From: an uncultured Gammaproteobacteria bacterium
GTDB lineage: Bacteria; Patescibacteriota; Microgenomatia; Levybacterales; UBA12049
DNA: 38,127 bases
Reading direction: 5' to 3'
Assembly (NCBI GenBank): GCA_964469995.1
Contig: CAYYAC010000001.1
Span: 1-38,127 of the forward strand
Shown: one piece after another, positions 1-38,127 of the stretch
How the letters are laid out: the number at the start of each line of letters is the position of its first letter
How positions within the stretch are numbered: the stretch's first letter is position 1
The notes under the pieces: model-generated
Database searches by the model: none
What the model was told of the DNA's origin: nothing
Seen by the model: only the letters and a program-made list of their open reading frames with translations
Program-made: the position numbers and the translations under genes

Positions 1-1371
1 CTTTTGGGAAAACAGTTTTGGGGAAAGCTTGGAGGATTAATTTCCGCAGCATTTTATATGTATGCTCCTTATCATGCAGTTGAAATATATGTTAGGGGAG
101 ACGTTTCCGAATTTTGGGCATATGCTTTTATTCCTCTTGTTTTTTTAGGAATTTATAAAGTATTTAAAACAAAAGGAAATTTTTTCTGGGTAATAGTTTC
201 AGCTATTGGATATTCAGGAATTATTCTTTCTCATAATTTAACAGCGATGATGGTTTCTCCCTTCTTGCTTTTCATGTCTTTGGTATTTATTCTTGCTTCC
301 TATAAAAAAGGAGACAAGCATACTTTATATTCAATTATTCTTTCTCTGTTTATTGGTCTTTTGATTTCCGCTTTCTACTTTATTCCTGCACTGCGTGAGC
401 AAAGATATACAAATGTTTTGTCCCAAATAGGCGGAGGAGCAGATTTTAAAGATCATTTTGTTTGTCTTTCTCAATTGTGGCAAAGTACATGGGGATATGG
501 AGGTTCTGCTCCTGGATGTTTTGATGGAGTTTCCTTTGCTGTTGGAAAAATGCAAATAGTGTTGATAGCTTTAATACTCCTTTTGGCAAAGATACTAGTT
601 TTTACTAAAAAGATTTCAAAGAAAGATGAAAAGATTAAGCTTTTAATGTTTTCACTTTTTGGTCTTTTGATTTCTGTTTTTATTATGCTGCCAATTTCTG
701 ATTTTGTCTGGAGTAGGGTTCCACTCATGGCGTTTTTTCAATATCCATGGAGATTTTTAATGATGAGTTCTTTCTTTATTTCTATTATTGCCGGAGGAAT
801 TCTTTGGACTATTAGATGTTTTAGTAAGAATAATTTATTGAGTTACTTAGTATTTGTGATAGTTGTGATTTCTTTGTTTTTCTTTGAAGCTAAACTATTT
901 AATCCTCAGACAATATTTAACAACAGTTCAGATGTCTATACAAATCAACATATGCTTAACTGGACTACCTCGAGGATTTCAGATGAATATATGCCAAGAG
1001 ATTTTCCAAAGCCCTCAATTGAAAAAGATGTAGTAAGTAGTAGGTTTACTTTTATAAAAGAAGATGTAGTTATTCTAAGAAAGACAGAGGATACGCAAAA
1101 TATAACTCTTGATGTTAATGCAATAAACAGATCCAACATTCATTTTAATATTGCATATTTTCCAGCATGGAGATTAACATTGGACGGAAATGATATAGGT
1201 GGAATAGCTAGGAAAGGTTATGATGTAAATATAACAAAAGGGAAGCACATCATTAGTATAACTTTTGTTCAAACATCAGTTGAAAAATTTTCAGATGTGC
1301 TATCCGTGATAGGTTTAATTGTTATAATTGCTGGCACTGTGTTTTACAGAAAGAAAACCAATAATGGATAA
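1..1371 (+). CDS. Family-A polytopic membrane protein, putative GT-C-like glycosyltransferase (5'-truncated by window edge)
   Basis: The frame is open from base 1; the track start at 4 is only an in-frame TTG. The protein has many hydrophobic helices. Motifs APYHAVEIYVRGDV, ILSHN, SAFYFIPAL and YPWRFL, plus the C-terminal AYFPAW..LDG...KGKH module and final TM helix, align with the CDSs at 16652, 24868 and 29855. About 100 N-terminal residues, including the THDG loop, should lie upstream of the window. Confidence 0.8.
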   Translation, partial: LLGKQFWGKLGGLISAAFYMYAPYHAVEIYVRGDVSEFWAYAFIPLVFLGIYKVFKTKGNFFWVIVSAIGYSGIILSHNLTAMMVSPFLLFMSLVFILASYKKGDKHTLYSIILSLFIGLLISAFYFIPALREQRYTNVLSQIGGGADFKDHFVCLSQLWQSTWGYGGSAPGCFDGVSFAVGKMQIVLIALILLLAKILVFTKKISKKDEKIKLLMFSLFGLLISVFIMLPISDFVWSRVPLMAFFQYPWRFLMMSSFFISIIAGGILWTIRCFSKNNLLSYLVFVIVVISLFFFEAKLFNPQTIFNNSSDVYTNQHMLNWTTSRISDEYMPRDFPKPSIEKDVVSSRFTFIKEDVVILRKTEDTQNITLDVNAINRSNIHFNIAYFPAWRLTLDGNDIGGIARKGYDVNITKGKHIISITFVQTSVEKFSDVLSVIGLIVIIAGTVFYRKKTNNG

Positions 1372-2074
1372 AGTAGGAGAATTATCAATCTTTTTTCCTT
1401 TTTGGAATGAAGAAAAAAACATTGAAGAAGTTGTAAAAAAAGCAATTCCTGTTGCGCAAAAAGTTGCATTCAAATGGGAAATAATAATGGTTGATGATGG
1501 GTCATCGGATAAGACTCTTGATATAGCAAGAAAACTTGCTTCAGGTAATCCTAATCTAGTGGTTTTATCCGATTCCAGGAACAGAGGTTATGGAGCAGCA
1601 CTAAAAAGCGGATTTTCCGCAGCGCGTTATAAATTAGTTGTATTTAATGACGGTGATGGGCAATTTGATTTTTCGGAAGTTTCAAGGCTTATATCAAAAA
1701 TAGAAGAAGCGGATATAGTCATTGGTTTTAGAAAGAAACGTCTTGATAATTCTTTTAGGCATATGCTTATGAATTTTTTGAAAATTTGGGATTTTATACT
1801 ATTTCATCTTTATTTTAGAGATATTGACTGTGGTTTTAAACTTTTTAAAAAAGATGCACTTGATAAGATTATGCCTTTAAAGTCTGAGGGAGCCATGATA
1901 ACGACAGAGCTTCTAGCGAAAGCGAAAAAGAATAAGCTAAAAATAGAGCAAGTTGAGGTGTCACATTTTCCAAGAATTTATGGAAATCAAAGTGGGGGGA
2001 ATTTAAGAGTAATAGTACGTGCAATAAGAGAAAGTTTTATAATTTGGAAAGATATTAATTATGGAAGACGTTGA
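1364..2074 (+). CDS. GT2 glycosyltransferase, Dpm1/GtrB/ArnC-like polyprenyl-phosphate sugar synthase
   Basis: Motifs IIMVDDGSSDKT, NRGYGAALKSG, FNDGDGQFD (DxD) and IDCGFKLFKK match the GT2 Dpm1-like architecture. The ATG at 1364 overlaps the upstream stop (ATGGATAA). The track's TTG start at 1328 is less likely. Confidence 0.75.
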   Translation: MDKVGELSIFFPFWNEEKNIEEVVKKAIPVAQKVAFKWEIIMVDDGSSDKTLDIARKLASGNPNLVVLSDSRNRGYGAALKSGFSAARYKLVVFNDGDGQFDFSEVSRLISKIEEADIVIGFRKKRLDNSFRHMLMNFLKIWDFILFHLYFRDIDCGFKLFKKDALDKIMPLKSEGAMITTELLAKAKKNKLKIEQVEVSHFPRIYGNQSGGNLRVIVRAIRESFIIWKDINYGRR

Positions 2075-3515
2075 CATTGCTATCATTACAAAAAGGTCTA
2101 TAAAAGGAGTTTTTGCGCTAACTTCTAGAACATTTTTTGTACAAGTTGTTGGTTTTGTTTCAAATCTTCTGCTTACTATATTTTTATCCCCCTCTGTTTT
2201 TGGAATATTTTTTATAGTGTCTGCAGCTATTGCTTTTCTTTCCTACTTTTCAGATATAGGGCTTGCTGCGGCATTAATTCAAAAGAAAGAACAAATAACA
2301 GACGAAGAGTTAAAGACTACTTTTACAATCCAACAAACTATGGTTGTAGGTGTGTCGATAATTGCTCTTGTTCTATCTGGATATGTTGCTTCTTTTTATC
2401 ATCTGCAAGAAAATGGAGTATGGCTTTTTAGAGCGTTGGTTGTTGCATTTTTTCTGTCATCATTTAAAACAATCCCGTCTATAATACTTGAAAGGGAGCT
2501 TAGTTTTGAGAAATTGGTTATCCCTCAGATTGCAGAAACACTTTTTTTTAATGTGACCGCGGTGGTTCTGGCAATGAAAGGTTATGGAGTTGAGAGCTTT
2601 ACCATTGCTGTTCTTGCTAGGGGAATAGTAGGCGTGATATCTATTTATATAATAAGCCCGTGGAGAATGGGTTTTGCCTTTTCAAGACCAGCCGCGAAGC
2701 ACCTCTTGTCTTTTGGCATACCATTTCAGGCAAATAGCTTCTTAGCTTTAATAAAAGATGATTTATTAGTGGCTTACATTGGCAAGGTTTTACCTCTGGC
2801 TCAAGTAGGTTATATTGGTTTTGCGCAAAAATGGTCACTAACGCCTTTGAGGCTCATTATGGATAACGTTATACGTATAACTTTTCCTTCTTTTGCCAGA
2901 CTGCAGCATGATGAGAATGCCCTAGCAAAAGGAATAGAAAAATCAATATTTGCATCCTGTTTTGTCATATTTCCTGCCCTTGTGGGGCTTGTTGTTCTTT
3001 CTCCGTACTTTATTGATCTAATTCCAAAGTACAGTAAATGGGAGCCAGCTCTTTTTTCGCTAGCATTTTTCTCCTTGAATTCTGCGCTGTCTTGCGTGTC
3101 AACGCCTCTTACAAACGCGCTTAATGCAGTTGGGAAGATAAAAGTATCACTTTATCTTATGATATTCTGGACAGCGGCTACATGGATTTTAACCCCAATT
3201 GCTATTATGGTTTGGGGATTTAATGGGGTTTCTATAGTGTCTGCAATTGTTGCTTTTTCTGTGGTTGGGGTAGTTTACTTAACTAAGAAATATATTTATT
3301 TCAGTATTTTGCAAGTTACGGCTATTCCTGCCATAAGTGCAATTTTTATGGGTACAATTGTTTATTTTCTAAGTCCTCAAATTATCAAGAATTTTCCAAC
3401 TCTCATTCTTATGATAATACTCGGCATTATGATATACTTTTTTACAATGTTTACATTAGCAAGAAAACAAATAATTGATGATGTAAATTTAGTCAGAAGA
3501 AATCTGCAAAAATAA
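2061..3515 (+). CDS. MOP-superfamily (Wzx-like) polysaccharide/oligosaccharide flippase
   Basis: 484 aa with about 12-14 hydrophobic segments. The N-terminus SIKGVFALTSRTFFVQVVGFVSNLLLTIFLSPSVFGIFF and the later GIPFQANSFLALIKDDLL are typical of polysaccharide biosynthesis (Polysacc_synt) proteins. It overlaps the stop of the upstream GT2 by 14 nt. Confidence 0.75.
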   Translation: MEDVDIAIITKRSIKGVFALTSRTFFVQVVGFVSNLLLTIFLSPSVFGIFFIVSAAIAFLSYFSDIGLAAALIQKKEQITDEELKTTFTIQQTMVVGVSIIALVLSGYVASFYHLQENGVWLFRALVVAFFLSSFKTIPSIILERELSFEKLVIPQIAETLFFNVTAVVLAMKGYGVESFTIAVLARGIVGVISIYIISPWRMGFAFSRPAAKHLLSFGIPFQANSFLALIKDDLLVAYIGKVLPLAQVGYIGFAQKWSLTPLRLIMDNVIRITFPSFARLQHDENALAKGIEKSIFASCFVIFPALVGLVVLSPYFIDLIPKYSKWEPALFSLAFFSLNSALSCVSTPLTNALNAVGKIKVSLYLMIFWTAATWILTPIAIMVWGFNGVSIVSAIVAFSVVGVVYLTKKYIYFSILQVTAIPAISAIFMGTIVYFLSPQIIKNFPTLILMIILGIMIYFFTMFTLARKQIIDDVNLVRRNLQK

Positions 3516-3516
3516 A

Positions 3517-4419
3517 ATGAAACTTTCCGTTGTTATTTCTGCTTATAATGCACAGGATAAAATTGAAGACTGTTTAAAATCAGTTCGTTTTGCAGACGAA
3601 ATCATCGTTATAAATAATTCTTCTCAGGATAAAACTGAAGAAATCGCAAAAAAATACACTTCCAAAGTATTTACTCGTATAAACAACTTGATGTTGAACG
3701 TAAATAAAAATTTTGGTTTTTCCAAGGCATCAGGTGAATGGATTTTAAATCTTGATGATGACGAAAGGGTAACGGCTGAACTTGAAAAAGAAATAAAAGC
3801 TACAATTAGAAATGATGATAAAAATATTCAAGGATACTATATTCCTAGGAAGAATATCATTTTTGGTAAATGGATAGAACATACAGGGTGGTACCCAGAT
3901 CCGCAGCTTCGCTTATTTAGAAAAGGAAAGGGAAAATTTGCAGAAAAACATGTGCACGAGATGATTGATATTGATGGGAAAGTTGAATATCTCAAAGAGC
4001 CAATGATTCATTTCAATTATACCTCTGTGTCTCAGTTTTTGGTTAAAATGACTAATATTTATGTCCCAAACGAAGCAGATGTTAAAATATCACAAGGCTA
4101 CAAAGTAGATTTTGCGGATTCAATTAAATTTCCACTAAGGGAGTTTTTGTCTAGATTTTTTGCACGGCAGGGGTATAAAGATGGATTCCACGGCTTAATG
4201 CTTTCTCTTCTTATGGCTTTTTATCATTTTGCCATATTTGCACTTATTTGGGAGAAGCAGGGCTTTGAGGAAATTGAAAGAGGGAATATTCTTATAAAAT
4301 CTTCAACAGAAATCAAAGATGCCGGCAAAGAAATTTCATACTGGATTAGAAATGAAAAAATAGAAAGCACAAAGAACCCCGTTAAAAAAATCCTCTATAA
4401 AACATTAATACGCAAATGA
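3517..4419 (+). CDS. GT2 glycosyltransferase, WaaE/KdtX-like subgroup with hydrophobic C-terminal tail
   Basis: Motifs MKLSVVISAYNAQDKIEDCLKSVRFADEIIVINNSSQDKT, LDDDERV (DxD), YPDPQLRLFRKG and the tail GLMLSLLMAFYHFAIFALIW. It is paralogous to the CDSs at 5329 and 26496. Confidence 0.75.
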   Translation: MKLSVVISAYNAQDKIEDCLKSVRFADEIIVINNSSQDKTEEIAKKYTSKVFTRINNLMLNVNKNFGFSKASGEWILNLDDDERVTAELEKEIKATIRNDDKNIQGYYIPRKNIIFGKWIEHTGWYPDPQLRLFRKGKGKFAEKHVHEMIDIDGKVEYLKEPMIHFNYTSVSQFLVKMTNIYVPNEADVKISQGYKVDFADSIKFPLREFLSRFFARQGYKDGFHGLMLSLLMAFYHFAIFALIWEKQGFEEIERGNILIKSSTEIKDAGKEISYWIRNEKIESTKNPVKKILYKTLIRK

Positions 4420-5336
4420 AAAGCGTCTTTGTATCTATAATCAACTTTAACGGAAAAGAAAATACCCTTTCTTGTCTTTCTCAGCTTGATAAGGTAAATA
4501 AGAATGGTCTAGACATCACTGCTATTGTAATTGATAACGCGTCTTCAGAAGAATTTGAGATTAATCAAAGTTTTTTAAAGAATATTCCGCTTGTTTTTAT
4601 AAAAAATAAAGAGAATTTAGGTTTTGCAAAAGGACACAACGTTGGGATAAATTATGCGATGTCTCACGGAGCAGATTTTGTGGTTATTCTAAATAATGAT
4701 ACCCTTCTTGATAAAGATTTTATTAGGTACTTAGTTGATGCTACTAAAACAGACCCAAAGGCAGGAATCGTTGCTCCTAAAATATATTTTGCTAAAGGAT
4801 TTGAGTACCATAAAGATAAATATAAAGAAGATGAGAAAGGGAAAGTTTTTTGGTACGTAGGGGGTCAAATGGACTGGGCCAATGTGATTGGTCATCATAG
4901 AGGAGTTGATGAGGTAGATGAAGGCCAGTATGATTCTCTTTGCGAAACTGAATATGCCAGCGGATGCTGTATGCTTTTGTCCGCAGATGTTATTAATCAG
5001 ACTAAAGGATTTGATTCCAGGTACTTCCTTTATTATGAGGACAGTGATTTGTGTCAAAGGGCAAAAGAAGCTGGATTTAAGATAATATATGCTCCAAAGG
5101 CTGTAATTTGGCATAAAAATGCAGGTTCGGTGGGAGGATCGGGATCTCCTTTGCAAGATTACTATATTACAAGGAATAGAATGTTTTTTGGAATAAAATA
5201 TGCACCTTTGCGTTCAAAAGCTGCCCTTATTAGAGAGAGCATTAGGATTTTATCAAGTGGAAGAAAATGGCAAAAAAGGGGAGTAATTGATTTCTATCTT
5301 AGAAAATTTAATAAGGGGAGTTTTAAAAATGAATAA
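4416..5336 (+). CDS. GT2 glycosyltransferase, rhamnosyltransferase-like (WbbL/RfbF-like subgroup)
   Basis: Motifs VIDNASSEE, NLGFAKGHNVG, VILNNDT, SGCCMLLSADV and YYEDSDLCQRAKEAGFKIIYAPKAVIWHK. ATGA overlap with the upstream gene. Confidence 0.75.
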   Translation: MKSVFVSIINFNGKENTLSCLSQLDKVNKNGLDITAIVIDNASSEEFEINQSFLKNIPLVFIKNKENLGFAKGHNVGINYAMSHGADFVVILNNDTLLDKDFIRYLVDATKTDPKAGIVAPKIYFAKGFEYHKDKYKEDEKGKVFWYVGGQMDWANVIGHHRGVDEVDEGQYDSLCETEYASGCCMLLSADVINQTKGFDSRYFLYYEDSDLCQRAKEAGFKIIYAPKAVIWHKNAGSVGGSGSPLQDYYITRNRMFFGIKYAPLRSKAALIRESIRILSSGRKWQKRGVIDFYLRKFNKGSFKNE

Positions 5337-6084
5337 ATTATCAGCAATTGTAATAGCAAAAAATGAAGAAAATAGAATCGCAGATTGTTTAGATTCTCTA
5401 TCTTTTTGTGATGAAATAATTGTTGTTGATAATGATTCAAAAGATAGAACTGCCGAGGTTGCTCAGAGATTGGGAGCAAAGATTGTAAAATCAAATGATG
5501 ATAATTTTTCAAATCTTCGCAATCTAGGATTAAGAAGAGCTACGTATGATTTTGTTTTTTACGTAGATGCGGATGAAAGAGTAGATAGTAATTTGAGAGA
5601 AAATATTAAGCAAGTTTTAAAAAGTGCTTCTCCTACGGATTTTTATAAGGTCTCAAGGAAGAATTTTTATTTAGGAAATAATGAATGGCCAAAAATTGAA
5701 AAAATGGAAAGGCTTTTTAGAAAAAGTCAATTAAGGGGTTGGAAAGGTGAGCTTCATGAAAGCCCACAGATAAATGGAGAATCTGAGCAACTTAATGGAT
5801 TCTTGTTGCATTATACCCACAGGAATCTTTCTGAAATGCTTAAAAAAACAATTTTATGGTCAAAAACAGAAGCAGAGCTAAGATATAATGCACGGCATCC
5901 TAAAATGACTTGGTGGAGATTTCCAAGGGTTATGATAACAACCTTTTTTGATTACTATATAAGGCAAGAGGGATATAAGATAGGGACGGCAGGTTTGGTA
6001 GAAAGTATGTACCAAGCTTTTAGTATTTTCGTGACTTACGCAAGACTATGGGAACTTCAAAATGCAAAAGATAGAAATGATTAA
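5329..6084 (+). CDS. GT2 glycosyltransferase, WaaE/KdtX-like subgroup
   Basis: Motifs MNKLSAIVIAKNEENRIADCLDSLSFCDEIIVVDNDSKDRT and VDADERV. The ATG at 5329 follows a GGGGAG Shine-Dalgarno (5315-5320) and overlaps the upstream stop (ATGAATAA). The track's TTG start at 5287 is rejected. Confidence 0.75.
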   Translation: MNKLSAIVIAKNEENRIADCLDSLSFCDEIIVVDNDSKDRTAEVAQRLGAKIVKSNDDNFSNLRNLGLRRATYDFVFYVDADERVDSNLRENIKQVLKSASPTDFYKVSRKNFYLGNNEWPKIEKMERLFRKSQLRGWKGELHESPQINGESEQLNGFLLHYTHRNLSEMLKKTILWSKTEAELRYNARHPKMTWWRFPRVMITTFFDYYIRQEGYKIGTAGLVESMYQAFSIFVTYARLWELQNAKDRND

Positions 6085-8416
6085 GAAACTTTTAATTAGG
6101 TTTTGGCCCGTGCTTTTTATATTTTTGTTGTGGTTTGTTTTTGCTTACCCATATTTTATAAAAGGGCTTGCGCCTTATTCATCATCATATCAATTAAATA
6201 ATTTTGCTCCATGGTCTGCATATCCGCAGTTTGCAGGACCTGTAAAAAATGGAGCAATGCCAGATGTTACAACGCAAATTTTACCTTGGAGACATTTGGC
6301 TATTCAGATTTGGAAACAAGGCGTTATTCCTCTTTGGAATCCCTACAGTTTTGCAGGAACGCCTCTTCTCGCAAATTATCAATCAGCAGCTCTTTCTCCT
6401 TTTAATATTTTATTTTTTCTTTTTCCTTTTGTTGATGGGTGGAGCATTCTAATACTATTGCAGCCTCTTCTTGCAGGAATGTTTACTTACCTTTTTGTTC
6501 GCTCTCTAGGGAAAACTAAATTAGCAAGTACTATTTCCTCTGTTTCTTTTATGTTCTGTGGTTTTTTAACTGTCTGGATGGATTATGGTACTTTGGGATA
6601 TGCAATCCTTTTTCTTCCACTATCTCTTTATTTTGTAGAGCAATACTTTAATACGCAAAAGATAAAATCTTTAATTTTTCTTTCACTATCCATCCCTCTA
6701 TCTTTTTTTAGCGGACATTTTCAAATAAGTATTTATTTTTTCCTAACTCTATTGTTGTATGTTGTTTTTAAATCATTTATTAATAAAAACTTAAAGGCTT
6801 TTTTAAAGCTTTGCTTATTTATATTTTTTGGTGTTTTAATATCAATGCCACAACTTTTGCCTTCAATAGAATTTTATACGCAGTCATTTAGGAGTGATAT
6901 ATTTCAAAAAGAAGAAGTAATCCCTTTTTCATACTTACCGACACTTTTATCGCCTGATCTTTTTGGTAATCCAGTAACAAGAAATGATTGGTTTGGACAT
7001 TATGCGGAATGGAACGGATTTATAGGAATTTTTCCCTTGTTTTTATCTTTTTATTTTTGGTGGGCCAAAAAGAAAATTCAAGGTCTATTTTTCTTTATAA
7101 CAGGGATTGTCGCTTTGCTTTTTTCCTTAAATTCTCCATTTGCAGATTTCTTAGTCTTTCTAAAAATACCAGTTTTATCAGGCAGCGCTGGCAGTAGGGG
7201 CATTGTTGTTTATAGCTTTATGTTCTCTGTTCTTTCTGCCTTTGGTTTTGATCAGCTGTTTTTGGATATTAAAGATAAGAAATTTAGCAGAGTGCTTATT
7301 TTTTTAATATCTACTCTTTTTATATTTATTTTGCTTTGGGTTTTAGTTTATTCAAGAACTTTTATACCATGGGATAAGACTTCAATTGCTAGAAGCAATC
7401 TAATTCTTCCTACCTCCATTTTTGTAGCGGGCTTTGTAATTGTAGCCCTGTCCACCTTAAATAAAAAACTTTTATATATCTGCTCTTTTCTTATATTGCT
7501 TTTGGTATCTTTTGATATGCTTCGCTTTGCCATAAAATGGCAAGCATTTGAGCAAAAGAGTCTTATATTTGCTGATACTCCGGCATCAAAAGAATTTGCA
7601 AAAATTGCAGGTCAAGATAGGTCAATGAGTAATTTAGAAGCTGGGGTTGGTGATTATTATAATCTTTTATCTCTTGAAGGATACGACGCATTGTATATAA
7701 AACGATACGGGGAATTTGCTGCATCTATTTCCAATGGAACAATTAGTGAGTCGGCAAGGTCCGTTGTACTTTTTCCAAAAGATAGTCCTAATACCTCGGC
7801 CATTATAAATTTGCTGGATGTAAAATATGTAATTCATAAATTTTCTGATGGTAGGAATAATTGGACTTTCCCTTTTTGGACCTATCCTGTTTCTCAGTTT
7901 GAACAAATTTCAAAAGACAGCGGTTACGAATTTTATCAAAACAATGATTCCTTTGGTCATGTTTTTTTATCAGGAAATTATAAGGTTATTAAAGACCCTC
8001 AGGAGATAATTAAAACATTGACATCAAAAGATATAAATTTAAAAAAAGAAATAATATTGGAAAAAGATCCCAATATAAAACAAACCAATTCAGAAATTGG
8101 AAGTGCAAATATTATTAAATATTCTCCAAGTGAGGTTGAAATAGAAGTTAATGCAAGTAGTTCTGGTTTATTATTTTTGTCTGATAATTACTACAATGGT
8201 TGGAATGCAACTGTTGATGGAGTCAGTACTCCAATTTATAGAGCGGATTTTAGTTTTAGAGCGGTTCCTGTTAAGGAAGGAAAATATTTAGTTAGATTTA
8301 CTTACCAGCCTTGGAGTTTTTATTTTGCGGTATTTCTGGCGATTGTTGGTGGATTGGGAATTGTAATTACTTTCTTTTTTTCTTCCAAAATTCTAGTTCC
8401 GAAATCTTCATCTTAG
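6062..8416 (+). CDS. YfhO-family GT-C membrane glycosyltransferase
   Basis: 784 aa, polytopic. The hallmark PLWNPYSFAGTPLLANYQSAALSPFNILFFLFPF is present, with an acidic loop PDVTTQILPW before it and a C-terminal YYNGWNATVDG...EGKYLVRFTY module plus a terminal TM helix. An alternative in-frame ATG at 6077 would give an ATGATTAA overlap with the upstream stop. Confidence 0.8.
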   Translation: MQKIEMIKKLLIRFWPVLFIFLLWFVFAYPYFIKGLAPYSSSYQLNNFAPWSAYPQFAGPVKNGAMPDVTTQILPWRHLAIQIWKQGVIPLWNPYSFAGTPLLANYQSAALSPFNILFFLFPFVDGWSILILLQPLLAGMFTYLFVRSLGKTKLASTISSVSFMFCGFLTVWMDYGTLGYAILFLPLSLYFVEQYFNTQKIKSLIFLSLSIPLSFFSGHFQISIYFFLTLLLYVVFKSFINKNLKAFLKLCLFIFFGVLISMPQLLPSIEFYTQSFRSDIFQKEEVIPFSYLPTLLSPDLFGNPVTRNDWFGHYAEWNGFIGIFPLFLSFYFWWAKKKIQGLFFFITGIVALLFSLNSPFADFLVFLKIPVLSGSAGSRGIVVYSFMFSVLSAFGFDQLFLDIKDKKFSRVLIFLISTLFIFILLWVLVYSRTFIPWDKTSIARSNLILPTSIFVAGFVIVALSTLNKKLLYICSFLILLLVSFDMLRFAIKWQAFEQKSLIFADTPASKEFAKIAGQDRSMSNLEAGVGDYYNLLSLEGYDALYIKRYGEFAASISNGTISESARSVVLFPKDSPNTSAIINLLDVKYVIHKFSDGRNNWTFPFWTYPVSQFEQISKDSGYEFYQNNDSFGHVFLSGNYKVIKDPQEIIKTLTSKDINLKKEIILEKDPNIKQTNSEIGSANIIKYSPSEVEIEVNASSSGLLFLSDNYYNGWNATVDGVSTPIYRADFSFRAVPVKEGKYLVRFTYQPWSFYFAVFLAIVGGLGIVITFFFSSKILVPKSSS

Positions 8417-8618
8417 TTTTTGCAAAAGCAAATAAAAATATAATATCTGCAATTCCAAAAGTATTTACAATCATTAGTGCAAAAAGTATTACAAACCAGT
8501 TTTTTTGTTTGTATGCAGCCGATCTATAAAGGGCTAATCCTTTCCAAAAGAATGTCCAAAGTCCAATAATAAAATATCCAAGAGGAGGAACTTGCTGAAA
8601 AGTTGTATCTAGGTTCAT
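8367..8618 (-). CDS. Small two-helix membrane protein, DUF5652-like
   Basis: 83 aa from the internal ATG at 8618. The core FWKGLALYRSAAYKQKNWFVILFALMIVNTFGIADIIFLF resembles the W-K-G-x-A-L-[WY]-[KR]-x-A...WF......NT.GI...IYLF pattern I recall for DUF5652 proteins of CPR bacteria. The 126-aa long form would run into the divergent GT4 gene. The 3' end overlaps the YfhO gene's 3' end by 50 nt. Confidence 0.55.
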   Translation of the reverse strand: MNLDTTFQQVPPLGYFIIGLWTFFWKGLALYRSAAYKQKNWFVILFALMIVNTFGIADIIFLFAFAKTKMKISELEFWKKKRK

Positions 8619-8625
8619 TAAATTA

Positions 8626-8654
8626 ACAATAACATAGGGATTTAAGCTTTGCAA
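8626..8654 (-). promoter_or_regulatory. Putative promoter for the DUF5652-like gene (-35 TTGCAA, 17-nt spacer, -10 TATTGT, ATG 7 nt downstream)
   Basis: Read on the minus strand: TTGCAA (8654-8649), then agcttaaatccctatgt, then TATTGT (8631-8626), then taattta, then ATG (8618). Hexamer matching only, in AT-rich DNA. Confidence 0.3.
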
Positions 8655-8676
8655 TAGGTGTAAAAGTTGATAGAAT
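8649..8676 (+). promoter_or_regulatory. Putative promoter for the GT4 gene (-35 TTGCAA, 16-nt spacer, extended -10 TGaTAGAAT, ATG 7 nt downstream)
   Basis: TTGCAA at 8649-8654, TG at 8668-8669 and TAGAAT at 8671-8676, with the start codon at 8684. No Shine-Dalgarno lies between them. Hexamer matching only. Confidence 0.35.
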
Positions 8677-8683
8677 AAAGCTA

Positions 8684-9742
8684 ATGAAGATTGGAATTTT
8701 TGATCCCTACCTAGATGATCTAGGGGGTGGGGAAAAGTACATGGCAAGCATAGCTAGCTGTTTGTCTGATGAACATGAAGTTTCTATTTTTTGGGATAAC
8801 GCTCAAGACGTTTACGCTATTAGTAAGCGCTTCTCTATTGACTTATCAAAAGTTGCAATTAAAAAAAATATTTTTTCCAAGAATACTGGCTTATTTAAAA
8901 GACTTTTAGAAAGCAAAAAATATGACGCGTTTATTGTACTAAGTGATGGAAGTATTCCGCTTGTTGCTTGTAAGTTATTCTTGCATATTCAGCAGCCATT
9001 TGTGTCTTTGCCCGGTGGCCCAAAATTAAAACTCAAGCTTAAGAGAGTAAAAAAAATAATAGTTAATTCAGATTTTACAAAGAGCTATATTGATAAGGCA
9101 TTAGGTGTAAATAGTGTAGTTTTGTATCCTCACATCGAAATAAAAGCCAAGAAAACTAAAAAAAAGAATATTATTCTAACTGTTGGCAAATTTAGATATA
9201 AAAATACTCCCTTGGATGATTTTAAGAAACAAAAAGTAATGATTGATGCATTTAAAGAGTTAGTAAATAACGGATTGAAAGATTGGGAATTTATTATTGT
9301 TACAGGTTTTAGTAGCGAACATAAAAATGAATTTGAAAAATTAAAAGATGAAGTAGGAGAGTATCCAGTAAAATTTTTTGTAGATAAGACAAATGATAAG
9401 CTTTGGGATATTTACAGTGAAGCAAAAATTTACTGGCATGCTGCTGGTTTTGATGAAGATTTAATTTCTCACCCTGAATTCGCGGAGCATTTTGGAATAT
9501 CTACTGTTGAAGCAATGGGAGCAGGCGCAGTGCCAGTTGTAATAAGAGCAGGAGGCCAAAAGGAAATTGTAACGGATAAAAGCGGATTTCTTTGGGATAA
9601 TTTAGAAGAATTGAAGGACAAAACTGTAAAATTAATAAAAGATGATAAATTGCTCGAGAGAATATCAGCCGAAGCTGTTTTAAGAGCAGACTATTTTACA
9701 GGTGAAAGATTTTGCAGGGAACTTAAAGAAATTATTAAATGA
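8684..9742 (+). CDS. GT4 (Glycos_transf_1) retaining-type glycosyltransferase
   Basis: 352 aa. It has the EX7E motif EHFGISTVEAMGAGAVPVV and a GT-B style N-terminus MKIGIFDPYLDDLGGGEKY. Confidence 0.8.
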   Translation: MKIGIFDPYLDDLGGGEKYMASIASCLSDEHEVSIFWDNAQDVYAISKRFSIDLSKVAIKKNIFSKNTGLFKRLLESKKYDAFIVLSDGSIPLVACKLFLHIQQPFVSLPGGPKLKLKLKRVKKIIVNSDFTKSYIDKALGVNSVVLYPHIEIKAKKTKKKNIILTVGKFRYKNTPLDDFKKQKVMIDAFKELVNNGLKDWEFIIVTGFSSEHKNEFEKLKDEVGEYPVKFFVDKTNDKLWDIYSEAKIYWHAAGFDEDLISHPEFAEHFGISTVEAMGAGAVPVVIRAGGQKEIVTDKSGFLWDNLEELKDKTVKLIKDDKLLERISAEAVLRADYFTGERFCRELKEIIK

Positions 9743-11973
9743 AAAGATTTTTTCCAATAGGATTTATTTTTTTAGTTGTAGTTATATTCTTTTGGCAATT
9801 TTTATTTAAGGGATTGCTTCCTATTCCATCTGATACTATTATTGGACTTTATAATCCTTTTAGAGATTATTATGCGAAGGATTATCCGCGCGGAATACCA
9901 TTCAAAAATTTCCTTATTACAGATCCAGTCAGGCAGCAATATCCATGGAAAAAGCTTGTTATTTCTGCTGAAAAAAAACTTCAGCTCCCTCTTTGGAATC
10001 CATACAATTTTGCAGGGACCCCTTTACTTGCAAACTTTCAGTCAGGAGCTTTTTATCCGTTAAACATATTATTCTTTATTTTTCCTTTTAATTTTTCATG
10101 GGGTTTGCTTATATTTTTAAGTCCTCTTTTGTGTGGATTATTTACCTATTTTTATCTTTCGCAATTAAGACTTTCTAGAACGGCATCTTTACTTGGGGCA
10201 ATTTCCTTTGCATTTTGCGGATTTTCAATTGCTTGGCTTGAGTGGGGAGTTATTATTCATACTGCATTATGGTTTCCCCTAATACTTTTATCTATAGATA
10301 AAATTTTAGATTCAAGAAGAAACTTTTCTATATGGAATTTAGTTTTGACGGCTGCTTTATCTTGTTCTATGTTTGCAGGTCATCTTCAGACTTTTTTTTA
10401 TGTTTTACTTTTCTCTTTATTCTATTTGGTGTTCAATTTGAGAGAGTCAATAAAATATAAAAAATTAATATTCGTAGCATTATCCTTGTTAATTTTTATA
10501 ATAATTACATCAATTCAGTGGATTCCTACTCTGCAATTTATTTCACGCTCAGCAAGAAATGCAGATAAAATACCTTGGCAAACAAATGGGTGGTTTATTC
10601 CATGGCAAAATTTAATTCAATTTATTGTTCCTGATTTCTTTGGTAATCCCTCAACGCTTAATTATTTTGGAGTTTGGAATTATGGAGAATTTATAGGATA
10701 TGTGGGAATTGCTCCATTAGTATTTGCTCTTTTTTCAGCTATTTTTGTAAAAAATAAAAAATCCTTTTTCTTTTTAGGTATGCTTATATTATCTTTAATT
10801 TTTGCGCTCCCTACTGTTGTTGCAAAAATTCCATTCCAGCTTGGCATCCCATTTATTAGCACGGCGCAGCCTACTAGATTAATTTTTATAATAGATTTTT
10901 CATTGAGCGTATTAGCCGCATTAGGTTTTGATTATTTCTTGAAAACAAAAAAAGGAATAGTATATCCGCTTGGAATTTCTGCTCTTCTTATTACGTCTCT
11001 TTGGATATATGTAATTTTTGTAAAAAGCGGATTAAGCTTAAACGATTTGTCTGTTGTAAAACATAATCTTATATTGCCAACGTTGATATTTTTTATTTTC
11101 TTTGTCATATCTCTCTTATACAGTTTTATAAAATACAAAAATAAAAAACTCTTTTTCAAAATATTTTCAATTTTGGTTATTCTTATAACAGCTTTTGATC
11201 TTTTGCGTTTTGGTCTTAAGTTTAATTCATTTAATCCAAACAAATATCTATTTCCATCAACTACCTCAATAGATTTTTTGCAGAAAAACATAGGAAATTA
11301 TAGAGTCATGGAAATAGACTCAAGAATTATGCCGCCAAATTTTTCTGCTGTTTATAGAATTCAAACAGTAGACGGATATGACCCCCTATATCTTCTTTCT
11401 TTCGGAAAATTAATCGCTGCTTCAGAAAGAAATCAGCCAAATATTAAATCTCCTTTTGGGTTTAATAGAATAATTGCTCCTCATAATTATTCTTCGCCCA
11501 TAATAAATTTATTAGGAGTTAAATATATTTTAAGCCTGACAGATATAAAATCTGAGAATTTTAAAAAGGTTTTTGAGGAAGGGCAAACTCAAGTATACGA
11601 AAATAAAAGTGTATTACCAAGGGCATTTTTTGTAAAAGAAGTGATTATCGCTCAAGATGATAATAAAGCAGTGAATCTTATGTTCAGCAATATAAATTCA
11701 CTTAGAGATAAGGCAATTGTTAATGCTAGCATAAAAGAAAAAGAATTTGGATTAGGAAGCGTTAATATATTGGACTATAATCCAAATATAATTCATTTGG
11801 AAACAAATAATTCCACTGAAGGATTTTTGGTGCTAACAGATTCTTTTTATCCAACATGGAAAGCAAGCGTCGATGGGAAAAAGACTACAATCTATCAGAC
11901 AGACTTAAATTTTAGAGGAATAATAATACCAAAAGGAATACATAAAATAGAATTTTATGATAGTCTCTTTTAA
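9739..11973 (+). CDS. YfhO-family GT-C membrane glycosyltransferase (second paralog)
   Basis: 744 aa, polytopic. Motifs TDPVRQQYPW, PLWNPYNFAGTPLLANFQSGAFYPLNILFFIFPF and C-terminal FYPTWKASVDGKK...KGIHKIEFY. ATGA overlap with the upstream GT4. Confidence 0.8.
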   Translation: MKRFFPIGFIFLVVVIFFWQFLFKGLLPIPSDTIIGLYNPFRDYYAKDYPRGIPFKNFLITDPVRQQYPWKKLVISAEKKLQLPLWNPYNFAGTPLLANFQSGAFYPLNILFFIFPFNFSWGLLIFLSPLLCGLFTYFYLSQLRLSRTASLLGAISFAFCGFSIAWLEWGVIIHTALWFPLILLSIDKILDSRRNFSIWNLVLTAALSCSMFAGHLQTFFYVLLFSLFYLVFNLRESIKYKKLIFVALSLLIFIIITSIQWIPTLQFISRSARNADKIPWQTNGWFIPWQNLIQFIVPDFFGNPSTLNYFGVWNYGEFIGYVGIAPLVFALFSAIFVKNKKSFFFLGMLILSLIFALPTVVAKIPFQLGIPFISTAQPTRLIFIIDFSLSVLAALGFDYFLKTKKGIVYPLGISALLITSLWIYVIFVKSGLSLNDLSVVKHNLILPTLIFFIFFVISLLYSFIKYKNKKLFFKIFSILVILITAFDLLRFGLKFNSFNPNKYLFPSTTSIDFLQKNIGNYRVMEIDSRIMPPNFSAVYRIQTVDGYDPLYLLSFGKLIAASERNQPNIKSPFGFNRIIAPHNYSSPIINLLGVKYILSLTDIKSENFKKVFEEGQTQVYENKSVLPRAFFVKEVIIAQDDNKAVNLMFSNINSLRDKAIVNASIKEKEFGLGSVNILDYNPNIIHLETNNSTEGFLVLTDSFYPTWKASVDGKKTTIYQTDLNFRGIIIPKGIHKIEFYDSLF

Positions 11974-11974
11974 T

Positions 11975-12910
11975 ATGAATATAAGCGTTGTTATACCAAA
12001 TTATAATGGAGAAAATCTTTTGCGGAAAAATCTCCCTAAAATTATAGAAGAAATGGCTTCTTATAAAAAGGGGCAAGTAGAGGTAATTGTTATTGATGAT
12101 TTTTCAAAAGACAAGAGCATAGAAGTTCTTGAAGGATTTAAAAATAAATATAAAAACTTTAAGTTTTTGGTCAACAGTAGAAACTTGGGATTTTCTTCAA
12201 CAGTAAATAATGGAGTGTCTCATGTTAGCGGCGAGATTATTCTGCTTTTAAATACTGATGTTTATCCAGAAAAAGGATTTTTGGAGCCATTGCTTTTGCA
12301 TTTTAATAATCAGGAAATATTCGCAGTAGGGTGTATGGAGAAAAGCATAGAAGGAGAAAAAATAGTTTTGAGAGGAAGAGGGATTGGAAAATGGCAAAGA
12401 GGTTTTTTGATGCATTCCAGAGGAGAAGTAGATAAAAAAGAAACATTGTGGGTAAGTTGTGGAAGCGGAGCTTTTAGAAAAAGCATATGGGACAAGATAG
12501 GTGGATTAAATAGTTTATATAACCCTTTTTATTGGGAAGATATAGACTTATCTTATAGGGCTCAAAAAGTTGGATACAAAGTTTTATTTGAGCCGGAAAG
12601 TGTTGTTTTCCATGAGCATGAAAAAGGAGCTATAAAAAATGCATATTCAGGATTTAAAATAAAGACCATAGCCTACAGAAATCAATTTATTTTTGTTTGG
12701 CTAAATGCAACAGATTTTAAAATAAGGGTAAGTCATTTAATTTATCTTCCGTACCATATAATAAAAGCCTTATTTAGAGTAGATGGAGCATTCTTTTTAG
12801 GTCTTTTTAGTGCTTTAATAATGGTGCCAAAAGTTATAAAATTGGATTTTAAGCTGCACAAGCAATTTAGAGTAAAAGACAGAGAAGTTGTCAAAAATAT
12901 CGCAATATGA
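11975..12910 (+). CDS. GT2 glycosyltransferase
   Basis: Motifs MNISVVIPNYNGENLL, VIVIDDFSKDKS, LGFSSTVNNG, LLNTDV and YWEDIDLSYRAQKVGYKVLFEPESVVFH. The ATG at 11975 lies 1 nt after the upstream stop. The track start at 11957 would overlap that gene. Confidence 0.75.
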   Translation: MNISVVIPNYNGENLLRKNLPKIIEEMASYKKGQVEVIVIDDFSKDKSIEVLEGFKNKYKNFKFLVNSRNLGFSSTVNNGVSHVSGEIILLLNTDVYPEKGFLEPLLLHFNNQEIFAVGCMEKSIEGEKIVLRGRGIGKWQRGFLMHSRGEVDKKETLWVSCGSGAFRKSIWDKIGGLNSLYNPFYWEDIDLSYRAQKVGYKVLFEPESVVFHEHEKGAIKNAYSGFKIKTIAYRNQFIFVWLNATDFKIRVSHLIYLPYHIIKALFRVDGAFFLGLFSALIMVPKVIKLDFKLHKQFRVKDREVVKNIAI

Positions 12911-13617
12911 AGTTATCCATAATTATTCCCGTTTTCAACGAAGAAAAAACAATTCAGAAAGTTCTCCAAAGAGTCATAGAGGTTAAAATACCAGGTGTAG
13001 TAAAAGAAATAATTGTTGTAGATGATGGTTCATCGGATAAAACAGCAGATAATATCCGTAGCGCAAAACTTAAAGAAATTAAATTTATAGAACACAGTGA
13101 AAATATGGGTAAGGGAGCTGCAGTAAAAACAGGCATAGAAAATGCAACAGGAGATTATATAGTAATTCAAGATGCTGATTTGGAATATGACCCTCAAGAT
13201 CTGATAAAACTAATGGAAGAGATATTGCAGGGAAGAGCAAAAGTTGTATACGGAACAAGGCTTAATCGTTTGCCTAACTTTTCCAGAGACGAAAGAAAGC
13301 CTCTTTTTATAGTTCATTACTTTGGTAATAGGTTTTTAAGTCTATTAACAAGTGTCTTATATGGCCAATGGCTTACGGATATGGAAACTTGTTATAAACT
13401 TTTTCCGGCAGTCGCAGTAAGGGGAATGAATCTTAAATCAAGAAGATTTGATTTTGAGCCTGAAATTACAACAAAGCTTTTAAAAAAAGGGTATAAAATC
13501 AAAGAAATTCCAATTACTACAAATCCGCGAGGATATGACGAAGGCAAAAAACTCCATGCGATTAAAGATGGAACAATTGCTCTTTTGACACTTATTAAAT
13601 ATAGATTTGTTGACTAA
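12907..13617 (+). CDS. GT2 glycosyltransferase, Dpm1-like polyprenyl-phosphate sugar synthase candidate
   Basis: Motifs MKLSIIIPVFNEEKTI, IIVVDDGSSDKT, NMGKGAAVKTG, IQDADLEYDP, TDMETCYKLF and FDFEPEIT. ATGA overlap with the upstream gene. A polytopic membrane gene follows directly. Confidence 0.7.
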   Translation: MKLSIIIPVFNEEKTIQKVLQRVIEVKIPGVVKEIIVVDDGSSDKTADNIRSAKLKEIKFIEHSENMGKGAAVKTGIENATGDYIVIQDADLEYDPQDLIKLMEEILQGRAKVVYGTRLNRLPNFSRDERKPLFIVHYFGNRFLSLLTSVLYGQWLTDMETCYKLFPAVAVRGMNLKSRRFDFEPEITTKLLKKGYKIKEIPITTNPRGYDEGKKLHAIKDGTIALLTLIKYRFVD

Positions 13618-13619
13618 TT

Positions 13620-14846
13620 ATGAAGAGTATAAAACTTGATTCAATTCTTCTTTTTGCGCTCCTTGTTCCTTTTATAATGAATTATAGGTTGAGTCCAGGA
13701 AATACTCCTTTTTGGCTTTTTGGATTGATATTTTCAGGACTTTTGGCATATATCTCGCTTGATATTTTATCTTTGAAAGAAAAAATTAAATTCAATTTAA
13801 AAAACATTTTATTGGTATTTCTTATTGCAGCGAGTATAGGAGCGGCGTCATATTCTGCGATTGTTGTAAGGCATCAGACTTCACCAATTTATAACATACA
13901 TGATATTATCCTTCAGCAGGAAGCTGCAATACGTTTTCTTCTTCATGGTAAAAATCCCTATGCTGTAACATATTTTGGAACACCAATGGAAAAATGGAAT
14001 TATTCTACAACAGAAATTAATCCTGCTCTATACCATTTTGTTATGCAGCCTTTTTATCTTCTTTTTGCGGTACCTTTTTATTTGATATTTGCTCATGGAG
14101 TAGGATTTTTTGATGGAAGAATTCCTCTAATGTTTTTATTCTTTTCTCTTCTTGCGTTGGCTTGGTATTTTATTAAAGATAAGCAGAAGAAACTTGAATT
14201 TGTAATTCTTTTGGCTTTCAATCCAGCAACGCTAGGTTATCTTATGGAAGGGCGAGATGACATATTTATGTTTGCTTTCTTTTTTGCTAGCTTAGTGCTT
14301 TTATATAAAAGGAAAAATTTATTATCTGCAGTTTTGATGGCTCTTGCTTTTACAGTTAAGCAGTCTGTATGGCCAATATTCCCTTTTTATTTTGCATATC
14401 TTTATTTTCAAAATAAAAACATAAAAGAGACAATAAAAGAGATTATTCCCTTTGCGATAACGTTTTCTTTAATAGTTTTACCATTTATATTTTGGAACCC
14501 AAAAGCTTTTTTTGATAGTACTATATTTTTTCTTTCAGGAAACGCAATGCATAGTTATCCAATTTCGGGGTACGGATTTGGAATGGTTCTAAGTCAGATA
14601 GGTATTATAAAAAATGTTCATTCGTATTTTCCATTTTGGATTCCACAGGTTTTAATTTGTTTGCCACTGGCAGCAACGCTTGTTATTTGGCAAAAAAAAC
14701 ACAATACAATTTTTAGACTCATTTGTTCTTATGGTTTTTTTCTTTTTGTATTTTGGTATTTTTCAAGATATTTTAATAATAGTCATCTGGGGTATTTGAC
14801 TATGGTATTTATCGTTGCTTATTTCTGGCCAAAAGAAGAAGTTTAA
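13620..14846 (+). CDS. Polytopic membrane protein, GT87/DUF2029-like GT-C candidate
   Basis: 408 aa with about 10 or more hydrophobic helices. It has the early loop motif IHDIILQQEAAIRFLLHGKNPY (acidic residue ... NPY) and EGRDDIFMFAFFFASLVLLYKRK...FTVKQ. It is paralogous to the CDS at 28743 (SFDIFNY...HENPY; SGHNDIFMMFLAI...FVKY). Confidence 0.6.
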   Translation: MKSIKLDSILLFALLVPFIMNYRLSPGNTPFWLFGLIFSGLLAYISLDILSLKEKIKFNLKNILLVFLIAASIGAASYSAIVVRHQTSPIYNIHDIILQQEAAIRFLLHGKNPYAVTYFGTPMEKWNYSTTEINPALYHFVMQPFYLLFAVPFYLIFAHGVGFFDGRIPLMFLFFSLLALAWYFIKDKQKKLEFVILLAFNPATLGYLMEGRDDIFMFAFFFASLVLLYKRKNLLSAVLMALAFTVKQSVWPIFPFYFAYLYFQNKNIKETIKEIIPFAITFSLIVLPFIFWNPKAFFDSTIFFLSGNAMHSYPISGYGFGMVLSQIGIIKNVHSYFPFWIPQVLICLPLAATLVIWQKKHNTIFRLICSYGFFLFVFWYFSRYFNNSHLGYLTMVFIVAYFWPKEEV

Positions 14847-16594
14847 TAGATAGGTCCTATCGAGTTTTTTATCTGAGTAATAGTTCCCATATTGCAATCA
14901 TTTGTTTGTTTTATGCATTCAATTGTCATATTCTTACTTCCTAAGTCTTTTATTTTTACGCTGTATCCGTCTCCAGTTAGGGTTATTATTCCTTCTTCTT
15001 CTTTTACAGTCCAGTGCTCCGGGTAAAAAAATCTATGAGAGCCAAGTGAAAATTCCTTTTTAAAGTTTGAGCCAAGATAATGTTGATAGACAGTCTTGTA
15101 GATAGGTTCGTAAGCTGGGACAAGAGACGTTTTTTGTTTTAATAAGTCAAGGGTTTGAGGAGTTTCGGAACTTTTTGTATAGAAAGCAATAATCTTAAAT
15201 TGAGTAATTTTATCTTGAGGACTTTGCCTAAGTTGAGTGTCAAGATTTGTTATATCTTTGTCTTGTATGTTTCCATAGAGCATTTTTCCAAGAGGCTGAT
15301 ATCCAAGCATATAATCAAGAGGAATAAATCCAGAAAGAAATTCTTCATCAATATTTTTAACCTGGGCATTTTTAGTTGTTTCTCTAAATGTTGATCCATA
15401 ATCCCCATATAATTTCCCTTGCATATTTAGGAAATTAAAAAAAGCATTGTTAAAAATCAAAGAGGTGCATACAAGTGTTAAAAAAACAATTAATCCAATA
15501 GCTTTAAAGGCGTACTGCTTTTTGGCAATTAGATATTCAAAGGGCATAGAAAGAAACATAAAAAGTAACGGAAGTATGATTATGTAATAATGCATGAAAG
15601 TATCAATTTTTAGAAGAAAATATATAAAAGGTAGAATGATTGAGGAATACGCAAAAAAAGAAAACTTCTTAAACTTCTTTATAAAAAGAAAAATTCCTAT
15701 TGGCAAAAGAATATATTCAAGATAGAACAAATTTCTCATTTTATATGCCAATGAAAAATCTTGAGAAAATGCTGTTATGCTGTCTCCCATTTCAAAACGG
15801 AAGTCTCCTTGAGATAGTATTTGAAAAGGCCTTTGGAAAATTTCCATATGATGAGTATTCAATTTTCCTCCGCTTGATAGGAAAGTTGTACAATCTGGGC
15901 ATTTATTTATAGCCTCATAGTTTACGTACGGTATTAGGGGGATAATGCCTATTACCGTGCCGATTAGAATATATTTTAAATTTAGTTTTACTTTGCTTAA
16001 TAAAAGAAATAAGCTTATTAAGAATATAAAAATTATGCTTGTTTGATGTAGCTGTATTAAGAAGAAAGAAGAAGCAAAATATAAAATCCAAAACTTCTGG
16101 TTTTTATCTATTAATAATTTATGAATAGATAGAAACAAAAGAACAAAAAAAGGAACAAGCAAATCCTGCATCCAGATTTTACGTGAATATATAATTGCCC
16201 AGGGGGAAATTGCCATAAAGACCGCAGTAATAAAGCCAAGCGTTTTTGAATAATAGCGTTGAATTATCAAAAAAAGAGCTGATATTGAAATAACATTCAA
16301 AAGAGCTATTAGGAAAGATATAAATCTTGGATCTTTAGAGATTAAGGCCATGGGTAGAAGTAAATAATTAAAAAGTGGAGGGTTTAGTATTCCAATACTC
16401 GAAACTGTTCCTCCTGGAGGGAAAGGGTGGTTAAATATCGGTCTGAAAGCAAGAAATAAATTTATTGCTTCGTCGGTTTTAAATTCTATTAAATCTAGGT
16501 TTGATATTCTGAAAACTGCTGCAAGTAAAAATACAAATAAGACCAAAAAACGATTGGATATTAGAGTTTTTTTGATTTTTTCTATTGTTAGCAT
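14843..16594 (-). CDS. PMT_2/ArnT-like (GT39/GT83-type) GT-C membrane glycosyltransferase with long soluble C-terminal domain
   Basis: 583 aa. Motifs LIEFKTDEAINLFLA (DE motif after TM1), GILNPPLFNYLL and ISPWAIIYSRKIWMQD. The N-terminal two thirds are polytopic and the last ~190 aa are non-hydrophobic. It is the only large gene on the minus strand. Confidence 0.75.
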   Translation of the reverse strand: MLTIEKIKKTLISNRFLVLFVFLLAAVFRISNLDLIEFKTDEAINLFLAFRPIFNHPFPPGGTVSSIGILNPPLFNYLLLPMALISKDPRFISFLIALLNVISISALFLIIQRYYSKTLGFITAVFMAISPWAIIYSRKIWMQDLLVPFFVLLFLSIHKLLIDKNQKFWILYFASSFFLIQLHQTSIIFIFLISLFLLLSKVKLNLKYILIGTVIGIIPLIPYVNYEAINKCPDCTTFLSSGGKLNTHHMEIFQRPFQILSQGDFRFEMGDSITAFSQDFSLAYKMRNLFYLEYILLPIGIFLFIKKFKKFSFFAYSSIILPFIYFLLKIDTFMHYYIIILPLLFMFLSMPFEYLIAKKQYAFKAIGLIVFLTLVCTSLIFNNAFFNFLNMQGKLYGDYGSTFRETTKNAQVKNIDEEFLSGFIPLDYMLGYQPLGKMLYGNIQDKDITNLDTQLRQSPQDKITQFKIIAFYTKSSETPQTLDLLKQKTSLVPAYEPIYKTVYQHYLGSNFKKEFSLGSHRFFYPEHWTVKEEEGIITLTGDGYSVKIKDLGSKNMTIECIKQTNDCNMGTITQIKNSIGPIY

Positions 16595-16611
16595 AACCTA
16601 TTTAAGTGAGC

Positions 16612-16617
16612 TATAAT
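16612..16617 (+). promoter_or_regulatory. Consensus -10 hexamer TATAAT upstream of the family-A gene at 16652
   Basis: A perfect TATAAT lies 35 nt upstream of the ATG. No convincing -35 and no TG extension. Confidence 0.2.
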
Positions 16618-16623
16618 AAACTT

Positions 16624-16652
16624 ATTGTAGAGATTTCTAGTGTCTTTATCAA
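16624..16652 (-). promoter_or_regulatory. Putative promoter for the minus-strand PMT_2-like gene (-35 TTGATA, 17-nt spacer, -10 TACAAT)
   Basis: Read on the minus strand: TTGATA (16652-16647), a 17-nt spacer, then TACAAT (16629-16624), with the ATG at 16594 about 29 nt downstream. Hexamer matching only. Confidence 0.3.
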
Positions 16653-18280
16653 TGAAGAAATTATTAAATTGGAGAGTCATATTTATCGTAGGAGTTCTTT
16701 CTGTTTTTTTGTTTCCCTTATTCCACTTTGGAATTTATATTACTCATGATGGAGAAGCGAATATTGCAAGATTCGCAGCATACTTTAAAGCATTTTCAGA
16801 TTTACAATTTCCTCCCCGTTGGGCAGGAGATCTAAATTTTGGATACGGTTCCCCTGTTTTTATATTTTATTATCCTTTGCCCGGATATATCTCATCTGCC
16901 CTGCATTTATTTGGAATTAGTTTCGCTGACACATTTAAGATTATCATGGGAGTTTCTTTTATTTTAAATGGATTGTTTTTCTATCTTTGGTCCAAGAAAA
17001 TATTCAGGAAAGATGTTGCTTTGATAACATCAATTATATATGCATTCTCTCCCTACCATCTACTAGATATGTATGTTAGAGGAGATGTAGCTGAAATACT
17101 AGCGCTATCTATTATTCCCCTTGTCTTTCTATCTATAGAAAAATTTATAGAAAAAAAAGGTTATCTTTGGCTTTTGAGAGGAGGATTTTTTTATGCATTG
17201 TTAATCCTTTCACACAATGGGATCAGTCTTACTTTTACTCCTCTTTTTATTATCTATTGTTTCTTTAGAGCCAAAAATATGAAAATACTTTTTAACCTGT
17301 CTTTGATTTTTATACTAGGACTTTGTCTCTCGGCATTTTTTTGGATACCTGCGATAATGGAATCTAGCTTTGTGAACGCAAAGCTTTTTATAGGAGATAA
17401 TTTTAAGAGCAATTTTCTTAATTTTAATCAGATTGTTTTTTCAAAATGGGGCTTTGGCCCTGATGTAAATAGTCCCGGAGGTTTAGCTCCTCAGATAGGG
17501 ATAGTGTACATATCGAGTTTAATAATTAGCTCTCTGATATTTTTAAGAAATTTAAAAAAAGAAAGATTGTTTGGTTTCTGGATTTGTGCATTCATAGTAA
17601 CTATTTTCATGACTACGTCTTATTCATTTATTTTTTGGAAAAATATAAATACGCTGAAGTTACTGGAGTTTCCATGGAGGTTTATTGCGGTTGCTAGCTT
17701 TACTGCGTCAGCAGCAATAGGATACCTGCTCAATTTAACAAAGAATAAAATAATTTTGTTTTCTGTTCTTCTTGTTTTTCTAATTTCTGTTGTACCTTTT
17801 ATAAAAACTGAAGATTATGAAATAAAATCTGATAGTTTTTATAATGAATATCCATATACTACCTATTTTCATGGAGAAGCGAGTTCTGTTTGGACCGCAG
17901 GAGATTTTTCCGAAAATGCGAAAAATCAATTTGAAGTTATTTCAGGCAGGGCTAAAATCTTAAACATAAATAAAAAATCAGCCTTGCACACTTTTTTAAT
18001 AGATGCAGACAACAATACTAGAATTCTAGATAATACTGTTTATTTTCCCGGGTGGAGAGTAAGCATTGATAATAAAAAAGTTCCAATTGAGTTTCAAGAT
18101 ATAAACCACAGAGGACTTATTACTTTTAGTGTTCCAGAAGGAAAACATTTAATTAACATTAGGTTTGAAGAATCCTTACTAAGGTTGCTTGCTGATATTA
18201 TTAGTGTTGTAGCGCTTATACTATTTATATTGGGGTTTGTATTTAGAAAGAAAATAAAAAATTTCTTTAATAAACTATGA
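16652..18280 (+). CDS. Family-A polytopic membrane protein, putative GT-C-like glycosyltransferase
   Basis: Motifs ITHDGEANIARF, PPRWAGDLNFGYG, SPYHLLDMYVRGDVAE, ILSHN, SAFFWIPAIMES, EFPWRFI and C-terminal NTVYFPGWRVSIDNKKVPIEF...EGKHLINIRF plus a final TM helix. I prefer the ATG at 16652 over the track's GTG at 16640. Confidence 0.8.
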   Translation: MKKLLNWRVIFIVGVLSVFLFPLFHFGIYITHDGEANIARFAAYFKAFSDLQFPPRWAGDLNFGYGSPVFIFYYPLPGYISSALHLFGISFADTFKIIMGVSFILNGLFFYLWSKKIFRKDVALITSIIYAFSPYHLLDMYVRGDVAEILALSIIPLVFLSIEKFIEKKGYLWLLRGGFFYALLILSHNGISLTFTPLFIIYCFFRAKNMKILFNLSLIFILGLCLSAFFWIPAIMESSFVNAKLFIGDNFKSNFLNFNQIVFSKWGFGPDVNSPGGLAPQIGIVYISSLIISSLIFLRNLKKERLFGFWICAFIVTIFMTTSYSFIFWKNINTLKLLEFPWRFIAVASFTASAAIGYLLNLTKNKIILFSVLLVFLISVVPFIKTEDYEIKSDSFYNEYPYTTYFHGEASSVWTAGDFSENAKNQFEVISGRAKILNINKKSALHTFLIDADNNTRILDNTVYFPGWRVSIDNKKVPIEFQDINHRGLITFSVPEGKHLINIRFEESLLRLLADIISVVALILFILGFVFRKKIKNFFNKL

Positions 18281-19944
18281 AAAAACAGCACGTTATATTT
18301 TTGTCTATATTCTTGGTTGGATTATTCTTGAGATTTTATAGGTTGGGAGATATTCCCGTAGGACTGCACAGAGATGAAGCATTCTTTGGATACAATGCAT
18401 ACTCTATTCTTCATACTGCAAAGGACATGAGCGGTAATTTTCTTCCTTTGCATTTGCAGTCTTTCTTGTTTAGTCCCGCAGGGTATTCTTATTTATCTGT
18501 TCCATTTATTTTTCTTTTTGATTTGAGTTCTTTTTCTGTTCGTTTTGCATCTGCTCTGTTTGGCAGTTTGATGGTTTTGCTCTGTTATTTTCTGTCTCTG
18601 GAGATATTTGCAAACAACAGAAACAAAGAGAGCATCGGATTGCTTAGCGCATTATGCCTCGCCGTATCTCCATGGAATATAAATTTAGCAAGAACAGCAA
18701 CAGAAAGTACGGTAGTGGTGTTTTTTATAACTCTAGCGACACTTATTTTTATAAAGGGTTTTAAAAATAAAAAATTTTATTTACTTTTTATTTCTTTTGT
18801 TTTTTATTTTCTTACGCTTTTTATATATCAGGCTCCAAGAGCTTTTCTTCCTATTTTTATTCCTGTTATTTTGGTCTTTTCGCTTACCAAAATTAAGGAA
18901 ATTAAAAACAATTTAAAACTTTTGTTTCTATTTTTATGCCTAATTATTCTTCCTGTGGTTTTGATAGTTTTTTCAAATGAATTATCTCTTAGAATAAGAA
19001 CATTAAGCGTTTTTTCCAATAGTCATGCCAGTTCATCAATTCAAGAATACATAAGTACAGATGGGATAAGTTCTGTAAATACCATATTTACTAGAGTTTT
19101 TCATAATAAAATTGAAGCGTACTCAGCAGAGGTAATTAAAAATTACTTTAAGCATTTTTCATATGATTTTCTTTTTACAGACAGCGGTCTGCCTGATAGA
19201 TATAGAATTCCATCAATGGGAATAATGTATGTCTTTGATTTACCTCTATTGTTGTTTGGAATTTGGAAAATCATTGGCAGAAAGCAAAAATCAGAATTGT
19301 TTCTTTTGATATGGATTGCCCTTGCTCCAATAGGCAGTGCCCTCACATTTGATGATATTCCAAATTTGCAGAGAACTTTGATTGTTTTCCCCGCGCTGTC
19401 TATGGTAATTGGAGTTGGGGCATTTTATCTTATTTCTTATTTACTAAATTATAGAAATACAGGTAAGTATGTTTTACTTGGTTTATTATTTATTGTTTTT
19501 TATTCATTTGGTTTCTATATTCACCAATACTACGTGCATGCTTCAGCTTACAACCCTTGGTATAGGCAAGATGGATATAAGCAATTAGTTGCAAGGGTAA
19601 ATAATTTTTTACCTGGATACAGCAGGGCTGTTATAACAAATAGAGAATCTGCTCCGTCTGTATTTTTTCTTTTTTATCTAAAGTACAGCCCATCTAAATT
19701 TCAAAAAGAGTCAGCAATGTCAAACAAAAATACTTCCGATAGTACTTCTTTTGATAAATTCTATTTTTCAGAGGAAGAATGTCCCTTTGGCTCTGCAGAC
19801 ATAAAACCCATTGTCCCTCCTCAAAAGAATGTTTTATATGTAAATAGCGGGAATTGTAAAGCTCCACAAAATGCTAAGATATTGGATATAATTAAAAGAA
19901 CAGACGGATCAGAGGCATTTGAGATACTTTCTTTAAATGAATAA
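18277..19944 (+). CDS. PMT/ArnT-like (GT39/GT83-type) GT-C membrane glycosyltransferase, tandem copy 1
   Basis: 555 aa. Motifs LHRDEAFFGYNAYS (DE motif in the first loop) and VSPWNINLARTATES. Polytopic core plus a ~130-aa soluble C-terminus (FFLFYLKYSPSKFQ). ATGA overlap upstream. Confidence 0.8.
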   Translation: MKKQHVIFLSIFLVGLFLRFYRLGDIPVGLHRDEAFFGYNAYSILHTAKDMSGNFLPLHLQSFLFSPAGYSYLSVPFIFLFDLSSFSVRFASALFGSLMVLLCYFLSLEIFANNRNKESIGLLSALCLAVSPWNINLARTATESTVVVFFITLATLIFIKGFKNKKFYLLFISFVFYFLTLFIYQAPRAFLPIFIPVILVFSLTKIKEIKNNLKLLFLFLCLIILPVVLIVFSNELSLRIRTLSVFSNSHASSSIQEYISTDGISSVNTIFTRVFHNKIEAYSAEVIKNYFKHFSYDFLFTDSGLPDRYRIPSMGIMYVFDLPLLLFGIWKIIGRKQKSELFLLIWIALAPIGSALTFDDIPNLQRTLIVFPALSMVIGVGAFYLISYLLNYRNTGKYVLLGLLFIVFYSFGFYIHQYYVHASAYNPWYRQDGYKQLVARVNNFLPGYSRAVITNRESAPSVFFLFYLKYSPSKFQKESAMSNKNTSDSTSFDKFYFSEEECPFGSADIKPIVPPQKNVLYVNSGNCKAPQNAKILDIIKRTDGSEAFEILSLNE

Positions 19945-21577
19945 AATTCTTAATTGGAAATTTTTACTTATTCTCTTTGTAGCAGTTTTTTTGCGTTTTT
20001 ATCAGCTTGGAATAAATCCTCCATCTTTGACTTGGGACGAGGCTTCCTGGGGATACAACGCATATTCTTTGGGAATTGATGGAAAAGATGAATTTGGAAG
20101 ATTTCTCCCGCATGATTTCTTAGAATCATTTGGAGATTTTAAGCCACCAATGTACGCATATTTAGATACCTTTCCTGTAAAAATGTTTGGCTTAAATGAA
20201 TTTTCAACAAGATTCCCATCTGCATTTTTTGGAGTTTTAACTGTAATTTTTACATATTTTTTAACAAAGAACATATTTTACAAATCGGAAAATAGAAACA
20301 AATATGCTCTTTTTGCATCTTTTGTTCTTGCGATATCTCCCTGGCATATAATGCTTTCAAGAGCCGCTTTTGAAGCAAATGTTGCCACCTTTTTCCTTGT
20401 GTTTGGGGTATTTTCTTTTCTTGAGGGGATTCAAAGTAAAAAATGGTTTCTTATTTTATCTGCAATCTCATTTACTCTGTCTATGTATACTTTTAATACC
20501 GCAAGAATCATTGCTCCGCTTTTGGTAATTATATTAGCGGCAGGTTTTAGAAAAGAATTGATTAGATGCAGAAAAGAAACAATAATAGCAATTATTATAG
20601 GGGTTGTGTTAATTTTGCCTACAGCAAAATTTTTACTTTCTCCTCAGGCGGGGCTTAGGTTTAAGGAAGTAAACATATTTTCAGATTCGGGAGCTATAGA
20701 TACTTCAAATACGGAAATAGCAAATGATAACAATAATTTAGTTTCCAAAGTTTTGCACAATAGGAGGTTTATATATGCATCAAGTTTTGTTAATCATTAT
20801 TTTGATAATTTAAGTCCGAGCTTTCTTTTTATAAAAGGGGATGGAAATCCAAAATTTTCAACTCAGAATGTGGGTCAGATGTATCTTTGGGATTTGCCAT
20901 TTTTTATTGCGGGCATTTTATTTATTTTCAAAAAAAGAGAAGGAGCTTGGTGGATTATTCCGTTATGGCTTCTTGTTGCAATAATTCCAGCTGCAACTGC
21001 AAGAGAGACGCCCCATGCGCTGAGAGTTGAAGCTGCTTTGCCCATGTTTCAGATTATGACTGCAGTTGGGATTGTTATATTTTTGAATTTCATAAAGAGC
21101 GTAATTTCAAAAGCGAACGCAAGGACTATAATTTTTGGATTAACATTTTTCTTTCTTTTATTTAATTTTGCATATTTTTACCATGAATATTTAACATATT
21201 ATCCTCAAGAATTTTCAGGAGAGTGGCAATATGGATATAGAGATTCAATTAACTACATTTTAGTAAATCAAAATAAATACGATCAGATTAATATTACAAC
21301 AGAGTTAGGCAGACCTTATATATATTATCTTTTTTACGAAAAGACAAATCCTATAATTTTTAGAAAAAGTGCGCAAATTACAAGAGATTCTTTTGGGTTT
21401 GTTTCCGTAAATGGATTTGGAAAATATAAATTTGCTCAAAATTTGGGAGATATTAAGAATCCGAGCAAAAAAATACTGTATATAAATATCCCTAAAAATA
21501 CTCCTTCAAAAGCAAACATAATTAAAAACTTTTACTTGCTTAACGGGGGAATATCTTTACAGGCTTATACTTTGTGA
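19937..21577 (+). CDS. PMT/ArnT-like GT-C membrane glycosyltransferase, tandem copy 2
   Basis: 546 aa. Motifs LTWDEASWGYNAYS, ISPWHIMLSRAAFEAN, PHALRVEAALPMFQI and C-terminal YIYYLFYEKTNP. ATGAATAA overlap upstream. Confidence 0.8.
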   Translation: MNKILNWKFLLILFVAVFLRFYQLGINPPSLTWDEASWGYNAYSLGIDGKDEFGRFLPHDFLESFGDFKPPMYAYLDTFPVKMFGLNEFSTRFPSAFFGVLTVIFTYFLTKNIFYKSENRNKYALFASFVLAISPWHIMLSRAAFEANVATFFLVFGVFSFLEGIQSKKWFLILSAISFTLSMYTFNTARIIAPLLVIILAAGFRKELIRCRKETIIAIIIGVVLILPTAKFLLSPQAGLRFKEVNIFSDSGAIDTSNTEIANDNNNLVSKVLHNRRFIYASSFVNHYFDNLSPSFLFIKGDGNPKFSTQNVGQMYLWDLPFFIAGILFIFKKREGAWWIIPLWLLVAIIPAATARETPHALRVEAALPMFQIMTAVGIVIFLNFIKSVISKANARTIIFGLTFFFLLFNFAYFYHEYLTYYPQEFSGEWQYGYRDSINYILVNQNKYDQINITTELGRPYIYYLFYEKTNPIIFRKSAQITRDSFGFVSVNGFGKYKFAQNLGDIKNPSKKILYINIPKNTPSKANIIKNFYLLNGGISLQAYTL

Positions 21578-21578
21578 T

Positions 21579-23243
21579 ATGAATAAGAAAGCGTTTTTAC
21601 TTTTATTGTTAGTAATCTTTGCAGGAGCAATTCTAAGATTTTGGCAATTGGGAAAAGTTCCCATATCCCCAGATTGGGATGAAGTTGCCCTTGGATATAA
21701 TGCATATTCAATGATGCAAACAGGAAGAGATGAATATGGAAAATTTCTCCCTATTGTTATGCGTTCTTTTGATGATTATAAGCCTGCTCTATATTCTTAT
21801 ATTGCAATTCCATCGGTTGCCATTTTTGGGCTAAATGTTTTTGCCGTAAGACTTCCTTCTGCTATTTTTGGCATTTTGACAATTATCGCAGTCTACTTCT
21901 TACTAAGAGAGCTTTTTGGTAAAAAGGGTTTAAAAATTGAAGCAAAGGGTTTTATCTTTGATATCCCAATTGTGGGAGCTTTTCTTTTAGCAATTTCTCC
22001 TTGGCATATTCAGTTTTCAAGAATTGCATTTGAATCTAATATTGGACTTTCTTTCAATATATTTGCCGCCTTATTTTTTATCAAAGGATTAAAAAAACCT
22101 TGGTTACTTTCACTTTCTACTGTTTTTGCTGCTCTGTCGATATATGTTTATCAAAGTGAAAAAGTCTTTACTCCGTTATTTTTTCTGGCCTTGGTGATTA
22201 TTTATTCAAAGGGATTACTTTCAAAACCTAAAAAATATATAATTTCCGCGACAATTTTTGGATTCATTCTTATTATTCCAATGCTTTTTTATACGCTTGG
22301 AAACTCAAATGCCTTAGAAAGGGCAAAGGGGGTAAGTATTTTTTCCGGTAGTACTCAGCTTCTGGCTCAAGATACAAAAAGATTGCTTTTAGATAGTAAA
22401 AATCATGATTTTTTAGGCTTGGTCTTAGATAACAGAAGGATTATGTTTACAAAAGAAATTATTAGCGGATATTTATCACACTTTGATTTTAATTGGCTCT
22501 TTATAACTGGAGACATTTCTCGTCATCACGCACCTAGCATGGGGCTTTTATATCTACTTGAATTGCCATTTTTACTCATTGGGATTTATTTTCTCATATT
22601 TGGTCCATTTGACAGAAAAACTAAAATTTTTATATTTGCGTGGTTTCTGATTGTTCCAATTCCTGCTTCAATTACGACAGGAGTCCCTCATGCGGTAAGG
22701 ACTCTTAATTTTCTGCCAACGTTTCAGATATTTACGGCAATAGGAATAGTTATTTCGGTAATTTTTATAAAAAGATTTAAATATTATCCTATTCTTTTCA
22801 TCATATTTATTTTTATATTTGGGTTTAATTTTTTATATTTCTTAGATCAATATTTTATTCAGCAGAATTATTTTAATGCTAAGGATTGGCAATATGGATA
22901 TGAGAAGATTGTGCCAAAGATACAAAAAATATCGAAAAATTATAAAAAGATTATAGTGTCAAACCAAGCTCCAATGGACCAATCGTACATGTTTTTTCTT
23001 TTTTACATGAAATATTCTCCTAAGCTTTATCAAACTGAAAGCATTAATGCTTCGGGTGGTTTTAGAGAGAATCATTCTTTCTCTAATTTTGAATTTAGAC
23101 CAATAAAATGGCGGGAAGATCAAAAATTGTCAAACACTTTGTTTATTGGACGCCCAGATGATTTTTCTGGCTCTGTCAGCTCTATTTCTAGTGTCAATTA
23201 TCCAAATGGAGAAGGAGCAATGAAACTTGTTGAGGTAAAATGA
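21579..23243 (+). CDS. PMT/ArnT-like GT-C membrane glycosyltransferase, tandem copy 3
   Basis: 554 aa. Motifs PDWDEVALGYNAYS, ISPWHIQFSRIAFESN, PHAVRTLNFLPTFQI and C-terminal SYMFFLFYMKYSPKLYQ and FSNFEFRPIKW. Confidence 0.8.
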   Translation: MNKKAFLLLLLVIFAGAILRFWQLGKVPISPDWDEVALGYNAYSMMQTGRDEYGKFLPIVMRSFDDYKPALYSYIAIPSVAIFGLNVFAVRLPSAIFGILTIIAVYFLLRELFGKKGLKIEAKGFIFDIPIVGAFLLAISPWHIQFSRIAFESNIGLSFNIFAALFFIKGLKKPWLLSLSTVFAALSIYVYQSEKVFTPLFFLALVIIYSKGLLSKPKKYIISATIFGFILIIPMLFYTLGNSNALERAKGVSIFSGSTQLLAQDTKRLLLDSKNHDFLGLVLDNRRIMFTKEIISGYLSHFDFNWLFITGDISRHHAPSMGLLYLLELPFLLIGIYFLIFGPFDRKTKIFIFAWFLIVPIPASITTGVPHAVRTLNFLPTFQIFTAIGIVISVIFIKRFKYYPILFIIFIFIFGFNFLYFLDQYFIQQNYFNAKDWQYGYEKIVPKIQKISKNYKKIIVSNQAPMDQSYMFFLFYMKYSPKLYQTESINASGGFRENHSFSNFEFRPIKWREDQKLSNTLFIGRPDDFSGSVSSISSVNYPNGEGAMKLVEVK

Positions 23244-24880
23244 GTAAAATCTCTTTATATTTGCTTTTAATAGTTTTAATTGCTTTTGTTTTTAGGTTAT
23301 ATCAAATCTCCAGCGTACCTCCCAGCGCTTCATTAGATGAAGCAACTATCGGGTGGAATGCCTATTCAATTCTAAATACAGGAGCAGACGAGTATGGATA
23401 CAAATTTCCTATTCTTCTTAGGGCATATGATGATTGGAGGCCTGCGCTCTATGTCTATTTAGTTTTGCCGTTTGTTAAACTTTTGGGACTGGGCATTTTG
23501 TCCGTAAGACTTCCTTCAGTTATTTTGGGAACAATCTCTGTTCTTGGTACCTATTTTTTGATAATGGAGCTTTTTATCAAATATAAATACAGAGATTATC
23601 TTGCTCTTTTATCATCTTTTTTTCTTGCTATTTCTCCTTGGAGTATTTATATTTCCCGGCTAGGACATGAAGCCAATGCAGGATTTGCATTTGGTATTTT
23701 ATCTGTATTCTTCTTTTTAAAATTCAAAAATACCTTAGGTAGAATTAATATCTATCTTGCTTCTTTATTTTTTGCTTTATCTTTTTATGCATATCAATCT
23801 GAAAAAATATTTATTCCCTCTATTGTTATACTGCTTGCACTGCTGTTTAGGAGAGAGCTTCTAAAAAGAAAAAAAGATATAATTTTTGCATTTATTCTGG
23901 GTTTTATTATTTTAATACCTGTCTTGAAAGAGACACTTTCTCCAAACGGCCTCATAAGGCTTAAGGGTACAACTGCGTTTGATATTACAAGAGCAGAATA
24001 TGTACAGGCTGCAACAGAAAGACTCAAGGCAAGGAATGATAAAAATTTCATAGCGGAGCTTATTAATAATAATAGGATAATAACGTCAGAAATTTTTATT
24101 GGGAATTATATTTCACACTTTAATCCCTTGTGGCTTTTTTCAAATTATGGATTGGAAGATTTTAAAGTTCCTGGAATGGGACTTATGTTCTTGTTTGAAA
24201 TTCCATTAATGTTAATAGGAATTGCATATTTATTTTTTGGAAATTTTGATAAAAAAATAAAAATCTTAATTGGAGTATGGATACTTATTTCCCCCGTTGC
24301 TAGTTCTATATCAACAGGTGCTCCGCAGGCAATGAGATTTTATATTGTACTTCCTACCTTTCAAATAATTTCCTCTCTTGGTCTTTTGTATTTGATAAGC
24401 TTAGCTAAGAAAGATTCTACAAGAAAAACCATTTTTTCTTTAACTATTGGAGTAATGGTTTCAAGTATCGTATTCCTCATAAATCAATATTTTATTGAGT
24501 TTCCAAAGCAAAATTCTTCCTCTTTTCAATATGCAATTTCAAACGCAATGGGTTTTATAATTAAGAATGAAGATAAATACAAAAAGATTGTAATCTCTAA
24601 TAGAAAAAACTTAAACCAATCTTATATGTTTCTGCTATTCTATTCTAAGTATGACCCAATTTTATATCAGAAGCAGGGAGGTACAAAATCCGCTGGATTT
24701 GAAGCAACTCACAGATTTTCAAATTTTGAATTCAGAGCTTTAAATTGGTCAAATGATAAATATGCAAAGAATACTTTATTTATTGCAAATACTTCATCTA
24801 TTCCAAAAGGGGAAAAAGCACTAAAGATATTTGCAAATCTTAATAACCAGGGGGTAATAGAAGTAATATGGAAAAAATGA
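23240..24880 (+). CDS. PMT/ArnT-like GT-C membrane glycosyltransferase, tandem copy 4
   Basis: 546 aa. Motifs ASLDEATIGWNAYS, ISPWSIYISRLGHEAN, PQAMRFYIVLPTFQI and C-terminal SYMFLLFYSKYDPILYQ and FSNFEFRALNW. Copy 3 is its closest relative. ATGA overlap upstream. Confidence 0.8.
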   Translation: MSKISLYLLLIVLIAFVFRLYQISSVPPSASLDEATIGWNAYSILNTGADEYGYKFPILLRAYDDWRPALYVYLVLPFVKLLGLGILSVRLPSVILGTISVLGTYFLIMELFIKYKYRDYLALLSSFFLAISPWSIYISRLGHEANAGFAFGILSVFFFLKFKNTLGRINIYLASLFFALSFYAYQSEKIFIPSIVILLALLFRRELLKRKKDIIFAFILGFIILIPVLKETLSPNGLIRLKGTTAFDITRAEYVQAATERLKARNDKNFIAELINNNRIITSEIFIGNYISHFNPLWLFSNYGLEDFKVPGMGLMFLFEIPLMLIGIAYLFFGNFDKKIKILIGVWILISPVASSISTGAPQAMRFYIVLPTFQIISSLGLLYLISLAKKDSTRKTIFSLTIGVMVSSIVFLINQYFIEFPKQNSSSFQYAISNAMGFIIKNEDKYKKIVISNRKNLNQSYMFLLFYSKYDPILYQKQGGTKSAGFEATHRFSNFEFRALNWSNDKYAKNTLFIANTSSIPKGEKALKIFANLNNQGVIEVIWKK

Positions 24881-26514
24881 AATCAAAATTATTTTTTATT
24901 CTAGTTTTACTATTAGGATTTATGGTTATCCTAGATTTATTCCACGCAGGTCTTCCCATAACTCATGATGGTCAGGATCATGTTGCTAGAATTGCAAATT
25001 TTTATACATCCTTAGCAGAGGGAAATATTATTCCAAGATGGGCAGGGAATCTAAATTGGGGGTATGGTCATCCAATTTTAGAATTTCTTTATCCCTTGCC
25101 ATCATATACTGCTTCTTTCTTCCATTTTGTAGGTTTTTCTTTGATAGATTCGGTTAAATTTGTATTTGGTCTTGGAATTATTTTATCCGGAATTTTTATG
25201 TTTGTCTGGCTAGCTGAATTTCTAGGACCTGAAGCATCTTTGGTAGGAAGTATTTTGTATATGCTCGCGCCTTATAGATTGGTTGATCTTTATGTAAGAG
25301 GTGATATCGGTGAAAATCTTGCCTTTGCTTTTATGCCATTTGCCCTATATTTTATTCTTAAGCTTAGCAGGAAAGTAAAAGCTCACTATATTTTAGCAGT
25401 AGCATCCGGAATCGCCTTACTAATACTTTCCCATAACGCTATAAGTTTGATTTTTATGCCCTTTATTGTTTTTTATGGATTGTTTATTGGTTTTTATACA
25501 AAAGAAAAGAAAAGATATTTTCTAAACTTTGCTTTTAGTGTTGTTCTTGGACTTGGATTGTCTGCATTTTTTTGGATACCTGGACTTCTAGAAGCAAAAT
25601 ATACGTTAAGAAATATTGTCACAAAGGGCGGATATCTTGCAAACTTTGTTAATCTTGAGTCAATTTTTTATGGACCATGGAATTATGGAATATCTGGTCA
25701 ATTCACTGTTCAGTATGGAATTATGCAATGGTTATTTATAATTATCTCTCCGTTTGTTGTCATATATCTTAAATTGAAAAAAAATAAAGATTTGATTATT
25801 TTATATTCTTTAATAATTTATTTACTTCTTGCGACTTTTATAATGTTTCCTCAGTCTAATTTTATATGGAGCAGATTTATTATTTTACAAAACTTTCAAT
25901 TTCCCTGGAGGTTTCTTGGAATAATTGTTTTTTCTTCTTCTTTTATTGCAGCTTTAGTTTATTCTAAAATGCCAAACAAAATTCAAAAATATGCAATTGT
26001 ACTTTTTATTATTTTGTTTTTGCTTTTGAATAAAGATTATTGGCACGCAAGCGGTTATTCTCAGAAGCCAGAGCAATTTTTTACCGGTATTTATAATTCA
26101 ACAACAGACACAGGAGAAAGTTCTCCAATTTGGTCAATAAGATTTATGGAGAAAAGGCCGATTGTTCCAATGGAAGTAATAGGAGGAAAGGGAACTGTAG
26201 TGGAAACTTTAAGAAGATCTACTTTGCATTCATATAAAATAGAAGCTTTAGACAAAGTTCAGCTCAGAGAAAATACTGTTTATTTTCCTGGGTGGGAAGT
26301 AAGAGTAGATGGAAAAACAGTTCCAATTGAATTTCAAAGCGGAGTAAACAGAGGAGTTATTACCTTTTTTGTAGAAAGAGGAAAGCATAGTGTTGATGTA
26401 GTATATACTGAAACAAGGCTCAGATTTATTTCAGATTTGATAAGTGCTGGTTCACTTTTCATGATTTTGATTTATAATATCTGGAGCATTAAATTATGGC
26501 GAAAATTTCTGTAG
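24868..26514 (+). CDS. Family-A polytopic membrane protein, putative GT-C-like glycosyltransferase
   Basis: Motifs ITHDGQDHVARI, IPRWAGNLNWGYG, APYRLVDLYVRGDIGE, ILSHN, SAFFWIPGLLEA, FQFPWRFL and NTVYFPGWEVRVDGKTVPIEF...RGKHSVDVVY. An in-frame ATG at 24877 would instead give an ATGA overlap with the upstream stop. Confidence 0.8.
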   Translation: MEKMKSKLFFILVLLLGFMVILDLFHAGLPITHDGQDHVARIANFYTSLAEGNIIPRWAGNLNWGYGHPILEFLYPLPSYTASFFHFVGFSLIDSVKFVFGLGIILSGIFMFVWLAEFLGPEASLVGSILYMLAPYRLVDLYVRGDIGENLAFAFMPFALYFILKLSRKVKAHYILAVASGIALLILSHNAISLIFMPFIVFYGLFIGFYTKEKKRYFLNFAFSVVLGLGLSAFFWIPGLLEAKYTLRNIVTKGGYLANFVNLESIFYGPWNYGISGQFTVQYGIMQWLFIIISPFVVIYLKLKKNKDLIILYSLIIYLLLATFIMFPQSNFIWSRFIILQNFQFPWRFLGIIVFSSSFIAALVYSKMPNKIQKYAIVLFIILFLLLNKDYWHASGYSQKPEQFFTGIYNSTTDTGESSPIWSIRFMEKRPIVPMEVIGGKGTVVETLRRSTLHSYKIEALDKVQLRENTVYFPGWEVRVDGKTVPIEFQSGVNRGVITFFVERGKHSVDVVYTETRLRFISDLISAGSLFMILIYNIWSIKLWRKFL

Positions 26515-27251
26515 TTTTAGCAACATATAATGAAGAGAAAAATCTTCCTGCTTGTCTGGATTCTGTAAAGAATTTTGCAGATGAAATAGTCATTGTAGAT
26601 GGAACTTCAAGTGATAATACAGTTGAGATAGCAAAAAGATATAAAGCTAGGGTTAAAATTGTAGAAAATCTTCAAAATTTCCACATAAATAAACAGAAGG
26701 CAATAGATATGGCAGCTTGTGATTGGATATTGCAGCTTGATGCAGATGAAAGAGTTTCTCCGGAATTACAATCTGAAATAAAATCAAAAATTAATGACGC
26801 AAAGCTTAATGGGTACTGGCTTCCTAGGAAGAATTGGTTTTTAGGAAGATTTTTAATGAAGGGAGGACAATATCCTGACTATACTTTGAGGCTTTATAGG
26901 AATGGCAAAGGCAGGCTTCCTCAAAAAGATGTACATGAGCAAGCAGTAGTCGAAGGAGAATTAGGATATTTAAAAAATCCTTTAATTCATATGGCTGACC
27001 CAGAGTTCGGAAGGTATTTCAAGAGATGGCAAAGATATACAGCATTTGCAGCAAAACAGCTAAAAGACGCTGGAATAAAATGGTACAACCCTATAATTGC
27101 CGTGAAACACTTATTTATTCTCCCTACTTGGTGGTTTCTTTTGACCTATGGAAGACATAAGGGCTTTATGGACGGCTGGCAGGGGTTTGTATTTTCTGCT
27201 TTCTCAGCTCTTAGATTTCCTGTATCATATATAAAGTATTTAGCATTATGA
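26496..27251 (+). CDS. GT2 glycosyltransferase, WaaE/KdtX-like subgroup
   Basis: Motifs MAKISVVLATYNEEKNLPACLDSVKNFADEIVIVDGTSSDNT, LDADERV, YPDYTLRLYRNG and a hydrophobic tail. It is the third paralog, after those at 3517 and 5329. Confidence 0.75.
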   Translation: MAKISVVLATYNEEKNLPACLDSVKNFADEIVIVDGTSSDNTVEIAKRYKARVKIVENLQNFHINKQKAIDMAACDWILQLDADERVSPELQSEIKSKINDAKLNGYWLPRKNWFLGRFLMKGGQYPDYTLRLYRNGKGRLPQKDVHEQAVVEGELGYLKNPLIHMADPEFGRYFKRWQRYTAFAAKQLKDAGIKWYNPIIAVKHLFILPTWWFLLTYGRHKGFMDGWQGFVFSAFSALRFPVSYIKYLAL

Positions 27252-28222
27252 AAATTTTAGTAACAGGCGGAGCGGGGTATATTGGAAGTTTTATGGTAAA
27301 ACGTCTTCTAGAAAGAGGAGATGAGGTTTTTATAATAGATAATTTATCTAGGGGGCATAAAGAAGCAATAGACAGCAGAGCCGCTCTTCTAGTGGGAGAT
27401 CTTCTTGATAAAAATTTTCTTTCAAGTGTTTTTTTAGAAAATAAATTTGATGCTATTGTTCATTTTGCGGGGTATATCTCAATGGGAGAGTCAGTAGAGA
27501 AGCCTTTTGAATATTTTAATAATAATGTTTTTGGATCATTGAATCTTATAAACCAAGCCAAGGAAAATAATTTGGATAATTTCATTTTTTCGTCTACCGC
27601 TGGAGTTTATGGAAATCCAATTCAAGTTCCTATAAAAGAAGATCACGAAAAAAATCCAACAAATCCATATGGTGAATCAAAACTTATGGTAGAAAAAATA
27701 CTTAGCTGGTTTAATAAAACTCACGGCTTATCTTTTACTGCTCTTAGATATTTTAATGCGGCAGGGGCAGCGCTTGATGGGACGTTAGGAGAAAATCATA
27801 ATCCCGAAACCCACATAATTCCAAATGCAATAAAAGCAGCATTGGAAAATAAGCCTTTTTCTCTTTTTGGAAATGACTATGATACGAAAGACGGTACATG
27901 CGTTAGAGATTATATTCATGTTTTAGACTTAGTTGAAGCTCATGTCCTTGCAATAGAAAAGATGAAAAAAGATAAGGGCGCATATTTCTATAATGTCGGT
28001 ACTGGAAATGGATATTCAAATAGAGAAATTTTGGAAATGATTAAAAAAGTATCAGGAATTGACTTTGAAATTAAAGAAGAAAACAGGAGGCCTGGGGATG
28101 CAAATGTTTTAATTGCAGACTCAACACTTATTAAAGATCAACTGGGTTTCTCTCCTAAATATTCTGACCTTGAGACAATAGTTAATACTGCATGGAAATG
28201 GCACTCCGGACAAAAACAATGA
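27248..28222 (+). CDS. galE: UDP-glucose (or UDP-hexose/HexNAc) 4-epimerase, SDR family
   Basis: 324 aa. Motifs MKILVTGGAGYIGS (Rossmann), FSSTAGVYG and PYGESK (YxxxK), with a GalE-like length and C-terminus. ATGA overlap upstream. Confidence 0.85.
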   Translation: MKILVTGGAGYIGSFMVKRLLERGDEVFIIDNLSRGHKEAIDSRAALLVGDLLDKNFLSSVFLENKFDAIVHFAGYISMGESVEKPFEYFNNNVFGSLNLINQAKENNLDNFIFSSTAGVYGNPIQVPIKEDHEKNPTNPYGESKLMVEKILSWFNKTHGLSFTALRYFNAAGAALDGTLGENHNPETHIIPNAIKAALENKPFSLFGNDYDTKDGTCVRDYIHVLDLVEAHVLAIEKMKKDKGAYFYNVGTGNGYSNREILEMIKKVSGIDFEIKEENRRPGDANVLIADSTLIKDQLGFSPKYSDLETIVNTAWKWHSGQKQ

Positions 28223-28746
28223 AACAAAAATTGCTTATAATTTTTGCCTTCCTATTTATTTTTCTTTACTCTTCAGCATCAAGCAACGCTAAATCTTCTT
28301 ATGTACTTCCTTATCCTTCTTCCATGCCGGGAAGTTTCTCTTACAAGCCCCATCTTTTGTTAGAAACCTTATCTAAGTATTGGTATTTTGGAAACTTTGG
28401 CCAATTTACATATAATCTTAAACAATCAGATAAATATTTGGTTGAAGCAAAAACGCTTTTTGAATATAACCAGTATTTATTAGGCTATAATGCTTTGCAA
28501 AAATCTGATTTATTTTTTAATCAAACTCTTCCAAACTTAGATAAAGCAAGAAAAGAAGGAAAAGATATATCTGAAAACTTAAAACTTTTAAAATCTGCTT
28601 CTGAAAAACACATAGAAGTTTTGATAAAGATTGGAGATGAGGTTCCGTCTAATTTTACATGGCAGCCTGAGAATGCTTCTGCATCTGTTTTGAATTTGAA
28701 ATCTTCTATAGAAAATTCAATTAAAATAAGAAAGAGTTACTTATGA
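28219..28746 (+). CDS. Secreted/envelope helical protein of unknown function
   Basis: The start at 28219 (ATGA overlap with the galE stop) gives the signal-peptide-like N-terminus MKQKLLIIFAFLFIFLYSSASSNA. The mature part begins SSYVLPYPSSMPGS and is rich in K/E/L (helical). It resembles a YxLPYPG-type N-terminal motif that I recall in many CPR hypothetical proteins. I cannot confirm the family identity. Confidence 0.6.
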   Translation: MKQKLLIIFAFLFIFLYSSASSNAKSSYVLPYPSSMPGSFSYKPHLLLETLSKYWYFGNFGQFTYNLKQSDKYLVEAKTLFEYNQYLLGYNALQKSDLFFNQTLPNLDKARKEGKDISENLKLLKSASEKHIEVLIKIGDEVPSNFTWQPENASASVLNLKSSIENSIKIRKSYL

Positions 28747-29879
28747 AAAAAGTGTTATTTTTGTCTTATTCGCTGTTCTTGTTATCCTTAACTTTTTTTT
28801 CTTATCTTTTCATAGATCCCAATTTAAATTATCTAAAAAATCTTTATTCTGAATTTATTTTTAATCATAGAATAGAGACAACGTTAATATACTCTCTTTT
28901 AATTATAATATTCTTTATTTTTTATGGCATTTTTATAAAACAGACAATAGATAATAAATTTACAAAAAAAGACATCAAATTTCTGCTTATTATAACTGGG
29001 ATTATACTTTTTTTAGCCTACCCCGCAATGCTTTCTTTTGATATCTTTAACTATATTCTCACTGCGAAGGTTGCTTATTTTTATCATGAAAATCCTTATG
29101 TTGTTATGCCTGTTCAGCTTGCTAGGGAGCCTCTTTTAGCATTTGCGCATGGAGCAAATAAAATAGCGTTATATGGGCCTACGTGGATTCTGTTTACCGC
29201 CTTGCCATATTTCTTAGGGTTTGGAAATTTTATAATCACTCTTTTTAGCTTCAAAATTGTATCAGTTGTATTTTATTTTTTGACCTCTTGGCTAATTTTT
29301 AAAATAACAAAGAATATTTTATCTGTTGTAATTTTTGCTTTAAATCCTTTAGTAGCTATAGAGGTTTTGCTAAGTGGACACAATGATATTTTTATGATGT
29401 TTTTGGCAATTTCTGCTCTTTTTTTCTTATCCAAAAAGAAAATCTTTTTATCATTTATAATCCTTTTTATGTCTATTTTTGTGAAATACGCTACCTTATT
29501 CTTGCTTCCCATTTTTTCTTATGTATTGGTTTCGTATCTTAATAAAAAATACGTAAATTGGAATAAAGTTTATCTTTTATCTTCAGTTGCTATGATAGTC
29601 CCTTTTTTTCTAGCTCCAATTAGAGAAGAAATATATCCATGGTACGCCTTATGGTTTTTAACTTTTTCTTGTCTTTTGCCAAAGAATAAGAATTTGCTGA
29701 TTCTTTCTGGAGTTTTTTCTTTTTCTCTTCTTTTAAGATACATTCCCTTCATGCTCCTTGGTACTTATTTTTCTCCAACACCTTTTATTAAAATTGTTGT
29801 TACTTTTGTGCCCCCTGTTGTTGCGCTCGTTTATATTTTTATTTCTGAAAAATTATGGTTAAAAAAGTCTTATCTCTAA
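28743..29879 (+). CDS. Polytopic membrane protein, GT87/DUF2029-like GT-C candidate (second paralog)
   Basis: 378 aa with about 10 helices. Motifs SFDIFNYILTAKVAYFYHENPY and SGHNDIFMMFLAISALFFLSKKK...FVKYATLFLLP. It parallels the CDS at 13620. ATGA overlap upstream. Confidence 0.6.
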   Translation: MKKVLFLSYSLFLLSLTFFSYLFIDPNLNYLKNLYSEFIFNHRIETTLIYSLLIIIFFIFYGIFIKQTIDNKFTKKDIKFLLIITGIILFLAYPAMLSFDIFNYILTAKVAYFYHENPYVVMPVQLAREPLLAFAHGANKIALYGPTWILFTALPYFLGFGNFIITLFSFKIVSVVFYFLTSWLIFKITKNILSVVIFALNPLVAIEVLLSGHNDIFMMFLAISALFFLSKKKIFLSFIILFMSIFVKYATLFLLPIFSYVLVSYLNKKYVNWNKVYLLSSVAMIVPFFLAPIREEIYPWYALWFLTFSCLLPKNKNLLILSGVFSFSLLLRYIPFMLLGTYFSPTPFIKIVVTFVPPVVALVYIFISEKLWLKKSYL

Positions 29880-31483
29880 TAATTATTTCACTTCTCGCAG
29901 CTTTTGCAGGTTTTGCTCTTTTGCATCCAGGGCTTGTGCCAACTCATGATGGGGAATACCACGTTGTCAGATTCTATGAATTTAATAAAGCATTTATGGA
30001 TGGAAATCTGTATCCAAGATGGGCTCCAGACTTAAATAACGGGTTTGGACTTCCTCTTTTTAATTATGTATATCCTCTTCCAAATTACATTGCAGTTTTA
30101 TTCCATGTTATTGGAATGTCTTTTATTGATGCTTTCAAAATTGAAATGTTTCTCTCTCTTGTAGTTGGAGGGATATTTTTTTACCTTTGGGCAAAGCAAT
30201 TTTGGGGAGAATTTGGAGGAATGGTCTCTGCAATTGTTTTTACATTTTCTCCTTATAGATTTGTAGATATATATATTCGAGGTTCTGTTGGTGAATGTTT
30301 AGCTCTTGCAATTTTTCCTGCATTACTTTGGTCAATAACAGTTTTTATAAAAACCAGGAATAAAATATTTTTTCCCATATCTTCTTTACTTTTTGCTTTG
30401 CTTATACTCTCTCATAATATTTTGGCATTAATGTTTTCTGTTTTTTTGTTTCTTTATGTTCTATGTTTCATTTTTCAAAGCAAAGACAGAAGGAAATTTA
30501 TTCTTGAGTGTAGTGGAATTTTACTGCTTGGTCTTTGTGCATCATCTGTTTTTTGGCTTCCAGCGCTTTTGGAGAAAAAATTTGTTTTAGGACTGGAGAT
30601 TTTTGATGTTGCAAGTAATTTCCCAATGTTTTATCAGCTTATAATTCCAACCTGGGGATCTGGTTTTTCCGGTGCGGGTATACAAGATGAGATTTCTTTT
30701 CAAATCGGCATAGCGAATTTATGCTCTATAGTTCTCGGTATCGTGGGTTTCTTTTTTATTAAGAAAGATAATAAAATTGTGAATTTATTTTTTATAATCT
30801 CATCCTTTGTAGTTATTTTTTTGATGCTCGCCCCTTCTCTTTTTTTATGGCAGCATATTCCACTTCTTAATTATTTTCAATTTCCATGGAGACTTTTAAG
30901 TCTTGAAATAATAATTTGTTCTTTTTTGGCAGGGTCAGTTATCAGATTTAAAAAACTAGGTAAATTTGTAGGATTATTTTTAATTATTTTATCCGTTCTC
31001 TTAGGTATTGGTTATTCAAAGCCTGCCTATTATTTAGATAGAACAGATGTTTACTATGAAACACATTCTAATTTTATAGATGGTACAAACAGTCCGGGGA
31101 ATGCATTTAATACAGTTTGGTTTGCAGGTCAGGACAAAAAAACTCAAAAATTTTCTGAATCTGACAAGTCTGTGACAGTTAATTTCTCCAAGATTTCAAC
31201 ATCAGATTATATAGCAAGAACTAATTCTCTTCGTAGCTCGAATATAATTGTAAACACTGCATATTTTCCTGGTTGGAATGCATATATTGATGGTAAAAAA
31301 GTAAATACAAAAATAACAAAAGAAGGTCTTTTTTCTTTTAGTCTTCCTTCGGGAAAACATTTTCTTGAGGTAAAGTTAGAGGATACGTTTATTAGGAAAA
31401 TATCTATTATTATTTCTATATTTTCATGTGCTGTTTTACTTAGTCTCATGTGGTCTGCTAGAATAAAAGGTAAGCATGAATAA
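29855..31483 (+). CDS. Family-A polytopic membrane protein, putative GT-C-like glycosyltransferase
   Basis: Motifs PTHDGEYHVVRF, YPRWAPDLNNGFG, SPYRFVDIYIRGSVGE, ILSHN, SSVFWLPALLEK, FQFPWRLL and NTAYFPGWNAYIDGKKV...SGKHFLEVKL plus a final TM helix. Confidence 0.8.
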   Translation: MVKKVLSLIIISLLAAFAGFALLHPGLVPTHDGEYHVVRFYEFNKAFMDGNLYPRWAPDLNNGFGLPLFNYVYPLPNYIAVLFHVIGMSFIDAFKIEMFLSLVVGGIFFYLWAKQFWGEFGGMVSAIVFTFSPYRFVDIYIRGSVGECLALAIFPALLWSITVFIKTRNKIFFPISSLLFALLILSHNILALMFSVFLFLYVLCFIFQSKDRRKFILECSGILLLGLCASSVFWLPALLEKKFVLGLEIFDVASNFPMFYQLIIPTWGSGFSGAGIQDEISFQIGIANLCSIVLGIVGFFFIKKDNKIVNLFFIISSFVVIFLMLAPSLFLWQHIPLLNYFQFPWRLLSLEIIICSFLAGSVIRFKKLGKFVGLFLIILSVLLGIGYSKPAYYLDRTDVYYETHSNFIDGTNSPGNAFNTVWFAGQDKKTQKFSESDKSVTVNFSKISTSDYIARTNSLRSSNIIVNTAYFPGWNAYIDGKKVNTKITKEGLFSFSLPSGKHFLEVKLEDTFIRKISIIISIFSCAVLLSLMWSARIKGKHE

Positions 31484-33089
31484 AAAATATATATTGTTGT
31501 TTTTTGTTATTCTTTTGGCATCTTTTTTAAGATTATGGCAGCTTGGTAGCGTTCCTTCTGGAGTTCATGCGGATGAGGCAAATCAGGGGTATACAGTTTT
31601 CAGTCTTTTAAAAACAGGAGTAGATCTTAGCGGAAAATTTAACGTGTTTGGCTTAACAGACACAAATACAGGAGGAACGTATCCTCCTATTTATAGCTAT
31701 GTGTTAATGCCACTGGTTAATTTTTTTGGACTTAGCATTTCCGTTGTCAGATTTCCGTCTGCAGCTTTTGGTATCATTTCTGTATTTCTTGTATTTCTTG
31801 TTTCAAGAAAATTATTTGGCTCTTATTATCTTTCTTTGATTGCAGCACTTCTTTTTGCTCTTAATCCTTGGGCGATACATATTTCAAGGCAGGCATTAGG
31901 GGAATCTATTTCTCTTTTTACCGTGCTTTCTGGGATAACATTTTTTCTGTATTCCGATAAAAACAAATATCTTCTTTTTCTGTCTTCTCTTGTGTTTGGT
32001 TTGTCGTTATATTCGTATGATGCTCCAAAGGTATTCTTGCCATTGTTTATTCCATTGCTTGTATATTTTTACTGGGATAAAATAAAAAAATTCAGAAAAG
32101 CAATATCTATATCAGCAGTCATATTTGCCATATTTTATTTGTCTATATTCTTTGGAAGCGTTTCTGATTATAAAAATGAATCCATTTTTGGTTCCGTTTC
32201 GGAAAATGTAGATATAGAAAGAACTCTGACAACTGCGCCATTGTGGGAGAGTTCAATTTTTCATAATAAATTCTCTGTTTCTCTTAAAAGACTCGAGACA
32301 AGCTATTCTACTATCTTTTCCGTAAATTGGCTTTTTGTTAATGGAAGCGGAAATCTTCAGCATTCTGTAGGAAATCATGGCGAATTTTATCTCTTTGAGC
32401 TTCCATTCTTTTTTATTGGAATGTATCTTGCTTTCAAAAAGAATACTAAGCTTGGATTTTTTCTTTTAGGCTGGATGCTTATTGGGGCTCTTCCAGGAGC
32501 AGTAACAGCAACTGGTAATTTTGTATATCGTTCAGTTCATGTACTGCCTGTTCCCATACTTTTTTCATCACTTGGAATAGTGTGGTTTGTTAAAATTTTA
32601 AGAAAAAGTAAAGACATTGTTAAATATCCAGTTGGAGCACTCTTTATTCTTTTTTCTTTAATATATGTTTGTTCTTATCTTTTTACATATTTTTTTGATT
32701 ATCCAGTTTATGCATCCGAGTATTGGGCAAAACAGCAAAATAGCGCGATACTATACGTAGAGAAAAACAAAAGTAACTATGCGAACGTTTTCGTAGATGG
32801 GGGACAGCCATGGGCGACAACTTATGCCTATTTTTATAAAGTAGACCCAACTTATTACCAGAGAGCAGTTGGAAATAAAACTATGTATAAAGGCATAGAT
32901 GTAATAAAAATTGATAATATGTATTTTGGAGATTTTAATCTAAGCGAGATTAGTACTCCCTCTGCATTTTTTCCTAAAGACTCTATGATAATTACAAATT
33001 CAACAAATTTTTCAAATCAAAAATTTATAGAATCTTTTAAAGATCCCGGAGGAGTTAGGGACATTTTTAAAGTTTTCATAGTAAGATAA
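31476..33089 (+). CDS. PMT/ArnT-like GT-C membrane glycosyltransferase, dispersed fifth plus-strand copy
   Basis: 537 aa. Motifs VHADEANQGYTVFS and LNPWAIHISRQALGES, with a polytopic core and the C-terminal soluble domain TTYAYFYKVDPTYYQ. ATGAATAA overlap upstream. Confidence 0.8.
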   Translation: MNKKYILLFFVILLASFLRLWQLGSVPSGVHADEANQGYTVFSLLKTGVDLSGKFNVFGLTDTNTGGTYPPIYSYVLMPLVNFFGLSISVVRFPSAAFGIISVFLVFLVSRKLFGSYYLSLIAALLFALNPWAIHISRQALGESISLFTVLSGITFFLYSDKNKYLLFLSSLVFGLSLYSYDAPKVFLPLFIPLLVYFYWDKIKKFRKAISISAVIFAIFYLSIFFGSVSDYKNESIFGSVSENVDIERTLTTAPLWESSIFHNKFSVSLKRLETSYSTIFSVNWLFVNGSGNLQHSVGNHGEFYLFELPFFFIGMYLAFKKNTKLGFFLLGWMLIGALPGAVTATGNFVYRSVHVLPVPILFSSLGIVWFVKILRKSKDIVKYPVGALFILFSLIYVCSYLFTYFFDYPVYASEYWAKQQNSAILYVEKNKSNYANVFVDGGQPWATTYAYFYKVDPTYYQRAVGNKTMYKGIDVIKIDNMYFGDFNLSEISTPSAFFPKDSMIITNSTNFSNQKFIESFKDPGGVRDIFKVFIVR

Positions 33090-33099
33090 TATAAGCAAA

Positions 33100-34164
33100 A
33101 TGCGCATAGCAATTGACATATCTCCCCTTAAGACAGGAAATTTTTTAAAACACAGCATAAGAGGGTCTGGTTTTTATTTGGAAAATTTAAATAAATCTTT
33201 AAAGAAGTTTTTCCCAAACAATGATTATGTATTTTTTACAAACGAAGAATCTGTCCCCAATGATGTAAGTGTCGTTCATTATCCATACTTTGAGCCATTT
33301 TTTTTAACCTTACCCCTTGTGAACAAAAATAAATTCTTGGTAACTGTTCATGATTTAACCCCTTTGGTATTTCCTGAACATTTTCCTCCTGGAATTAAAG
33401 GCAAACTTAAATGGTTTCTTCAGAAACGTAAGTTAAAAAAAGCAAGTTTAATTATTACGGATTCTGAATGTTCAAAGAAGGATATTGCTAATTTTACGGG
33501 AATAAAAAAAGAAAAGATAAAAGTAATATATTTATCTGCAGGAGAAGAATTTAGACAGATTGAAGATAAAAAGAATTTGGACATTATAAAAACAAAGTAT
33601 AATCTTCCTGATAAATTTGTTTTGTATGTTGGAGATGCTACTTGGAATAAAAACCTGCCTGCACTTTTTAAAGCAATTGGTAGAGAAAATCTTCCTTTTG
33701 TTGTGGTAGGCAAAACTATCGCTGATGAATCTTTTGATAGAAAAAATCCTTGGAATAGAGATTTGACTATGATTCAGGATTTTATAAAAACTAGTAAGAA
33801 TATTTCCCCTTTGGGATTTGTTCCAACGGATGATCTTGTTTCTATATATAATTTAGCCACAGTTCTTGTCATGCCATCTTTATATGAAGGATTTGGACTG
33901 CCAATTCTGGAAGCAATGAATTGCGGCTGTCCTGTTGTTGTGTCAAAAGAAGGTTCTATAGAAGAAATAGCTGGTAGTGCAGCAGAATATGTTGATGCCA
34001 GTAGCGTAGATAGTATTGCTCGGGGCATTAAAAAAGTTTTTTTAGATTCAGATTTGCAAAAAAAATTATCAGAAAAAGGTAGAGTTCAATCTGCCAAGTT
34101 TTCTTGGGAGAAAGCTGTGAAAGAAACCATGGAATCATATGAAAAAGTGGCTCTTCTCAAATAA
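33100..34164 (+). CDS. GT4 (Glycos_transf_1) glycosyltransferase
   Basis: 354 aa. It has the EX7E motif EGFGLPILEAMNCGCPVVVS and a GT-B N-terminus MRIAIDISPL. Confidence 0.8.
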   Translation: MRIAIDISPLKTGNFLKHSIRGSGFYLENLNKSLKKFFPNNDYVFFTNEESVPNDVSVVHYPYFEPFFLTLPLVNKNKFLVTVHDLTPLVFPEHFPPGIKGKLKWFLQKRKLKKASLIITDSECSKKDIANFTGIKKEKIKVIYLSAGEEFRQIEDKKNLDIIKTKYNLPDKFVLYVGDATWNKNLPALFKAIGRENLPFVVVGKTIADESFDRKNPWNRDLTMIQDFIKTSKNISPLGFVPTDDLVSIYNLATVLVMPSLYEGFGLPILEAMNCGCPVVVSKEGSIEEIAGSAAEYVDASSVDSIARGIKKVFLDSDLQKKLSEKGRVQSAKFSWEKAVKETMESYEKVALLK

Positions 34165-35257
34165 ACAGAATTTACTATTTATTTTTAAGGTTTTTCTCCT
34201 TGCTAGAATAGTTATTTTTGTTTCTGAATTTTTTTCATATAGCATTGTTAAACATTTGGGATTTCTAGGACCTACTAGATGGGCAAATTTAGACGGAGTT
34301 CATTACCTGAATATAGCTCAATGGGGATATTCCACTTTCGAGCAGGCATTTTTTCCAATATTTCCCCTTGCTGTAAAAATCTTCGCTATTTTTACTAGAG
34401 ATTATGTCTTTTCGGGTTTTATAATTACTTACACAAGTCTTTTTATGTCACTTTTTGTTTTTTTCAAATTAGTAAATTTGGATTTTTCGAAAAATGTAGC
34501 TAAATGGAGTTTGGTGTTCTTATTGTTATTTCCTACTAGTTTTTTTCTTTTTAGTATCTATACGGAATCTTTATTTTTGTTGTTTTTGTTTTTGTCATTT
34601 TATTTTGCAAGGAAAGAAAATTTTCTAATAGCAGCTGTATTTGCAGGATTGGCTTCAGGCACTAGATTAGTTGGTATATTTATACTTCCAGCAATTCTAA
34701 TAGAGTTTTATTTATATGCAAGGGGTAAGAGAATTAATCCATTTAAGTTGATTTATGATTCTATATTTTTGAGTTTTGTATCAATGCTAGGATTTGCTTC
34801 TTATTCTTATTATCTTTGGAGCAGGTGGGCAGATCCATTGTATTTCATACATGCGTTTCCTGCGTATGGTGTAGGAAGAAGCGGAGGGCAAATAATACTT
34901 TTGCCGCAAGTAATGTTCAGATATTTTAAAATTTTTACGACAGTATCACCCCTAACTCACGATTTTTTAATTGCTGTTTTGGAGATTTCTATATTTGTTC
35001 TATTTGTTGGAGTTTTATTGGTTAATTTCAGAAAAATAAGATTGTCTTATTTTGTATTTAGTTGTTTAGCAATTTTGGGACCTACATTAACCGGAACATT
35101 ATCATCTGAGCCTAGGTATGTCTTAGCAGGTTTTCCCGTTTTTATCATTTTGGGAGGAATAGGCAATAAAAAAATTAGGATAGCCCTAGTTTTGTGTTCT
35201 ACGGCGTTGCTTTCAGTACTTGCTGCATATTTTCTTCAGGGCTATTTTATAGCGTAA
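34139..35257 (+). CDS. PIG-V-like (GT76, Mannosyl_trans2-type) GT-C membrane mannosyltransferase candidate
   Basis: 372 aa, polytopic. Motifs WANLDGVHYLNIAQWGYSTFEQAFFPIFPL, FPTSFFLFSIYTESLFLL and LASGTRLVGIF match the WDxxxYLxIAxxGY...AFFPL / YTESLF pattern I recall for this family. Confidence 0.65.
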   Translation: MKKWLFSNKQNLLFIFKVFLLARIVIFVSEFFSYSIVKHLGFLGPTRWANLDGVHYLNIAQWGYSTFEQAFFPIFPLAVKIFAIFTRDYVFSGFIITYTSLFMSLFVFFKLVNLDFSKNVAKWSLVFLLLFPTSFFLFSIYTESLFLLFLFLSFYFARKENFLIAAVFAGLASGTRLVGIFILPAILIEFYLYARGKRINPFKLIYDSIFLSFVSMLGFASYSYYLWSRWADPLYFIHAFPAYGVGRSGGQIILLPQVMFRYFKIFTTVSPLTHDFLIAVLEISIFVLFVGVLLVNFRKIRLSYFVFSCLAILGPTLTGTLSSEPRYVLAGFPVFIILGGIGNKKIRIALVLCSTALLSVLAAYFLQGYFIA

Positions 35258-35264
35258 TAATATT

Positions 35265-35273
35265 TGCTATACT
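35265..35273 (+). promoter_or_regulatory. Extended -10 element TGcTATACT, 6 nt upstream of the cupin gene ATG
   Basis: TG at 35265-35266 and TATACT at 35268-35273, then aaggtt, then the ATG at 35280. This lies in the largest non-coding gap (22 nt) of the downstream 21.5 kb. Hexamer matching only. Confidence 0.3.
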
Positions 35274-35279
35274 AAGGTT

Positions 35280-35834
35280 ATGGAATTTATAACATTGGAT
35301 AATAAAGATTCTAAAACAATAATAGACGGCATTGTAATGCACCCCCTTAAGATAAATAAGGATGAATCAGGTATTCTAGTTGAAACACTAAGAAAAGACT
35401 GGCCTGTTATATACGGAGAGGGAAGGGAATTTGCAATGCAATATTATTCAGTAACGCCTCCTGGTCTTGCAAGGGACGAAGATGTGTGGCATTGCCATCC
35501 AACGGTTCAGGAAGACAGATTTATTGTTATAAGCGGGGAAATTGTCGTTGCTGTAGCAGATACTAGAGAGGGATCAAAAACAAACGGAATTTTAAACTTA
35601 TTTCACATGAAGTCAGATGAGAGTCCATATATTCTACTTATTCCAAAAAATACTTTGCATGGATTTATGGTAGTTTCTGAAACACCCGCAACTCTTTTGA
35701 ATTTTCCTACAGCGGTTTACAATCCCGCAGAAGAACTCAGGGTTGCATATGATAAGGCTCAAGTAAAAATGGAAGATGGAGCATTATTTTCCTGGGACGA
35801 AGTTAGAAAAAAAATAACGGATTTATCTTCTTAA
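35280..35834 (+). CDS. RmlC-like cupin (dTDP-4-dehydrorhamnose 3,5-epimerase family-like sugar-nucleotide epimerase/isomerase)
   Basis: 184 aa. Motifs WHCHPTVQEDRFIVISGEIVVAVADTREGSKTNG, LLIPKNTLHGF and YNPAEE follow the H.H..Q.D.f.v..G...v...D.R..S.T.G ... iP.G..HGF ... Y.p..E pattern of RmlC-type cupins. Confidence 0.65.
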   Translation: MEFITLDNKDSKTIIDGIVMHPLKINKDESGILVETLRKDWPVIYGEGREFAMQYYSVTPPGLARDEDVWHCHPTVQEDRFIVISGEIVVAVADTREGSKTNGILNLFHMKSDESPYILLIPKNTLHGFMVVSETPATLLNFPTAVYNPAEELRVAYDKAQVKMEDGALFSWDEVRKKITDLSS

Positions 35835-35835
35835 A

Positions 35836-36582
35836 ATGCGCAACATTAAATTTTTATCTCTTGTTGTGCCTGCGTATAAGCAAGAAAAGACTATTGTTAA
35901 AGATTTGGAAAATCTTGATGCGATACTGAAATCCTTACCTTTTGATTATGAAATAATTGTTGTGGTTGATGGTTTTGTTGATAAAACACTTGAGAATGCG
36001 AAGAAAATAAAAAATAACAAAATAAAAGTGCTAGGTTATGAGAAAAATCAGGGAAAAGGATATGCGGTTAAGTATGGAATGGCAAAAACTAAAGGAGACA
36101 TAGTAGGTTTTATAGATGCAGGGATGGACATTGACGCGACAGGGATAGCAATTCTTATTGACTCAATGATATGGAAAAATGCAGATATTATGGTTGGAAG
36201 CAAATTACATCCAGAGTCAAAAGTAGAGTATCCGGCAATAAGAAGAATTTTAACTTGGGGTTATAGATCTCTCACAGAGCTCATGTTTGGTTTCAGCATT
36301 AGAGATACTCAAGTCGGAGTCAAATTTTTTAGAAAAGAAGTAGCAAGGGCAGTATTTCCTAGAATAATTATAAAAGCCTTTGCTTTTGATGTTGAGGTTT
36401 TAGCTGTTGCAAGATTTTTGGGCTTTGACAGGATTTATGAGGGGCCAATAAAGCTTAATTTCAACAAGGACAGCAGCATAACTTCTTCAAATTTTTGGTA
36501 TATAATTTTTCTTATGCTTTGGGATACATTTGCTGTTTTCTATCGTCTGAAAATAACACATTTTTACAAAAGAAATAAATGA
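35836..36582 (+). CDS. GT2 glycosyltransferase, Dpm1/GtrB-like polyprenyl-phosphate sugar synthase candidate with C-terminal TM helix
   Basis: Motifs LSLVVPAYKQEKTI, IIVVVDGFVDKT, NQGKGYAVKYG, IDAGMDID, RDTQVGVKFFRK, FAFDVEVL and the hydrophobic tail FWYIIFLMLWDTFAVFY. Confidence 0.7.
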   Translation: MRNIKFLSLVVPAYKQEKTIVKDLENLDAILKSLPFDYEIIVVVDGFVDKTLENAKKIKNNKIKVLGYEKNQGKGYAVKYGMAKTKGDIVGFIDAGMDIDATGIAILIDSMIWKNADIMVGSKLHPESKVEYPAIRRILTWGYRSLTELMFGFSIRDTQVGVKFFRKEVARAVFPRIIIKAFAFDVEVLAVARFLGFDRIYEGPIKLNFNKDSSITSSNFWYIIFLMLWDTFAVFYRLKITHFYKRNK

Positions 36583-37853
36583 AAGAAAATATAATAAAAC
36601 TTGCCAAACACCCTCTTATATTTGGCAGCACAGTTATTTTTGTGGGTTCAATGGCTGCGAGCGTATTTAACTATTTATTTAATCTGGCCTTAATAAGGAC
36701 ATTACCAGTTGCTGACTATGGTACATTTTCTTCTTTAATTTCTATCTTCAATATTTTTTCTGTATTCTCAATAGTCATAATAATGATTTTTTCAAAATTT
36801 ACCGCATCTTTAGTTGGGCAAAAGAGAGAAAAAGCTATTGGTTCATTGTTTATTTCAGGAACTATTTGGGTAGGAATTATGTCATTTGCTGTTTGTGTTG
36901 TTTTAGCTCTAGGTTCTGGGGAAATAGCAGGATTTTTAAATATAAACTCTATTGGACTTATTCTACTAACAATCTTAACCTTATTTTTTTCATTTCTACT
37001 TGCCGTTACTACCGGAATACTGCAGGGACTTTTAAAATTTAATTATTTCTCTTTTATAAATATAGCATCGTCTCTTGTTAAGCTTCTGTTTGGAATGTTA
37101 TTTATATTTTTGGGGTATAGGGTTTTTGGCGCAATATCTGCATTTTTACTTTCTGCAGTACTGGGATATATATTTGCAATAATTCCTCTTTATAAATTTT
37201 TAAAACATAAAGTTGAAGACGGTTTTACATTATCTTCTTTGCATAAAAAAGCATATTCATATGCATTTCCCGTTTTGCTTTCCAATATTGGAATAACTGC
37301 ATTAATATCTGCAGATATAATTTTGGTTAAACACTATTTTAATCCTACGGTTGCAGGGCAATATGCAGCACTGTCTTTAATGGGTAGATCTATATTTTAT
37401 CTTGTTTCTCCGATTTCTTCAGTACTTTTTCCTGTTATAGCTCAAAAGAAGGAAAGAAGAGAAAAAATTATAGGAACTCTTCTTTTGTCTATCTTTCTCG
37501 TAGGTTTTCCGGCAATAATTCTAAGTGCTTTCTATTTTGCATTTCCGCAAGTTGTACTATCTGTCCTTTCTCCTGGGAAAATATATCTTCCCCTGCTTAA
37601 TCTACTTGGTCCCTTTTCTGTTTTTATAATGCTTTATGCAATGTGTTTCCTCCTTAATAGCTTCTATCTTTCATTAGGAAAGACAAATGTTTTTATATTT
37701 ACAACAATTGGAGCAGTGTTGGAGTCTATTCTAATTGTCTTGTATCATGCAAGCATAACAGAGGTTATAAATGATTTGATTGTTGCTTCATTTTTACTTC
37801 TTATTAGCCTTTTGTTATACTATCAAAATGTCGCAAAGGATTCTAATTCTTAA
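36579..37853 (+). CDS. MOP-superfamily (Wzx-like) flippase, second copy
   Basis: 424 aa with about 12 hydrophobic segments. The N-terminus FGSTVIFVGSMAASVFNYLFNLALIRTLPVADYGTFSSL is typical of oligosaccharide flippase family proteins. ATGA overlap with the upstream Dpm1-like GT2. Confidence 0.7.
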   Translation: MKENIIKLAKHPLIFGSTVIFVGSMAASVFNYLFNLALIRTLPVADYGTFSSLISIFNIFSVFSIVIIMIFSKFTASLVGQKREKAIGSLFISGTIWVGIMSFAVCVVLALGSGEIAGFLNINSIGLILLTILTLFFSFLLAVTTGILQGLLKFNYFSFINIASSLVKLLFGMLFIFLGYRVFGAISAFLLSAVLGYIFAIIPLYKFLKHKVEDGFTLSSLHKKAYSYAFPVLLSNIGITALISADIILVKHYFNPTVAGQYAALSLMGRSIFYLVSPISSVLFPVIAQKKERREKIIGTLLLSIFLVGFPAIILSAFYFAFPQVVLSVLSPGKIYLPLLNLLGPFSVFIMLYAMCFLLNSFYLSLGKTNVFIFTTIGAVLESILIVLYHASITEVINDLIVASFLLLISLLLYYQNVAKDSNS

Positions 37854-38127
37854 TTGGAGAGATATAAATAATACTAGCTCCGGAGGCGCAGAAGTTCTAA
37901 CCCATGAGATGGCAAAGAGATGGGTTAAATTAGGAAACAGCGTTACTCAATTTTCTTCTGCTTTCAAAAACTCACTAGAAAAGGAAACGATAGACGGGGT
38001 GAGAATTGTAAGAAAAGGAAATCCTGATGCTAGATATCTCCACCAATCTGTACATTTCAAAGCTTTTTTATACTATATAAAACATAGAAATGAATTCGAC
38101 ATTGTATTAGATGAAATACATGGGCTT
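37828..38127 (+). CDS. GT4 glycosyltransferase, N-terminal 100 codons (3'-truncated by window edge)
   Basis: My own translation from the ATG at 37828 is MSQRILILNWRDINNTSSGGAEVLTHEMAKRWVKLGNSVTQFSS...DIVLDEIHGL, with no stop up to the window end. The ILxLNWRD...GGAE....E.AKRWV..G..VT N-terminus is typical of GT-B/GT4 enzymes. It is absent from the ORF track because it has no stop codon. Confidence 0.65.
   Translation, partial: MSQRILILNWRDINNTSSGGAEVLTHEMAKRWVKLGNSVTQFSSAFKNSLEKETIDGVRIVRKGNPDARYLHQSVHFKAFLYYIKHRNEFDIVLDEIHGL

Follow-up and report, generated by a model that had tools for sequence, protein, structure and literature searches.

We examined a 38,127-nt window, the whole of contig CAYYAC010000001.1, from an uncultured, ultra-small bacterium of the Microgenomates (CPR/Patescibacteria). 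The contig is probably the middle section of an envelope-glycosylation supercluster conserved in Microgenomates, a multi-step outer-face system that would be fed by polyprenyl-phosphate sugars. This reading draws on the protein families and folds assigned, on conserved motifs and gene order, on ancient paralogy, and on the lack of priming phosphoglycosyltransferase (PGT), Wzy, Wzz, and ABC exporter genes nearby. An earlier note on this DNA had proposed such step-by-step glycan assembly on the outer face; its testable parts held, while the product and acceptor are inferred. Its gene counts were all reproduced by Pfam and similarity searches: 32 genes, of which 26 encode sugar-transferring enzymes (GTs), namely eight GT2, three GT4, and 15 polytopic GT-C candidates. 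The other genes encode two Wzx-like MOP flippases, GalE, an RmlC-like cupin, the secreted protein g22, and a DUF5652 protein.

The window is probably mostly one transcription unit (coordinates below are on the plus strand unless noted). Of its 30 gene junctions, 26 are either overlaps or gaps of ≤2 bp. GC content stays even along the contig, and only one 2-kb window lacks a positive GC skew. The contig ends cut g01 (5′ end) and g31 (3′ end). The sole large gap contains, in antisense, a gene for a small DUF5652 membrane protein (8367..8618, minus strand; PF18893, 58.7 bits), which is placed likewise in the relatives' loci L043, L045, L068, and L081. The 184-aa protein g22 (28192..28746) is secreted or membrane-anchored and without functional assignment, with zero matches in Pfam and NCBIfam searches. 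Its orthologs in relatives directly adjoin an MptA/B-like gene in 15 of 18 cases, mostly right after GalE.

Pfam scores place 12 of the 15 GT-C candidates above threshold: six as PMT_2, two as YfhO plus the truncated g01, and three as PTPS_related. The genes above the PMT_2 gathering score are g13 (14843..16594, minus strand; PF13231, 37.6 bits), g15 (18277..19944; PMT_2 34.4, GtrII PF14264 31.6, and PMT 25.7 bits, each above cutoff), g16 (19937..21577; PMT_2 50.6 and PMT 49.7 bits), g17 (21579..23243; 41.6 bits), g18 (23240..24880; 33.2 bits), and g25 (31476..33089; 31.0 bits). The only minus-strand GT is g13, and its inverted orientation is kept in relatives. The YfhO-family genes g07 (6062..8416; PF09586, 83.9 bits) and g09 (9739..11973; 76.5 bits) share 33% identity. 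We use "family A" for the PF10131 (PTPS_related) genes g14 (16640..18280; 56.8 bits), g19 (24868..26514; 31.9 bits, with a YfhO C-terminal region at 30.3 bits), and g24 (29855..31483; 65.9 bits), plus g01 (1..1371; PTPS_related/YfhO-like) by similarity. The truncated g01 passes the YfhO model (PF09586, 34.7 bits; cutoff 28.5) and is 28-30% identical to g14, g19, and g24 (E 1e-40 to 1e-48).

The remaining three candidates, g12, g23, and g27, stay below Pfam thresholds with their own sequences and were placed through their homologs. The GT87-like g12 (13620..14846) scores 21.3 bits against GT87, under the cutoff of 25, and 11 of 19 of its orthologs match GT87 (best E 6.8e-10). The MptA/B- or GT87-like g23 (28743..29879) matches TIGR03459 (MptA) at E 5e-8, below cutoff; five of 25 orthologs match GT87 and an ortholog bears PF26314 (MptA_B_family). 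Profile-profile alignment (hhalign) links the g23 family to the g12 family (probability 96%, E 2e-9) and to the g27 family (probability 89%). The PIG-V/GPI-mannosyltransferase-like g27 (34139..35257) has many homologs in which PF04188 is present.

Structure models (AF2) of two of the 15 candidates, g14 and g27 (pLDDT 92.8 and 92.2), point to the same fold. The best 21 Foldseek matches of g14 are all solved GT-C enzymes, and the best 37 matches of g27 are all GT-C-fold proteins, nearly all of them glycosyltransferases (best TM-scores: GPI-MT-I 9WNO, 0.57/0.53; ArnT, 0.54). Matches to the two models include STT3/PglB/AglB, AftA/AftD, ArnT, PimE, ALG9/ALG3, GPI-MT-I, and Pmt. An MFS-type transporter fold was rejected for both (Foldseek probability <0.1). 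We thus interpret the polytopic ORFs as predicted GT-C enzymes and not transporters, as the earlier note had it, from Pfam (12 genes), AF2/Foldseek (family A and g27), and profile-profile links (g12 and g23).

The acidic motifs that had been reported from the first external loop were all present at the positions given, and their acidic residues are invariant in the orthologs checked (those of g12, g14, g23, and g27). All six PMT_2 genes carry a DE motif just past TM1, at residues 33-41 (residue 41 in g13). THDG occurs at residues 30-35 in g14, g19, and g24 (residue 35 in g14), and g14 D37 is invariant in 42 ortholog sequences. The YfhO-family pair g07 and g09 has PDV/TDP followed by WNPY.FAGTPLLAN, with PDV and WNPYSFAGTPLLAN in g07. 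A D...NPY motif is found in g12 and g23, where D95 and D100, respectively, are invariant among orthologs. In g27, LDGVHY lies at residue 51, and D52-G53 is invariant in 38 ortholog sequences.

Three short GT2 genes are candidate polyprenyl-phosphate sugar synthases, and the earlier identification of three Dpm1-like donor synthases agrees with their best-ranking relatives, GtrB, archaeal DPMS, ArnC, PpgS, and AglJ. The Dpm1/GtrB/ArnC-like g02 (1328..2074; PF00535, 97 bits) has PgfS, ArnC, and AglJ as top NCBIfam matches, PgfS first and each below cutoff. The Dpm1/GtrB-like g11 (12907..13617; PF00535, 122 bits) has GtrB 5EKP, archaeal DPMS 5MLZ, and ArnC 9HWJ as top solved relatives, and AglJ and PpgS as best NCBIfam matches, below cutoff. 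For the Dpm1/PpgS-like g29 (35836..36582; PF00535, 63 bits), the PpgS match covers nearly the whole model, also below cutoff. The earlier count of three donor synthases against fifteen GT-C candidates holds for the window. In relatives, a bigger cluster contains at least 20 GT-C genes, and a fourth Dpm1-like GT2 is present.

The other GT2 genes are g04 (3517..4419; PF00535, 80 bits), which groups with g06 (5287..6084; PF00535, 68 bits) and g20 (26496..27251; PF00535, 81 bits; 36% identity to g04), and g05 (4416..5336; Glyco_tranf_2_3 and PF00535), which groups with g10 (11957..12910; PF00535, 92.8 bits). The GT4 genes are g08 (8684..9742; Glycos_transf_1, 65.8 bits), g26 (33100..34164; Glycos_transf_1, 100.7 bits), and g31 (37828..38127; Glyco_transf_4, 30.5 bits, cutoff 28.5), an N-terminal part truncated at its 3′ end, whose ortholog in relative L002 is full length. 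The MOP flippases are the Wzx-like g03 (2061..3515; Polysacc_synt_3, 173 bits; 12 hydrophobic segments) and g30 (36579..37853; Polysacc_synt, 55 bits). A GtrA-type flippase for polyprenyl-P-monosaccharides is missing. Sugar-nucleotide genes are represented by the UDP-glucose 4-epimerase GalE (g21, 27248..28222; TIGR01179, 414 bits, cutoff 262), the sole gene to reach an NCBIfam equivalog cutoff, and by the RmlC-like cupin g28 (35280..35834; dTDP_sugar_isom, 51 bits; TIGR01221 below cutoff), a predicted sugar-nucleotide epimerase/isomerase.

With donor synthases beside PMT-like enzymes, the cluster could serve mainly protein O-glycosylation, a reading that we consider unlikely. Each of the PMT_2/PMT-like paralogs, perhaps joined by family A and YfhO, would use polyprenyl-phosphate donors from the Dpm1-like GT2s and modify Ser/Thr of different secreted or surface proteins (e.g., pilins, S-layer, adhesins), as in actinobacterial Ppm1-Pmt and S. 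mutans PgfS-PgfM1-PgfE-PgfM2. In its favor, all six PMT_2 genes have the PMT-type DE motif in their first loop, and g15 and g16 also pass the PF02366 (PMT) threshold. In addition, the order g20-g21-g23/g24 (GT2/GalE/GT-C) recalls the pgf operon, as does the PgfS match of g02, and a pathway that requires no PGT is consistent with none being found. However, GT87, MptA/B, PIG-V-like families, and YfhO have, to our knowledge, glycolipid or teichoic-acid acceptors in every characterised case. Nor would single-sugar O-glycosylation require the two Wzx-like flippases or eight GT2/GT4 enzymes in the cytoplasm. Furthermore, family A carries a C-terminal beta-sandwich of a type seen attached to glycoside hydrolases, which hints at a glycan acceptor, and the cluster encodes no candidate target protein.

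The flippases raise another alternative. Wzx-type flippases usually carry undecaprenyl-PP-oligosaccharides, which need a PGT. The pathway could be a conventional Wzx/Wzy-type or en-bloc transfer system with its PGT, polymerase, and ligase elsewhere, in which the GT-C enzymes would add side branches after export, much like Gtr-type O-antigen modification. Consistent with this are the best NCBIfam matches of g03 (WzxC-type MOP, O-glycosylation Wzx, and TuaB, all below cutoff), the 11 Leloir-type GT2/GT4 enzymes, the sugar-nucleotide genes inside and alongside the cluster, the GtrII threshold passed by g15, and the fact that the window's own genome is seen through this one contig.

Like the earlier note, we see no PGT, Wzy, Wzz, or ABC exporter component in the window, and none turned up in the neighbourhoods scanned in relatives or at the edges reached. 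A crude search by motif, usable for PGT and ABC genes but not for Wzy and Wzz, gave zero MraY/WecA, Bac_transf, or Walker-A/ABC signatures in 1.53 Mb (the window and L001-L085). The recurrent unlabelled ORFs of relatives include no PGT, Wzy, Wzz, LCP, or ABC family by Pfam; they add further PMT_2 genes, methyltransferases, and sugar-nucleotide enzymes. Because the window is a complete contig, the flanks were examined via syntenic relatives. Neither cluster edge reached there has a PGT, Wzy, Wzz, or ABC gene: the left edge borders on unrelated housekeeping genes that differ from genome to genome (judged by eye from their N-terminal sequences, they resemble Lon protease, a TraG-like ATPase, and an MFS transporter), and on the right the cluster passes into sugar-nucleotide enzymes. 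There are also more GT-C genes than Leloir GTs (15 vs. 11), and no part of the cluster is better conserved, the opposite of a decoration module. One of several polytopic proteins without Pfam matches in relatives could hide a polymerase; altogether, we regard the conventional pathway as quite improbable.

Dozens of Microgenomates MAGs share this gene order, spanning Levy-, Roizman-, Gottesman-, Shapiro-, and Woesebacteria. In these relatives, the cluster extends ~7 genes further left and ~8 further right, to at least 62 kb in genomes of ~1 Mb. The independent assembly L085 is collinear gene by gene over g07-g21 (50-78% protein identity), which rules out an assembly artefact. We found no characterised organism with the same gene order, and no description of such a cluster in the literature searched.

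Relatives have between ~3 and 7 PMT_2 genes in the tandem array, and some clusters hold lineage-specific inserted genes, as would fit a hypervariable surface-antigen island with recent tandem GT-C duplication and fast turnover against phages or hosts. This is very improbable, since the pattern of orthology already largely refutes it: in several phylum-level lineages, a reciprocal-best ortholog with 40-78% identity occupies the matching position for most genes, whereas paralogs are only 20-39% identical to each other. Composition is also uniform, and no mobile-element genes are found among the window's genes. Given this difference in identity, the paralogs are old, individually retained, and non-redundant, as expected if they catalyze distinct enzymatic steps.

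Our preferred reading is the outer-face system, for which we infer donor chemistry, topology of action, step order, and the identity of acceptor and product. On the cytoplasmic face, GalE and the RmlC-like enzyme would diversify nucleotide sugars, g02, g11, and g29 would load single sugars onto polyprenyl phosphate, and the five other GT2 and three GT4 enzymes would make a lipid-linked or glycolipid intermediate. The two Wzx-like MOP flippases would carry lipid-linked species across the membrane; since both are Wzx homologues, the intermediate may be a lipid-linked oligosaccharide primed by a PGT encoded elsewhere. On the outer face, the 15 GT-C enzymes of five families would each add one sugar or linkage from polyprenyl-phosphate donors, working through the conserved acidic residue of the first external loop. 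The acceptor would belong to the envelope; a heteroglycan anchored to a lipid or linked to the wall is most likely, and surface proteins may be additional acceptors. The genes may make one shared product or belong to several independent glycosylation systems.

We know of no cultured member of this lineage. The cluster is a conserved hallmark of Microgenomates, not a one-off, and because it is conserved across many related lineages, these tiny genomes devote ~5% of their DNA to a predicted surface-glycan cluster.

The gene counts of the earlier note were reproduced by Pfam: eight GT2, three GT4, two MOP flippase, six PMT_2, and two YfhO genes, three PF10131 genes (family A) plus the truncated paralog g01, the GT87-like pair g12 and g23, and one PIG-V-like gene (g27). 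The third GT4 gene (37828-38127) comprises only the N-terminal 100 residues. The six non-GT genes are GalE (TIGR01179, 414 bits), an RmlC-like cupin, the secreted 184-aa protein g22, a DUF5652 protein, and the two MOP flippases.

The earlier note had read all 15 polytopic proteins as GT-C glycosyltransferases rather than transporters or proteins of another fold, and this reading agrees with Pfam (12 proteins), structural models (g14 and g27), and profile links (g12 and g23). Each candidate has 8-12 hydrophobic segments in a hydropathy scan, i.e., eight or more TM segments. The 12 that pass curated Pfam thresholds of GT-C families include six PMT_2 proteins (PF13231; CAZy GT39/GT83-type; g13, g15, g16, g17, g18, and g25), which score 31.0-50.6 bits against a cutoff of 26.1 and carry DE at residues 33-41; g15 is also above the GtrII threshold. 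YfhO (PF09586, cutoff 28.5) is matched by g07 (83.9 bits), g09 (76.5 bits), and g01 (34.7 bits), and PTPS_related (PF10131, cutoff 26.4) by the family A proteins g14 (56.8 bits), g19 (31.9 bits), and g24 (65.9 bits), with g01 included in family A by paralogy. The first-loop acidic motif was located in 14 of the 15 candidates, all but g01, which lacks its N-terminus. The motifs that the earlier note quoted lie where it placed them, and their acidic residues are invariant in ortholog alignments (A2-A5). The position of the loop after the first TM helix, together with the models, suggests that it faces outward.

The assignment of g12, g23, and g27 draws on more than their own Pfam scores. GT87 (PF09594; PimE-type) matches g12 at 21.3 bits, under the cutoff of 25, and does not match g23; among their orthologs, it is matched at E <= 0.01 by 11 of 19 for g12 and by 5 of 25 for g23. 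In TIGR03459, g23 scores 32 bits, far under the cutoff of 439, and its Roizmanbacteria ortholog has a precomputed match to PF26314 (MptA_B_family), a family that does not appear among the matches from the Pfam copy used. Profile comparison shows homology between the g12 and g23 families (hhalign 96%, E 2e-9), and a probable relation between the g23 and g27 families (hhalign 89%). The g27 protein has no Pfam match at E <= 0.01 and does not reach the threshold of PF04188 (Mannosyl_trans2/PIG-V, GT76); precomputed PF04188 matches are present on ~40 of its 120 closest homologs. It appears to resemble a PIG-V member, although its own score stays under the PF04188 threshold.

PDB sequence searches were uninformative (nothing meaningful with profiles of family A and the g12, g23, and g27 families, and nothing found with g16 or g07 singly), so g14 and g27 were modeled and compared by fold. 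The AF2 model of g14 (pLDDT 92.8, pTM 0.93) consists of a helical membrane core, a C-terminal beta-sandwich, and a last TM helix, and its top 21 Foldseek matches in the PDB are all solved GT-C enzymes (STT3, AftA, AftD, AglB, PglB, and Pmt4). For the g27 model (pLDDT 92.2), the top 37 are all GT-C-fold proteins and nearly all glycosyltransferases; GPI mannosyltransferase I (0.57/0.53) and ArnT (0.54) lead by TM-score, ahead of PglB, ALG9, PimE, and Emb. The top matches of the two models have TM-scores of 0.45-0.57, and MFS-type transporters appear at probability <0.1. This fold comparison covers g14 and g27, and the other 13 candidates are assigned by Pfam or profile homology. NCBI names the family A proteins (16640-18280, 24868-26514, and 29855-31483; homologs P0159, P0176, P0203, and P0207) "6-pyruvoyl-tetrahydropterin synthase-related protein." This name is misleading: as modeled, family A has a GT-C fold with a C-terminal beta-sandwich, which resembles those attached to glycoside hydrolases.

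GT-C enzymes take polyprenyl-phosphate sugars as donors and work on the extracytoplasmic face. By analogy with these established families, the 15 candidates would use polyprenyl-phosphate donors on the outer face of the membrane. Such donors are synthesized by Dpm1/GtrB/PpgS-type GT2s, and three short GT2 proteins in the window are candidates of this type. The closest solved relatives of g11 in the PDB are polyprenyl-phosphate glycosyltransferases, with GtrB at the top, then archaeal DPMS and ArnC. In NCBIfam, g02 and g29 match PgfS, ArnC, AglJ, and PpgS best, across the catalytic domain, at scores far under the equivalog cutoffs for polyprenyl-phosphate glycosyltransferases (e.g., 120 vs 325 for AglJ and 75 vs 370 for PpgS); GalE is the only window protein that reaches an NCBIfam equivalog cutoff. 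The other GT2 and GT4 enzymes gave generic matches only. A PimA/PimB-like identity of the GT4s, which would favor a PI-anchored lipoglycan, was considered and dropped, as only generic GT4 matches were seen. Both flippases, g03 and g30, are Wzx-type MOP proteins with matches to Polysacc_synt and Polysacc_synt_3, and the best matches of g03 are a WzxC-type MOP, an O-glycosylation Wzx, and TuaB. No small flippase of the GtrA family (PF04138) was matched in the window, where the only small membrane protein is the DUF5652 protein.

The genes are tightly packed. The plus strand carries 29 full or end-truncated genes plus a truncated gene at the right end, and the minus strand carries g13 and a small antisense gene in the sole sizeable gap. 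When the longest ORF is taken for each gene, neighbors overlap or are at most 2 bp apart at 26 of 30 junctions. GC content is low and even (0.29-0.35) across the 38,127 bp, and GC skew is positive in every 2-kb window except one. Scans of the window for tRNA and Rfam features found none, and promoter and terminator scans gave counts at the level of shuffled sequence, which makes them uninformative on operon structure.

Three genes stand out within this layout. The only glycosyltransferase gene on the minus strand is g13 (14843-16594, minus), and relatives have it inverted as well. Convergent with g12 (4-bp overlap), it is divergent from g14 across a 45-bp spacer; the spacer region holds one promoter-like match per direction (16588-16617 on the plus strand and 16652-16624 on the minus strand), with promoter-like counts overall at chance level. 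The antisense DUF5652 gene (PF18893, 58.7 bits; 8367-8618, minus) occupies the cluster's one large intergenic gap, and its position and orientation are kept in four relatives (loci L043, L045, L068, and L081). The third, g22 (28192-28746, plus), encodes 184 aa with an N-terminal hydrophobic segment and has no Pfam or NCBIfam match. Its ortholog directly adjoins the MptA/B-like GT-C gene in 15 of the 18 relatives that have one, usually just after GalE, and g22 may be an accessory factor.

The closest homologs of the window proteins, at 50-64% identity, come from Candidatus Roizmanbacteria, Levybacteria, and other Microgenomates (Patescibacteria group). Alignment of family A against GTDB species representatives gave 586 relatives, and the loci of the best 80 of these are almost all from Microgenomates-type MAGs. 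With the ORFs of relatives labeled by the window's own proteins, the same order recurs in many lineages. On the left, it runs GT2dpm (the Dpm1-like GT2), MptAB, PMT2, A, YfhO, PMT2, A, A (g01), GT2dpm (g02), MOP, GT2, GT2, (A), YfhO, GT2, and (DUF5652, reversed). It continues in the middle with GT4, YfhO, GT2, GT2dpm (g11), GT87, PMT2 (reversed), A, a variable number of PMT2, A, GT2, and GalE, and on the right with g22, MptAB, A, (PMT2), GT4, PIG-V, MOP, RmlC, GT2dpm, GT4, and beyond. A Logan contig assembled independently (L085) follows g07-g21 gene for gene, at 50-78% identity, and such collinear independent assemblies rule out that the cluster is an assembly artefact or chimera. A GalE exactly like g21 was found on one other contig only, a 1.9-kb Logan contig (L001, SRR9179563), where it lies between partial ORFs matching g20 and g22; this indicates the same or a near-identical organism in that sample. 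The Microgenomates-type cluster also occurs in dozens of GTDB records (L006, L010, L013, L014, L016, and others) under titles of the form [quoted passage not shown], which look like placeholder or wrong taxonomic labels.

Reciprocal best hits identified a positional ortholog for most window genes in the Levy-, Roizman-, Shapiro-, and Gottesmanbacteria loci that cover the position. Ortholog identity is mostly 40-70%, compared to 20-39% between paralogs; the paralogs are thus ancient, and each has been retained. This pattern largely rules out an island of recent duplication or antigenic variation. Loci of at least 15 kb have a median of 7 GT-C genes per ~21.5 kb, a density biased upward because loci were chosen for holding one GT-C gene. 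A second conserved pair of family A and YfhO genes occurs outside the supercluster, amid unrelated genes, in some Levybacteria-type genomes (L011, L027, L047, L060, L062, L063, and L082).

The window is the whole NCBI contig of 38,127 bp and ends inside a gene on either side; none of the exact-protein look-ups (g02, g30, and g27) led to a longer contig. In relatives, the left edge of the cluster lies ~7 genes beyond the start of the window and has a fourth Dpm1-like GT2. Next to this edge are housekeeping genes that vary from genome to genome and whose N-terminal sequences, by eye, resemble Lon protease, a TraG-like ATPase, an MFS transporter, and HlyD. On the right, the cluster goes on with a GT4, a GT2, an epimerase, a HAD phosphatase, and two nucleotidyltransferases. 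Three loci (L113, L166, and L002) of Roizmanbacteria RIFCSPHIGHO2_12_FULL_33_9 jointly contain 20 or more GT-C genes and span 62 kb or more; both numbers are lower bounds, as L113 and L166 do not overlap and one gap is unbridged. A complete Gottesmanbacteria chromosome with the cluster is 995 kb, so the cluster takes up roughly 5% of such a genome. Clusters of relatives also have extra genes for an inositol-monophosphatase-family protein, for SAM methyltransferases (which form a 15-member cluster), and for UDP-GlcNAc 2-epimerase and UDP-glucose dehydrogenase, as well as several 420-660-aa proteins without a Pfam match, some of them polytopic. Inserted genes lie at 3874-4683 in L002, 13867-14676 in L077, 16372-17490 in L026, 12519-13871 in L084, and 5891-7603 and 16694-17965 in L166. 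One of the 420-660-aa proteins could hide a polymerase or another GT-C family.

The earlier note also held that the locus lacks the parts of a classical polysaccharide pathway, and that such parts just outside the window, or the same gene order in a characterized organism, would point to an ordinary product. In the window, there is no Pfam match to a priming phosphoglycosyltransferase (PGT; PF00953, PF02397) or to an ABC family of a Wzm/Wzt-type exporter. Six-frame translations of the window and the loci L001-L085 (1.53 Mb) contain zero MraY/WecA, Bac_transf, or Walker-A motifs (GxxGxGK[ST][ST], in ORFs of 120 aa or more), the last of which bears on the ABC exporter. Pfam searches of recurrent unlabeled ORFs in relatives returned more PMT_2, methyltransferases, a GT4, UDP-GlcNAc 2-epimerase, and UDP-glucose dehydrogenase; PGT, Wzy, Wzz/PCP, and ABC families were found neither in the window nor among these recurrent neighbors, several of which are polytopic and without a Pfam match. 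A PGT is likewise absent at both cluster edges reached in relatives. The claim therefore stands for the window (Pfam) and for syntenic relatives (motif scan for PGT and ABC, Pfam on recurrent neighbors). As far as synteny shows, there is no PGT/Wzy/Wzz set just outside, and no characterized organism with identical gene order was found. Wzx/Wzy O-antigen and capsule loci share with the cluster Wzx-like MOP flippases, several GT2 and GT4 genes, and sugar-nucleotide genes in one locus, but here GT-C genes dominate, and PGT, Wzy, Wzz/PCP, and ligase were not found in the window or syntenic relatives.

The closest known systems share logic and several families with the cluster. In the mycobacterial LM/LAM and arabinogalactan network (PimE, MptA/B/C, EmbA-C, AftA-D; Ppm1, PpgS-Rv3779), many GT-C enzymes of several families lengthen a glycan anchored to a lipid or the wall, on the outer face and with polyprenyl-phosphate sugars from Dpm1-like GT2s, as the cluster may do. 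The candidate GT87- and MptA/B-like families would be common to both, PpgS shows that a Dpm1-like GT2 can be short and soluble, and AftA, AftD, EmbA-C, and PimE are among the structural matches of g14 or g27. However, in mycobacteria the genes lie dispersed across 4.4 Mb of genome, while here 15 to 20 or more lie in one co-directional cluster in a ~1-Mb genome; YfhO and PF10131 are prominent, the GT4s carry no PimA/PimB-specific signal, and g12 and g23 are under Pfam/NCBIfam cutoffs. In the three-component systems CsbB/GtlA + GtcA + YfhO/GtlB (Firmicutes) and GtrB-GtrA-GtrC (enterobacteria), a GtrB/Dpm1-like GT2 makes a C55-P-sugar and a GT-C enzyme transfers it outside. The YfhO proteins g07 and g09, g15 (over the GtrII threshold), and g11 (GtrB as top solved relative) recall these systems. 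They use one GT2, one small GtrA flippase, and one GT-C to decorate a polymer made elsewhere, whereas here there are Wzx-like flippases instead of a GtrA homologue and ~5 GT-C genes per donor synthase. The ER-lumen enzymes ALG3/9/12, ALG6/8/10, and PIG-M/V/B/Z follow a logic that the cluster would share, i.e., cytoplasmic steps, a flip, and a GT-C series using Dol-P-sugars. The g27 model is nearest to GPI mannosyltransferase I by TM-score and also matches ALG9 and ALG3, and homologs of g27 carry PF04188. Unlike the ER-lumen genes, those here are bacterial, clustered, and operon-like, and g27 is under the PF04188 threshold. Overall, the cluster differs from known systems in the number and clustering of GT-C genes in a ~1-Mb genome, the prominence of PF10131 and YfhO, the use of Wzx-like rather than GtrA-type flippases, and the absence of a linked PGT.

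The locus probably works as follows. GalE and the RmlC-like enzyme would diversify nucleotide sugars, and g02, g11, and g29 would load sugars onto polyprenyl phosphate. The remaining GT2 and GT4 enzymes would build a lipid-linked or glycolipid core for the MOP proteins to flip. Its elaboration outside the membrane would follow, by the 15 GT-C enzymes of the window or the 20 or more of the full cluster. The run of GT-C genes after each Dpm1-like gene suggests donor-specific modules. Stepwise outer-face glycan assembly, as the earlier note proposed, is supported as far as computation allows, by the families, folds, loop acids, packing, synteny, and old paralogy, and by the lack of a nearby PGT, polymerase, or exporter.

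Characterized GT87, MptA/B, PIG-V, and YfhO members act on glycolipids or lipid-anchored polymers. On this analogy, and given the family A beta-sandwich, we favor a lipid- or wall-anchored heteroglycan as the product. Protein O-glycosylation is a serious alternative or additional role, for which the PMT-type DE motif speaks. Features in common with eukaryotic PMT1-7, actinobacterial Ppm1-Pmt, and the Streptococcus mutans Pgf system are PMT_2/PMT domains bearing the loop-1 DE, a Dpm1-like GT2, and a GalE-type epimerase in one locus. However, the paralogs number six here, against one or two there, MIR domains are absent, and the candidate GT-C families beyond PMT are not known to act on proteins. 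The oligosaccharyltransferase (STT3/PglB) sequence family was not detected here.

What the CPR cell envelope is made of is an acknowledged gap in knowledge. Extracytoplasmic glycosylation by polyprenyl-phosphate donors and GT-C enzymes is already known; what is notable here is its scale, clustering, and conservation across a large uncultured lineage. Kantor 2013 (PMC3812714) mentions only "abundant glycosyltransferases" in CPR, and Castelle 2017 likewise mentions only their abundance; Tian 2020 (PMC7137472) reports other glycan-biosynthesis genes as almost missing in Patescibacteria, and Méheust 2019 gives Microgenomates-enriched membrane families as hypothetical. Our literature search found no paper linking CPR/Patescibacteria with GT39, GT83, GT87, YfhO, or a GT-C cluster. 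A superphylum-level group with ~1-Mb genomes keeps a ~40-60-kb cluster composed mostly of outer-face GT-C candidates, with its paralogs individually conserved. For work on the surface glycan of uncultured Microgenomates, this is a concrete set of genes that can be tested; it is also a compact natural collection of co-evolved donor-synthase/GT-C pairs for biochemistry, and the model of g14 would replace the pterin-synthase annotation of family A with that of GT-C glycosyltransferases.

A bolder proposal, which we regard as tentative and rather unlikely, is that the cluster makes one lineage-defining envelope glycoconjugate of Microgenomates (e.g., a lipoglycan on a scavenged membrane lipid) by a single clustered line of at least 20 GT-C enzymes, in modules each starting with a Dpm1-like donor synthase. 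It would be a bacterial counterpart of ER-lumen glycan assembly without phosphoglycosyltransferase, polymerase, or exporter. If so, this glycoconjugate could be central to envelope formation or host contact of these ultra-small episymbionts.

Follow-up and report, generated by a model that had tools for sequence, protein, structure and literature searches.

A Wzx-type flippase was previously proposed to move a monophosphate-linked sugar in Streptococcus pyogenes, namely GacK (Rush et al. 2017, bioRxiv 10.1101/180810; Rismondo et al. 2021, PMC8035078), a role that is itself just inferred from mutant phenotype (bioRxiv 10.1101/180810; PMC8035078). In the GacI/GacJ/GacK/GacL system, an anchor-less cytoplasmic GT-A makes the polyprenyl-P-sugar, a Wzx-family MOP adjoins the GT-A in the place of GtrA, and a GT-C lies within the cluster. 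In Haloferax volcanii, the Wzx-like proteins AglR and Agl15 are proposed flippases of Dol-P-mannose or Dol-P-tetrasaccharide (Eichler 2013, PMC3871713); AglJ, AglG, AglI, and AglE act on Dol-P, with a DPM1-type GT2 starting the glycan on polyprenol monophosphate and soluble glycosyltransferases lengthening it (PMC3871713). Thus, the idea of Wzx-type flippases for monophosphate-linked sugars had already been put forward, and the proposals for GacK, AglR, and Agl15 predate the original prediction, made from this DNA alone, that such cargo would be an unusual substrate class for MOPs. In the GtrA/GtrB/GtrC and CsbB/GtcA/YfhO systems, a GtrB/CsbB-type GT2 and a YfhO-type GT-C serve outer-face glycosylation from a lipid-P-sugar. 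WzxC of E. coli is a classical flippase of Und-PP-linked repeat units and, like WzxE, RfbX, and MurJ, has the MOP superfamily fold.

The window analyzed here is an entire contig of 38,127 bases from an ultra-small Levybacteria (CPR) bacterium. It carries two unrelated Wzx-type flippase genes, each adjoining an enzyme that loads sugar onto a lipid carrier. Glycosyltransferase candidates make up 26 of the 31 genes in the window, and 15 genes are GT-C-like, the number originally counted. The genes relevant to the argument are:

4-1371, forward strand: GT-C membrane glycosyltransferase with about nine hydrophobic segments, a weak YfhO match (PF09586, 9e-09), and PF10131-like relatives; its 5' end lies beyond the contig edge, and its last 8 nt are shared with ppGT2_1
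1364-2074, forward strand: ppGT2_1, DPMS/GtrB/ArnC-type polyprenyl-phosphate glycosyltransferase, 236 aa (PF00535, 1e-27)
2061-3515, forward strand: MOP1, Wzx-type MOP flippase, WzxC/TuaB-like, 484 aa (PF13440, 1e-50)
3517-4419, 4416-5336, and 5287-6084, forward strand: three soluble GT2 genes (Pfam GT2), GT2_3517, GT2_4416, and GT2_5287
6062-8416, forward strand: YfhO-family GT-C, 784 aa (PF09586, 1e-23), its position in the block 3' of MOP1 kept in related loci
12907-13617, forward strand: third polyprenyl-P GT2, AglJ-like, 236 aa (PF00535, 3e-35)
34139-35257, forward strand: polytopic GT-C-like gene with at least eight hydrophobic segments and no Pfam match
35280-35834, forward strand: RmlC-like cupin (PF00908, 1.6e-13)
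35836-36582, forward strand: ppGT2_2, second DPMS-type polyprenyl-phosphate GT2, 248 aa (PDB DPMS and GtrB matches)
36579-37853, forward strand: MOP2, Wzx-type MOP flippase of the PF01943 kind, 424 aa (PF01943, 1e-14; PF13440, 3.5e-11)
37780-38127, forward strand: N-terminus of a GT4 glycosyltransferase clipped by the contig end, the rest being on contig C68; the start codon may be the ATG at 37828

Both MOPs scored above the Pfam thresholds, and the reading frames and overlaps first described were exact: ppGT2_1 and MOP1 share 14 nt, and ppGT2_2 and MOP2 share ATGA. The Dpm1/GtrB-like identity given to the two GT2s was also upheld. Their top matches among solved structures were ArnC, GtrB (sll0501), and Pyrococcus DPMS: ppGT2_1 matched ArnC at 1.5e-18 (residues 5 to 215), GtrB at 6.5e-12, and DPMS at 4.9e-11, and ppGT2_2 matched DPMS at 4.8e-11 and GtrB at 1.6e-07. 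No TM helix was predicted in either protein; both are anchor-less, in contrast to the GT2s of the GtrA/GtrB/GtrC and CsbB/GtcA/YfhO systems with their two C-terminal TM helices. These matches, together with the missing anchors, support the explanation that we prefer, with evenly balanced confidence, that the MOPs are Wzx-type lipid-linked-glycan flippases of a big envelope glycosylation supercluster, each functionally tied to its anchor-less DPMS/GtrB-type GT2.

The gene link between polyprenyl-P GT2 and MOP is strong, conserved, and real. The GT-C, ppGT2, and MOP1 genes formed an uninterrupted trio in all 30 order-level loci, most related loci having a GT-C gene 5' of the GT2-MOP1 pair. Among 78 further loci, about 74 had a polyprenyl-P GT2 5' of MOP1. 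Orthologues of ppGT2_1 (56 to 79% identity) stood immediately 5' of MOP1; in loci without one, the same slot was usually taken by a paralogous ppGT2. MOP2 and ppGT2_2 adjoined, whichever came first, in about 26 of 28 related loci, with the order inverted in most relatives; the GT-C-like and cupin genes 5' of this second pair were both kept near MOP2. The survival of the two adjacencies through paralogue replacement and order inversion, respectively, supports the preferred explanation. The 26 relatives with a ppGT2_1 orthologue all had MOP1, and the orthologue was absent from all 11 relatives in which MOP1 had no strong, orthologue-level match. This co-occurrence also supports the preferred explanation, although it may just track whether the island as a whole is there. 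We count against the preferred explanation the class-level pattern, in which a GT-C usually lies between ppGT2 and MOP1 and 4 of 14 loci had no ppGT2 within about 7 kb.

One alternative is that the adjacency is functionally meaningless and simply carries over an ancestral gene order within a compact same-strand island whose genes are nearly all glycosyltransferases. The predominance of glycosyltransferase candidates in the window is consistent with this, and relatives are non-independent samples. Neighboring same-strand genes in the window overlap at 21 of 28 junctions, so that the stop/start coupling emphasized in the original prediction exists but does not set these gene pairs apart. However, the chance of both MOPs lying beside a ppGT2 is about 4% (a rough estimate from 3 ppGT2s in about 31 genes), and the linkage outlives both the inversion and the paralogue replacement. 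Independent domain fusions are further evidence against meaningless adjacency, which we consider highly improbable.

Fusions in relatives include four-module proteins of about 1,560 aa, found in 111 clusters, that join a DPMS-like GT2 (5mlz match, 2.6e-23), a BcsA-like GT2, a MOP2-like domain, and a GT4. The GT4 domain resembles the GT4 3' of MOP2, its N-terminal stretch (fusion residues 1184 to 1276) being 46% identical to the fragment in the window, whose orthologue in the contiguous relative G033 is a GT4 of 373 aa (PF00534, 2e-31). GT-C::MOP1 fusions formed two clusters, one of which is an identical sequence from two independent samples. The fusion of ppGT2/GT4 and GT-C domains to MOPs supports the preferred explanation, although fusions prove a common pathway and not a substrate-product relation. 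The LCP ligase family works on PP-linked polymers, and we count against the preferred explanation that an LCP ligase gene adjoins a GT-C::MOP1 fusion operon.

The locus had been described as a repeated two-gene module, a description that does not hold. MOP1 and MOP2 showed no significant similarity to one another (E 8.4) and fell in separate clades, and ppGT2_1 and ppGT2_2 are just 27% identical. The AF2 model of MOP1 (pLDDT 83.9) has a 14-helix MurJ-like fold that superposes on MurJ and WzxE structures (Foldseek TM-scores of 0.78 to 0.81 for MurJ and a target-normalised 0.81 for WzxE). Its NCBIfam matches, all under cut-offs, were WzxC (PRK10459, 1e-39), O-glycosylation Wzx (8e-32), and TuaB (1e-27). 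In the tree, where a phylogenetic check had been proposed, MOP1 was sister to E. coli WzxC with long branches, at low identity (phmmer E 1.4e-19), whereas MOP2 formed a clade of its own. MOP2 had no NCBIfam match and no significant match to E. coli Wzx proteins, and it evolves fast, with just 33% identity to the copy in the congener G003.

The affinities of MOP1 speak for a second alternative, that MOP1 and perhaps MOP2 are ordinary Wzx proteins moving an Und-PP-linked repeat or linkage unit that is primed by the single WbaP-type PGT of the supercluster, extended by the soluble GT2 and GT4 enzymes adjoining the MOPs, and then polymerised, ligated, or wall-attached by Wzy_C-like proteins and LCP. 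The ppGT2 and GT-C enzymes would then merely decorate the product, with donors crossing via a DPMS-fused GtrA domain or another route. The WzxC/TuaB membership of MOP1 counts against the preferred explanation, as studied members flip Und-PP-oligosaccharides. So do the soluble GT2 neighbors of MOP1, as found in ordinary Wzx clusters: 74 of 80 loci had GT2_3517 immediately 3' of MOP1, and it, GT2_4416, and GT2_5287 are the steadiest neighbors of MOP1, also at class level. None of the three matched a DPMS-type profile; with weak NCBIfam matches to PglI, TuaG, and a rhamnosyltransferase, they are probably cytoplasmic elongating transferases.

Parts of the genomic setting also speak for the ordinary Wzx alternative. 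The absence of GtrA, PGT, and Wzy noted originally was confirmed by profile search in the window but not in the genome, which has a PGT and a Wzy_C-like gene on contig C5, further Wzy_C genes on C6, C7, and C20 (four Wzy_C proteins and one LCP in total), and a GtrA domain fused to a DPMS-type GT2 in a gene split by an assembly break between C23 and C78. Moreover, what had been taken as both ends of the locus are the ends of the contig. In G033 the cluster reaches past both MOPs on either side, and in contiguous relatives it goes on without a strand change, over about 95 kb, as far as a WbaP-type PGT and a Wzy_C-like gene. A PGT/Wzy set and GtrA nearby had been named as evidence that would speak against the prediction; the PGT/Wzy_C set is about 38 kb beyond MOP2 in the G033 supercluster, and GtrA occurs only as the DPMS-fused domain. 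The PGT locus comprises four GT4s, two GT2s, a Wzy_C-like gene, and ManC but no flippase, which we count against the preferred explanation. In several other relatives it lies on the same contig as both MOPs, as judged by contig membership. Distant initiating transferases are normal, as exemplified by E. coli K-12, in which wecA, in the ECA cluster, is far from the O-antigen cluster bearing rfbX.

However, 40 of 41 relatives had the PGT, with or without MOP1, MOP2, or MOP3, and G011 has the PGT without any Wzx-type MOP. This independence of PGT and MOP1 occurrence supports the preferred explanation. A third Wzx in the genome adjoins another Wzy_C gene, and it and a separate MurJ could serve classical pathways. 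In contrast to classical Wzx and MurJ systems, the immediate cluster lacks a PGT or Wzy. Ordinary Wzx function would also leave unexplained the retained ppGT2 slot beside MOP1, the persistence of the MOP2-ppGT2_2 adjacency through inversion, and the fusion of ppGT2 and GT-C domains to MOP domains. We regard it as a serious but tentative possibility.

A stricter version, which is a subset of the preferred explanation, is that both MOPs flip polyprenyl-P-monosaccharides only, as a straight replacement for GtrA, and that the downstream soluble glycosyltransferases serve an unrelated step. The GT-C/ppGT2/MOP1 trio mirrors GacL/GacI/GacK, and the GT2s are anchor-less, like GacI. No stand-alone GtrA was found across the 41 relatives in the order, save one ambiguous 229-aa frame in G035, and relatives otherwise have just one DPMS-fused GtrA domain per genome. 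The near absence of stand-alone GtrA supports the preferred explanation as well, and the locus differs from the Gtr and CsbB systems in that the sole GtrA-type domain of the genome belongs to another DPMS-like GT2, encoded at a different place. However, cytoplasmic GT4 and GT2 domains fused to or invariably beside the MOPs argue for cargo larger than a single sugar, no small membrane partner like GacJ is encoded, and the third ppGT2 has no neighboring MOP, a GT87-like GT-C coming next. We consider the strict version unlikely.

The preferred explanation draws further support from the published precedents (bioRxiv 10.1101/180810, PMC8035078, PMC3871713). Compared with the Gac system, the locus has a CPR host, two unrelated MOPs, soluble elongating GT2/GT4 enzymes closely linked or fused to them, and 15 GT-Cs of the YfhO, PF10131, and PMT_2 kinds. 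It would share with the Agl system a DPM1-type GT2 start, soluble extension, and Wzx-like flippases, and the third ppGT2 matches AglJ best (TIGR04182, 1e-34), far under the family cut-off, with PpgS (8e-21) likewise under its cut-off. In contrast to Agl, the host is bacterial, no STT3/AglB oligosaccharyltransferase was detectable in the genome, and the GT-Cs using the lipid would be of the YfhO or PF10131 kind.

For the proposal that the MOPs serve their coupled GT2s and feed the GT-Cs, linkage was borne out by order-wide adjacency, slot retention, and fusions, whereas the PGT/Wzy_C set and the grouping of MOP1 with WzxC speak in part against it. The gene identities, folds, conserved linkage, and fusions are observed; what the MOPs carry, which way the pathway runs, and whether the proteins form a complex are inferred. 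Each GT2 would load a sugar onto polyprenyl monophosphate at the cytoplasmic face. The lipid would be flipped by the adjoining MOP, either unextended or after extension by the co-conserved soluble GT2/GT4 enzymes, and YfhO, PF10131, or PMT_2 GT-C enzymes would use it up on the outer face. Flipping after extension is somewhat more likely for both modules, and the steady soluble GT2 neighbors of MOP1 fit oligosaccharide cargo better than monosaccharide. The scheme would thus be a Wzx variant of the multicomponent transmembrane glycosylation systems, comparable to GacI/J/K/L, AglD/AglR/AglS, and Agl15, within an envelope glycosylation supercluster kept in Microgenomatia.

The gene link between the MOP flippases and the glycosyltransferases beside them is real, and it is the strongest result of this analysis. 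Each flippase in the window follows a polyprenyl-phosphate GT2 of the DPMS/GtrB/ArnC type (ppGT2), and each pair stands with a GT-C gene in a set of the Wzx-type (GacIJKL-like) kind:

4-1371: GT-C of module 1
1364-2074: ppGT2_1 of module 1, 236 aa
2061-3515: MOP flippase MOP1 of module 1
12907-13617: third ppGT2 (AglJ profile, 1e-34), with no MOP beside it
34139-35257: GT-C of module 2
35836-36582: ppGT2_2 of module 2, 248 aa
36579-37853: MOP flippase MOP2 of module 2

The junctions are exactly as the original prediction described them. The ppGT2_1 stop codon (TGA, 2072-2074) lies beyond the MOP1 start codon (ATG, 2061), an overlap of 14 nt, and ppGT2_2 and MOP2 have ATGA in common. These overlaps are not a sign of special coupling, because 21 of the 28 same-strand junctions in the window overlap; in a further four the gap is at most 2 nt.

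MOP1 orthologues (40-78% identity) were found in 32 of the 41 relatives surveyed. Among sampled genomes, 20 of 24 from the class Microgenomatia had MOP1, and none of about 376 from other Patescibacteria classes did at E <= 1e-40. The order GT-C, ppGT2, MOP1 was kept in all 30 order-level loci, and both GT-C/ppGT2/MOP arrangements are retained in relatives. The frequency of GT2-MOP adjacency, proposed as a check on the original prediction, proved high. Among 80 further MOP1 loci, drawn from Levy-, Gottesman-, Chisholm- and Woesebacteria, the gene immediately 5' of MOP1 was a ppGT2 in about 74 of the 78 informative cases, and MOP2 adjoined ppGT2_2 in about 26 of 28 loci. Approximately 50 of the 74 upstream genes were ppGT2_1 orthologues, often with the same short overlap; the other 24 or so were paralogues (25-30% identity) in the same slot. 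All 26 relatives with a ppGT2_1 orthologue also had MOP1, and the 11 relatives in which MOP1 had no strong match, at orthologue level, had no ppGT2_1 orthologue either.

The steadiest neighbors of MOP1 are the three soluble GT2s downstream of it rather than the ppGT2; the first of the three, GT2_3517, was found in 74 of the 80 loci. The usual order in distant orders of the class is ppGT2, GT-C, MOP1, three GT2, GT4, and 4 of the 14 loci from those orders had no ppGT2 within about 7 kb of MOP1. For module 2, most relatives have the order MOP2, ppGT2_2, GT4, some with an RmlC gene between MOP2 and ppGT2_2, and only the source genome (G000) and one congener have ppGT2_2, MOP2, GT4. These GT2-MOP gene pairs are conserved and functionally meaningful.

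The closest solved relatives of both ppGT2s are ArnC, GtrB (sll0501), and Pyrococcus DPMS. In PDB searches ppGT2_1 matched ArnC over residues 5 to 215 (1.5e-18) and ppGT2_2 matched DPMS over residues 7 to 176 (4.8e-11). The first-ranked NCBIfam models for the two were PgfS, ArnC, AglJ, and PpgS, every one below its equivalog cutoff. Neither protein has a predicted transmembrane helix, and neither a C-terminal transmembrane anchor nor a separate anchor protein in the role of DPM3 or GacJ was found for either GT2. Because the junctions overlap, there is no space near these genes for a small membrane ORF.

The claim that the two pairs are a repeated module was not borne out. MOP1 and MOP2 show no significant similarity by BLASTP (E 8.4) and fall in separate clades, and the two ppGT2s are 27% identical. 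MOP1 scores above the gathering threshold for PF13440 (173 bits, 1e-50) and PF01943 (67 bits). Its NCBIfam matches, all below cutoff, are to PRK10459, a model of the WzxC type (1e-39), to a Wzx model for O-glycosylation, and to TuaB. The only family matches of MOP2 are to PF01943 (55 bits) and PF13440 (43 bits), both weak yet above gathering score, and its hydropathy profile has about 12 to 14 segments. Neither protein matched the MurJ family PF03023 in Pfam. Searches of PDB sequences with both MOPs gave no matches, and a fold search was therefore used instead. The AF2 model of MOP1 (pLDDT 83.9, pTM 0.82) has a 14-helix MOP fold that Foldseek superposed on MurJ (6nc6, TM-score 0.78/0.81) and WzxE (9g9n, target-normalized TM-score 0.81).

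In a 62-sequence tree MOP1, MOP2, and MOP3, the third Wzx of the source genome, formed three distinct clades with full support, and the MurJ of the source genome clustered with Escherichia coli MurJ. The phylogenetic check on the original prediction thus came out divided: neither MOP is of the MurJ type, and MOP1 pairs with E. coli WzxC as its sister (99/91; phmmer E 1.4e-19), the branches being long. MOP1 is a member of the WzxC/TuaB family. Groupings of MOP2 with WzxE and of MOP3 with RfbX were discarded, since the latter was flagged as a long-branch join and WzxE is the longest branch of the tree. Among the matches listed in a search for MOP1 homologues there were only close Levybacteria relatives (>=66% identity), which made it useless for placement outside the CPR. 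MOP2 is only 33% identical between the window and a congener (locus L069, G003), in comparison with 65% for ppGT2_2 and 65-75% for the neighboring GT2 and RmlC. The position of MOP2 relative to the GT2 is inverted in L069. MOP2 is either fast-evolving or has been replaced, as is typical for substrate-specific Wzx genes.

The window (about 32% GC, 38,127 bases) is an entire contig of an assembly of 675 kb in 85 contigs that is 89.7% complete. Its 31 genes are densely packed, with a single gene off the plus strand. Pfam assignments were as follows:

15 polytopic GT-C-like proteins: three YfhO, six PMT_2, three PF10131, one weak GT87, two with no family
9 GT2 genes
3 GT4 genes: 8684-9742, 33100-34164, and 37780-38127 (truncated at its 3' end)
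one epimerase, one RmlC-like cupin, and the two MOP genes

Three conserved ORFs have no Pfam match (28192-28746, 28743-29879, and 34139-35257). One encodes 184 aa with a signal-anchor-like N terminus; the other two encode polytopic GT-C-like proteins, one with a DIFNY motif and the second with LDGVHYLNIAQWGY. The sole sizeable intergenic gap of the island (8417-8683, 267 nt, AT-rich), between YfhO 6062-8416 and GT4 8684-9742, may be an internal promoter.

The modules had been described as lying at both ends of the locus, which are in fact the ends of the contig. In a contiguous relative (G033) the cluster extends on both sides and the whole supercluster is about 95 kb long. At least nine further genes, GT-C for the most part, precede MOP1 there. 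Downstream of MOP2, on the same strand, a GT4 gene and a PMT_2 gene come first, then a block of sugar-nucleotide genes, and finally a phosphoglycosyltransferase (PGT) locus, with the PGT about 38 kb past MOP2. MOP1, MOP2, and PGT occur in that order on one contig in nine relatives (G014, G017, G024, G025, G027, G030, G031, G033, and G035). In the source genome the sugar-nucleotide block is contig C40 and the PGT locus is contig C5, which encodes the following:

four GT4 and two GT2
a 1,044-aa Wzy_C-like protein
a PMT_2 protein
ManC
a 232-aa WbaP/PglC-type PGT
a DUF4012 protein, encoded after the PGT

A 129-aa polytopic ORF with no family assignment (C5:9811-10200; L075:9811-10200) lies between a GT2 and a GT4 of this locus.

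One possibility is that the MOPs are ordinary Wzx proteins that flip an Und-PP unit primed by the PGT of this supercluster. The kinship of MOP1 with WzxC would fit such a role, as would the lack of any flippase gene within the PGT locus. However, the PGT is kept in 40 of 41 relatives whatever their MOP1, MOP2, and MOP3 status. Furthermore, one relative (G011, 98% complete) carries a WbaP-type PGT and, as its only MOP, a MurJ-like protein, so a PGT pathway is possible in this clade without a recognizable Wzx. We regard this main rival as a real possibility that falls short of an even chance.

No PGT, Wzy, or ligase of the classical Wzx/Wzy pathway was found within the window, in line with the original statement on PGT and Wzy. 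The statement fails for the genome, which has a single, WbaP-type PGT on C5 and several Wzy_C proteins (on C5, C6, C7, and C20), as well as a MurJ on C9 (231 bits) and an LCP ligase. The gene for MOP3 (407 aa; C6, L084:5911-11570) comes immediately after one for a Wzy_C protein, in the neighborhood of dnaA, yidC, and jag; just 14 of the 41 relatives have an orthologue. Downstream of MOP3 lie a gene for an RNase H-like protein and one for a 905-aa DUF4012 protein, the latter in addition to the one on C5.

The claim that there is no GtrA-type flippase likewise stands for the window and not for the genome. A Pfam scan found no PF04138 (GtrA) match in the window or the assembly, and the idea that the genome truly lacks GtrA was refuted by tblastn with a congener's DPMS::GtrA protein, which located the gene split between two contigs:

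C23:7717-8666, running off the contig end: 5' part, GT2 domain and start of the transmembrane domain
C78 start, reverse strand, first ~330 bases: C-terminal end

After the C78 fragment comes a GT-C gene orthologous to the one downstream in the congener. Of the 41 relatives, 37 have a single PF04138 copy, among them the three congeners and every one of the 31 high-quality genomes; the matches sit in 375- to 419-aa frames as the C-terminal transmembrane domain of a DPMS-type GT2. The exceptions are one 229-aa frame in G035 and a subthreshold match in G024. Nothing GtrA-like was found in a hydropathy screen of all 90- to 220-aa ORFs; the absence of stand-alone GtrA from the order holds, the ambiguous G035 frame excepted. 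An epimerase gene and a gene for a 514-aa GT-C stand on either side of the DPMS::GtrA gene, and the locus looks like a self-contained second glycosylation system. Several supporting statements of the original prediction were thus artifacts of contig and assembly limits, and GtrA, PGT, or Wzy "missing" from a contig-sized window is weak evidence.

Natural fusions join the same activities in relatives. Four modules are united in one polypeptide of about 1,560 aa:

residues 1-230: DPMS-type GT2 (PDB 5mlz, 2.6e-23), 30% identical to ppGT2_1
residues 350-640: BcsA-like GT2 with a QRSRW motif (PDB 7lby, 3e-8)
residues 755-1130: MOP domain, closest to MOP2 (E 7e-15)
residues 1184-1540: GT4, most like the GT4 after MOP2

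The genes are at L199:3422-8104 (G034) and, on the minus strand, L200:2628-7325 (G017). G037 (L201:1725-6555, minus strand) divides the protein between two genes (774 and 845 aa). At 90% identity the family comprises 111 clusters from Microgenomates and other CPR groups, with variants of about 900 aa that hold MOP and GT4 only; the four-module fusion was not found in the source assembly. In G034 the fusion gene is preceded, at a distance of about 1.4 kb, by one for a polyprenyl synthetase. A search of long proteins with a MOP1-like domain yielded two fusions of a PF10131/YfhO-like GT-C with a MOP1-like flippase, P0236 (L204:8001-11198) and P0237, of 1,065 and 1,081 aa. In P0236, whose sequence is identical in two samples, the GT-C is of the PF10131 family; the fusion comes first in its operon, followed by three GT2, a GT4, and another GT2, and an LCP ligase gene adjoins the operon on the opposite strand.

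The most likely reading, to which we give about an even chance, is that the MOPs flip monophosphate-linked glycans of the neighboring GT2 for use by the GT-C enzymes. Each MOP would flip a polyprenyl-monophosphate-linked glycan begun by its anchor-less GT2, and GT-C enzymes would then consume the flipped lipid-linked glycan. The cargo could be a monosaccharide or, more likely, a glycan after short cytoplasmic extension. Soluble GT2 and GT4 enzymes work in the cytoplasm, and thus their linkage or fusion to MOPs suggests a cargo longer than one sugar.

It is also conceivable, if unlikely, that Microgenomatia run a PGT-independent, archaeal-style pathway. A DPM1-type GT2 would begin an oligosaccharide on polyprenyl monophosphate, soluble GT2 and GT4 would extend it, a Wzx-type MOP would flip it, and a YfhO or PF10131 GT-C, rather than STT3, would transfer it en bloc. 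The 1,560-aa protein of some relatives would then be the cytoplasmic half of the pathway in fused form. If true, the pathway would be the first of the Pren-P-oligosaccharide kind in bacteria, and the four-module fusion would be a natural single-chain synthase-flippase for probing MOP handling of monophosphate lipids.

How polyprenyl-phosphate sugars traverse membranes is unsettled. To our knowledge, the flippase activity of GtrA has not been demonstrated biochemically, nor have the eukaryotic Dol-P-Man and Dol-P-Glc flippases been identified. GacK, AglR, and Agl15 are still proposals. On the basis of mutant phenotype, GacK was proposed to carry GlcNAc-P-Und made by cytoplasmic GacI with GacJ for the GT-C GacL (Rush et al., bioRxiv 10.1101/180810), and the Wzx-type variant of the multicomponent transmembrane glycosylation system was formalized by Rismondo et al. 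(PMC8035078). In Haloferax volcanii, AglJ, AglG, AglI, and AglE assemble a glycan on Dol-P, and AglR and Agl15 are the proposed flippases for Dol-P-mannose and Dol-P-tetrasaccharide, respectively (PMC3871713). As in the GacIJKL-like system, a GT-C, a cytoplasmic ppGT2, and a Wzx-type MOP are encoded together here. In contrast to the Agl-type Dol-P-oligosaccharide pathway, no STT3/AglB (PF02516) match was detected in the 89.7%-complete assembly, and the small 3-4 TM GtrA flippase of GtrA-type systems has no counterpart in the window. Handling of a monophosphate-linked sugar by a Wzx-type MOP is therefore an idea already proposed, and the cluster is a CPR-wide addition to that kind, not the unusual substrate class originally envisaged. 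A literature search on CPR flippase/glycosyltransferase clusters found nothing specific.

These results add comparative evidence at class level for the wiring of Wzx-type MOPs to polyprenyl-phosphate GT2 and GT-C enzymes: the genes stay adjacent through rearrangements, paralogues replace one another in a fixed slot, and the domains occur as natural fusions. The anchor-less GT2 and MOP pairs and the single-chain fusions are compact candidates for heterologous tests. The length of the supercluster in the contiguous relative, set beside the size of the source assembly, indicates that, small as their genomes are, CPR bacteria devote a large part of them to envelope glycans.

Follow-up and report, generated by a model that had tools for sequence, protein, structure and literature searches.

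The YfhO proteins are among the better-known relatives of the proteins described here: YfhO of B. subtilis and of S. aureus is the LTA GlcNAc transferase, the Listeria YfhO acts on WTA, and streptococci have PgfM1 and PgfM2. In the mycobacterial arabinan and mannan assembly line, polyprenyl-phosphate-sugars are used outside the membrane. CsbB/GtcA/YfhO and related systems follow a three-component model (PMC8035078; PMC11898649). Pfam lists PF10131 (PTPS_related) in its GT-C clan, CL0111, and gives its function as unknown (PMC7801869).

A glycosylation cluster with four paralogous genes

The DNA analyzed (the window) is a stretch of 38,127 nucleotides from an ultra-small, uncultured bacterium (Microgenomates/Levybacteria-type). 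Four PF10131-like genes, referred to as paralogs A to D, lie in it as part of a very large surface-glycosylation cluster. Eleven other GT-C genes accompany them; putative GT-C genes occupy 64% of the 38 kb, and this density is the most notable feature of the window. In bringing so many GT-C genes together, the cluster is reminiscent of the arabinan/mannan assembly line of mycobacteria. It also contains GalE-like and RmlC-like genes. The main features are:

1..1371, plus strand: paralog A, truncated at the N-terminus by the window edge, so that TM1, the THDG loop and about 115 residues are missing
2061..3515, plus strand: MOP/Wzx-type flippase (Polysacc_synt_3, E 1e-50; in NCBIfam, it matches models for a MOP flippase and an O-glycosylation flippase)
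6062-8416 and 9739-11973 (region 6062..11973), plus strand: two YfhO genes (PF09586, 83.9 and 76.5 bits), flanking a GT4 gene
12907..13617, plus strand: small soluble GT2 of 236 aa, candidate polyprenyl-phosphate-sugar synthase (NCBIfam AglJ, 120 bits; PgfS, PpgS, ArnC; near full-length, sub-threshold)
1328-2074 and 35836-36582: similar small GT2 candidates
16652..18280, plus strand: paralog B, 542 aa, the modelled copy
18277-19944, 19937-21577, 21579-23243 and 23240-24880, plus strand: four tandem PMT_2 genes between paralogs B and C (18277..24880)
24868..26514, plus strand: paralog C, 548 aa
29855..31483, plus strand: paralog D, 542 aa
14843-16594 (minus strand) and 31476-33089: two further PMT_2 genes
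36579-37853: second MOP/Wzx-type flippase

All six PMT_2 genes score above the Pfam gathering threshold. The GT2 proteins fall far below the equivalog cut-offs of the NCBIfam models that they match, and we infer that they are polyprenyl-phosphate-sugar synthases.

The original prediction, made from the DNA sequence, held that four coding sequences here are paralogs, and all four open reading frames are indeed present, match one another by blastp and have their motifs in a common order. Pairwise identities are 28-35%, and 28-34% in blastp over nearly the full length (E 3e-36 to 4e-96); the truncated paralog A matches the other three with E-values of 3e-36 to 3e-43 and scores 254 bits with a family HMM built from relatives. 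Orthologs of each paralog in other genomes are 40-66% identical (those of paralog C up to 66% in other loci), and since this exceeds the identity between paralogs, the four copies are, judged by these values, real and anciently diverged paralogs belonging to old, separately conserved orthogroups. Paralog B has an alternative GTG start at 16640; the database protein P0001 begins at the ATG at 16652.

The arrangement is conserved in related genomes, and a PF10131-like gene followed by several PMT_2 genes occurs in other Levybacteria contigs. In many Levybacteria loci the ortholog of paralog B lies directly 5′ of a PMT_2 gene, and the stop codon of the first often overlaps the start codon of the second.

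Family assignment, predicted fold and conserved residues

PF10131 had been suggested tentatively as the family of these proteins, and the suggestion holds: against a Pfam gathering score of 26.4 bits, the three complete copies B, C and D score 56.2, 31.9 and 65.9 bits, respectively. The matches run from profile positions 1-3 to about 300-317 of 621 rather than over the whole profile. Because this is the first half of the profile and the C-terminal part is YfhO-like, PF10131 membership, as far as profile matching defines it, holds for the transmembrane core only. Paralog A matches YfhO in Pfam (34.7 bits, cut-off 28.5) and not PF10131. Among 56 diverse relatives, 46 match PF10131, and the PF10131-like family comprises 21,049 clusters (50% identity) at E≤1e-3 and 6,456 at E≤1e-30. 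The genes reported here are thus additional members of a known, biochemically uncharacterised family.

NCBI names the products of close relatives '6-pyruvoyl-tetrahydropterin synthase-related' membrane proteins. Since PF10131 and YfhO are the only Pfam families matched by paralogs A to D at E≤0.01, a link to that synthase finds no support in the window, and 'PTPS-related' looks like a name kept for historical reasons. In NCBIfam there is no model at the level of this family, and the matches, to PgfM1 and PgfM2, are confined to the C-terminus.

An AlphaFold2 model of paralog B (pLDDT 94.2, pTM 0.94) was compared with the PDB using Foldseek, an analysis that the original prediction had proposed, and a GT-C fold is predicted. 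The first 26 matches are without exception GT-C enzymes (probability 1.00, E 7e-6 to 4e-3), among them STT3, PglB, AglB, AftA, AftD, ArnT, Pmt4 and ALG12, with moderate query-normalised TM-scores of 0.37-0.47. Below rank 26 there are weaker GT-C matches with E>0.01 (EmbB, Pmt1-Pmt2, PIG-U, Pmt4) and low-probability unrelated folds (phage tail, NADPH oxidase, MFS transporters). Sequence searches of the PDB with two family profiles returned no chain at E≤10 for the first and one chance match, to LptC (E 1.6), for the second.

The predicted architecture has a cytoplasmic N-terminus, eleven core transmembrane helices, an extracytoplasmic beta-sandwich and a twelfth helix as anchor. Paralog B begins with the basic MKKLLNWR, followed by TM1 at residues 7-24. 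In the model both termini share one side with all of the short loops rich in K/R, so that the positive-inside rule places loop 1 outside; the THDG loop is therefore predicted to be extracytoplasmic, as had been proposed. The findings named in advance as contrary (lack of a GT-C fold, a cytoplasmic THDG loop, or a defined non-glycosyltransferase function) were not encountered.

Elements of paralog B are listed below (all plus strand; residue numbers are those of paralog B, and counts refer to the 56 diverse relatives):

16742..16753: T31-H32-D33-G34, predicted extracytoplasmic loop 1, right after TM1; proposed role of D33, catalytic acid/base
16817..16822: R56-W57 of PRWAGDLN.GYG.P, loop 1 (R56 55/56, W57 50/56)
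17048..17095: S133-E148, SPY..D.YVRGD..E, outer end of TM3/TM4
17204..17218: ILSHN, residues 185-189, outer TM5/TM6 turn (H188 54/56, N189 43/56; model helices 171-187 and 189-206)
17342..17362: W231-E237 (WIPA..E), opening the long outer loop past TM7 (P233 56/56; E237 51/56, plus Asp in 4)
17669..17680: F340-P-W-R343, outer start of TM10 (P341 54/56, W342 54/56, R343 55/56)
17930..18166: residues 427-505, an extracytoplasmic beta-sandwich modelled with eight strands; holds YFPGW (18041-18055)
18176..18241: C-terminal anchor helix TM12, residues 509-530, then the basic cytoplasmic tail RKKIKNFFNKL (5 K/R in 12 residues)

The Asp after TM1 had been called invariant, and D33 is kept in all 56 relatives (H32 in 49); by the predicted topology it lies in the first extracytoplasmic loop after TM1, where a GT-C enzyme is expected to have a conserved acidic residue. 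By the same prediction, the outer membrane face carries all of the conserved polar residues: D33, H32, R40, R56, R143, E148, H188, E237 and W342-R343. A MAFFT alignment shows PY..Y.RG..E, ILSHN, PWR and YFP.W to be invariant in all four copies, so the predicted motifs and their order largely stand, with corrections of detail. THDG(E/Q)xH does not describe paralog B, which reads THDGEAN, and the truncated paralog A has YFPAW in place of YFPGW, of which P466 and W468 are present in 56 and 55 relatives. Within YVRGD, R143 and E148 are each found in 53 relatives, as is P134, and D145 in only nine, so 'RGD' was rejected as a motif.

Attention had also been drawn to an identical DNA string encoding THDG. 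ACTCATGATGG does occur at exactly three sites (16742, 24961 and 29942; expected number in shuffles, 0). Its identity can mostly be attributed to a conserved peptide combined with codon bias (CAT is 75% of His codons, GAT 79% of Asp and ACT 37% of Thr), and it adds no information beyond the protein conservation. Gene conversion or recent duplication was rejected as a reading of this 11-nt string, given the codon bias, flanking DNA that differs between the copies, and paralogs that are only 28-35% identical and each closer to orthologs elsewhere.

Relationships to YfhO, PMT_2 and oligosaccharyltransferases

The PF10131-like proteins belong to the same clan as YfhO (PF09586), and a C-terminal YFPGW beta-sandwich and final helix are common to both. 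An hhalign comparison with the window's YfhO proteins gives 93% probability (E 3e-7) over TM1-TM8; its loop 1 part was discarded, as the alignment there is ambiguous and THDG fell on a non-conserved YfhO stretch. At the C-terminus, paralog C matches YfhO profile positions 783-829 of 835 (30.3 bits) and paralog D the final ~95 positions of PgfM1 and PgfM2 in NCBIfam; in Pfam, the YfhO matches of C and D are limited to the last ~50-65 profile positions, and a match to the core is seen in the truncated A only. The PF10131-like proteins are, however, about 240 residues shorter than the window's YfhO proteins (542 versus 744-784 aa), and WNPY and AGTPLLAN, the YfhO signature, are absent from all 56 relatives. 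In its place is PRWAGDLN.GYG.P, which hhalign sets on the PLWNPYSFAGTPLL of YfhO. On these comparisons they are related to YfhO and are not YfhO members.

Comparison with the window's PMT_2 profile is likewise positive (96.6%, E 5e-10), with SPY..YVRG..E lying over SPW.I.SR.A.E. In the PMT_2 paralogs of the window, an invariant D34-E35 is spaced from TM1 just as D33 is, and ArnT and Pmt4, among the structural matches, represent the PMT_2/ArnT-type enzymes (GT39/GT83-like; GtlB, GacL, YkcB). The PF10131-like proteins differ in having H-D-G-(E) instead of D-E in loop 1, and in the beta-sandwich and anchor helix, which are not seen in the window's PMT_2 proteins. No PMT or PMT_2 Pfam match is obtained for paralogs A to D at E≤0.01, so that the homology is remote. 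The prediction that both the YfhO signature and the PMT DE motif would be missing was thus accurate. The further claim, that these proteins form a separate lineage, is right insofar as they constitute a distinct Pfam family, but needs qualifying: they are detectably homologous to both YfhO and PMT_2, the YFPGW module matches the C-terminal ends of YfhO and PgfM, and the truncated copy scores for YfhO. PF10131 stands between these two better-known families.

The best structural matches are STT3, PglB and AglB (GT66) and mycobacterial AftA and AftD, but at only 12-15% sequence identity. A WWDYG-type motif is absent from all four copies and from the 56 relatives, and the soluble domain is different from, and much smaller than, those of oligosaccharyltransferases (OSTs); membership of GT66 was rejected for lack of the motif.

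Proposed function and alternative readings

We consider it probable that each of the four genes encodes a PF10131 GT-C integral-membrane glycosyltransferase, the donor being a polyprenyl-phosphate-sugar that has been flipped across the membrane and the acceptor, which receives one sugar, lying outside the cytoplasm. Paralogy, family, predicted fold, positive-inside topology, residue conservation and conserved synteny are its observed basis; catalysis, donor, acceptor and single-residue roles are inferred. Catalysis is extrapolated from fold and clan, since a literature search for the family and product names found no demonstrated activity for any PF10131 member, in agreement with the original prediction; a search on GT-C enzymes in CPR bacteria also returned nothing relevant.

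As in YfhO systems, a C55-P-sugar donor would be expected outside the membrane, within a system of GT2, flippase and GT-C enzyme (PMC8035078). A small cytoplasmic GT2 would use a nucleotide sugar to glycosylate undecaprenyl (polyprenyl) phosphate, and a flippase would bring the lipid-linked sugar to the outer leaflet. The three GT2 candidates and two flippases of the cluster lend contextual support to such a donor supply, as do its GalE-like and RmlC-like genes. The PF10131-like enzyme may bind the donor phosphate by Arg/His, possibly with a metal held by D33/E148/E237, and D33 would activate the acceptor hydroxyl. The acceptor of the single sugar would be at the cell surface, a glycopolymer (of the wall or lipid-linked) or else a protein rich in Ser/Thr, and the beta-sandwich may help to hold this acceptor. 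Against the flippase step, the cargo of MOP/Wzx flippases is more often a diphosphate-linked oligosaccharide than a monophosphate-linked single sugar. Within the cluster, the four copies likely work one after another with the GT-C enzymes of the PMT_2, YfhO and MptA-like types. Their orthogroups are old and have been conserved separately, so that each copy probably has its own donor sugar, linkage or acceptor site.

That structural searches rank STT3, PglB and AglB highest raises the alternative that these are OSTs or ligases, which would take an oligosaccharide already assembled on undecaprenyl diphosphate and transfer it en bloc (as PglB, STT3 and AglB do or, functionally, WaaL). Two of the 56 relatives have weak STT3 Pfam matches, the cluster has two MOP/Wzx-type flippases, one matching the 'O-glycosylation flippase' model, and the nearly invariant D33, E148 and E237 would suit a divalent-metal site like that of PglB. 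This reading is unlikely, however: the WWDYG-type motif is missing, the soluble domain is a small YfhO-type beta-sandwich rather than OST-type, the window has no recognisable initiating phosphoglycosyltransferase or Wzy polymerase, the families related in sequence, YfhO and PMT_2, use monophosphate donors, and four paralogs with eleven other GT-C genes suit stepwise addition better than one en bloc step. A role other than transfer, with the GT-C fold kept, either as subunits that provide a scaffold or bind the acceptor (compare PIG-U of the GPI transamidase) or as binders of lipid-linked sugars, would fit the weak structural match to PIG-U (8imx_U, rank 30) and the silence of the literature searched on any activity; we find it scarcely credible, since the invariant Asp occupies the canonical catalytic position, a conserved charged set lies on the outer face, and residues kept in this way over thousands of clusters are typically those of an active site.

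The original prediction suggested that the PF10131-like and PMT_2 proteins work as functional partners, which overstates what is seen. In a survey of 126 PF10131-like genes in 78 other loci, PMT_2 is the commonest GT-C neighbour, filling 50 same-strand slots (53 with three on the opposite strand), so that co-clustering is conserved; but it is not exclusive, as YfhO fills 23 slots, PF10131-like genes 18 and other genes 149. An obligate physical partnership, heteromeric as in Pmt1-Pmt2 and one possible sense of 'functional partners', could draw on these counts and on the PMT_2 gene that so often overlaps the paralog B ortholog. It is nonetheless a very unlikely arrangement, given unequal copy numbers in the window (four versus six), 48 of the 126 genes with no adjacent GT-C gene, the YfhO and PF10131-like neighbours found in place of PMT_2, and no sign of an interface in the sequences.

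Returning to transfer of single sugars by each enzyme, a more specific extension is conceivable, if doubtful: a Microgenomates-specific extracytoplasmic assembly line of ~15 GT-C enzymes (PF10131-like, PMT_2, YfhO and MptA/GT87-like) building, sugar by sugar, a glycopolymer or dense glycoprotein coat from polyprenyl-phosphate monosaccharides, with the four orthogroups forming distinct linkages. It would resemble the building of mycobacterial lipoarabinomannan and arabinogalactan. Were it true, the H-D motif would be the mark of a GT-C subclass with a mechanism of its own, and the episymbiotic life of these ultra-small cells would be determined in large part by the coat.

Model, topology and conservation together point to D33, H32, R56, R143, E148, H188, E237 and R343 as targets for mutagenesis. 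Related chromosomes and contigs, as far as seen, are smaller than about 1 Mb; with 64% of the window given to GT-C genes and the arrangement conserved, this suggests a heavy investment of reduced bacteria in extracytoplasmic glycosylation, which bears on host attachment and on recognition by hosts.

Family assignment of the four paralogs

All four coding sequences of the original prediction are present in the window as it described them:

1-1371, + strand, paralog A (cut by the window edge)
16652-18280, + strand, paralog B
24868-26514, + strand, paralog C
29855-31483, + strand, paralog D

They are paralogs that align with one another over near full length (blastp E-values 3e-36 to 4e-96; 28-34% identity), and in a four-way alignment the motifs PY..Y.RG..E, ILSHN, PWR and YFP.W are invariant and keep their order. 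The string ACTCATGATGG lies at exactly the three predicted positions. Its sharing by three copies is unremarkable, because the THDG peptide is conserved and codon usage in the window is biased (CAT 75%, GAT 79%, ACT 37%); the DNA flanking it is not alike between copies. Orthologs of each paralog in other genomes share 40-66% identity, which is more than the paralogs share among themselves, and this shows that the duplication is old and that the four copies have been maintained separately.

The guess that these genes belong to PF10131 (PTPS_related) was right: the three complete copies score 56.2, 31.9 and 65.9 bits against a gathering score of 26.4, with the match spanning residues ~70-390 and the first ~310 of the 621 profile positions. 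The C-terminal ~60-100 residues, including YFPGW, match the very C-terminal end of the YfhO model, as well as the C-termini of the NCBIfam models PgfM1 and PgfM2 (streptococcal glycosyltransferases), and the truncated paralog A has a YfhO match over its transmembrane core (34.7 versus 28.5 bits). PF10131 is a member of the GT-C clan in Pfam, with its function listed as unknown (PMC7801869). Pfam matches among 56 diverse relatives are to PF10131 (46), YfhO (14), PMT_2 (9), STT3 (2) and the AftD GT-C domain (1), and the family comprises 21,049 clusters (50% identity) at E<=1e-3 and 6,456 at 1e-30. The four genes add new members to a family that is known and curated but biochemically uncharacterised. 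Close relatives carry the NCBI product name '6-pyruvoyl-tetrahydropterin synthase-related protein', and we read the family name as a historical label; nothing in the window supports a connection with the soluble pterin synthase, since the four copies match no Pfam family beyond PF10131 and YfhO at E<=0.01.

Profile comparisons connect the family both with the YfhO of the window (93% probability, E 3e-7, 283 columns), where PRWAGDLN.GYG.P is aligned on PLWNPYSFAGTPLL, and with the six PMT_2 paralogs of the window (96.6%, E 5e-10, 317 columns), where SPY..YVRG..E is aligned on SPW.I.SR.A.E. The PMT_2 paralogs have an invariant D34-E35 at the same distance past TM1 as D33 of the PF10131-like paralog B, and the C-terminal module is common to YfhO and the PF10131-like proteins. 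The family was originally taken for a separate lineage, and it is distinct in lacking WNPY, AGTP and DE motifs, but the profile links show that it is not isolated; in these comparisons it stands between YfhO and PMT_2 as a compact intermediate.

Predicted fold, topology and conserved residues

An AlphaFold2 model of paralog B, built from an alignment of 57 sequences, is very confident (pLDDT 94.2, pTM 0.94); its 11 core helices are followed by a beta-sandwich of eight strands (residues 427-505) and a helix at the end (509-530). When this model was used to search PDB structures, ranks 1-26 were occupied by GT-C enzymes only—yeast and human STT3, PglB, AglB, AftA, AftD, ArnT, Pmt4 and ALG12—each with a probability of 1.00, E-values of 7e-6 to 4e-3 and TM-scores of 0.37-0.47. 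Past rank 26 are low-probability unrelated folds (phage tail protein, NADPH oxidase, MFS transporters) together with weaker GT-C matches with E above 0.01 (EmbB, Pmt1-Pmt2, PIG-U and Pmt4). No sequence-level relatives were found among PDB chains. The structural matches and the clan placement of PF10131 bear out the earlier reading of a GT-C-type enzyme.

The short K/R-rich loops of paralog B all lie on the side of both termini (MKKLLNWR, SKKIFRKD, EKKG, RAKNMK, RNLKKER, TKNK and the tail RKKIKNFFNKL), and from this the positive-inside rule predicts a cytoplasmic N-terminus and puts loop 1, with THDG, outside. The outer side is likewise predicted for the beta-sandwich and for the motifs SPY..R..E, SHN, WIPA..E and FPWR.

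Conservation was scored in the 56 relatives, which are mutually no more than about 50% identical. D33 is kept in all 56, R56 and R343 in 55 each, R40, H188 and W342 in 54 each, R143 and E148 in 53 each, E237 in 51 (with Asp in four more) and H32 in 49; D145, the D of 'RGD', is present in only nine. From the predicted topology, we infer that the conserved residues are clustered in space.

Gene neighbourhood and proposed reaction

The 38-kb window is about 32% G+C and 99% coding, with all genes except one on the + strand. It carries four PF10131-like, six PMT_2 and two YfhO genes, and there are three weaker GT-C candidates:

13620-14846, GT87-like
28743-29879, MptA-like
34139-35257, weak candidate

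The 15 putative GT-C genes span 1-35257 and occupy 64% of the window; the cluster is unusually GT-C-rich. The window also encodes eight GT2 and two GT4 glycosyltransferases, two MOP flippases, a GalE-like epimerase and an RmlC-like protein. Three small GT2s align over near full length to AglJ, PgfS, PpgS and ArnC, far below the equivalog cut-offs.

Among one-per-species genomes, the 80 best loci are almost all labelled as Levybacteria, Gottesmanbacteria, Woesebacteria, Shapirobacteria or another Patescibacteria group, with a few records titled differently or in generic terms. Across these loci one arrangement recurs: YfhO ... PF10131-like, then several PMT_2 genes. At 78 loci other than the window there are 126 full-length PF10131-like genes, 78 of which adjoin at least one GT-C gene. 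Their neighbour slots hold PMT_2 genes (50 on the same strand; 53 with three on the opposite strand), YfhO (23), another PF10131-like gene (18) or other genes (149). The proposed partnership with PMT_2 thus stands as real co-clustering but not as an exclusive pairing.

We propose that a polyprenyl-phosphate-sugar would be made by a cytoplasmic GT2 and brought by a flippase to the outer leaflet, where the GT-C enzyme would pass the sugar to an extracytoplasmic acceptor. D33 would be the catalytic acid/base and conserved Arg and His residues would bind the donor phosphate, while D33, E148 and E237 may hold a metal and the beta-sandwich may aid acceptor binding. The age of the four orthogroups argues for four different specificities.

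OSTs among the best structural matches and Wzx-type flippases in the cluster would also suit en bloc transfer of a diphosphate-linked glycan, but we consider this improbable: no WWDYG motif was found, neither an initiating transferase nor a polymerase was found within the window, and the sequence homology is to enzymes with monophosphate donors. Obligate heteromers of PF10131-like and PMT_2 proteins, suggested only by gene adjacency, seem a little less probable again. With an invariant Asp and a conserved charged face, the proteins are unlikely to have a GT-C fold that is non-catalytic.

Other features of the window and related loci

Gene order like that of the window is seen in other Levybacteria contigs (loci L001, L002-L012 and L039). 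The title 'uncultured Gammaproteobacteria bacterium' stands on many GTDB representative records with this Microgenomates-type cluster (L004, L006, L010, L014-L017 and others), where it looks like a placeholder or a submission mislabel. Several very long library proteins (P0135, P0152, P0225, P0123 and P0130) contain multiple PF10131-like stretches, for example six in 3329 aa and four in 1670 aa; either GT-C modules have truly been fused in tandem or gene calls have been merged.

Of the six PMT_2 copies, the one that has diverged most (17% identity to 19937-21577) is 14843-16594 (583 aa), the only minus-strand gene of the window; it lies head-to-head with paralog B, separated by 57 bp, or 45 bp with a GTG start at 16640. 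The + strand gene 28192-28746 encodes a 184-aa protein with a hydrophobic signal-like N-terminal segment and no Pfam or NCBIfam match; the L001 gene in the equivalent slot, flanked by the epimerase and MptA-like genes, has a faint DUF5667 match, and the 184-aa product may be a secreted, conserved part of the cluster.

Three GT2 paralogs of 250-300 aa (26496-27251, 3517-4419 and 5287-6084, all +) match generic GT2 models, and 26496-27251 and 5287-6084 also match the NCBIfam model of SunS-type peptide S-glycosyltransferases, all far below cut-off; their products might be cytoplasmic enzymes that glycosylate the lipid-linked or protein acceptor. One of the three genes overlaps the stop-codon end of paralog C by 19 bp. 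Nearly all 2-kb windows show positive GC skew, with one negative near 28-30 kb, and the cumulative curve climbs almost steadily, which, with the near-uniform gene orientation, is consistent with a leading-strand location of the cluster.

Follow-up and report, generated by a model that had tools for sequence, protein, structure and literature searches.

Conserved paralogs of the PMT_2 family in a glycosyltransferase-rich gene island of the Microgenomates: an ancient set with a probable role in surface-glycan assembly

The mycobacterial and corynebacterial ensemble of EmbA/B/C, AftA-D, MptA/B, PimE and Pmt combines a few polyprenyl-phosphate-sugar donors with many linkage-specific GT-C glycosyltransferases, and the C-terminus of ArnT forms a soluble domain external to the membrane. 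In Gram-positive bacteria, PMT_2-domain GT-Cs (GtlB, GttB, GtcC, YkcB, CsdD and CsdF) belong to multi-component systems in which, together with a GT-A enzyme and a flippase, they act on teichoic acids and wall polysaccharides (reviewed in PMC8035078). In the PMTs, a DE motif and an essential Arg in loop 1 are experimentally tested hallmarks (PMC8698208). Here we compare these systems with a locus in a Candidatus Levybacteria genome (Microgenomates, CPR), on contig CAYYAC010000001.1 (assembly GCA_964469995.1), positions 1 to 38,127 of which are referred to below as the window. It carries six PMT_2-family genes, P1 to P6, with reading frames that are all intact.

P1 (555 aa, 18277..19944; DE at residues 33-34, VSPWNINLAR at 130), P2 (546 aa, 19937..21577), P3 (554 aa, 21579..23243) and P4 (546 aa, 23240..24880) follow one another on the plus strand, with an 8-nt overlap between P1 and P2, a 1-nt gap between P2 and P3 and a 4-nt overlap between P3 and P4. 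P5 (537 aa, 31476..33089, plus strand) begins 8 nt inside the gene upstream of it, and the distant relative P6 (583 aa, 14843..16594) is on the minus strand. The ORF positions bear out the coordinates, lengths and junctions given in the initial annotation, which described a quartet. That frame is too narrow: P1-P4 are the middle of six consecutive GT-C genes of ~545-555 aa drawn from two families, as the quartet is overlapped by Q1 on one side (546 aa, 16640..18280, plus strand; 4 nt) and by Q2 on the other (548 aa, 24868..26514, plus strand; 13 nt). Including this second family, nine further likely GT-C membrane proteins of the window had been overlooked, and the surrounding island holds about 15 GT-C genes in total.

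The second family is PTPS_related/YfhO-like. Q1 matches PF10131 with 56.8 bits, and its family aligns with the PMT_2 profile over the N-terminal ~185 columns (hhalign, E 2.6e-5). Q2 was assigned from Pfam and the family alignment; in most of the related loci the array has a Q2 ortholog downstream of it. A third member, Q3 (542 aa, 29855..31483, plus strand; PF10131 65.9 bits), directly precedes P5, and the pair D2 then Q3 is seen in 16 loci. Two long YfhO-family GT-C proteins are encoded on the plus strand at 6062-8416 (784 aa, YfhO 83.9 bits) and 9739-11973 (744 aa, 76.5 bits); they are 33% identical to each other, and a GT4 gene lies between them.

Membership of the PMT_2 family (PF13231, gathering cut-off 26.1 bits) is clear for all six copies, with 34.4, 50.6, 41.6, 33.2, 31.0 and 37.6 bits for P1 to P6. 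The related PMT family (PF02366, cut-off 22.7 bits) is exceeded by P2 (49.7 bits) and P1 (25.7 bits) and narrowly missed by P5 (22.0 bits), while P3, P4 and P6 have no PF02366 match in the Pfam scan. P1 also passes the GtrII cut-off with 31.6 bits.

An AF2 model of P3 (pLDDT 86.9, pTM 0.87) has 11 membrane helices followed by a C-terminal alpha/beta domain, and this predicted structure superposes on solved enzymes of GT-C class A fold. Foldseek matches it to STT3, AglB, ArnT, PglB and Pmt4 (E 6e-8 to 8e-6, probability 1.00, TM 0.47-0.54); Pmt1-Pmt2 structures are also among the matches, and Emb and Aft structures are weaker ones. Taken with the PMT_2 matches, this upholds the initial reading of the copies as PMT/ArnT-like GT-C genes. 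The best matches, STT3, AglB and PglB (E 6e-8 to 5e-6), have the same class A membrane core, but identity to them is 12-13%, and the ~550-aa P proteins have no large OST-type C-terminal domain like that of the matched chains (685-864 aa), nor were OST families among the Pfam matches of P1-P6. What is common to these proteins is thus the fold and not family membership.

By sequence profile, solved structures are matched only marginally, ArnT alone being reached (E 0.27), and P2 as a single query matched none. The position of ArnT as the lone profile match and one of the top fold matches (GT83; PDB 5EZM/5F15; TM 0.51-0.54), with weak NCBIfam ArnT matches of the P copies (E 3e-4 to 9e-4) and weak ArnC matches of GT2 genes on the island, would fit ArnT-like enzymes whose sugar acceptors are membrane lipids or lipid-anchored molecules instead of polymers or proteins. 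We hold this to be very improbable, as the copies score 18-19.6 bits against the 567-bit cut-off of the ArnT equivalog (PRK13279), the P3 model has 11 helices and not 13, and there is no arn operon context, arnA-, arnB- and arnD-type genes being absent from the window. Bacteria of this CPR group, moreover, are generally regarded as devoid of lipid A.

Charge distribution suggests how the proteins are oriented in the membrane. Lys and Arg number 17 in the short inner loops of P3 versus 3 in the short outer ones; across the family the means are 16.0 and 3.2, with the inner count higher in 276 of 276 members. By the positive-inside rule, the DE motif and the C-terminal domain are therefore assigned to the cell exterior. 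A cytoplasmic DE motif, which had been named as evidence against the annotation, is predicted for none of the 276. The architecture that the model shows is one of 11 membrane helices, a cytoplasmic N-terminus and an outward catalytic face. The predicted catalytic face would comprise the DE motif in outer loop 1 (EL1), 12-13 residues past TM1 in all six copies, the second outer loop (EL2) with SPW..SR..E, and EL5, the loop that joins helices 9 and 10 and carries P.A.R. Conservation over 276 homologs is 99% for D34, E35 and R148, 96% for R91 and R374, and 94-96% for P141/W142.

Several of these features are also those of the GT39 Pmts, of M. tuberculosis and S. coelicolor as well as eukaryotic Pmt1/2/4: a DE motif and an Arg in loop 1, spaced by 57 residues from D34 to R91 as compared with 61 from D77 to R138 in yeast Pmt1, and 11 helices. 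Together with the PF02366 scores of P1 and P2 and the NCBI name of the orthologs, 'glycosyltransferase family 39 protein', they speak for another reading, in which the P paralogs are protein O-glycosyltransferases, akin to actinobacterial and eukaryotic PMTs or to the streptococcal Pgf/PgtC systems, that decorate Ser/Thr-rich S-layer, pilus or other secreted proteins, and in which different paralogs or heterodimers (e.g. P2-P3) would pick different protein substrates. The P proteins differ from the GT39 enzymes in having an extra C-terminal alpha/beta domain. Against the reading, none of the six has a Pfam match to the MIR or PMT_4TMC domains. Since bacterial Pmts likewise have no MIR domain, this absence excludes only the eukaryotic architecture. 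Copy number also speaks against it: actinobacteria manage with one Pmt, and the loci studied here usually have four to eight copies. We return to this reading below, where the gene context bears on it.

The sequence motifs that were said to unite the copies differ in how widely they are kept. The element [IVL][SN]PW.I..[SA]R does occur in all six. The full loop-1 motif was likewise ascribed to every copy, and it matches P1-P4; in P5 (DEANQGYTVFS) and P6 (DEAINLFLAFR) the loop is divergent, and the DE pair is the sole part of it kept in 6/6 copies. P[HQ]A.R....LP.FQI, reported for most copies, is present in only three (P2, P3 and P4). YQSEK[VI]F, SYMF[FL]LFY.KY.P.LYQ and FSNFEFR are, as described, common to P3 and P4 only. 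The activity of P5 and P6 is less certain given the missing parts of the loop-1 motif. Some copies, chiefly these two, might be catalytically inactive partners or scaffolds of active enzymes, as would befit their departure from G[YW]N[AV][YF]S, their lack of the PHA.R motif and the differing C-terminal region of P6 (~200 aa). However, DE and SPW..SR are retained in both, and both are intact with orthologs that are themselves conserved, so that we give this possibility little credence.

The copies are only distantly related to one another. P1-P5 align pairwise over their full length with 27-39% identity (E 1e-42 to 9e-129), P3 and P4 being, as noted initially, the closest pair (39%) and P5 sharing 27-31% with P1-P4. 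For P6, similarity to the other copies is confined to the N-terminal ~120-200 residues (E 1e-6 to 2e-3). No DNA repeats longer than about 30 nt link the copies. With such low identity and no repeats, P1-P5 are not the product of assembly collapse or duplication artefact, and the concern that the copies might prove near-identical is removed.

Phylogenetic analysis with homologs resolves separate orthogroups for P1 (10 sequences from 9 loci, bootstrap 100), P2 (69 from 68, bootstrap 99), P3 (45 from 44, bootstrap 79) and P4 (22 from 21, bootstrap 100). P3 and P4 are sisters, in a clade of 79 sequences (bootstrap 77) that contains no other copy of the window. P3 orthologs in Levybacteria MAGs are 56-70% identical, and the P2 and P4 orthogroups take in Gottesmanbacteria and Woesebacteria. 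P5 and P6 each have orthologs too; those of P6 (loci L003 and L005) are 49-51% identical and likewise on the minus strand. Overall, orthologs are 40-70% identical, as against 27-39% for paralogs.

Separate orthogroups with single-copy members in many genomes of Levybacteria, Gottesmanbacteria and Woesebacteria show that the paralog set is ancient, found as single-copy orthologs across the Microgenomates, and not a lineage-specific expansion; the initial description of the copies as old paralogs thus stands, with bootstraps of 79-100 over several Microgenomates classes. The equal-sized head-to-tail genes, and PMT_2-like gene numbers that range from 1 to 8 between related loci, might suggest an assembly artefact or a recent tandem expansion within one lineage, with redundant or fast-diversifying copies that would, for example, vary the surface and so help to escape phage or host. 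For P1-P4 this is refuted by the low paralog identity, the absence of DNA repeats and the separate orthogroups, in which each copy is closer to its orthologs elsewhere than to its neighbours, and gene order is kept across classes of Microgenomates; for the array as a whole we regard it as having next to no probability.

Synteny is strongest around P2, the most widely conserved member. P2 and P3 form a nearly universal, translationally coupled core pair: of the 68 P2 loci, 61 have P3 or a P3-like gene next, most commonly with a 4-nt overlap. Eukaryotic PMTs act as dimers, and those of yeast are obligate dimers, a possible parallel to P2-P3 that would also suit protein O-glycosylation. A Q1 ortholog precedes P1 in 7 of 9 loci. 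In loci that span 20 kb or more, the median is four PMT_2-like and eight GT-C-like genes.

The C-terminal domain had been proposed as the specificity module of each enzyme, with a sequence of its own in every copy. An HMM built from P3 orthologs alone finds the C-termini of P4 (1e-34), P2 (8e-19) and P1 (1.5e-15), that of P5 marginally (0.013) and that of P6 not at all. On this profile evidence P1-P4 share a single homologous C-terminal domain of ~120 aa, which is specific to the family and predicted to be alpha/beta. The domain has no match in Pfam or the PDB (best Foldseek E 0.29), and no carbohydrate- or peptide-binding fold was recognised in it by Pfam or Foldseek. Within orthogroups it ranks with the least conserved parts of the protein, at 0.40-0.46 identity, the outer loops EL1, EL2 and EL5 reaching 0.64-0.93, and it has 3 orthogroup-specific conserved positions in 122 residues versus 12 in 174 loop residues. 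The idea of a specificity module is therefore not supported.

The rest of the island bears on what the enzymes may act upon. A short GT2 gene at 12907..13617 (plus strand) is a candidate donor-making enzyme (AglJ E 1e-34, PgfS 6e-21, PpgS 8e-21; below equivalog cut-offs). Two similar short GT2 genes, at 1328-2074 and 35836-36582, also resemble polyprenyl-phosphate-sugar synthases, and for all three the PgfS, ArnC, AglJ and PpgS matches (E 1e-10 to 1e-34) lie far below the cut-offs. Candidate flippases of Wzx/MOP type are encoded at 2061..3515 (plus strand; Polysacc_synt_3, 173 bits) and 36579-37853 (Polysacc_synt, 55 bits). A scan of the window ORFs of at least 180 aa revealed neither a GtrA-type flippase nor a Wzy polymerase or a priming phosphoglycosyltransferase; the only ORFs of 100-180 aa are minus-strand ones inside plus-strand genes. 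Nor was a GDP-mannose pathway gene identified in the window. An RmlC-like gene, GT4s and many GT2s are also on the island, and GT87/MptA_B-like genes occur in orthologous islands.

Downstream of Q2 come a GT2 glycosyltransferase (26496-27251, plus strand) and a UDP-glucose 4-epimerase, GalE (27248-28222, plus strand; TIGR01179, 414 bits against a cut-off of 262), both syntenic with the array, in an order repeated in loci L001 and L003. This Q2/GT2/GalE arrangement resembles the streptococcal PgfM1/PgfS/PgfE protein-glycosylation cluster, which glycosylates Ser/Thr-rich protein regions outside the cell, and it speaks for proteins as acceptors in at least part of the island. The C-terminus of Q3 also resembles PgfM1/PgfM2, far under the cut-off. 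Yet nothing in the window was recognised as an obvious gene for a Ser/Thr-rich acceptor, and the Wzx-like flippases of the island, together with its GT4s, numerous GT2s and GT87/MptA_B-like genes, are of polysaccharide-assembly type. We regard protein O-glycosylation as a less likely but still serious alternative role for the P paralogs.

By family and context, the locus is close to the Gram-positive multi-component systems, in its PMT_2 enzymes, monoderm-type setting and outward catalytic face, and in the co-location of GT-A (GT2) candidates, flippase candidates and YfhO-family GT-Cs. Those systems, however, pair one GT-C with each GT-A, as compared with ~15 GT-Cs and three DPM1/GtrB-like GT2s here, where the flippase candidates are Wzx-type rather than GtrA-type and the GT-Cs carry a family-specific C-terminal domain. 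The mycobacterial ensemble offers a parallel in its many GT-Cs building a surface glycan outside the membrane, and in the GT87/MptA_B-like genes and weak Emb/Aft fold matches, although its enzymes belong to other subfamilies in another phylum and are ~1000+ aa long, as opposed to ~550 aa here, and the present genes are clustered in one island.

We think it fairly probable, though well short of certain, that the paralogous GT-C enzymes P1-P6 carry out linkage- or acceptor-specific, polyprenyl-phosphate-sugar-dependent steps of surface-glycan assembly. As their family suggests, each P enzyme would draw its sugar from a polyprenyl-phosphate-sugar that the island's short DPM1/GtrB-like GT2 enzymes supply in the cytoplasm and that is flipped across the membrane, and would hand it on to an extracellular acceptor. 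The P paralogs plausibly form a panel with shared chemistry and differing acceptors or linkages, and may represent non-redundant steps in one conserved extracytoplasmic glycan-assembly line, working alongside the interleaved PTPS_related/YfhO-like and GT87/MptA_B-like GT-C proteins. The preferred acceptor would be a cell-surface glycopolymer made by the same island, comparable to arabinogalactan/LAM or to the products of Gram-positive multi-component transmembrane glycosylation.

CPR genomes of the Microgenomates are about 1 Mb in size. A more speculative extension, which we put forward as a long shot, is that the main envelope glycan of these bacteria might be built nearly entirely outside the membrane by ~15 GT-Cs of three families. 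At the invariant core of this conserved assembly line, P2 and P3 would form an obligate heterodimer, comparable to Pmt1-Pmt2 or EmbA-EmbB, and the family-specific C-terminal domain would have a fold not described before and serve as a docking site for the growing polymer or for a partner GT-C.

Six intact open reading frames of the PMT_2 family of GT-C glycosyltransferases lie in the window, at exactly the places named in the initial annotation. Four of them form a head-to-tail quartet on the plus strand, P1 (18277-19944, 555 aa), P2 (19937-21577, 546 aa), P3 (21579-23243, 554 aa) and P4 (23240-24880, 546 aa); P1 and P2 overlap by 8 nt, P2 and P3 are 1 nt apart, and P3 and P4 overlap by 4 nt. 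P5 (31476-33089, 537 aa) is a fifth plus-strand copy and P6 (14843-16594, 583 aa) a distant minus-strand relative. Each of the six scores above the gathering threshold of Pfam PMT_2; that of Pfam PMT (PF02366) is exceeded by P1 and P2, and that of GtrII by P1. In pairwise BLAST, P1-P5 align over their full length at 27-39% identity (E 1e-42 to 9e-129), P3 and P4 being the closest pair (39%); P6 aligns with the others over ~120-200 N-terminal residues only (E 1e-6 to 2e-3). Near-identical copies were not seen, and these identities, together with the absence of any DNA repeat connecting P1-P6, rule out a recent duplication or an assembly artefact. As for the motifs reported from the first reading, SPW.I..(S/A)R is recovered by regular expression in all six copies; the DE pair is likewise present in all six, but the full loop-1 motif is confined to P1-P4, and P(H/Q)A.R....LP.FQI, said to be kept by most copies, occurs in P2, P3 and P4 only.

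The 3' end of P6 overlaps a convergent plus-strand gene (13620-14846) by 4 nt (14843-14846), and on its other side P6 lies 45 nt from the divergently oriented gene starting at 16640 (16594-16640), with promoter-like hexamers on either strand of the gap. Between 14000 and 33500, sigma-70 promoter sites (84, versus 87.5 in shuffled sequence) and terminators (14 versus 11.3) were not in excess, and the scan is uninformative on operon structure.

In a neighbor-joining tree (100 bootstraps) of the window copies and 270 PMT_2-like ORFs from 82 loci, every window copy falls into a separate orthogroup that is essentially single-copy per locus. The P2 orthogroup is the largest (69 sequences from 68 loci, bootstrap 99), followed by those of P3 (45 from 44, bootstrap 79), P4 (22 from 21, bootstrap 100), P1 (10 from 9, bootstrap 100) and P5 (4 from 3, bootstrap 100), the last count being restricted by the 10-kb flanks of the extracted loci. 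P3 and P4 share a clade of 79 sequences (bootstrap 77) without the other window copies, and P6 has minus-strand orthologs with 49-51% identity in the closest genomes. Because the orthogroups are distinct and single-copy per locus, the PMT_2 set is ancient, older than the split of several Microgenomates classes. A lineage-specific expansion, the alternative that the initial annotation had left to a phylogeny, is thereby ruled out. Gene order is conserved as well: in 61/68 loci the gene after the P2 ortholog is P3 or P3-like, most commonly with a 4-nt overlap. The 49 loci of at least 20 kb have medians of 4 PMT_2-like and 8 GT-C-like genes, and four or more PMT_2-like genes are present in 32 of them. 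A quartet is typical within the clade. The orthogroups are ancient and non-redundant, and conserved synteny links them to candidate genes for donor synthesis and for flippases.

Orthologs of P3 with 56-70% identity are found in many Candidatus Levybacteria/Levyibacteriota MAGs, annotated by NCBI as 'glycosyltransferase family 39 protein'. The exact P3 sequence had no match in the contig collection, and gene context was taken from orthologs. A scan of one genome per species returned at least 565 related stretches, with titles of Levy-, Gottesman-, Curtiss-, Woese-, Roizman- and Chisholmbacteria. Many array-bearing MAG records (loci L007, L011, L012, L018 and L036, among others) are titled 'uncultured Gammaproteobacteria bacterium'; these are binchicken or SRP co-assembly isolates, species representatives with a Levybacteria-type array, and the record of one close homolog bears the title 'Candidatus Pacearchaeota archaeon'. 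Both titles look like placeholder or mis-assigned taxon names.

By sequence alone, the PDB yields almost nothing for this family: the family profile reached only ArnT (E 0.27) and P2 by itself gave chance matches, so that fold comparison was needed. P3 was modelled with AlphaFold2 from 45 homologs (pLDDT 86.9, pTM 0.87). The model has 11 long hydrophobic helices and two large loops, spanning residues 22-86 and 242-327, while residues ~433-554 form a C-terminal alpha/beta domain. The top Foldseek matches of the model in the PDB are all of GT-C class A (E 6e-8 to 8e-6, TM ~0.5): human STT3, A. fulgidus AglB, C. metallidurans ArnT, C. lari PglB and C. thermophilum Pmt4, with ALG9, Emb and Aft proteins ranking lower. 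ArnT-like lipid modification is a minor reading of the array.

Helix boundaries were taken from this model, a crude Kyte-Doolittle prediction having been dropped as inconsistent between copies. The short loops of P3 carry 17 Lys+Arg on the N-terminal side of the membrane versus 3 on the other; the corresponding means for 276 family members are 16.0 and 3.2, and the inequality holds in 276/276. By the positive-inside rule, the N-terminus is cytoplasmic; EL1 with the DE pair, EL2 with SPW..SR..E, the large EL4 and EL5 with P.A.R are outer loops, and the C-terminal domain is likewise extracytoplasmic. The predicted topology is PMT-type, with 11 helices and the DE motif in loop 1. D34, E35 and R148 are conserved at 99% in the family and R91 and R374 at 96%; mutagenesis of yeast Pmt1 and of the M. 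tuberculosis and S. coelicolor Pmt enzymes has established that the DE motif and a loop-1 arginine matter for activity (PMC8698208). The topology places the DE loop outside, so that the cytoplasmic location raised as an objection to the initial annotation fails. The proteins have a GT-C class A fold, and their catalytic loops, with strongly conserved acidic and basic residues, face outward; that they are inactive partner subunits is likewise a minor reading. P3 alone among the window copies has a short beta-hairpin insertion, GKKGLKIEAKGFIFD (21918-21962, residues ~114-128), in the cytoplasmic loop that joins helices 2 and 3.

Each C-terminal domain had been described as having its own sequence, and the domain was proposed as the specificity module. 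However, an HMM made from the C-termini of P3 orthologs only matches P4 (1e-34), P2 (8e-19) and P1 (1.5e-15) over the whole domain, and P5 marginally (0.013), with no match to the C-terminus of P6. P1-P4 therefore carry one homologous domain, with a common FY.K..P..(Y/F)(Q/R) motif. Among 1.84 billion proteins, the domain profile matched 2111 cluster representatives at E <=1e-3. In the 150 matches listed it lies at the extreme C-terminus in all but one 667-aa protein; full-length carriers among them have ~530-585 aa, and shorter entries resemble fragments. The domain thus belongs firmly to the subfamily and is not a mobile module. A carbohydrate- or peptide-binding fold could not be assigned to it: a Pfam search with E up to 10 gave noise only, and the domain folded alone (pLDDT 87.6) had no significant PDB neighbours, the best being phosphoribosyltransferases (E 0.29, TM 0.27).

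Conservation by region directs attention elsewhere. Identity of the C-terminal domain is 0.40-0.46 within orthogroups and 0.23 between paralogs, about as weak as that of the membrane helices. The corresponding values are 0.64-0.72 and 0.42 for EL1, which bears the DE motif, 0.72-0.87 and 0.50 for EL2, and 0.69-0.93 and 0.26 for EL5, the loop between helices 9 and 10, which is tightly conserved within orthogroups yet most divergent between paralogs. A strict search for orthogroup-specific positions in four orthogroups gave 3 columns, and a relaxed search in three (P2, P3 and P4) gave 19; positions conserved within each of these three groups but differing between them make up 12/174 outer-loop residues versus 3/122 C-terminal ones, small counts that indicate direction only. 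These patterns give no support to the proposal that specificity lies chiefly in the C-terminal domain; the loops of the catalytic face, EL5 foremost, are better candidates.

The array lies in a single plus-strand, densely packed glycan island. Interleaved with the PMT_2 genes are members of another GT-C-like family, PTPS_related, whose C-terminus resembles YfhO and carries a membrane anchor: Q1 (16640-18280), Q2 (24868-26514) and Q3 (29855-31483), of ~545 aa each, and a fourth gene (4-1371) truncated at the start of the window. The family is marked by the motifs THDGE..H..R, PRWA..LN.GYG, ILSHN and FPWRF, and hhalign shows its profile to be distantly related to that of PMT_2 (E 2.6e-5, probability 75%) over the N-terminal ~185 columns. 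As Q1 and Q2 flank the quartet, 16640-26514 comprises six consecutive GT-C genes. In relatives, Q1 precedes P1 in 7/9 cases, P4 precedes Q2 in 6 loci, and the gene labelled D2 precedes Q3 in 16. The sole notable DNA-level repeat in the array, 70 nt at 18028-18097, 26268-26337 and 31249-31318 (83% and 60% identity), encodes the PTPS_related C-terminal motif NT.YFPGW..(I/V)DGK and reflects protein conservation, not recent duplication.

Two long YfhO-family paralogs (6062-8416, 784 aa, and 9739-11973, 744 aa; 33% identical) enclose a GT4 gene, and orthologs of the second lie upstream of the PMT_2 array in most related loci. Further polytopic proteins start at 13620, 28743 and 34139, orthologs of the first two matching GT87 or MptA_B_family. 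The window also holds eight GT2, two GT4 and two Wzx-like genes, a GalE above the equivalog cut-off and an RmlC-like cupin. AglJ, PpgS, PgfS and ArnC load sugars onto polyprenyl phosphate, and they are the best matches, all far below cut-offs, of three short GT2 genes at 1328, 12907 and 35836. A 184-aa protein (28192-28746) has a hydrophobic N-terminus resembling a signal peptide and a weak DUF5667 match (E 0.01); a 175-aa gene occupies the matching place, between epimerase and MptA_B-like genes, in the related loci L001 and L003. The 184-aa product may thus serve the island as a conserved accessory protein or as an acceptor.

From family knowledge, each GT-C would move one sugar from a polyprenyl-phosphate-sugar onto an extracytoplasmic acceptor (PMC8035078; PMC8698208). 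Three donor-type GT2 genes versus ~15 GT-C genes, with the GT87/MptA_B-like, GT4, GT2 and Wzx genes, lead us to favor, as a reasonably probable reading, a line for polymer assembly or decoration with one linkage per GT-C, comparable to mycobacterial envelope glycan synthesis and Gram-positive wall-polymer glycosylation. The main rival, protein O-glycosylation, draws on the PMT-like topology, on the passing of the PMT model by P1 and P2, and on the order PTPS_related/YfhO-like (Q2), GT2, GalE (24868-28222), which echoes the streptococcal Pgf cluster (PgfM1, PgfS, PgfE), a system that glycosylates Ser/Thr-rich stretches of proteins outside the cell. NCBIfam matches are weak: Q3 matches PgfM1 and PgfM2, and the GT2 genes that match PgfS are the three short ones and the one at 11957, which is not the GT2 of the 24868-28222 run. 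We consider this rival rather unlikely, and polymer assembly or decoration is the reading we retain.

Databases already list these proteins, with GT39 as an automatically assigned name; such arrays are typical of the clade, and ordinary GT-C chemistry is to be expected of the enzymes. No description of such arrays was found in the literature on GT-C/GT39 glycosyltransferases of CPR, Patescibacteria or Levybacteria. What is new is the orthogroup structure, the pairing of P2 and P3, the interleaving of PMT_2 genes with a second GT-C family, and a family-specific C-terminal domain without known fold match. P2-P3 is the near-universal pair (61/68 loci), to which P1, P4, P5, P6 and the Q genes are accessory, and the orthogroup map provides a defined target set for expression experiments, structural studies and the analysis of glycans.

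CPR bacteria, which are uncultured and have very small genomes, probably live attached to other cells. Glycan assembly takes at least 38 kb of window DNA, ~4% of a ~1-Mb genome as judged from complete or near-complete relatives (0.995-1.2 Mb). This share of the genome, the ~15 outward-facing GT-C enzymes in the window and an array core conserved over several classes point to a surface coat, of glycan or glycoprotein, that is both elaborate and conserved.
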